A stretch of DNA of 64,000 nt. Source: Lingula anatina. Its lineage: Eukaryota; Animalia; Brachiopoda. Positions within the stretch are counted from its first letter, which is position 1. Each line of letters starts with the position of its first letter. A model generated the notes under the pieces. That model was not told the DNA's origin. It did no database searches and saw nothing but the letters and a program-made list of their open reading frames with translations. This document shows, piece after piece, positions 1 through 64,000 of this stretch. The position numbers and the translations under genes are program-made. The DNA lies in the NCBI GenBank assembly GCA_051362555.1, contig CM120645.1, forward strand, positions 24,022,934 through 24,086,933, in the 5' to 3' direction.

Positions 1-654
1 AATAACTCATTTACTAATAGCAATCACAATGCAATATTTAAAAGAGGAAATCATATAACATTTTCATACATTTCACTCATGTGTTCTGAAAACAGGGGAA
101 AACAAAATCAAGCATCACAAATCAGTACCTTCAATACTGCTACAAACATGAATGCCATCGTCACAACAGAAGACGAACACATAGTTCACTGTCCAAAGGA
201 TCTTCACTATCAGTACAGACAGTTTTTTTTTGTCTGTTGTTTTCACAGAAATCAGTTCCAGGAGTTCATATAATATTTAACATACACTAATATGATGAGT
301 GTTTTCAGGCTCATACTGGCTGGTCTAAATGCTAGCCAAAAATGTAATTCATTTTAATTTTCAATTTTGCCAAAAATGTAATTCATTTTAATTTTCAATT
401 TTAATCCCATATTCTATCCAAATAAAAAACAAAGCAACAGTATGAAAACAAAATTGTTTCTTGAGATAAAAATATTTAGCTTAGTATTTCTATGTTCAAA
501 AGAATTTATGAATTTATTTGGCTAAGAAGAACCTGCTTCCCCCCCCCCCCCCCTCAAGGTTCTCAAACCTCAACCATCCACCTGGTCTCACAGACCCAGT
601 TCATACCAGTATGAGCCCAGAACACCTGTGACAAAGATAGCATAAACAACTCAC

Positions 655-20460
<19,806 letters not shown>

Positions 20461-20721
20461 CGATATAACGAGTAAATATCACATGCTGCACCAAGACTGA
20501 TCATAAACATTCCACATGGACGACGCTCGAGTTGTCGTGTTAAAATTCACCCTGTTGTAAAGAAAATGCTAAGAATACTGCACAAATCCATACTGGTCGG
20601 TTTATACAGACTCCATCGATGTCATGTTTGAGTCGATATTTCCTAGAAATTTGCAGGAATTCTTGATGGAATTCGCACTTTCCGCTAAAATTTAAATCGA
20701 TGGAGTGTTGATGCCTTTAAC

Positions 20722-20732
20722 TGCGCATGCGC
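20722..20732. promoter_or_regulatory. NRF1-like site in the putative MAGI promoter
   Basis: TGCGCATGCGC lies about 260 bp upstream of the MAGI ATG in a CpG-enriched stretch. Confidence 0.5.
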
Positions 20733-21329
20733 TACTGTCTTGATGCCGAAAAGTAGCACGCACCTGTATTGTCGTTATAGTCGTAAAATAAACAAATGGG
20801 CCACTCTATAAACAGCAGCGTGGCAGGCTTTCTAAACATGACGCTTCAGACCTATTTTCTCAAGTCTTTAACAAACTAAAAAGGCTTTGATGTAATATAA
20901 TTGTAAAGGGTCACCAGATAAAATAATAATAAACAGATGCACGCTTTTAAATGTCAATAGATATGCTGTTTAATTTGACCTTTTTAAGACTTGAAAACCT
21001 AATACATTTATCATTCAACAAAACCCCAACGAGATGGTTCTTGTATTATTTATGTTACTTGGGAGTATTAGTTTACAGATGTATAACTATTGTTTAAGAT
21101 ATTGTATTACATATGCTTTTTATATTGTCATGGATAAGATTAGATTTTTTTTGCCTTAAAACATACAGTACATCCCACTTTTCTTCTTGCATTTGACTTT
21201 TTACAGGTTTTAAAGCGTTTGTCACTTATTTGGTGTCGTGAAAGTAAAATGAATAGACAATGAATGCACATAACAGTTCAATCAGTTTCAGCCGAGAAAA
21301 TCGGTAAGTAAATGAAGAGTGCTGGAAAA

Positions 21330-21852
21330 CGGTCAGTTTTAGAATATGGTGCCCCTGTTTTTCGGGTTAACAAATGAATTGACTGCCCTAGTAGAAAACG
21401 TCTCAAGAAAGAGCTCTTAAGATAATTTATCCTGATTTTGACACTGCTTGTGAACATAGTAAACTTGAACTACTGAGTGAAAGAAGGCTCAATGCATGCA
21501 AAAAATTGTTTATTAGGATATCAAATGAAATGGATCATAGATTGCATTATCTTTTACAACCAACACAAAATGTCAAATATTCATTAAGGGAACAGGAGAC
21601 ATTCAAAAGACCTACAATTAAACCAAATGAACAATGCGTGACTTTTTAACAAGTGCGATACGCTAGTGTCAAAATTAACTGATAAGACTTTTATTTCTTT
21701 TTTTAACCTTGCATTTAAGTTATTTTGTTTTAAATTTGTTTACATGTCTTTTAACATTCCTTTATTCTTACTCACTATTGGTTTTATTCAACTATGATGC
21801 AATGATTGTAATTATCTAACCCTCGGGTTGCAAGTTTGATAATAATAATAAA
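21330..21852 (+). mobile_element. 5'-truncated degenerate LINE (L2/CR1/Crack-like) 3' end
   Basis: Frameshifted ORF2 C-terminal motifs RSVLEYGAPVF, QERALKIIYP and LSERR...DHRLHYLL...YSLR, ending in an (AAT)n/AATAAA tail. Confidence 0.7.
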
Positions 21853-22977
21853 ACAATTGCTGAGGGCTTCTGAATAATTAAAAAATTATCAGCAAGAGAG
21901 AAGCAGAGAATGAAAAACTGTTTATCAATCACAAGTTTATTTCAGACATTATTCAATTATGCAATTAAACACCTGTTCATTATTTTTCTTCCTTTTATTC
22001 AATTATTGCCATATTTTCTGATACATGTACATGTACATCAACAAGTTTTATTTCATATGTAGCTTCAGTAATACAGTGTAATATAATACAGATCCATTAC
22101 AATCATAGTAAAAATAGAATCCTTCTTTATGAGATAGTAGTAATTTTCATTGATAACCGTATGCATTTTTACTTGACCATATATTTTAAAATAATTACAT
22201 GACTGTCAATATAAATGATATTTTTGTCTCAAAATGATCAAAAAAGAAACATGGTTTATAAGACAACATTCCACACAATATATAAATATGTTAATCAAGA
22301 TGTGGGCAATTAAAGCACCACTTAAAATTCTTCAATATAGACAAGAATCAACATGAAATAACTGTTTATCTCGGCCATAAGAAACCAATTAATATAATCT
22401 ATGGTATTCATTTAGCTCTATAATATCTAAGAATAACTGCTACTCAAATACCGGTACCTCATTTCAGTACACAAGTCTCCAAGCTCTGATTCAGTGACTT
22501 CACAGCTGAGGACCTCAGTGTAAAGAGACAATATGAGGTATAACATCTGTGCTGTCCATAAATATCAAACTTCTGGTACATCAGTTTGTAATGACCCAAA
22601 AGATATGCCAATTATAAGCTGTTGGTGCAAAAGTTACACCAGAACATGTGACATTTTAAATAATTAATAATAAATGTTAATTATCAAAGTTCATTTACCT
22701 CTTGTAATTCTATGTCCATTAAATTAACTATCAACAATGTGATTCCTTGGATATAAATGTCTAGTTCTTAGAGCATAAGCACCTTTGTGACAGTAAACAC
22801 ATTAACTGTCAATAAATTCATCTTTCAAAATTTGATATTTTTCTAGCATATTTTTATATTTATATTATTTTTCATCAACACAAACCAGGATATATCAACT
22901 TATTGCAACAATGCACTTAGGGATATGAGCACTTTTTCCTGTAATAATACGGCCAGTCCTCATGGTCACCTGACAAT

Positions 22978-25900
22978 CTACATTGGTGGAGGTGGCGGCG
23001 GCGGAGGCGGCGGAGGAGGTGGGGGTGGTGGCGCACCCCCTGAAGACTCCACTGGTGGCGGTGGCGGTGCTGCTGCATCTAAAATTAAACAAAATGCAGT
23101 TTTTGTTAAGTTAGGCCTTCATCACGATGGGTGTCATGACAATTTCACAGACAAGTGGAACATTTGTGGTCTCTTATCTTCCCCATTAGCACAAAAGCAG
23201 ACATAATTTGATGATGAGTACACCACCACCACTTTCAGGTAGGTATCTGCCCATTTGGGTTTGCATTTCTAGTAATGGACATTTGAGTCAGACATTATTA
23301 CAATCATGTGGTCTATACCCTGTACTCTTACAATGGCAAAGATCAAACTAAATTCCAAAGTGACCTGACAATTAATATAATTTCAAGTGATAAAAATGAT
23401 TATAAAATATAAACATTTAAATCAAGAACAGCTGGTGTCCAGTCGTACTTGGTGAACTCCAGTGTCCTCAGATCACAGACTATGACCCCATTCCCAGAGA
23501 TTAGATCGATCCAACTAGATCGACCTAACTCCCTGGGGGTTCACGCTAAATAGCTGTCAGCCGAGCGGGCACAAAAGTTAATTATCCCCTTACAGCTTGT
23601 TACTGTGGTAGGCGGAATGGACATTTAAGCCAGATTATCTGACAGTAATCTAGTGAGACTCCCCACAGGGATAGTTCGATCTAAAATCTATGCGAATGCG
23701 CCCTAAGTCACCCTTCAATGCTGCTGTCTATATCAATGTACATGATGGCTATATAAGTCTATGGAGCAACTCTATGTTGTGTAAGGAAAGGAGGACATTA
23801 ACATTTAAATTTCACATCTGCACCGAACCGTGCTATTTTTTAAAGTAGTGTTTGACATTTTTAGCATTTTTCCCATCAAAGTGCACAAAGAATGAAGGTT
23901 TATAAACAAGTTAATCACTTTATGGAAAAATATTCTGACTTTTATCACCATTCCCTGGACTGCTTTTTTTTTTCACAAGTACATTCAAAAGTAAATTTCC
24001 TTACTAAAATTTTAATTTATATGGGATTCATAGGAAGCATTAAATAAAAAGTGCACATCCATAGTCTGTCCCCTGCCCTAAACATGCAAGCTTGTCTTGA
24101 GAAGACCCTGCAGTGACCTATGCTGACCTGTTGCATGTCGCCTCCATATCAAAATGTAAATGTATTTTTATATCCTCGGAGGAACGCAATAGATGATGTC
24201 TTGGAGATAAGCCGACGGCCATAACTTATCAGCTAAAGCAAAGACATGAAAGACAACTTCTCTTTCAAATTTTTTTGCCCACAGCAGTGTGCTTTTTAAC
24301 CACATCAAACAAAGTGTTAAAACATTTCAAACAATTTCATTTGACACAACATCTAGGTACATTAGGTTCAGGAACAAGTGCAAGAGGTCAAATTAACATG
24401 AAAACTGGTGTTAACATTGCTTTAAAGAATGGCCCTTACAGGAAATAACATAAAACTCATAAAATGAGCACTGGTGAGAAATTAAACCATTTTTTCTTTC
24501 AAAATTTTTGTTAAAATGAAGATGCCTGAAAAATTTCGTCATATTTTAATATTTTAACTTAAAAGTAAAAATATATATCTGATTAAAACATTGTGATAAT
24601 ATCTTCAACCCAATGATATTAACATAGAAATTACCATGGTGAGTAATGAAAAAATGCAAAATATGCAATTCGACAAACTAAAAACAGACAAAGATTATGA
24701 AGCACTTTTACCCAAGCAGGGGAATATTTATAAACTAGTACATTTATAGTTTTCAGTCAGGGGAGTTAGAATGCAAATACATATACATTGTGTTGAGTTT
24801 AAGCATCACATCCATTGCAGTGACAGTACATCTACATGTAAAACACAACACATTAGTCATGCTGTTAGGGGGCTGTCATAGCGTATCAGGAAGAATGTGC
24901 CTGGCTGAGATGCCTGCACGCAGCTGACTTGCAGATTTAGACAATATATGCTGAGGTGTAGTTATTTAATGTCACAGTGGAAAAATGAATATTTAAAGAC
25001 TGAATACTGACATTGCACAACTTTACATGAGATTTAACATTTTTTGTTTCATCTTTGGTTTGTGATGTGTTTTTTACAAAATCAGGATTTGTTTATAAAT
25101 AGTATACATAGCAGTATACAGAGCACATGTGAAAGTTACAAAACAGCAAATAAAACCAGGAAAAATGGTCAAAAACATATTTTAGAAAAAGCCACTACAT
25201 AAAAAAGCATTAAGTATGCATAGCACATGTGATGGTATACAGAGAAAAGTGAAAGTTACAAAACAGCAAATAAAACCAGGAAAAATGCTCAAAAACATAC
25301 TTTAGAAAAAAAGCTACTACATAAAGAAAGCATCAATTAATACACCACAAATAAGCTAGCCATTACCACATTTATGGTAAGAGATGCCATGGTTACATAA
25401 ACTACCATCTTCCATATATGGTAGATATCACCATATATGGTATCTATTACCTATAGCAGCACACTCAGATATAAACACAAGGTTTACCTCATTTCTGTCA
25501 TGAGCTGGTTCCTTTAATCAGTGAAAACATGACATTTTATCAAGACATGGTCAGTAATTAATTATAACACAGAAATGACATCACTACAGTCCTAAATTTT
25601 GTCACAGTGGAATTAGCTACCAGTCTAAAGGTATTTCTTTAATAGCAACCCCTTCCTAAGAATAAACAGTTCAATTATCAAATAAAAAAATCACCTTTAG
25701 AATAAACTGAGATTCACCTCTCTTTTATCAATTCTCGGAACTGAAAATGTACACAAACAAAATTAAAATATACTGTTGGCTTTCATTCATTTGACTGACA
25801 GTGTGTATTGCACTGTAAACTATAAATCAATAAAACCCACCTGAGGGCTGTTGTTGTTGTTGTTGTTGTTCCTGACCACTTCCCTCTCCTGAGGCTTGAT

Positions 25901-28900
25901 CACCTGGTGAAAAATATCAAATAATAATAATAAGAAGAAGAAGAAGTAACTAATATTGTTCCTTGATAAAAATTATAATAAATAGCATGTGATGTTGGAA
26001 AGTGAACAATACCAGTGTAAAGACCCCGCCAAAGGCAGTAAGATAAAGAACATCTTGATTATATAATATTTATTATGTAGTGTATGGTCTCATATATTTG
26101 CACTACTGACCTTGTTTTTCCTTATCTTTGCTCTCCTCTTTCTCCTCAGCAGCTGTCTTGTCAGCCCTGAAGAAAATCCTGGCACTGCTGAGGGAGTAAT
26201 AGAGCAGGTCAAACTCCTGAAATGGCCAAACATATTTATTATATATTTATTTATTAAATAAAGAAGATTCTGGTACTTTTAATTAATTTATTTATCTATT
26301 TACTTATTTTCCCATTAGTGTGAAAATTAAAATACAAGAAACTATTATGTTATGCTCTAGAGGACTGAAAAAATAAAATGATAATGAAAAATAAGAAAGT
26401 TCACTTCAATTTCTTATAAGATCATTAATTTGTCATGTTTTATATGCAGAACAATAAAAGTAATGAGTGAACACTAACAGTTGCCCTCAGCAGTCAACCA
26501 AAAGAAGTGTATGACAGAGAGCATTAACTAATCAATTAGAAGATTTTATTGAGATATTTCATGTTCCACTGAACCTTTAAGAATTCCACATTAACTCCTA
26601 ATTACAAAATCATCAGATGTCACATGTATAAATTACAATAATTGGCCACTTAAAAGCTAGTACCATGAATACTACATCTGACCCCTGTCCAATGGAAGTA
26701 CTAAACTTGTGACTAAGACCTCGTCACATGTCATCCAACATGTGTAGAATAGGTTGCACTGCCAAATTAGATTCAAATCAATTACAATATTTCATGTTTA
26801 TTGTGTCCTAGGTCATCAACGGCAGTGGGATATGGCTGATATCACTGATCAGAACTAAGGGCCACAGCTGACATCTGGTTCCATATGGAATTGTGGGAGA
26901 GTGCATACTGGGAATATATCTGGTCTATATTTTCAATTTTTCATTTCTATTGCTGTATATGAATATGCCTCCTTGCAGTCTTTGGCTATCTGGCCCAGAG
27001 CTAATGAATATAAATGTCACGTCAGCAAACATGTACTGAGAAATCTATTTCCACAACAGAATCTTCCTTTTTCTGTACCTAGATAGATCCTTTATTTATC
27101 TTTTCACTTTCAGTCCTTTTTCCTCGGACAGGTGTCCTCATTCCTGCCATAAAAGAGTGCAGCAGTTAAGGACACACCTTTGACTTAGGCTCTACTATGG
27201 ACAACATATGGCACGTCTTGACCTTCAACACATATGGACATTTAAATACTAAGTCTATTCTGACATTACACAGTTAAAACTGTACTACAAAGCAGAGGTC
27301 ATTGGCCAGTATTTACTGAGATAGGAGAAAAAATACTTCATTCCTTCTTGCAAGTTTTTTCTTCTCATTGCTCAGTCCAAAGTATGTAACATTAAGGCAA
27401 ACTATAAGATTTAGCCTGTCCTGCCTATGAATTAACTAACTGGCAACTCATGTTTTGTTGTTGTTTTTTTTTTAATTTTTAATACTATTTTAAATATCAA
27501 AAGAAGTGGAAATGGTAAAAAGTCACAAAAATCATGCAAATTGGTCATTACAAATTACCTTACTTTAAATAATGAACATTAATTCCCCATGTCAAAGCAA
27601 TTTTCTTCATTTTAATGTCAATTATGACAGCATATTACCACCTAGACAGCATATTGTGTAACAGACATATGGACACCCAACCTGAGAGCAGGAAGTCAAT
27701 AATTATTTGTACTTTTATCAAACAGAACCACTTCTTATCTTGTGTGGTATATAGACTGATAATTTCCTTTTTTTTATAAGTAATCAATAAGAATCATTAA
27801 ACAATAAAAAAAATATACACTGAATAAAATAAGTTTAAATACATCTTTCTAGTAGGCTGACCAAAGTCCAACCCCATTCCATACCTTCAAATACGTATCC
27901 AGCCTCTTCACTGTGAGAGTCATCGTCTGCTGAAGTTTGTCGTCAGAACGGCTAACATTGGACTGCTGCTGTTGTAAAACTTGTTGCTGAAAGAAAACAT
28001 CCCAAAATGAGTACAAACTTTGGTCTAAGGCTTTAAACATATTTTTACACAAAGCTCTCAATGTTAATGAATTAACTTAATAAGTAATTGTCAGAGAGGC
28101 AGAGGTCAATAGTTGAATTTTTTCTTTTGAAATTGTGTAACACCATTCACTTATAAGCATCAGTTGAATGGTGAACACCAGTATGAATTTTCTTCTCACA
28201 CTACACATATTTTTCCAAGAATATCAGACAGAGAGAAAAATATAAAGAATATCTTTTTTACCAGGGCTGCTGTTATATGTCAGTACCTACCCTTTCCTTG
28301 GAATACTTCTCTCTGACTGACTGGAACCAGTGAAGAGAGTCAAACTCATGGTACTGGTCTAACAACTTCAGAATATAGGCAACACCTACAACATAACAGA
28401 ATACATATAGCAAATAAGTGCATGATTGCGTATGGGTGACAAAATCTCTGACACAGAGAACTTTTGGCAAATTTCATTTATGCATGTGATGCAGCTGCCT
28501 GTTCAGACCTTGTACTTGAAGATAGCATAATATGTGTGATAGGCTCTAAATCAGGCTGTAGTTGTTATTTATTTCTAGTTATTTCAAACAATTAAGAATT
28601 GGATCTGAGCAGAAAATCTGTCTCACCCATGGCAAAACCATCATCAGTGAAAGCGGCACCAACTTTGTTCTTCTTGGTCATTTTCTCTTTGCTGCTGATG
28701 CTGTGTTCTACAAAATTCAGGGTCTGGAAGAAACAGTTATAAAATTAGTAAAACTAAAAAAGATTTGTACATGTCATAAAACTAACTTTGGTAGTTTTTG
28801 GACCCTGTACAAGACTGTCTTTTATTTTAGCATTCTGTACATAACTTGATAGAATTGCCTTCAATTACTCCTTACTCAACCTTTTACCTGCATGCATGAA

Positions 28901-31900
28901 TTTAAATATAAGAAGTAAATAAATAAAAAATCTTTATTTTTTCATTTACTCCTTCTGAAATAAAAAAATACAATAATAAGCTCCACCACTTTGGTATGAT
29001 CAATGTGTAAAGATAAATTTTCACTCACCAAGGGTGGAAGAATAACAAACAAGTTCTTAAGATGCATGTTCTTGGGATCTCGTAATTCTGGGGCAAACAC
29101 ATCCACCAGAAGCTGAAAATTGAGAATAAAAAAAATTGATTCATTTTACTGCAATAACATAACAAGTTTCAATACAAAAAGATAACAAAATTTTACTATA
29201 TAGGATAGCACTAATACACAGATCATATTTGCAAAAGAGGTGTTTGATAAATATGACTTAGTCAGACTTTCATTGATTTGATTTATTTTATAAACTACAG
29301 ATCACTCCCAGAATCTTAGCTGTCAGTACTAACCTTGAAGTATTCTGTTCCTTCTGCAAAATTCTTGGCCATATTTCCAATGACATTGTCCAAATTCCTG
29401 AAATCAAACAGTATTATAAATAGTTACTAAAACAACATAAATCATTTTCTGACACTCACAAATAGAAAGTTTTTTCCAACTGACTTTAACAAAAATTACA
29501 AATGTGTATAAATTAGTGAAACTGTCAGACATGCCATGTGCTGCCCCCTACAGTCCAGTTTAACCTACCCTGCTGCCCTCTGGCATTCTGCAGACAGACC
29601 CTCCTCTTTGCAAAGCTCCTCAAAATTCACAATGTCCTCTAAATCTGGCACAAAGCGGATTGCGTTGCTGCAGCAATGGAGTCCACCAGAACGGATCATA
29701 CGGATGTAACCCATAGCATTACCTGTTGGTCGGAACAGAAATTACAGTAATACCATATAGGAAAAGATAATTGCATGTATCAATATGTACTTGTACAAGA
29801 TGTTAAGAATTAATATCCTCACTTTTTTCTCTCTGGCATCAACCTACCTACTGGTATCTGTTCTACAAGTAGCTTAAACTAATCTAGGTAAGTGCTGACC
29901 TCTGGTGAGTAAAAACCTACCTATCTGTCCCACAAGTAGCCTAAACTGGTCCAGGTAAGTGTTGCCCTCTGGTGTCAGACCAAGTTTGCGGATACCTTTG
30001 TTGAACTTCTCTGCTCTGTCAAATGGATACTAGAAAATAGGAAATAATTTGTCTTCAAATGCAGTGACTGTCATATGTCCTGCCAAGATGTGCCAAATTT
30101 ATTAAACTGAAGTATGTTAAATAAGTAAATGTACTGTAAATAAGTCTTAAAGAATGTTAACAAACTCATTTTTTATTAAATGTTACAATCATTATATATA
30201 CTACATGTATAATCTTGTACAAGATAAACATATTGAACAGCTTATTTATTACGTTAATTTGAAATCCTTCATTGACGACAAATATTTGTATGATGTTGAA
30301 TTCAATATCTTGATGTACATGTACTATATCTTGTCAATGGAAGAGAAGTAAACAAACCTTTTGATCTGTTTGCAGATGATTTTCTCTGAAGAACTTCCAG
30401 TCTTTGATCAGCCTGGATTTGATGTGTTCATCATACATAAACTGGGAGAAGATGAAAAACTTCTTCCTGAGAAACTGATATGTAAAGTTCACCTGAAACA
30501 GAAAATGTTAACACAATGATTTCTTTGTAAAAGTGAAAGGAGAGAACATCCTGCTACCTTTTCAAAATACTTACTTTTAAAGATACATTACCAAAGAGGG
30601 AATTCAATATAAACAATAAAAAGTCCTGGGGAAAAATCAATATCATTAAACATATAACAAATAATCAACATTGTTTTTTGAGAAATAGAACTTATGATAT
30701 CCATTCCCATCTACTAGTACAGCATCTTTTCCCTCTATTTAGCTTGTTTGATTTAATTTTTCATTATTTATGCTTACAGTGGTGTTCATAATGCCTGTGC
30801 CGTGGATACAATATTTTATTATCTATGCTTACAGTGGTGTTCATAATGCCCGTGCCGTGGGTACAATATTTTATTATCTATGCTTACAGTGGTGTTCATA
30901 ATGCCCGTGCCGTGGGTACGAATGGAGTTGGCAATATGGCGGATATTGATAGTGTTCAGGTGCTTATTATTGCTGGACCTCTCTACGAAAATCTGAAGAA
31001 AAAATAGGATAAAATCATCAAATTCTTTTTCTCTTTGTTAGATCACCAAATTAAAACTCTCTATTAGAAAGGTACACATTTAATTTGATTCCTAGAATTG
31101 TGAAAGTTTTCAGAGTTACTCAGACTTGAGCCTAGGTTTGAAAAAATAAACTCTGAACATGGGACCCAACCCAGATTTTATTGCAGATCTTGACGAATCT
31201 CAGGAAACATCAAAATTGAATTTTAAAAAATGCTGCAATCTGAGTTTCCATGGAAAAAACTCGTGTCTGGGTACTCTCAGTGACTTTCACAGATCTGCCA
31301 AGTCAGGTCAATCACCTCACAGTTTCTGGAGAACATTTAACATTTAACAAACTGCAACAAAACCATGTCATCAGGCAAACTTGCCTGTCTGACCTTCACC
31401 ACTTCCATGATGACACTACCATAGCATGACAGGGCTTATACAACTTCTAAATAATGACATTAAAACTTGACTTTTAAGGTAATGACCTTAAAGCAAAGAC
31501 CTTTTAATTCATGATTTCATGAGCTGTGGTTTCACAAAACGCCAACAAAACTTGAATTCAATAAACATGACCTTTAAATGTAACCGACTTTATAGATAGT
31601 TCAAATTCTAACCAAACAAATTGTTCTTTTTTCTTAACACACGTCAAAAAATAAAAAATAAATAAATAGATAAATAAATAAATAAATAAAAATAAATAGA
31701 TAAATAAATATAAATAAAAATAACATAAAAGTAAATCAAATGTCACTCTGGCAACCCAATCCTGCCTTACCTGGTTGTTTAAGTTGTAGAGAAATTTGGA
31801 TACAAAAACATGGATGTTCCTCATAATTTCCAGGACATCCAAGCCCTGAAATTGGAAACACCATAAACAATAGACATGTGCCAGATTAAGTCTATTACAG

Positions 31901-34900
31901 AAGATTTACAATGTGTTCTTAGCATACACAAAGGTATAAGATCCTATTAGCTAGAATATGTGAAAGTAGCTGAAAACGTATCACATATCTCAAGTCTTAA
32001 CGTATTAAAAGACAGCCCAAAACAAGGGCCAAAAACAGCAAAACAGGACTGCCACTCAAGTTCAAATGAAAACAGAAAACTGGACACAGAAATTAACTCT
32101 ATCAGCTGTTCTTTGTCAGTCAGGTAACATTCCCCCTCCTACCTGTTCTAGAGTTTGACTTGGTAGGTGCGGCTCTACCATCCTCAACTTGTATTTCTGT
32201 GTGGCCAGGTTCTTCATCTCCCCGTATGTCTTCCAGTCGTGGAGGGCCACGGTGGTCAGGTTGTAGAAGGTGCGGTCAAGGTAGTGTTCAACATGGGCTG
32301 GGGGGGGGGGGGGGGGAGGGGGAAGAAATAAGAAAATATTATAGCAAAAATTCATATTATCAAGGCTAAAGATATGAAATATGTTATATAATAAGGGTAA
32401 GGTTAAGCACTAGATTTTTTTCAAAGGTGAAAATTGTAAATTCTAAATATACTGTACAGCATTTGCCAAAGTCATAGACTCTTTAAATTATTACATTCTA
32501 ATAAATATGTGGTGGTAACAACATTGAAAAGCAGGCTACCTTTAAGTTATATTCTACACAGTATAAGCATGATATATGCTGTATAGAAATATGATTCCAA
32601 AACTAAGAATTTGAAGTATTGATAATTTTTGCCAATTAAAAAGATTGCGAAGTTAGCATATATATGAAATGAATTTGAAAATCTGAAGCAAAGTATTCAT
32701 TTTTGAGCCATTTTGAAGACCAGAAACACAGGGAGCCTCATACTTTCTTCATTGCCTTCTCTCTCCTACCTTTCACATTTATCATCTTGTCAAACAATCT
32801 GATTGGTCGAAGTTGTAAAAATGGCGTCAGGTCTTTCATGCCGACCTTGAATGGATTGCGGTCGTCCAGCTGAAGATGGGAGTGGATGTGGAGGCGGAGG
32901 TCTGTCTCTATCTCAGTACACAGGGGACCCAGGAGGTGCTGCAATCATTGAGAGGAACCCATAAATGTTGGTACCATATTAACAATTTCATTCCTAACTT
33001 ATTCTCTAGGTCTTAATCTCAGTACAGAAAATCAGTTTTGTGCTCAAGGCAAAACTTTGTTTCATATTTCATATCTACAGCATCTAAATTCAGTGAGAAA
33101 TGCTTCACAAATCATTAACCATAACATGAAAACGATCATATATTTTTTAATACACAAAATTAAAGTGCATAGGTAAGTGCACTGGCCCAGTAGGACCAAA
33201 AAGATTATTAACAACATCATCTTTTTTATTCTACTCACATCTTTGAGCTCCCTGTGGACCTCTTTATCAAACTCATCCAGTAATACCTGGGCACTGGTCA
33301 GATGTCTGGCTTGCTTCATCAGCGGGACACTGTCACTTAACGCTCCCATCATATACTGAGATATGGAATCAAAATTAAAACAATGATAAAAGAGAAGATA
33401 TGACTTCAATTTTCTTTACGTTTTTTCCATACGTCTTCTTTCTTCACCTTTTGGATCAATATAAATATCTCTGGAAGGTTTTGAACTTGGGATAGGGGAT
33501 CTTTCACAGTGGCAGTATATTTCAAGAACACTTCAAAAATACTTGGATCCATTTTCACTAAGATATCTAACATTTTAAAGTAACCAACTGGTCCCAGATT
33601 CACTTTCAATACCTTCTTTCAATAACTTCAACTTGATGATGAGATAAAGGTGCTTTCATACAAAGTGACATGGTTTCCACAGGTTTTCAGTGACCTGTCC
33701 CACCACAGTATACTTACATGTAGTCTGTGGGCCTCAGTAGGATTCTCAAACAAGTCATCAAGATATATAGGGAAGACCACCCTGTGCCAGTAGAAAAAAC
33801 TGCAGTCACAGGCCTGGTGCACTCTGAAATACACAGAATTCTACATGTAGAATACAATCTTTGTCAACCTTTTATAATAAAAGTCTTGTACTTTGTCTCT
33901 CTAAATTGTCTCTGAAAAGATTGGTGTATTCAGTCATTAACACAATTTTACTGATTCAGAAATTATGAAAAATTCAGCCAATAACAATAATTAAATTTGT
34001 AATGTGTGCATGTATTCCATTCATAAAAAGATATAAATACATAGATTGTAGCAGACAAAACGTGGCACCCATGCACTTGGATTGCATTTATACTCTGCCT
34101 CGTGTCCTGTCTGAGGTAATACAATCAACTTTCCCATTTGACATACAACATATTAAAAGTAACATGGAACTGTCACTTCATAAAGTGATCTTTACAGAAA
34201 TGCTATTAACAGAGTGGACACTGCTGTGAGTACAAGTGTAGAATATCAGAGACAGAAGTCTTATGGACCCCCACTCACTTCTCTCTCAGGTCACATATAG
34301 CGTCCAGTTTCTTTAGCGTCGAATACAGACTGGCCAGCTCATCATCACGGAAACTTTTCTGAAAATAAGAAGTTCACATAATGCTATTCAAAGAGATAAA
34401 TGATCTTTAACAGATTATCTACTGTCATAAGTCAGCTTGCTATGTGTATGAGGTAAGGCATGAGTTAATTACAGAAATATTTTCCAAGACATACTTCACA
34501 TACACACTTAATTGTCTGAATTACCAATATTATAACATTTATCCATTATTTAGATATCACTATAAGTATTATAATAAATATTATCATATATAATATCATT
34601 ATAACTCCTGGTAACATACCATCCTTGCTCCCACAGCCAGAGCCAGGTAAGTGATCAGTCTTCTCTCCTTGGTTCCTGGTCCATTGAGAGCATTCTCCCC
34701 CAACACCAGAGCAGACAGAATGTCCAGCTTGGACTCACTATATTTACGGTCTGATATCATCTTTTTCTGAAAACACAGAGATATCAAACTGAATCAGGTA
34801 CTTCCTATTAGTTTAAACTTTAATATTTATCAAAACAAGTCCAGATAATTATCAAATAATTCAAACCATTCTACTACAAAACTGAAACAATTTCAAAAAT

Positions 34901-37900
34901 AAATCAGATACTTCCTCAGTTACACATTTATGTTAAACTAATCAAAATAAATTAAAGAAATACCTACACAAAAATATTTAATTTGGATGCTTATTGTATG
35001 TTTAAACAATGCTATTACAAAAGTGGAACACATAAAACATAAACAATAATTCAGAAAGAAAAATAAAACAATAACCAGCAATATCAAACAGTCCCATTCC
35101 AAATGAATGTAAGACGCGACCCCTAAAAATAATATTATTAATCAGGGATGAGACCAGTCCTCACTGAAAAGGTAGTATTTACACGATTCACCTGATTTAC
35201 ATGATTCACAAGAATGACCCAAATGACCCTGAAAAAGTCAGAATTCTGACAAAAGTCGGAAAGTCTCATCTGCAATTGATACAAACCTTGGCCACAGCTA
35301 TGAGGTTGAGAGCCTGGAAGGTAAGATGATGTATCACGTGGTTCATGGACTCAGCTACCAACATACTAATATTATTAAAACTAACCTTGGCCACAGCTAT
35401 GAGGTTAAGAGCCTGGAAGGTGAGATGTTGTATCACATGGTTCATGGACTCAGCTACCAGCATACTCTTCCTGTGAAACGTGTGCTCTATGGCCTACAGG
35501 AAAATAGAAGACAGCAAGATGGTGATTTTCACTTACACACTTATATGCTTTTCAAAGGGAGGGGGGAACAAATGAGAATACTGTATACATATTGCAATAA
35601 CTGCTGCATCTTTTTCATATAATTCTGCCTCACACAGCACTTGTCTTACCCGGTATAAAACATTTTAGTTCTATCAGATCACAGTCAATAAAAACCCCTC
35701 TAAACATTAACTTCCACCTACTGGTAGCATTGATGCAGTGTAGTTGTTACTGTTGTTTTTGTTGCTATTACTGTTGCTGTTACTGTTACTGTCAGTGCTG
35801 CTGCCAGCGTATTTCTTCCTTACCTTGAGCAGTTCTACCAGTCTACACAGACTGAGTACCGAGGTCTTGGTCATAGGTTTACTGAGGGCCACATGAAGGT
35901 TCATCACCGTCCTCACCAGGTGGCTGATATTGTGGGCGTATAACACTCCCTGCAAATAACACTGACATCTACACAAAGTAAAACATATTTATCATATTAT
36001 GAAGCTATACAGGGAGAAAAAATTTTAAGGAATTTTTAGCTATATGCCAAACTCAGGCATGCTCTTCTGATACATTAATACACCACACCTAGAGATGTTA
36101 CGTGACTGTGGCAAAAGAAGCTTTATTCAGTTTTAGGGGTGTTTTTTTGGTGAAATGCCAGCACTTTCTCTTGGTATGTATGTCAAATAATACACTGGCA
36201 TCCTCTCTCGAGACCTTGAAAACCTCTCTGACACTCAAGTTGTTCTGGTACATAACATTCAGTTGACAGTGCATTATCTCATTCAAACAGCAGGGGTGGA
36301 TGGAAGCCATCTTCCGGGTATTCTGGAAGACAGTCTGAATTCTTCCAAGTTTACCTTGATGGGAATATAATTTTTTCTGTCAGAAATTGATCAAAAATGG
36401 AGAATGGATGATTTGAAAGACTGTCTGTCAGAAAATCTCTGGAACTGTACCTGCATACCTGAATGAAGAGACTACTCCTCTGATTGAGGTCCTCCATTAA
36501 AGAGCTGGCTTTCTCCAAGTAAGACTCCATCTGTACCATCCAGGCACTGACCTGAACATCAAACGCATGCACGTCTCTGGAAGAACACAAATTATTATAT
36601 ATATTTCTCTTCAGGATTGCAAAAAAAAAAAAAAAAATCACAAATATTTCTTTAAAGGAAAACAAAATATCTTTTTTATATGGTTTGTTGTTTATTTGGT
36701 TCAAAAATCAAGGCTATGTATTTTTTTGTTAATATTAAACACAGTATTTTTTGGTTGAAAGATGTCAGTCAGTACCAAGGTTTCAGAAAAAAAACTGAAC
36801 AAAGAACATTAAGATGAGAAAATGCAGATTACTTCAGATAGATAATTAATTCTTCACATTTTTAAACTAGGAAATGCTTAAATCAATAAGTTAAATCAAA
36901 AACTAATTTAAATTTATTTCAGCCAAGGATATCAATGTACCAGTTGGAGCTTAGTGTTGTTTACTTACCTCTGTAAGTTCTGTGACTTCTGCTGTAGCCA
37001 GGCCTGTCTATGTGATGGTACTGCCTGCTGTACCTTCCTATCCAGAGCTCTGGCCATGTGGGGTAACTTCTGGGTCAGGAAATCATTGGAATACCACACA
37101 ACATTACCTACCAGAGACACTGCAGGGACCTTGAGAAAGATTCGAAATAAGATTTAAAATTCATACCACGGCTATATGGGGAAATTTATGTATGAATTAA
37201 TTGCTATATCTTTTCATGTTGCAAACCAAAGAAATCTACTCAAAATGAATAATATAGCTTTTAGTGGATAACAATGATATATTTTACCCCCAAACAAAAT
37301 CAATATTATTTCCTAGAAAATGATTTTATTCTTCTAAATCAATACAAACATAGACAAATACTGATAGCCATGAATGACAAACCTTTTTATAGACATCCCA
37401 CATTTGCTTGAAGACTTTCTTATCAATGACCCTGAAGATCTGGAAGTGGAGAACATAGAGCCCACAGACACCCACAAACTTCAGTCTCTGGTCAGTCTCT
37501 GAAGTCTCGCCTGGAAGAAGACGACAGAATGAAACATTTGTAGTAAAAACAACAGTGAATTCACAATTTTTGAATTGAGTAAGTTCTCATATTCAGGGAC
37601 AACTTTGTACATTACCTAGGCCAGGTACTGATTGATTTAGGCAGGTTGTGATGGGTAAACCTAGCATATAAGGTTCCACTTGGTTCAGGTAGGTTCTGAC
37701 ATTGACAGTAAACCTAGCATATTACCTAGTCTAGGTTCCACTTGGTTCAGGTAGGTTCTGACAATGACAGTAAACCTAGCATATTACCTAGTCTAGGTTC
37801 CACTTGGTTCAGGTAGGTTCTGACATTGACAGTAAACCTAGCATATTACCTAGTCTAGGTTCCACTTGGTTCAGGTAGGTTCTGACATTGACAGTTAACC

Positions 37901-40900
37901 TAGCAAATAACCTAGTCTAGGTTCCACTTGGTTCAGGTATGTTCTGACATTGACAGTAAACCTAGCATATTACCTAGTCTAGGTTCCACTTGGTTCAGGT
38001 AGGTTCTGACATTGACAGCAAACCTAGCATATTACCTAGTCTAGGTTTCACTTGGTTCAGGTAGGTTCTGACATTGACGGTAAACCTAGCATATTACCTA
38101 GTCTAGTTTCCACTTGGTTCAAGTAGGTTCTGACATTGACAGTAAACCTAGCATATTACCTAGTCTAGGTTCCACTTGGCTCAGGTAGGTTCTAACATTG
38201 AGGGCAAACTCCTCAGCAAACATGCCATTCTTGGACACCTGCACAGTCCTGTCATCAAACTGCTGCTCCACACAGTTCTGCAATCAGTCAGTTATGTGGG
38301 TTATTACACTGTTCAAAGCTGCTTACTTTGTGCCTAATTGCAAATGTGTTATATGATTTAGGCATGGAGTTATTAAATAGATGCAGTTAAAATATTGTAA
38401 TGAGTTTGGGCAGATTTTTATAATTGTCTCAGAAAAAATTTGTAAATTAAAGAGGATTATAATGATTATCTCCAAAATACACAAAAAAAAAGGTTTCAGC
38501 GAGATACCTTTTACACTTTCTTTACCTGGAAGATCATCCCATCTAACAGCTGTCCTTCCAGCCTCATCAGCAGCTTCTCAAATGGCCGCAGCTTGTCATC
38601 TGTGAACCCAAACTTGGTAGGGTTATGGTGGACTGACTTCAACATCCTTCATATTAATATATACAAATATTACAACAGAAATAGCATGAATAAAAACCAT
38701 CTAACATGACCATATCAACAAGCATAGTCAGACACAGGATAGTAACACTCTTTGTAGAACATATCAGCTTCTACTTCAAAAAGTGAAAAACATTATTTCT
38801 CAATGATTACTACTTTATTTCTTTTTATGAAAAATGCTAAACCATGGTTGAAAAGATAAAAGTGGATATCACATCTCAATATAATTGGCTGTACAGACTT
38901 CAATATAAACTGAGCCAGTATGAGATACCTTTTGTACAAAGTCCAGTGTTCCTTCAGTGTCTCGTGGCTCTCCACTATCTCATCCAGAGTAACAAGGACA
39001 GACAGGAGGTCCCCCAGGTGTTCATACACAATCTGGAGGATAGAACAGATTCTGAAGGTCATCATAGGGTCATCTGAAGGTAATAGGGTCATCTGAAGGT
39101 CATCAGAACAGCGGACTAACAGATCCAGGGGTCAAATATGGCAAGTCACTACAAAGCTTGCCGCTTAATTCCCGATTAGGCATTGAATAGATTCCCAACA
39201 GGGATTACGCAACGAGCATTCAAGTGGGTCGGCCAAATTTGACACGCAGATCTGTTAGTCCTTTGTTTCGAATGCGCTCAAAAATAATGTATATTTAGGA
39301 AATGTTAGTCTGTGCATTTATTTCTCATGTAAATCCAAAGAAAAGAGGTAAGAGGATGGCAATATAGATCGAAGGACTAAGAAACTGTCCTTGAGACATT
39401 TTTTATTAACATTTAAAATGTTCAAATAAACAAGAGTAGAGTGGTAGCTGCACCCCATAGGTCAATATATTAAGGCCATCATCTAACTGATATGAACTGT
39501 CACCACTCACCTGAAGGTGTACCTCTGTAACATCAATAACCTTGGGTCCAGATCTGAAATAACAAGATTAGGATAAAATTAACAACCATATATATTTCAC
39601 CAGCCATAAATCATTTACAAAATGTACTCTCATTCCACCTTGTTTTTTTTCTTGATATTTTATTTTATAGTGGTCATAGCTCATAATTGTCACAACTGTA
39701 TTTTATTTGGATATATTACTGGGTTTTCATCTATCAATGACTGCACTGAATGAGTCTTTGTTCATTATTTCTGTGTCTGTCTACAAGAAAGGATACTGGT
39801 CAGACAATTAACAGAATTCAATCCAACAGCTATTGACCAATAAGAAACTAAACTGATCATGGTCTTACTGTTACCTGACATGAATGAAAACTTAACAGAC
39901 TCCGATGAAATCAGTGATTTCTCCGTTATTCAAACCCATCAAAGTCCAGTTCACACTGACCTGTTATACCAGTATACACTGACCTGTTACACCAGTTCAC
40001 ACTGACCTGTTACACCAGTTCACACTGACCTGTTATACCAGTTCACACTGACCTGTTACACCAGTTCACACTGACCTGTTACACCAGTTCACACTGACCT
40101 GTTATACAGTGACGACAGCTGCTGAATGACACTCCTCACAACTTCATAACTACGATTCACAAAACAAGATAATTCCTGAAATCAAAAAGCAAACACCTTT
40201 ATATCTGTCTTGGTTATTTTCTCTGGATGAAAACGATGACCTTTTTTAGGACCACATTCAGCACAGCAATAAGCTGTAACACAAGGGGTGATGGCTGGTC
40301 TGAAAGTAACACAGACTTTTTAACTTTTAAGACACAATGCAACCTGGCATCTGTTGACATAAGTCATGGCCACTTCTGGTTAAAATATACTTAACATACC
40401 TTCCCTGCAAGAAAAGTAATTTTCCTCACCTGTATCAAAGGTAACATTCTTCCCATTTGTATCTGCACCTCTCCTTCATCAAGACCAGTTTCTGGCTCTA
40501 TAAAAAGTTATACATAAATATAATTCAACCGAAATTGAAAATGCATTATTCTATAAAGAATTGTATTTTGCCTTATCATTTGTATTTTTCTGTCAATTGC
40601 TTCTTTATTTGTAATACTACTACAAAGTGTTAATTCAATTTTCATTGCAATAATCTGACTGTAACCAGAATAACCCATACAATAAGAACTTTGCTTGTTA
40701 TGACATAAGTAAAAGTATGTGTGAAACATACAGCATTCTCATTCTTCATTTCATGATAAAAGTTGCCAGATTAAAATCTCTCATATCTCATTCTTTAAAC
40801 AGATAAAAACTGTTCCCACATGTCCACCTTACCTCCCTCTCCATAGAACATCAGCGCATTATAGAACTTGGTCTCTGCCTCGTACTTCAGATGTCTCATC

Positions 40901-41996
40901 TCATTGCACAGCGCGGCAAACACTGTGATCACCTTGTTCAGCACTTTGTTGTCTGTCTTGATAAGCTGTAGGAGGGACGTCTGCTCATAGGGAAGGAACT
41001 AGAACAAAAATCATAGGAATATTGGCTTATGTTTCACAACACATTCACTGGTCTCAAATTCAAAATAATGTCTTCATATGGAAGGAACTAGACCAAAAAT
41101 CAAAGGAAAATTGTCTTTCTCTCAAAACTCACTGGAGATAGCCTTAATATGTGTGCAAACATGTTGGTGCTGCAACAGCAGGATTTGTTTGGTAAAACAG
41201 TTATCAAAGTAGACATGTAGTGACTATTAAAATCACAGTCTTATAATTTCTACCCTACCACCGTTTGTGAACTGCACCTATAGTGATAGGGGGTCCAGGG
41301 TCATATCCCAGGCATACCCCATCCCTACCACCTGTCTGTGCCTGTTACCTGTAATGATATGGGGTCCGTGGCATACCCCCCACCCCCCATCTGCCAGCTA
41401 TACCTGTAGTGATATGGGATCCAGGGTCATATCCCAGGCATCTCCTATGGAGTCATCCAAGGCGTCCTCGATCTCCTTCAGCTGAGTAGCATACTCTTCC
41501 AGAAACTTGCCATACTTCTTCAGTTGAACCTCTCCAACAATTCCTAACAACAAATTGACAAGAGTCAACAGAAGTATTCAAAGTTATCTACAGGAAGACC
41601 TATATAATAAATCCCTTCTTTCACCACAATATAAAATGTTTCATATGGAACGTTTCATAGTGGAATTAGGTTCCAGTATTTAGTTGAAATGAGTACCTGT
41701 ATTAGGTCATAAGCAACGCGGCCTCTACAGAACAAATCCGCAGATATTCGCATTGAATGTAAACATAAATACAGAACCTTCACTTTTCCACATTTCCTGT
41801 CTTCTCCTGTGCCCGAAGTTTCCTTCCATATTATTCATATCGATTTGTCTGTTTACAAAGCTGCATAAGCTCACTTATAATATCGAAGTGCCTAGTATAC
41901 ATAGCAAGGGATATATATTATTTTCACGATAAACTTACGTAAAGATCCATCATCAAATTTGTCAAACTTCCAATCGTCGTCTGTGGACGTCGCCAT
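22978..41996 (-). CDS. WASHC4: WASH complex subunit 4 (SWIP/KIAA1033), 33 coding exons, about 1199 aa
   Basis: Exons: 41939-41996, 41404-41543, 40833-40998, 40430-40497, 40099-40175, 39511-39553, 38929-39032, 38526-38646, 38160-38277, 37383-37510, 36969-37129, 36459-36576, 35824-35949, 35386-35493, 34620-34766, 34279-34358, 33718-33823, 33239-33355, 32770-32938, 32143-32297, 31771-31845, 30888-30992, 30358-30492, 29921-30029, 29569-29722, 29334-29397, 29029-29112, 28627-28723, 28291-28385, 27885-27986, 26111-26216, 25841-25903, 22978-23078 (3600 nt, phases consistent). Recognised motifs include [72 protein letters not shown] and [14 protein letters not shown]. The last two exons are less certain. 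Confidence 0.97.
23484..23703 (-). mobile_element. MITE family A, copy 2
   Basis: Reverse complement of 11175-11389, located in the last WASHC4 intron. Confidence 0.85.
25105..25335. repeat. Direct tandem duplication of about 120 bp
   Basis: gtgaaagttacaaaacagcaaataaaaccaggaaaaatg occurs at about 25129 and about 25249. Confidence 0.8.
29841..29975 (-). repeat. Decayed duplicate of WASHC4 exon 24 3' end and donor
   Basis: About 29841-29907 aligns to about 29914-29975. Confidence 0.8.
30759..30919 (-). repeat. 55-bp x3 repeat spanning the WASHC4 exon 22 donor
   Basis: ACCACT|GTAAGC junction at 30888, 30833 and 30778. Confidence 0.92.
35281..35467 (-). repeat. 99-bp-period duplicate of WASHC4 exon 14 3' end and donor
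   Basis: 81-nt copy at 35287-35367 ending in AAG|GTTTGT. Confidence 0.92.
36291..36453 (+). mobile_element. MITE family B, diverged copy abutting the WASHC4 exon 12 donor
   Basis: caggggtgga...ttctggaagac...ttttttctgtc...caaaaat...gactgtc...gaaaat aligns with 17825-17991. Confidence 0.65.
37610..38201 (-). repeat. 62-bp minisatellite, about 9 copies plus a degenerate distal copy, spanning the WASHC4 exon 9 donor
   Basis: The unit is the last ~41 nt of the exon plus GTAATATGCTAGGTTTACT; cacttgg recurs every 62 bp from 37677 to 38173. Confidence 0.95.
39105..39269. mobile_element. MITE-like element with inverted arms
   Basis: ggactaacagatc..gtcaaatatggc pairs with gccaaatttgac..gatctgttagtcc. 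Confidence 0.6.
39946..40106 (-). repeat. 23-bp x7 repeat spanning the WASHC4 exon 5 donor
   Basis: Unit ccagttcacactgacctgtta(c/t)a; each copy reads AACAG|GTCAGT on the - strand. Confidence 0.95.
40984..41135 (-). repeat. Decayed duplicate of the WASHC4 exon 3 acceptor
   Basis: ggaaggaactagaccaaaaatcaaaggaa (about 41080) matches ggaaggaactagaacaaaaatcataggaa (40991). Confidence 0.75.
41275..41442 (-). repeat. Two degenerate copies of WASHC4 exon 2 3' end and donor
   Basis: acct(a/g)ta(g/a)tgata..gg.tcc occurs at about 41276, about 41348 and at the real junction at 41402. Confidence 0.8.
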
Positions 41997-42210
41997 CTTG
42001 AATTACTCCCCGTCACGTGATTGGGTTTGAGAGTAACGCACTCAAAAATATTACATTTTCCAGCAGAGCAAAATCAAATCCGGCTTAACAGTAACTTAAA
42101 ATGAAATAAACATAAATTTTTGTCATTTTGATATAATAACCGTTTGTGTTGCTAATGATAAGGGCAGAATGCCACAGAGCACTGACAGAGAATTAAGTCG
42201 GTCATGTGAC
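41990..42210 (-). promoter_or_regulatory. WASHC4 promoter: YY1-like motif over the ATG and two E-box/CLEAR-like sites
   Basis: CAAGATGGCG (41991-42000, - strand), GTCACGTGA (42012-42020) and GTCATGTGAC (42201-42210). Confidence 0.5.
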
Positions 42211-45200
42211 GCCCCTCAATGGGGGGGGGGAGGTGCCGTGACTTGACTATTGAGTTTCGGTGTAACTTTGCTAACCAGGGTAGCAACATATTTTAACTTA
42301 CAATATTTAAAAGTTTCTGTTTGACAAATCAAATGCAAACAGTTCTAACAGACCTGCTTAGGGTTAGAAAGACTAGCAACGCCAGACGTTTTATTCGTCC
42401 GAGGTAGACAAGAACAGGCATTAAGAATAATTTATGTACGTTTTTTATTTTCCCTCTTCACAATTTTTATTTTTAAAAGACAAATCTTAGGGTACCTGCT
42501 TTAGACAAATGCGCCATCTAAGAGGCAAGTTTGTTTTTTTAATTACGACGCAACCACTGGCTCGCGCTGCCAGTAATTACGCCGCGGTACATTCAGGGCA
42601 CAGACCGTGATCACAAGATATACCGCGAATAGAAAATAGATTTTTAGAAAATAGACTTTCCATGTGAACGAAGCCTTAGTTGGATCAAGGAGTTTCAACT
42701 GTTGAAACTCCTTGGTTCGATCCCAACGAAAATTTCTTAATGATCTGCAGCTGGAAAATAGGTCTGGATACAATGATTTCAATAAAATGAAGCGATATTG
42801 TAAAACTAGATAGGGCCTATCGATGGAAAATCGTCAGCAAAATTATTTTCTTCCGATATCGTGAGGAGTGCTTTCAATTTATGTAAGGACAGTGATGTTA
42901 CACTGTTAGTAAAAGCCAAATGAGAGCCCCGTTAATTTACTTCTTGTTGTTACATGATTGACATTTGATAAATGACATTTACATTCCAATTAAAAAAAAA
43001 GCTCTATGCAGCCCACATGCCAGACGTAATTATGAGATTTCAAGAAACTCCCCACTATCTATTTCAGCACGACTCTGCCGTGTCCACTAAGGTTCACGGA
43101 TATACCCCGGTACATGCCACTTTAAAGTAGTCTCTGAAAGTTTTGGTGCTGCCAGCAGATACGAAAATGACAGTCAAAATAAAAAAAGTAAAGTAAAATG
43201 CACTGTGCTTAAAGATTATGTTATTCAAACTGATTTTATAACAGAGGTCGTTTAATTAACGAGAGGCGTTCTTTGTTTTTCCCTTTTATATTTAATCATG
43301 TCTTCGTTATGGAAACATGATCGTTATCTTATCATATTAGGAAAGGCAGTTTCGTAACACTACTCCCCATTGTTAGCGGTAAATAAAAGAGAAAGTTTAA
43401 AGTGACGATATAAAACAAAGCAGCCCGTTAGTAGGCTACAATGTGATTTTTTAAAAATATATTGATATAGGCCCACGTCCAAACAGATAAAGTGAACAAT
43501 GCTTTTCGACAATTCTGACAAATGACAATAGCCTTTCTTTGTCAGAGAAATTGGTACCAAAAAAGAAAGAAAGAAAAAGAAAAAAAGAGGGAATACAGAC
43601 ACGTTAGCTATTCTGGGATTATATCGCTGAGTTTGAAAAATGATCATGTTTCGATTCAATACAGCAAACCCCCAGGTTGGAATTTGATCACTTCCAATTA
43701 ATTCTCCGATCCAGCCCTCTGCACTGACTACCTCCGCTGTAACTTTATACCTTACAAAACATTGTAATTGGACATTTTAATCTTTAGTTTTAATACGGTT
43801 TCTTTTCAATTAAAAATTATCATCACTTTGTAGTTTCTTCAGAACATATTTAAAATAAATATCAATTATTTTTATTTATTCTCTTAGTTTGAATATTACG
43901 GTGTACACAATTGCTGTATAATGCTTAATGACAACTTGGTATAGTCACATACATTTACACTGTACACAAACAGCTGTAGAAAGCGGGGCAAGGATTTTAT
44001 TTTTTAAAGAAAGCCGAAAGATATTTACGGGAAAGCAATATATTCGATTCACTTTTTACAGCTGCATCATTAGAAGTGTTTAAAATTGCGCCATAGCGGC
44101 TTGGAATGGGCGTGCCGCAGAAGAAGATATTTTGATATTAAAATAGATTAGATGGACTTACAGATTCGCCCAGAAGGAATGGTGGGGTTGGATCTTCCCT
44201 TTCTTAGAAGCATTTATTTGGAAAGAGTTGCGTTCAAAACCGAAATTTAAAGATTATGAACGATGCTATTCACCCTTCAAATGAACTTATATATATTTCT
44301 GCTAAGCAGCCTTTATTTTCAGAGGGATTTTAGGTAATTCTACGAATTACTTTTAACTCCTCTTTCTACTTTCGTCGGCTTTATTTTATTTGATTTCGTC
44401 CTTTTTAAACCCGAGATGATAAAACCATTTCCGTTTTCTGTGTATTATATGTAGACACAATGGGTAAATTAACATTATGATCAATGAACCTACCTAGTGA
44501 GGATTAAATACCATGTAAAATGTATATATTTTGGCGTTCATAAGAATAAGGCTGCAGAAATTTGTTCCTATATTTTTTTAATCATACCATTACAGTATAA
44601 AAGATAGCGTGAATTGCCTCTAAACAGTTAAATAAAGTGGAAAAAATTCTCTTGCCTTGGGTTTCTACGATGGCGCAGGGAGTGGCTTCCATGCAAAAAC
44701 TTGATTGTTATCTGTCTGCGTCAACTGGTCATTTTACTGGGCAGTTAAACGGGCTTCATTCTTTCTTTGACAGAGTAACCAGCCTTAGTCCTGTTATGGT
44801 ATCGAATGGTGCTCTTTACCTGCACAGGTGACGTCTTTTCAACATTTAAACGGACGATCATGTGCCAATTACACTTTCACCGGCTTTTACTATGTCAACA
44901 TTTCTTCATTAAACAATTCCCTGCTTGGCTTGGCTTGGCTTGAGATTTATATGGAATAATTTTGGTATGCAATCAATCTCTTTTTGGCAAAAATATCGTT
45001 TCTTTACGCGCTAGTTCAAGCAAAGGTTGTTCCCTTATTTTTATCTTTCTGGCGCATCTTTATGTATCTCTGTTTCATCTCGGAGTCGTTGAATTTTTTC
45101 CCTGATGGATATATTCTTCCTGCTTTCTTCTGTCAGTGTTTAGTGGAAATTGATTTCCAATTTTTAACAGAAAGAGAAAAAAACATTGAGATGCGACTCG

Positions 45201-45973
45201 CCAACTATTTATCTTCTAAGTTTTTAAAGAAAGAAAAGAAGTAAATCTCTTCAACTTTAATCTATTACTCTTTTTTGTTGTTTCACATTTAAACGGTATT
45301 TTATTTCACTTTTCAAACCAAGTGTAAAAAATTTACGGTAAGAACGATGCCTTCTATCTTATTAAATAACTTTGCCTCGTTTTCATGAATGGTTTTAATT
45401 ACAAACTTTAATAATTAATACTCTTGTTACTTTTTAACGATGAACCATTTTCTTTGTCGGTTGTTATGAAATAAGTCCAACTCGGCCTCAATCTCAGCTT
45501 GGAAAAGCAATACGCATGTTATTTGTCTAACATCTCAGTCACCATTAAGAACGTAACACTTAACCGTGTAGCGCCTCCCACGTCATAAGTTAATAGTAGC
45601 GATCGGAATTACATCTGAGACTTTGTTTTGAAAATTTAATTAGAATAATCATTAGCCTAATCCGGTTGCATGGCTTCCAATTGATAACTCCAATTCATTA
45701 TGCCTCTTTCCCCACCTTAAGTATGAAAGAAAAAGATAAACTGCGTCATTCATACGACAGTCTATGACGGGAGATGCCCAGACATGACAGTGGCGGAACC
45801 CCAGAAATTGGCTTCGAATTACTGATGAAGCCAATTCGATTATCACCACTAACGAGACCTCGTTTAAAAGACGTGGATAACTGACTGTTTGCCGTCACGT
45901 GCTACCGCCATTATCCAATAAAAAGACGTCAAAAGTGTCGCCCACACATCTCGTAGTAAACCAGACCCCTGTT

Positions 45974-45979
45974 TATAAA
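45974..45979 (+). promoter_or_regulatory. Putative TATA box of the homeobox gene
   Basis: TATAAA about 85 bp upstream of ATG 46063, with CCAAT at about 45915 and CACGTG at about 45896. Confidence 0.5.
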
Positions 45980-46062
45980 CTCCGTGCAATTATCAATTTG
46001 GCACTTCATAATTTTATTTCCATTCGATCATCACCTACTAGTGCTATCTCTCTGCTACTGCG

Positions 46063-48500
46063 ATGGCAGCTCTAGTTCAAGGAGGAGAAGACACGGGGAA
46101 ACTGATCTACGACCAAGACACGCAACAGTTCGTGCGACCGGCCAAGCATTCCATTAATCAAATACTGGGGTTTGAGAAAGGTAATTAAAAACTGTTTGTA
46201 ATCTTAAACAATAAAAGAAAAATCATTCCACATATTAAAAGGCAGGTTCATTTAAAGTTTGAAATAATGTTGTCCTGGAGGACATTTTTTTCATACTTTT
46301 AAGACGTGGAGAATGTGGAGAATCATATCTTTTTGTAAACTGTACTGGTATATTTAGGTTAAAACCACTTTTTGGACGTGCAATCTTGTTGACATGGAGA
46401 TTTAAGATTGTAGTCTTGGTTCTTTGCTAAGGTGTTTGTGCACACATATTGGGCATTTTGAAGATGAACTCAACTGAACAAAAGAAAAAAATATTCGGCT
46501 TACGCGATCAACTTTCTTACAAATCATCAGCTTTTCAAATGCTGCAGTATTTCCACTTTATTATCTTTTCCGACTTTTTGTACCAGATAACGTACCAGAT
46601 GTACGAACATTTCATGCTTTCACAAGGAACTTAGCAACAAAAAATTAAGCTTTTTAATCACCGGTGAAAATGATCCCAATCACCATGCGAAAGAAACTTT
46701 CCCACAATGCATGTTTTGAATGTTCAATTTTACAGAAAATATTGAGGATTATAGCTTACAGAATTATTTAGTGTACTAAATACGATTCATTTGGAATAAA
46801 CCTATTATAACTTACTTACTTAGTTAGCCACAAAACAAAAAACACCACTTTGTCACCTCAGTCCGACGTTTTAGTCAAACAAAACAAATCGAAATTCGAC
46901 ATCTTTGATAACAATTGACTTAAAGAACTTCGTTCATCGACATTAATGAATCTCAAAAGTAGTGAATTTTGAAATTCAAATTACGATTAAATCCGCTTTC
47001 ACTGATATTGCTTACTTATATAATTCGTCCCTTTTGCATCTATTAATTTCAATTCTTTCATCATAGATGACTGGCAGGACTCTGATTCCTCGGAGCAACG
47101 TCTCTCGGACGACAGTGCGTCCACCCTGCTGCACGTGAGCAGACCCCCGCGACGCCGCCAGAGGAGATCACGTATTCAGTTCACAGAGGAGCAGCTAGCG
47201 AGACTAGAAGACGCCTTTGGGAAGGAGCAATACCCTGATATCAACAAAAGAGAAGAGCTGGCGGAAGAGCTGCGGATTACGGAGGCCAGAATACAGGTGA
47301 GGTGCAGAATGATCAGATTTCGGCACTATGTTACACTAAAGAGTTCTCATGTAAATTAATCAAATATAACATATATTATAGTAATTTAAGGCAAAGAGGC
47401 AAAGAGGCAATTAAGGCAATTTAAGGCAAAGAGATATCCGTTCCCTTGTCACCAATAAAATGAATTTGATTCGGCAAACTTTTTCTTTTAAATACATCAA
47501 TTTAATTCACGTTTATAAATATAGAAATCCAATTCACTGTGTGACGATAACAGTATGATATCCAGGGATCTAGATTTCATATACACTAATAATTTCGTCG
47601 TACGTACTATTTTAACGTTTGTGCGTGAAAAAAAAAAGAAGTACATAGCAAATATTTATTTAACTTTAGGTGTGGTTCCAAAACAAGCGTTCGAGAACAA
47701 GACGGTCGATCAAGACAGGGTCATCTCCAAATTCAACGGGCTCCTCACCACAGTCTAGCGATTCGGAAGAAAATGCCGGCCGCAAACAACAAGCCCCCAA
47801 GTATGGAAAACGCAAGGAGAACCACGATAACGGCATGTCCGAGGAGGCCTCCAAGGTGCCTCGCAAGACGCCTAAGTCCAAACGCAGACCACCCCCTTTG
47901 CCATCTCAGCTGCCAGCACCGGCGTCTGTCTCACCTTCCCCAAGTGGCGGCGGTGTGATTCCCTACTCGCCCATGTTTCAGATGAGCCCCATGTACAATG
48001 GACTCAACTCTGCGGGGTATTTAATGCCACCTTTGTACGGGTTGCCGCCATCCAACTTTGTCCTGCAGTATTCTCCACTGCCATCAGCGCGTAGTGGGAG
48101 CTTTCAGTTTCCGCCCATGGCTTCTAACGGGTATCCTCCTTCGTTCAACCACTGGGGTCTGATGTCGCCGCTGACCACGCCCACTCTCCCGCCAGTGACG
48201 CCATCAACGCTGTACCCACTCACGTCGACGGAGAAACACGGATCCCTGTTTCCTACAGATCCGCTAAAGCCTGGTCCCACTGTAAACGCCGCTGCCACCA
48301 CCATACCGTGGCTTGGAATGTCGGACGTGCCAGCTACCACCGCGGTCAACTCAAACGGCAGTAACTCTTTATGGGCATCCTTGCATCTACCACCCACAGA
48401 CCTGCCAGAACAACCGCTTGCCGTTGCCAATACTTTAACTATGACGGCACCAAAGGTACCTTCTGAAAAGACTGTCAAAACGGACTATCAAGCATCGTAA
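46063..48500 (+). CDS. Divergent paired-class (PRD, Q50) homeodomain protein with N-terminal octapeptide/eh1 motif, about 392 aa
   Basis: Exons 46063-46180, 47067-47296 and 47670-48500 (phases 1,0). Homeodomain [46 protein letters not shown]|[12 protein letters not shown] has the PRD-typical intron between residues 46 and 47. HSINQILG in exon 1; Pro/Ser-rich C-terminus; AATAAA at 48755. Confidence 0.92.
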
Positions 48501-49244
48501 GAGACGCCACCTTATGAATGTTGCATAGTGTTATACATATCATGTAGTGGGATGCAGACTTTTTGCGTGTGATTCAGCGTTTTGCACCAATAAGTTAGTT
48601 GTTAGACCTTAGCTAATTGTTGTAGCAAGACATACGAGTATATGGCAGAAGTGCAAAAGTGAAGTCGTGCGTTACGTTCAAGTCAACACAGAGTAGTTAG
48701 GTTAACATTGAGAAACCAAAATATTTCATCTTGTAAAATTATAAACTGAAACTAAATAAATTAAATAGAAACTGTGTGAATGTTTGTTAATGTTTATGAA
48801 ATGTGTGTGGCCGATTTTCAAAGTTAAGAGCATTATTACTTACATCAGTTATGTCCATCAGAGCCACGTATGCCAATAATGACTTACTGCAAATATTTGT
48901 CAAATAGTGTTACTAAGAAAAATAAAGACAACGACAAAGTATTATCAAGCCATTTTGTTCTTTTTCTCCGTCTTTAAAGGGTGAATGACTGCTAAAACCT
49001 AAAACAAGCAAATATTTTCTATCATTTCCCCTGTGGTAAGACGGTTGCCTTTGTAAAGTTATGTACCTGGGGAAACTGCTTTGCCATGTGGTCCAGACTC
49101 CCAAAATCACGCCAACGTCAGCTAAGAAAGTAAAGTAAAATTTGCTTATGATTTTCGCAAACATTAGAGGGGAAATATAAAAAAACAAACTCTTATTTCT
49201 GCTTTAAATTATCTGTATTAAAAATGTAAATCCAGACATAAGAA

Positions 49245-52200
49245 CTACAGTTGGTTTGAGGCCACAGCCCCAGGTTTACATGGCTTCTTCCAGGCCACCA
49301 CATAACTTAAGTAGTCATCTTCAGACACGTAGCCACTTAGACATGACACCTGGAAATTCTTCTCTGCATACGACCACAGATCCACATACAGACCATATTT
49401 AGAAAGATGGTGTGAGGAAGAATAGATATAAGGTCCTGGATTAGTCCAAATTGCGCTAAATTTATTCCTATCACCATCTTGATAAGCTTTGACATATGCC
49501 AGCAAATGTCCATATCTTGCATGTCTGTTGAATTCTTTTTCATATTGGTCTTTTGTCAAGTCATATTTTGACCATACATCGTATGTTTTGTTATTTTTTC
49601 TTAAATACAGAGTTGCTATGTTGGTCAGGTTATTGAAATTCAAAACACAACAAACTTGAAGATAAAGATTCTGTTTTTTATACTCTTCTTGGATTTTGGC
49701 GTGCGATGATGTCCCCAGATTCAGGTGAATTTTCCATTCCTGGATTAAGTTTTCTTTAGGATCTGTCTCTTTGGCAATAAGGGCAAAACATACACAGTCT
49801 TTTTTAATATAAGAATCTAAATGTATTGGTATCAGATTTGAATTTGATATATCCTCGAGAAGAGATAATATTTCTACCTCTGTCTGGTTATATATCACCT
49901 GAGTCACCTGCCTTTGTTTGGTCCAAGAGACATTGAAGTAGAGACCGTTGTCAAACATATATCCGTCTATCCATGTTGCCTGGTAACAACCAAGTTCCTT
50001 AACACTCTGTAACATATCCGATAACTCATTTTCCTTGACAAGAATCTTCACCATGTTTAATTTATCCTTAGATATAACATCAGCAAATCTAAACCCCGGT
50101 ATAACTGTGTTGTATGGAGACCAACTGTCCACCTTACTGAGTGCATATCTTATAACACTGCTCAGGTCTGTGTCATTCACCCAACAGTTACACAGGCAAG
50201 CCCAGGTAAACCCACTGCAGTCGTGTGTCAACGTGGACGTGGTGCCGTCCATCCCGCCCGTGTGCTCCCAGGTTTTCCCAGAATCCATCACTTCCAGTCC
50301 CATGCCGTACCAACTCTCCTTCCCTTTTACAAATTTCTGCCTCTCAAGCATCAAACTGAACGATTCCTGACTTATCAGTTGCACTGACCCCATGCCGTCA
50401 ATAGCGTAGAAGAATTTGATCAACTCCTCGGCAGTGGAGACCAGTCCTCCCACTGGGGCATCATCCTCGAGACAGAAGGCACCATAGGGTGCTGAGACCC
50501 TCCCCTCTCCTGGGAAGACTGAATCCACAGTGTCATTAGGAGGGAAGGCATAGTACTCCACCTATACATGGAAACAGAGGAATTGTATTAACAGACATAC
50601 AGAGGAATTCATTTTTTAATATAAGCCAAGTGTTGTTTGATTCAGGTGTGATAAAACATTAGACTATGCGTAAACTTAACTGTATTACATGTATATCTAC
50701 ATGGTGCCAAGTATTCTTAATATACAAATATGCAGGTATTCTAAATATACATCTCAGTTTATACTGAGTATCTATCAAAATCATAGGATGCAACAAATCA
50801 AACCTCATCTTCAAAGGCATCTTTTTTTCTGGTTTTTCCCACTCGGACACTGGTGATGCCAGCTTTCGGCAACACTTGTCTCAGATAGTCTTCATATCTG
50901 ACACCAGATGCCACTTCTATCACCTGGCCCAAGACAAGATAACCAAAGTTGCAGTATGAGTGTTTTGTCCCTGAAACCACAGTAAAAATGTAATGATAAG
51001 TAACACAGCTTTCCACAAATTGTGTAAATGATGAAAATGCATGAAGCCACAGCTAACAATGACAGACACAGGTGATGATTATACGTATAGGCTATACTGT
51101 GTCTGTATATAAAAATATGCCTTCTTAAAGCAATCAACAAAAATGAAAATGAAAAGAGGCCATTTCCAAAACTGAATAACCCTGGGTCCCAACCTTCCTA
51201 AAAAAATAAGAGGTGGGTTCCTTTGTGGCTGTGTTTGTACTCCTTCAAGTTGTTGACTGTGATCCAAAGACATTTGATCTTACTTATATGCATAACTACC
51301 TGGAGTGAACTGTAATTTCTGTGTCATCATATACTTGATGAGAGTTTCAGGTGACACAGGTTCTGGCTCATTTATAATGGCCCCTATGTGTCTGTAGTAC
51401 ATGGGATCCCCTATGACGTCAAAGTCCCAGCCAGCGGAGTGCTGCAACAGGTGCCTCACTGTGATCTGAAGTAGTCTCCTGTCACTTCTCACTGCTGGAC
51501 TGAATCTGGAGAGAATGCCTTGTAATAGGAAGCAATATTTACGTAGAATGACTTGAATGAGGTCAATAGACCATTATTTACAGGGGCGGATCCAGATATA
51601 TTTTCTGACAGTCTTCCAAATTATCTTTGCTGATCCATCCTACATTTTTTGACCATCTTCCGACAGAAAAAAATAGATACCCGTCAATGTAAACTTGAAA
51701 ATCTGACCGTCTTCTGGAAGACCCAGAAGACGGCCTAAATCCGCCCCTGATTTAAATATGTTTCTTCTTTGCAGTCACAAAGAAACCAATTGATTTGAAT
51801 ATTATGTTCAATTATAAACCCGTAATTGAGAAAATGAAAAAGTGACTTTGAATTAATTTTCTGATTAAAATATGATGAAAAGTATCCTTATTAATTTTTT
51901 TATCTATGATAAATGGTAAAACACTGGTATATATTACAATATAGGTGTCCAAAAGGAAATATAACATTCAGTCATGCTAGCATTTTTCCCTTGCTTTGAA
52001 CTTTTTTGCCAGAACAACTAGCTAGGCATTCAAAGAAAAATATAAATTGGGAATATTTCAACAAGCTTGAGAATGTCTCTTTAGCAGTACTGTACCTTTG
52101 GGTCCAAATACTTTGCCATTCAGGTTCAGTTTTCCTTCCTCCACCAGAGTGAGAGCAGCCACAGCAGTCAACGTCTTGCTGATGCTGGCGATACGGAAAA

Positions 52201-53290
52201 TGGAGGAGGGGACAACGTTCTTTGATCTTCCTCCTTGCCCATAACCTGCAGCCAAAAACTAAATTCATACATAAACAGATAAAAATAAAATGAAACAATT
52301 GTTTCAACTGAATAATAAATGAAATTTAAATTAGGATTCTAAAAGCCAGGCTCCTCTTTTCTTATAAATAATAATTAATTAGATTAAATTACAATTCATC
52401 TTCAGCATGTCTTCCACTGTCAATTGCCAGTTTAGCTTTCTTTAATTTGACAATTCACAGATATCATTCAAAACACTTTCTGTATGTCACAGCTTATATC
52501 CTTCATTGTTAATTCAAGCTATGTACTGGCTTCTGGACCTTTTTAACCCAATATTATTCCACATACCCTGCGTATATACCACCTCCCCATCTTTCCCTAG
52601 AGCCAGGCTAAGACCAGGGATGTTTTGTTCCTTCATGAAGGTCACCAAGACGTCATTGAATGCTGTCATATAATCTGGGGATGGAGTGTTGGGATGTGGA
52701 GACTCAGTACCTGAAGTATAACATATCTCACCTTCAGTAACAGTCAATCAGTATCTACAATTAAAATTGTTGAATGCACAACCTGCAGCCAAAACTTTGG
52801 CTTATGGAAATCTAGTTCATTATGGAAATCTAGATTACACATGAAATAATTTATGGAACCTAGTAATATCATTCTGAACAAATCAATGGTTTCGTTTAAA
52901 AGTATCCCTTGCTTTTACAAATGTTTAATTACCCCAGAATGTATTTCCGGTTTTTAATGCTGTGGCTGAGTCTTCTGTGAACACCTCTCCCTGAGGCTGA
53001 AAGTCAATGTGGCGTGTAAGAAGATCCTCTTTGAGTTCAGCTTCAACAATTTTGCCACTGTTTGCCAAGCCCCACTGGGATTCATTATTTCTCCTTATGA
53101 AATCGTCATGAATAATTTCAGATGTTGCCTCTGTTCTGTGGCAAGCTGTGGATTTGCTGTCTCTTTCACTCTGGTTAGGAAATGGTTTATCTACACATGT
53201 CCTGGTACACGTGCCTATGTCATGTATTTCAATATCAGAGTCCAGTTTTGATCTCTTTCCAGTGAGATGATGTTCGATGTCAGGATCCAT
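49245..53290 (-). CDS. Serine beta-lactamase/penicillin-binding-fold hydrolase (AmpC/LACTB-like) with five C-terminal BTRD1-like repeats, about 784 aa
   Basis: Exons 52933-53290, 52567-52710, 52096-52245, 51300-51518, 50804-50970 and 49245-50561 (phases 1,1,1,1,0). Motifs IPGLSLA, FRIASISK (SxxK), ITVRHLLQHSAG, FTPG..HSYCNFGY (YxN), GGLVST and WEHTGG (HTG). The first exon and start codon are less certain. Confidence 0.88.
51581..51749 (-). mobile_element. MITE family B, copy 2 (5-bp TSD)
   Basis: CAGGGGCGGAT...ATCCGCCCCTG flanked by attta/attta; reverse complement of 17825-17991. Confidence 0.88.
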
Positions 53291-54485
53291 CTGTATTCAA
53301 TGAATGCGATAGCTCTACATTGATACAGGGGTATCTGAAACACAGTATCGGGGGGCTTGCTTTATATTTATACAATATACATTTGGTACCATGTTCTTTG
53401 ATAATTTATCATTAAGGAGTCCTGAATATTGTAACTGCTGAAATGTATTCAAAAGCAAAAAATATAAGTACTTTTTATTAATCCTAGACCTCCTGCAACA
53501 TAAAAAAAGAAACATTCACATTTACTTTTTTCTTTTAAAATACTAAATTATTTTATTAACTTTGAGTAGGACCTGTTCCATCTCTGGCAAAGCAACTGCT
53601 CCCCCCCCCTCCCCCAGCCTCCAGTCCCATCGTCTCGTTTTAAAATGCGTTTCACGAACCCACTTGCACCAAATACATTGCCTAGCATTTGCTGACTTTT
53701 TATGAATACAAATCTCCGAATAATGCGTAATTATGCATTGAAAAATACACAATATACCTACGAAATTTACCAGTTTCCTTCCACAACTGCACAAGAGTGC
53801 AGGCACTGTGAACAGGTGCACGCGTTTTCAAACCTCTTTCCACAAAAGAGCTCCTGACAACGAGATAAGCGCCCTGAGGTCGAAGGTAATGTTCGTTTCT
53901 TATCAGTAGCTAGAATTAGCCATTAAATAGACGGAGCTGTGCATTGCAGTTTCGTTTTGTATTCTGATGGATGTATCAAATTCGAAACCGTTTTCAAACG
54001 GCAAATATCGTTCAAGAAGCGGATTACTTTTTGACATCAACAAATTAATAGAGAGAGAGGTTATTCATATCACAATTCTTCTCCGTTGGCGGCATTGATT
54101 GTCTGCAGATTAAATTACCTGTAGTTATGTACACAGTCATATCACTGGTTTTGTTGTATACTGCCACAAAATTATTACGATTATTTTACGTAAACCTTCC
54201 TTGCAAGATATTTACAACAGTGTAGTGGTCAGATTTTATTTTTAAAATTCCTGAATGTTATCAAATCGTGCAGCACGTACAGTTCCCTTTTATGAAGTTC
54301 GATATCTGTTGGCAAATAAATATCTAACTATGAAACTATGAACACGACCTCCATGTTAAATTCCCCAACATGTCTCATCAAGTTCACTATAGTAACACAT
54401 ATAATGCGTATAGCAGTGGCGCATTGGAGGGGTTAACTGACAGTGAGCAGAAGGGAAAAGCATGTACTGGTACCGGTACATCTGC

Positions 54486-54684
54486 CAGGCCTGTAGCCAG
54501 GGGGATGGGGGGGGGGGGGGGGGGGGGGGGGGGGCTCAGGGGCTCAGAGTTCTTTTTGCCAGGAAAAGGTTCGCTGTGGGTAAATTTTGATCTACACGTG
54601 GGTACACAAAGGTTTCAAGGTACAAGATCTACTTTCAGAGAAAAGACTCCTAGGGCCTTTCAAAATTTGCTGGCTACAGGCCTA
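54486..54684 (+). mobile_element. MITE family C
   Basis: TIR CAGGCCTGTAGCCAG ... CTGGCTACAGGCCT with an internal poly-G; related inverted copy at 63424. Confidence 0.75.
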
Positions 54685-54992
54685 GGCTTTCTGCAGATAA
54701 TTCTGCTTGGCCTTTTTTACAGATTTGTAAATATTTTACTGATTCAGATTCATTGAATTAAATTGCATAATTGATTTTAAATAATAATTTTTCAGCTATA
54801 GATTTAAACCTTGGGAGATTTGATGTAAAAAAGTTTTTACAATGTACCCTTGGGCCTATATATATATATATATCATGCTGGTGCCCCATTCCTACACCAA
54901 GGGCCCAATTATTAATTTTAATTATTTTTGCAGACTTCCCTTGCACCTGCCACAGATGGGCAAACTTTATTAGCTGAGGTACTGGAGACAGA

Positions 54993-55060
54993 ATGGGGTG
55001 TGGATCATCCAAGTCAACCTCCACTCAGGATCAGAGTGGAAAGAGGAAAGTCAATGTAAC

Positions 55061-55108
<48 letters not shown>

Positions 55109-57172
55109 GTAAATTGGAAAATAGCATCTAGATAATATTGTAAAGCTAAGTCATACAGTAAGTAATATTTTACATAAGCAAAATTTATTACTGGACTTTA
55201 CAAGTTATAGTCTGTTTGACAATGAATTATTGGAAGATCATTTAAAGAACAATAATTAAATAAAATGAAGTGAAAAAGAAATTTATCTATATGGTAAGTT
55301 TTAATTCTCAAATATTTAGATTTTTTGTCTTTGGTGCCTTTATTTTTGGTGCCATAAAAGTGAGATCTGAAGATTGAAGTTTTCTGATGGGTTGTTTTGG
55401 GAATGTTTCAAGTTATTTAGAATTTAATTGACATGTTTTATTATTTGAATAGCCACAAGTTTCGTCAAACAAGGCAAATGAGCTGTCCTCTCCGAAAAAG
55501 GAGGTCAAGATTGCTGTGAATACATTCAAACCAGGTGCACACCTCCCAGATGATATCACTAGGAATATTAATGGTAAGCTTTTTTAATTGATTGTGCATT
55601 GTGCATTTTTGATTGTGCATTGTGTGAGCTGGAATAATTTCTTTTTGACACTGGGAAACAAGTATATTATAGATAAAGATAAACTAGGTTGTCTGCATTA
55701 TTTCATAAATTCATAAAGATTACTTACAAATTATATATATTATAATTTTTTTTCAAGAAACCATCATATTTGTCAATCTAAGTAATTTTTTGTTTTTGAA
55801 AAAAAATATAATTATTATTAAATCTTAATTGGTTTTTATATGAAATGTGCCATTAAAGAATTCATTAGTTTATTCTTGATGATCTTAATGAATTTTCACT
55901 TTTCAACTGCAGAATCAAAACCTGTGGTCAAGGGTTTCTCCAAAGCCAAATGGCCGCTACGTTGTTATGCTGCACTGGATTATAACATCAACGCAGGCCA
56001 TGGGGGTGCTGCTGCTGTTCTGCTGATATCTGGTGAATATGGCGGCCCTGGAGCCAACTCCACGGGGGAATTAATCTTCGTACGCTCTGGCTTCGATGCC
56101 AATCATTTTCAGCATCATGTGACCAAAAAAATAAATGGTGGGGGTCATTTTGGTGCAGAGAGCTTCTGCCTGACCAATGAGAAGGGAGATCTCATCACAA
56201 ACAACCTTTTCGGCGCTAATCAGGTTGGACTTTTTTCAAATGATGCAAGGTTTACAAATCTGGGGTTTGGTGTGATCAGAAAAGACGGAGATGCTGACAG
56301 TCCAACAGATCTTGGAGTTGCTGTCAATCAAGCTAATGGTGCCTGCACCACTTTGGTATTGTGTAGTCAGGCTCAGGCTGGTGGCGCCATCTACATGCTG
56401 CAGTCTGGACATAAAGATGATCACCTGAAATCTGGTCTCATCTGTGGTGAGGATAAGTGGAAATTTGATGTGGGTGAGAACGGCAGTATCCAGGTCACAG
56501 GAGAGGCGGAGAGTTGTTATGGAATCTTCCATAACAGAGAGAATGAGGAAGACTTCACGGAGAATCAAGCTGGTTCTTTTCTCACTCAAGCTGTGAATGG
56601 ATCGGAAGACACCCAGTTGATAACCATGCCTGATTCCACAACCCACTGTCAGCTAGTAGTGATGTGCTCTAACAGCAGTGGAAAGGAGGCTGCAACATCA
56701 GCAGCCCTTTATGGTGTCTCACTAGATGGCAGTCCTGAGCCCAAGACACACCTAATCCAAGGCAGCTCTGGGGTTGAAGGGTGTGATGGAAACCTTTGGT
56801 CATTTTCCATCCAGGGGTCATCTTTGATGGCCAAAGGCCCGGCAGGACCATGCAGGTATGCAGTGATTAGTAATTTTCCAGAAACTGTCACTGACCTGAA
56901 GGAGAAATGTCTGCAGAGTTGTTGCCTGGCAACAGGTGAAGAAGAAGTCATGAGAAGTGCAGTTTCTATAACAACAAGTGAGGTCACAGGCTGGGTGAGC
57001 AAGAAGAGTCAGATACTTATCACTTTGGATGAAGATGAAGTTGCACAAATCCGAGCAGATGATTTGGTTGAAGTGGATGGGAAATGGGCATTCCAAAGAA
57101 GATGGGAGGCTGAGGAAATGGATGTCGGGTTGAAGCTGGTTAGAATATATGCAGTTAGGAGTCATGTTAAAG

Positions 57173-57222
<50 letters not shown>

Positions 57223-60200
57223 ATAATTTAACAGATTAATTGAAGGATACATTTTAACTAATTCAACCATTCTAAATTTTGCGTCCCCTGATTTGATTAT
57301 AGATTTATTTTTTTCATTTAAGTCGATCAAGCTGAACACCACATTGAGCTCAGTGGCTCCCCCTGCCAGTTAACAATACAACCAAAGGGTGTGGTTTACG
57401 CTCTGAACTGTGCAGGACCTTCCTACCAGGCCATCAATGACGTCGTCTATGCCTCGGAGTTCTCCCGCTTTGCTAACTTCTCTTATGATTATGTTTTTGG
57501 TAAGTAGGCTGTTTGATCATTGAATCATAGGGCGCATTCCCATAGATTTTAGATCAATCTATCCCCGTGGGGAGTCTCACTAGATTACTGTCAGATAATC
57601 TGGCTTAAATGTCCGTCCCGCGTACTACAAGCTGTAAGGTGGTAATTAACTTTCGTGCCCGCTCGGCTGACAGCTATTTAGCGTGATCCCCCAGGGAGTT
57701 AGGTTGATCTAGTTGGCTTGATCTAATCTCTGGGAATGGGGTCTTAGAGAGCATCAAAGAGATGACATTAATTCCTAGATAGCAGTATAAAGATTTTTAT
57801 ACTAAGATTATGTTAACTGTGCTAATTGTTTATGATTTTTTTGTGTAGTATAATGTGACTTTGTTACCAGTAATGGGAAATTTCAAAAGATTGATACAAA
57901 TGTTATTGAGATTCCCCTCTGAATAAAAGAAAAAAGAGTCCATGTATATTAAATGATATCAGAATATACACTGGGGTAGCGCTAGCAATTTTTTTCGCTA
58001 AGCCATATATCACCACATTTTTGTCAATTTGTCAATTTGAATGGTTATTATTTGGCTAAAACATGTCAAATCAAGCCCTTTTTCTTAAGCCAATTTCAGT
58101 CAGTTTTAGCATTTGGCTAAATTGACGAGTATTAGCGCTACCCCAGATACAGAATGATGCTTGCAGTCCTGCTGTGTGCTGTTTTCCAGGAACGAGATCA
58201 AGAGCTTTGGGCAAAGGTGAGCCAATCACCACTTTCCCTGAGTTGCTGGCGGGAGGACACGACGGGTTTATGTTTGGAACTGTGCGCTTCTCTGGAACAG
58301 AGGCTAAGGATGAAAATCATATTGTTTATGATGTAAGTGGAGTAAATTGTGGAGTGAATTGATGTCTAAATCACAATTGTAACATGAGAAGAATGGCTTT
58401 GAGCATTTAGAAGACAGAAAAACTGTTTGTAAAATAAATATTTGCTACAAATACACCAAAGAAGCAATTAATTCCCTTTTACTTGTGTTGTTGCTAGGTG
58501 CCAGAGATTCCCAGTGGTAACTACACTGTACGTCTTCACTGTCACGCTAAAAGTAAAATTGTGTCCATCAGCGGCAGCAGCCTCAGTGACAAGGTAAGAG
58601 ATTGGTGGATCCCCTGTAATACTGGCTACTGCAGTTACTTGTCAAGTGATTATTAGATTTGATCTCAGACTAGTTTTTGAAAGGAGCCAGTCGGATCAGA
58701 ATAGTGGAAATTTAGCGGTTGCTTTAGACTGTGTTTCCTTTGTCCATAGTGTCCATAGATTTCAGCTTTAGAGCTGAAAATTTTGATTCAGAGTCTGTGT
58801 GACCAGTAGTGAGAAACCTTAAAGAATAATAATACTAATAACACTGAAATGATACTGCAATACTCAAACAAAGAAAGTTCTTTTCAGTTTGCGTCAGAGT
58901 TCAAGAAGAAGAAAGAGGTACTGCCCGGCCTGACTATGCACACACTAGACCTTCCTGTTAAAGTGGACACCTTCAAACTGGACATTGATGATGGATGCCT
59001 GTCAGGGTTTGCAGTGCTAGACAAAACTTACAAGGAGAAGGAAATGAGTGCAGTAGAAAAGGAAGAAGAGAAGGCGGAGAAACAAATGGTAGACCTTAGA
59101 TTATGTAGATTATTTAACCAGTGTGGAAAGTATCCTTAGCTTTTAGCTTTTTTTTTGGTTGTAAGTCAAGTAAGGGTTTAGATAACAAGGGCTAAGACAG
59201 CAATAATGATGATTTGAATTATGCTACAAAATGTACCTATTTAATAACTTGTTGGCACATGTAAAGCATAAGATTAAAAGTTTGTTGTTTCTGCACTATT
59301 GTTATAAAAATGTATAATTTAGATCAGCCACTGCTTAAATTGCACTGTGTTTACAGTTGATTGACACTGTGGAGCCCCTGAGCAGAAGCATGAGTAAGAA
59401 GGTGTTGTCCATCGTAGGCTGGTCTCAGAACTTACTGCAGAATGCCAGCGGAGAGGTACTGGAGGGCTACATTTAATATAACATTTAAAAATGCCTCCTG
59501 ATACTTGGTAAAAGTTGTAATAAAATCTTGAAGTAATTTTTCATAGGAAGAGGTTATGAAGTGATTTTGATATATCATTGTTAAAAATGAAGCAAAATAC
59601 ACCATCTGACATTTATGTAATTGCTGAAGTGCTAATTAAAGCTTGTCAGAATTTGAGGGGTCTTCATTCACTGGTTACACTGATTGTGTATTAAAGGCTA
59701 GAGACCTGTCTCGCTGGAGCCTGGCAGGTCTTAATTCACTGATAATATAATTGCTTATTAAAGGCTGGAGATATGTCTCACTGGCGCCTGGCAGGTCTTA
59801 ATTCACTGATAATATAATTGCTTATTAAAGGCTGGAGATATGTCTCACTGGAACCTGTCAGGTCTTAATTCACTGATAATATAATTGCTTATTAAAGGCT
59901 GGAGATATGTCTCACTGGAGCCTGGCAGGTCTTAATTCACTGATAATATAATTGTTTATTAAAGGCTGGAGATATGTCTCACTGGAGCCTGGCAGGTCTT
60001 AATTCACTGATAATATAATTGTTTATTAAAGGCTGGAGATATGTCTCACTGGAACCTGTCAGGTCTTAATTCCATGATAATATAATTGTTTATTAAAGGC
60101 TGGAGATATGTCTCACTGGAACCTGGCAGGTCTTAATTCACTGATAATATAATTGTTTATTAAAGGCTGGAGATATGTCTCACTGGAACCTGTCAGGTCT

Positions 60201-63200
60201 TAATTCCATGATAATATAATTGTTTATTAAAGGCTGGAGATATGTCTCACTGGAACCTGGCAGGTCTTAATTCACTGATAATATAATTGTTTATTAAAGG
60301 CTGGAGATATGTCTCACTGGAGCCTGGCAGGTCTTTATTCACTGATAATATAATTGTTTATTAAAGGCTGGAGATATGTCTCACTGGAGCCTGGCAGGTC
60401 TTAATTCACTGATAATATAATTGTTTATTAAAGGCTGGAGATATGTCTCACTGGAACCTGAGAGGGCAGTGGAAGGTGATAGATGGAGGCTACGGCACGG
60501 AGAAAGCCTTCGTCACCTCCCACATGGAGTGTACTAAGTACCAGGAAGTGCTGCTTACAGACTACTTCCCTGCAGAATACCTGGATACTGCTCCTGATAT
60601 ACAGGTAACTTAGACTACCTGGACACTGCTCCTGATATACAGGTAACTTAGACTACCTGGACACTGCTCCTGATATACAGGTAACTTAGACTACCTGGAC
60701 ACTGCTCCTGATATACAGGTAACTTAGACTACCTGGACACTGCTCCTGATATACAGGTAACTTAGACTACCTGGACACTGCTCCTGATATACAGGTAACT
60801 TAGACTACCTGGACACTGCTCCTGATATACAGGTAACTTAGACTACCTGGACACTGCTCCTGATATACAGGTAACTTAGACTACCTGGACACTGCTCCTG
60901 ATATACAGGTAACTTAGAGATAGAATACCTGGACACTGCTCCTGATATACAGGTAACTTAGAGATAGAATACCTGGACACTGCTCCTGATATACAGGTAA
61001 CTTAGACTACCTGGACACTGCTCCTGATATACAGGTAACTTAGAGATAGGGACAGCAAGAAAAACAACAACAACAACAACAACATATATTTAACCAAGTC
61101 TTCTTCAGGGAATAACTGCACTGTGTATTCTATTTCTCATTTTATCAATTATTATTTTATTCCTCTAAATATTGGCTTAATTCAAATAAACTAACATCAG
61201 TTAAAGATGGTAGCACCTGTATATATATATGTGTGTGTGTGTGTATAATAAATACAATCAATTATTGGCTGTTTTCAGGTGTCAGAGTGGTACAGAGAGG
61301 GAACAGTTGGTGGAGGACATTATTGTTTGACAGCCTGTCTCATGGATGATGATGGAAATGTAAGTTTACTTTATCTATTAGATCTGCATTAGCACTGCTT
61401 ACATAAATGAATGAACTGAAATAGTTCAAAGTGATATGTACATGTATTATTATAATAATTATAATTATTTGATTATTATAAATTATTATTATATTTGCCC
61501 CACCCACCCCGATGAAAATGTAATTGACATGACTTGTATTTTTTACAATTAAATTGTAGAAAATTGCTGTCATAACCTATATAGACATTGTTATTATTGT
61601 TCATTTTTTAAAAATTTAACCCCCCCTCCCAACACCACCTGATCAAATGTATAACTTATTCAACTTTTGTGGTTGTAGGAGATAGCATCATTTACCACTG
61701 GGAAGACAGACAGGATATACAGGGACTACAAATGGACCGAGGCTGCCACCACATTCACTAACTATGGACCGGGTGTGCGTCGAGTGGGAATCACCTCCAT
61801 GGGTAAAGATGACAAGTACTGGGCGGGGTTCTACGGAGCCATCATATCAGCCGCTGTGATACGCGTGCAGAGAGAGGCTATCGCAGCTGAAAATGACGCC
61901 TATGAGGAAGCCAGCCAGGTGGGGAATGTTGTTATAGTTAAAAAGTTAAAAAGTTTTCATTTGTGATAGATGCACATTAGATTTACCTGTTGACTGTTTC
62001 ACCTGAACAGGTAATTCAGCTGCGGAGTCTGTCAGAGTGAACAGACGAAACTATCAACAACTGAGATCCAGTGAAACTATTTTGAGAGTCATTGCAGTAA
62101 TTTTGAAATGATTCTTGCATATTTTGTTTTAATGAGTATAGAGACAATGTGGCTGTCCACATAGTCCATGTGATATGTCAATTGAAAGCATGTGCATGTA
62201 CGCACACAGGCACACACACATACGATATTATTGTTTTGCAGGTGAAGAAGTTGTCAGAAGCTGGCAAGGATGGCACCATAGAAATATTCCAGCAAAGAGA
62301 AAAGCTGATCAACAAAGTCGTAGCAGACAAACAGGATCTCCTGGCGGATCTCATGGAAGATAATGGTACAAGTTTGTTTTGGTTGATGATAAAGAGCATT
62401 CATCTTATGAATACATGTTAAAGTAGATATCTAGAGTTTGGTTGAATATATAGAAGATTCAGCCTATTAATACATGTTAAAGTACATATTTTGTAAAGTA
62501 AAGGTCCCTTGGTGATAAGAAGGATTTTGCTGTTCTCAAATGCTACAGAAACTGTCAATATTCTGGTGTTACTGGCCAGGTACTCATGTTTTGTGTTACA
62601 AGCAATAATTTGCCTTTATTTGGCCCAGTAATGAGTCACAAATAGTCAAATAAACAAGATTTTTTCGTATAAACATTATTCAGTGGTACCAGAAGTTGAC
62701 AAGTCCTTCCAGAAACAGACAGAGGTCGCCACCTTCAAGCCTCAAGTGGAAAGAAAAAAGAAAAAGAAGAGAGAAATCCGATTCTTTGTCTCCAGCACTT
62801 TCAGAGACTTCAAAATGGAAAGGGAGGAGTTGATTAAGAAAATATTTAGAGAGGTGGGTGAAGTCACTTAAAAAAAATTTACTTACATGTCTTTTTGATT
62901 TTTTTTTACATAGTGCAGTGAATTATAGTTTTGCTAATTACGTTTTCTTAAAAAGAGCAATAACATATACTGGAATTCACATATACTGAGTAATTAAGTC
63001 ATCAAAACCTGAGTACATGTACTCAAAATTACTATGACAAAATCCTTAGCAAATTTGGTTAAAATTAGTAGTCAGAAGACATGTAGTATTTTTTTGCTGG
63101 AACTGTTATGATATTTATTTTTATATATTTCAGATCAACCGGGTCTGTGCTGACAGAGGGGTACAGTTTACCTATGTTATAATATTTATTCTAGTAGAGG

Positions 63201-63870
63201 CTTGTGATATCTATTTCTATACCTGTATATTTCAGATCAACCGTGTCTGCGCTGACAGAGGGGTACAGTTCACCTATGTGGACCTGAGGTGGGGCATCAC
63301 AGAACAACAGTCAGAGACTGGGGAAACCATTGCTATCTGCCTGAATGAGGTAACATGCTAGATGTAGTATTAATCTGTTGATTAAGTTTTACTGACAACT
63401 GCAGAGTCATTGTACAAAATGTGAAGGCTTGTAGCCAGCAATTTGAAATGGGTGGTTCTTTTTCTGAAAAAGTGGACTTTTCACAATGAAACCTTTGCGC
63501 CCTTAGATAAAATTTTAACCAGATGGGACCTTTTCCCGGCAAAAAAGAGGTTCTTTCAAACCCTGCGAACCCTCCCCCCCCCCCCCCCCTTGGGTGTTGA
63601 AAAAATGATCAAAGTTAAACTCATTTCCTTGCAGAAAGAGAAGTAATCCAGTGCCAAATTAATTACACAATTCCTTGTTTTTCTTTCTTCTCCTAGATTG
63701 ACAAGTGTCGTCCCTATTTCATGTGTATGCTGGGAGAGAGGTTTGGGTGGTCACAGAAGGAAGAAAAACCTGACGCTGCTCTGGACAAGAGTTTTGATTA
63801 CGCCATAGAGAAGTACCCTGCTAACATGGCCTGGATCAAAGATTTCAGATTTGACACCAGTGTCACTCAG
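54993..63870 (+). CDS. Large multidomain protein, 5' part (at least 1078 aa): MGCGSSK acylation motif, 3 unknown repeats, Ig-like, malectin-like, FBA lectin, DUF4062; probably continues into NACHT and TPR/WD repeats (TEP1/NPHP3/TTC41-like)
   Basis: Exons 54993-55055, 55453-55573, 55913-57172, 57323-57499, 58190-58332, 58498-58593, 58888-59088, 59357-59455, 60434-60604, 61279-61359, 61679-61918, 62242-62365, 62684-62853, 63236-63349 and 63697-63870 join in one frame. Motifs: VVYALNCAG...YDVPEIPSGNYTVRLH (malectin-like); NLLQNASGE...FVTS...LDTAPDIQVSEWY...TFTNYGPGVR...GKDDKYWAGFYG (FBA); IRFFVSSTFRDFKMERE...VDLRWGI...CLNEIDKCRPYFMCMLGERFGW (DUF4062). Confidence 0.85.
55061..55105. repeat. (ATT)n microsatellite
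   Basis: Seen directly in the sequence. Confidence 0.95.
57530..57743 (+). mobile_element. MITE family A, copy 3
   Basis: Near-identical to 11175-11389. Confidence 0.85.
57971..58146. mobile_element. MITE family D (5-bp TSD)
   Basis: Perfect 14-bp TIR CTGGGGTAGCGCTA/TAGCGCTACCCCAG flanked by ataca/ataca. Confidence 0.85.
59659..60460 (+). repeat. 67-bp x12 minisatellite spanning the acceptor of FBA exon 60434-60604
   Basis: AAG|GCT(G/A)GAGA recurs every 67 bp from 59694 to 60431; the last copy is the real acceptor. Confidence 0.97.
60577..61048 (+). repeat. 38/44-bp x12 minisatellite spanning the donor of the same FBA exon
   Basis: ACAG|GTAACTTAGA at 60601, 60639, 60677, 60715, 60753, 60791, 60829, 60867, 60905, 60949, 60993 and 61031. 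Confidence 0.97.
63120..63279 (+). repeat. 102-bp-period duplicate of a DUF4062 exon acceptor and 5' end
   Basis: tatatttcag|ATCAACCG at 63134 and at 63236. Confidence 0.92.
63424..63590 (-). mobile_element. MITE family C, partial inverted copy
   Basis: Its reverse complement aligns with about 54505-54683 (poly-G, tttttgcc.ggaaaaggt, caaaggtttca, ttgctggctaca.gcct). Confidence 0.7.
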
Positions 63871-64000
63871 GTGATTACATCATGATTCAAATGATACCAC
63901 ACACAAGTGGTAGACTAGGCAGACTGATGCATTGAATTAAGTTTGAAACTATAGTAATGAATAAGGAGAATTTGTAAAACTGTGCAAAGTAGAGAGCCGT

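What the first reader, a model, noticed from the sequence alone, without database searches (positions are those of the whole stretch)
29841..63279. Recurrent tandem amplification of exon-intron junctions (at least 10 cases in two genes)
Seen: most minisatellites inside WASHC4 and the DUF4062 gene straddle a splice junction, each unit carrying the exon end, the GT or AG, and adjacent intron. Cases are the WASHC4 donors of exons 2, 5, 9, 14, 22 and 24, the acceptor of exon 3, both sides of FBA exon 60434-60604, and the acceptor at 63236. Units are unrelated in sequence (23-102 bp, 2-12 copies), and the copy continuous with the ORF is always the exon-proximal one. In the longest arrays the most distal copy is the most diverged. 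Inference: either a junction-biased mutational process operates (for example repair slippage linked to transcription, splicing or R-loops), or junction copies are selectively retained or homogenised by gene conversion. I cannot confirm whether this has been described for this lineage.
Basis: partly seen in the sequence, partly recalled or inferred. Interest (0 to 1): 0.85.

Follow-up and report, generated by a model that had tools for sequence, protein, structure and literature searches.

The report
Splice-junction "mirage" repeats that turn over
In this marine invertebrate, short pieces spanning exon borders have been copied head to tail into the neighbouring introns at 10 of about 90 junctions in two genes, and other individuals carry such copies at four further junctions; this repeat type is already known from lancelets and a few human genes and is likely harmless, but here it falls on exon borders far more often than chance would give.

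Summary
Confirmed. All ten junction-spanning duplications are present: 7 in WASHC4 and 3 in the FBA/DUF4062 gene. Ten of 14 complex local duplications in the two genes straddle a junction, against 3.2 expected (P=8e-5). Across five genes it is 10 of 21 against 2.3 (about 9-fold, interval 3.6-23). The WASHC4 exon 2, 3 and 5 cases are not assembly artefacts: other individuals' DNA holds them, and the 23-bp array has 3 units instead of 7. Other individuals also carry duplications absent from the window at four more junctions (exon 6, 11 and 17 donors, exon 29 acceptor), two joints with 4-6 nt microhomology. RNA reads join exons 2 and 3 at the exon-side sites (11 reads, no decoy joint listed). The exon-6 array appears in RNA and may be mis-spliced. 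The class is known: amphioxus "mirages" and human F7-type minisatellites. This scan found it before on other DNA (24 notes, at least 10 genomes). What is added is a measured excess plus turnover between individuals. The cause of the excess is unresolved. The organism is a lophotrochozoan outside the five molluscs tested.

The parts
22979..41996 (-). WASHC4 coding region, 33 exons, 64 junctions
   Evidence: Homology; open 1199-aa frame; RNA joints for introns 1-4 and intron 19. Exons 32-33 read by eye and by frame only.
41276..41441 (-). Exon 2 donor (41404) with two decayed copies in intron 2; the far copy has CAG>TAG
   Evidence: Spanned by contigs of two other samples; RNA uses 41404 (5+6 reads).
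40985..41117 (-). Exon 3 acceptor (40998) with one copy 89 nt upstream
   Evidence: Spanned in X2 and X7; RNA uses 40998.
39946..40107 (-). 23-bp x 7 array at the exon 5 donor (40099): about 9 nt exon plus 14 nt intron
   Evidence: X7 lacks 4 units (skips 92). The exon 5-6 RNA joint was not listed.
39462..39536 (-). Exon 6 donor (39511): single copy in the window, but tandem units of 71 nt (39462-39532) and 53 nt (39484-39536) in other individuals
   Evidence: go-back joints in X2 DNA with 6- and 4-letter overlap; X7 depth 1426 against 77; RNA reads X14 5+5 and X11 2.
37609..38209 (-). 62-bp x about 9 array plus one degenerate distal copy at the exon 9 donor (38160)
   Evidence: Not tested with reads.
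36958..37030 (-). Exon 11 donor (36969): diverged duplication in individual S3, absent from the window
   Evidence: table 5c (X3 37000 to 36958, 26 letters between that resemble the exon).
35284..35466 (-). 99-bp duplication at the exon 14 donor (35386): 81 nt exon plus 18 nt intron
33705..33783 (-). Exon 17 donor (33718): duplication in individual S1, absent from the window
   Evidence: table 5c (X1 33783 to 33705, 7 letters between).
30755..30919 (-). 55-bp x 3 array at the exon 22 donor (30888)
29841..29974 (-). 67-73-bp decayed duplication at the exon 24 donor (29921); the copy has a stop codon
28319..28417 (-). Exon 29 acceptor (28385): duplication in individual S1, absent from the window
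   Evidence: table 5c (X1 28417 to 28319, 13 letters between).
55452..63870 (+). FBA/DUF4062-domain gene, 14 exons inside the window, running past its end
   Evidence: Four bivalve homologs at 37-39% identity carrying PF04300 and PF13271 (family names recalled); exon chain. First exon approximate.
59659..60460 (+). 67-bp x 12 array at the acceptor 60434: 40 nt intron plus 27 nt exon; all 12 copies keep AG
   Evidence: Not tested with reads.
60574..61049 (+). 38-bp x 12 array (two distal 44-bp units) at the donor 60604; all 12 copies keep GT
   Evidence: Not tested with reads.
63124..63279 (+). 102-bp duplication at the acceptor 63236
   Evidence: Not tested with reads.

Best explanation
These are 'mirage' repeats: short tandem duplications that span an exon border, likely arise there more often than elsewhere in introns by microhomology-guided slippage during DNA repair, and likely persist because splicing keeps using the site next to the intact exon. 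Shown: the duplications; their excess at junctions; their presence, absence and copy-number change between individuals; 4-6 nt overlap at the two exon-6 joints; use of the exon-side sites at intron 2; stop codons in two copies. Inferred: (1) a first 23-110 nt duplication forms by out-of-register re-annealing; (2) unequal exchange or slippage expands and collapses it, making inner units alike and leaving end units behind; (3) extra copies are spliced out and decay neutrally. My preferred but untested reason for the position is that repair from the other allele starts in the conserved exon and slips where it meets the more polymorphic intron.
For: Excess at junctions after exon-only placements are removed from the null: 10 of 14 against 3.24, and 10 of 21 against 2.3; fold about 9-11, intervals 3.6-23 and 3.4-43. 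A two-fold longer life of junction copies does not remove it (P=0.005 and 0.002). Independent sample: the four visible window-absent duplication loci not tied to a mobile element all straddle junctions (P about 0.004). In one search the joint list was complete and both go-back joints were at the exon 6 donor. Overlap of 6 and 4 letters at those joints. Copy-number difference, 7 against 3 units. RNA joint 41404/40998 in 5+6 reads, with no decoy joint listed. GT or AG kept in 43 of 43 copies in five arrays, so decoys are not purged; 15 synonymous against 14 non-synonymous differences fits a neutral copy beside a constrained exon (expected 42%, P=0.19). High polymorphism: an X7 contig has 67 other letters in 1667. 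First-site use at such arrays is reported for human F7 (PMC1557585, abstract and introduction read).
Against: A four-fold difference in survival or detectability would explain the window counts (P=0.07-0.09). The DUF4062 gene alone is not significant. Three other genes (24 junctions) have no case. The window was picked because it shows the pattern. In one search, 40 joints and 14 between-letter rows were hidden, and contigs from divergent introns may fail to lay, which favours junction cases. The exon 17 and exon 29 joints show 7-13 filler letters and no microhomology, and no nearby template was found for the 13-mer. The allele-boundary idea has no direct support: the synonymous share is not above the 42% expectation. 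At exon 6, array joints occur in RNA about as often as normal joints (X14: 5+5 against 1-7 per junction) while other introns have almost no depth, so harmlessness is not certain there. RNA depth is low (31-40 reads laid per run).
Confidence: 0.55

Rival explanations
1. No bias in origin. Duplications arise anywhere; those within exons are purged, intronic ones decay or are deleted faster, and junction ones stay recognisable because one copy is anchored in a constrained exon. Picking a rich window does the rest.
For: Short introns give each event a 4-47% chance of straddling a junction. A four-fold survival advantage fits. Three genes have no case. Window ascertainment.
Against: Anchoring one of two copies should give about two-fold at most (inference), which is rejected at P=0.002-0.005. 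Four of four visible window-absent loci are at junctions. Lowering the threshold adds only 12-13-point matches: 10 in WASHC4 against 0-4 in shuffles.
Confidence: 0.27
2. The bias comes from chromatin or transcription: breaks or slippage concentrate at exon edges through nucleosome or methylation boundaries, polymerase pausing or R-loops during co-transcriptional splicing.
For: Both donors (10) and acceptors (4) are hit, in two broadly expressed-looking genes. WASHC4 is transcribed. The mechanisms are from general knowledge, not from a call.
Against: No direct evidence. Fillers do not match the next exon, so repair from spliced RNA is not indicated.
Confidence: 0.12
3. The copies are functional: spare or alternative splice sites that tune transcript level through mis-splicing or intron retention, kept by selection.
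For: All 43 array copies keep GT or AG. Exon-6 array joints are seen in sense-strand RNA (X14 10, X11 2) with no depth left over for the unique intron beyond the array.
Against: Copies carry stops and non-synonymous changes; most unit lengths break the frame; cases come and go between individuals; intron 2 shows only the exon-side sites. The RNA reads could be retained intron or could come from another locus.
Confidence: 0.05
4. Assembly artefact: junction sequence was duplicated by mis-assembly or allele stitching.
For: The organism is very heterozygous. The 62-, 67- and 38-bp arrays, the 63236 case and the exon 14, 22 and 24 cases were not confirmed in independent reads.
Against: Contigs from two other samples span the exon 2 and 3 duplications and a shorter 23-bp array. 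Copies differ by many substitutions, including stops.
Confidence: 0.02

Closest known systems
Amphioxus 'mirage' minisatellites (Adh3, globins BflGb6 and BflGb9, troponin C, PGBD5). Seen: passages of PMC3087553 section 16 and PMC3902484 section 17. The original Adh3 paper was not held.
   Same: Tandem copies of an exon-intron border at both 5' and 3' ends; unrelated units of tens to about 160 bp; copy number differs between haplotypes; inner units alike with end units left out; normal splicing kept.
   Different: Here a lophotrochozoan, not a cephalochordate. Density is 10 of about 90 junctions in two genes. The excess is measured against a null, and presence/absence at four more junctions is seen between individuals. 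The passages read report single genes and call the origin unclear.
Human minisatellites whose first unit spans a donor: F7 IVS7 (37 bp), CBS IVS13, LMNB2, PDGF intron 4, 6-16. Seen: abstract and introduction of PMC1557585.
   Same: Identical donor pseudo-sites follow the authentic one; length polymorphism; mainly the most upstream site is used, with some use of the next sites in CBS and 6-16.
   Different: Isolated cases at donors in human genes; here many per gene, including acceptor arrays, where first-come scanning cannot explain the choice of the last copy.
Intron gain by tandem duplication and variable internal tandem repeats. Seen: passages of PMC2812944; PMC3265369 search listing only.
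   Same: Tandem duplication that includes splice signals changes gene structure.
   Different: No new intron or exon is shown here; existing junctions are copied into the old intron.

Membership tests
Mirage minisatellites (as described in PMC3087553) | Tandem duplication whose unit spans an exon-intron boundary | tested here: met
   10 cases.
Mirage minisatellites (as described in PMC3087553) | Both 5' and 3' boundaries can be duplicated | tested here: met
   7 donors and 3 acceptors in the window; 3 donors and 1 acceptor in other individuals.
Mirage minisatellites (as described in PMC3087553) | Many copies keep GT or AG | tested here: met
   43 of 43 copies in five arrays (the search pattern fixed the flanking letters).
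Mirage minisatellites (as described in PMC3087553) | Length instability between haplotypes | tested here: met
   23-bp array has 7 units against 3; exon 6 array absent from the window and present in X2 and X7.
Mirage minisatellites (as described in PMC3087553) | Regular splicing is not disturbed | tested here: inconclusive
   Met at the exon 2 donor and exon 3 acceptor (11 reads). Exon 5 joint not listed; exon 6 array joints appear in RNA; the other seven window cases untested or hidden.
Mirage minisatellites (as described in PMC3087553) | Inner units homogenised, end units left out | tested here: met
   62- and 67-bp arrays: inner units differ from the real copy by 0-6 letters, the distal unit by far more. 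Not seen in the 23-bp array.
Mirage minisatellites (as described in PMC3087553) | Somatic instability (reported for Adh3) | not testable with these tools
   Needs single-molecule reads from one individual.
F7-type donor pseudo-site arrays | Pseudo-sites are functional when the authentic site is lost | not testable with these tools
   Needs a minigene test.

The most novel reading that the evidence does not exclude
In this and similar highly polymorphic marine invertebrates, exon borders are a genome-wide hot spot for short tandem duplication, about ten-fold above intron interiors. Roughly one junction in nine carries a copy in any haplotype, different junctions are hit in different individuals, and some arrays leak into RNA. 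That would be a general, unrecognised mutational bias behind the scattered 'mirage' reports, and a standing source of intron growth, splice-site shifts and splicing polymorphism.
Probability: 0.4. Interest if true: 0.7.

Novelty: new member of a known kind. Interest (0 to 1): 0.42.

Why it matters
The repeat type is known, but its origin was called unclear in the amphioxus paper read, and nine literature searches listed no genome-wide test of enrichment at junctions; subscription papers are not covered. This locus gives a measured excess and shows birth, expansion and loss between individuals, so the question of mutation bias versus survival can be tested directly with population long reads. 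Arrays of 12 identical acceptors or donors are also natural tests of splice-site choice, and they can mislead gene annotation and read mapping.

Tried and rejected
No whole genome is held, so no genome-wide test was possible. No RNA holder was listed; the RNA runs laid were added by species label. One search was swamped by a high-copy element at 23484-23700, so most joints were hidden (40 joints and 14 between-letter rows not shown), and the exon 14, 22 and 24 cases got no readable RNA or DNA result. No reads were laid on 37600-39400 or on the DUF4062 gene, so the three long arrays and the 63236 case rest on the window alone. The intronic control was discarded because it included the junction arrays themselves; only its junction scores are used. 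A lower threshold found no further junction copies beyond one 12-letter chance match. The test for copies born from another allele (synonymous excess) was not significant against the proper null (P=0.19), although exon 14 and 63236 show 7 of 8 synonymous differences. One RNA allele inside a duplicated part (30906) did not match the copy's letter. Repair from spliced RNA was rejected because fillers do not match neighbouring exons. Coding use of copies was rejected because of stops. Microsatellites, the 5-bp repeat at 994-1235 and other units under 18 nt were left out of all counts. The Adh3 paper was not held. No supplements were read; those of the amphioxus papers may hold further cases.

Full report
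Setting. No whole genome is held for this window. A WASHC4 tree of 14 proteins places the organism among lophotrochozoans (100/99), outside a clade of five bivalves and gastropods and weakly beside an annelid (85/83). It is highly polymorphic: a 1667-nt contig of another individual has 67 other letters. I modelled WASHC4 (minus strand, 33 exons, 1199 aa, open frame) and 14 exons of an FBA/DUF4062 gene (plus strand) from homologs. RNA reads confirm WASHC4 introns 1-4 and intron 19.

Observation. A self-comparison at all offsets of 12-300 nt (no hits in two shuffles) gives 14 complex duplications with units of 19 nt or more in the two genes, once microsatellites and shorter units are dropped. 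A probe centred on each of 88 junctions finds the same ten, with a clear gap to the rest (39-80 against 22 or less). Units run from 23 to 102 nt and from 2 to 12 copies. The exon-side copy is always the in-frame one. GT or AG is kept in 43 of 43 copies in five arrays. The distal copy is the most diverged in the 62-, 67- and 55-bp arrays but not in the 23-bp array.

More than chance. I collapsed each array to one unit and placed it at random, discarding placements wholly in exons or covering whole exons as purged. Expected 3.24 of 14, observed 10 (P=7.6e-5); WASHC4 7 of 9 (P=2.5e-4); the DUF4062 gene 3 of 5 (P=0.11). Adding the three other genes of the window (24 junctions, no junction case, 7 intronic duplications; one model approximate) gives 10 of 21 against 2.3 (P=1.4e-5) and a fold of 9 (3.6-23). 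If junction copies simply lasted twice as long the excess remains (P=0.002-0.005); at four times it does not (P=0.07-0.09). A lower threshold adds ten 12-13-point matches in WASHC4 against 0-4 in shuffles; a few may be real short intronic copies. The window was chosen for this pattern, so these P values overstate the genome-wide case.

Other individuals. Two stretches were laid with public data. In 39400-42050 (all 7 joints shown), contigs of two samples span the exon 2 and exon 3 duplications, and one has 3 rather than 7 units of the 23-bp array. These cases are therefore real, and one varies in length. The same call shows tandem units of 71 and 53 nt across the exon 6 donor, where the window has a single copy. 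The joints overlap by 6 and 4 letters, and depth there is 660 against about 90 in X2 and 1426 against 77 in X7. In 22300-37600, where a high-copy element hid most rows, three visible go-back joints not tied to a mobile element fall on the exon 29 acceptor, the exon 17 donor (both X1) and the exon 11 donor (X3). So 4 of 4 visible window-absent loci straddle junctions (P about 0.004 under the same null). Two caveats apply: 40 joints and 14 between-letter rows were hidden, and divergent intronic contigs may fail to lay.

RNA. The exon 2-3 joint uses the exon-side donor and acceptor in 5+6 reads, and no decoy joint is listed; the exon 5-6 joint is not listed. Against simple neutrality, the exon-6 array joints occur in sense RNA (X14 5+5 reads, X11 2), as often as normal joints in X14 (1-7 per junction). 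Other X14 introns have almost no depth, and the array reads account for all depth beside the array (118 letters seen, 160 expected). This could be use of distal decoy donors, retention of that intron, or reads from another locus. It is a lead on few reads.

Fate of the copies. Ten copies differ from their real exons at 15 synonymous and 14 non-synonymous sites, two of them creating stops. That is above the 26.5% expected if only the copy changed (P=0.003), and it fits 42% for a neutral copy beside an exon that takes only silent changes (P=0.19; expectations). The copies are not coding.

Mechanism. Shown: position, excess, turnover, microhomology at two joints, unexplained 7-13 nt fillers at two others, exon-side splicing at one intron, neutral-like decay. 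Inferred: a first short duplication by out-of-register re-annealing, growth and collapse by unequal exchange, and tolerance through exon-side site choice, as reported for human F7 (PMC1557585, abstract and introduction). For why exon edges are hit, I prefer repair from the other allele that slips where a conserved exon meets a polymorphic intron, because the known rich cases are in polymorphic marine animals (amphioxus polymorphism recalled). The one test I could make was not significant. Survival and detection bias (0.27) and a chromatin or transcription cause (0.12) remain open; function (0.05) and artefact (0.02) are unlikely.

Known relatives. Amphioxus 'mirages' match in every feature I could test, apart from undisturbed splicing, which is inconclusive (PMC3087553 section 16 passages; PMC3902484 section 17 passage). 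Human F7, CBS, LMNB2, PDGF and 6-16 carry donor-spanning minisatellites (the lead came from scan notes). PMC2812944 (passages) treats variable repeats at exon-intron boundaries in human duplicated genes. The Adh3 paper was not held. This scan has 24 notes with the same key words in at least 10 genomes, including urchins and annelids; these are unchecked AI notes, not support. No note exists for this genome, and none matched polymorphism plus mechanism. Nine literature searches listed no genome-wide enrichment test, within an open-access library.

Verdict. A real, dense example of a known kind. The added value is a measured excess and evidence of birth and loss at different junctions in different individuals, which makes the question of origin testable. 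Interest 0.42; the genome-wide mutational-bias reading has probability 0.4 and would merit 0.7.

Noticed in passing
window 39462-39536: All four runs laid show signs of an array at the exon 6 donor that the window lacks. In X14 RNA its joints are as frequent as normal splice joints: decoy use, retained intron or another locus.
   Followed up: partly
window 23484-23700, 11180-11390, 57529-57745: Three copies of a short inverted-repeat element; very high depth in DNA contigs and many RNA reads on both strands at the first copy. The other two were matched by eye.
   Followed up: no
window 17823-17990, 51580-51750, about 36300-36440: A second short dispersed element with inverted ends, matched by eye; high depth near 36100-36600.
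   Followed up: no
window 39113-39261: Probable third inverted-repeat element in WASHC4 intron 6, seen by eye.
   Followed up: no
window 655-20460, minus strand: Five exons in one open frame of a PDZ/guanylate-kinase/WW gene that looks like MAGI (name recalled). Its long introns hold five tandem duplications, none at a modelled junction, including a 38-bp x 6.4 array at 14173-14415.
   Followed up: partly
window 46063-48500, plus strand: Three-exon gene with a paired-like homeobox (label recalled from the translation) and a long Pro/Ser-rich tail; open frame.
   Followed up: no
window 49263-53290, minus strand: Six-exon gene that looks like a beta-lactamase-family serine hydrolase (label recalled). 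My exon ends did not translate cleanly, so they are approximate.
   Followed up: no
window 55452-63870: The FBA/DUF4062 protein's large N-terminal exon found relatives only in three bivalve species (4 hits among 6546 candidates), although WASHC4 places the organism outside the molluscs tested.
   Followed up: no
window 22979-25903, minus strand: The predicted WASHC4 ends in a Gln-rich exon and a poly-proline exon not seen in seven homologs' C-termini.
   Followed up: no
window 39051-39105 and 62378-62489: Two intronic duplications lie within about 20 nt of a junction without crossing it; both were counted as intronic.
   Followed up: partly
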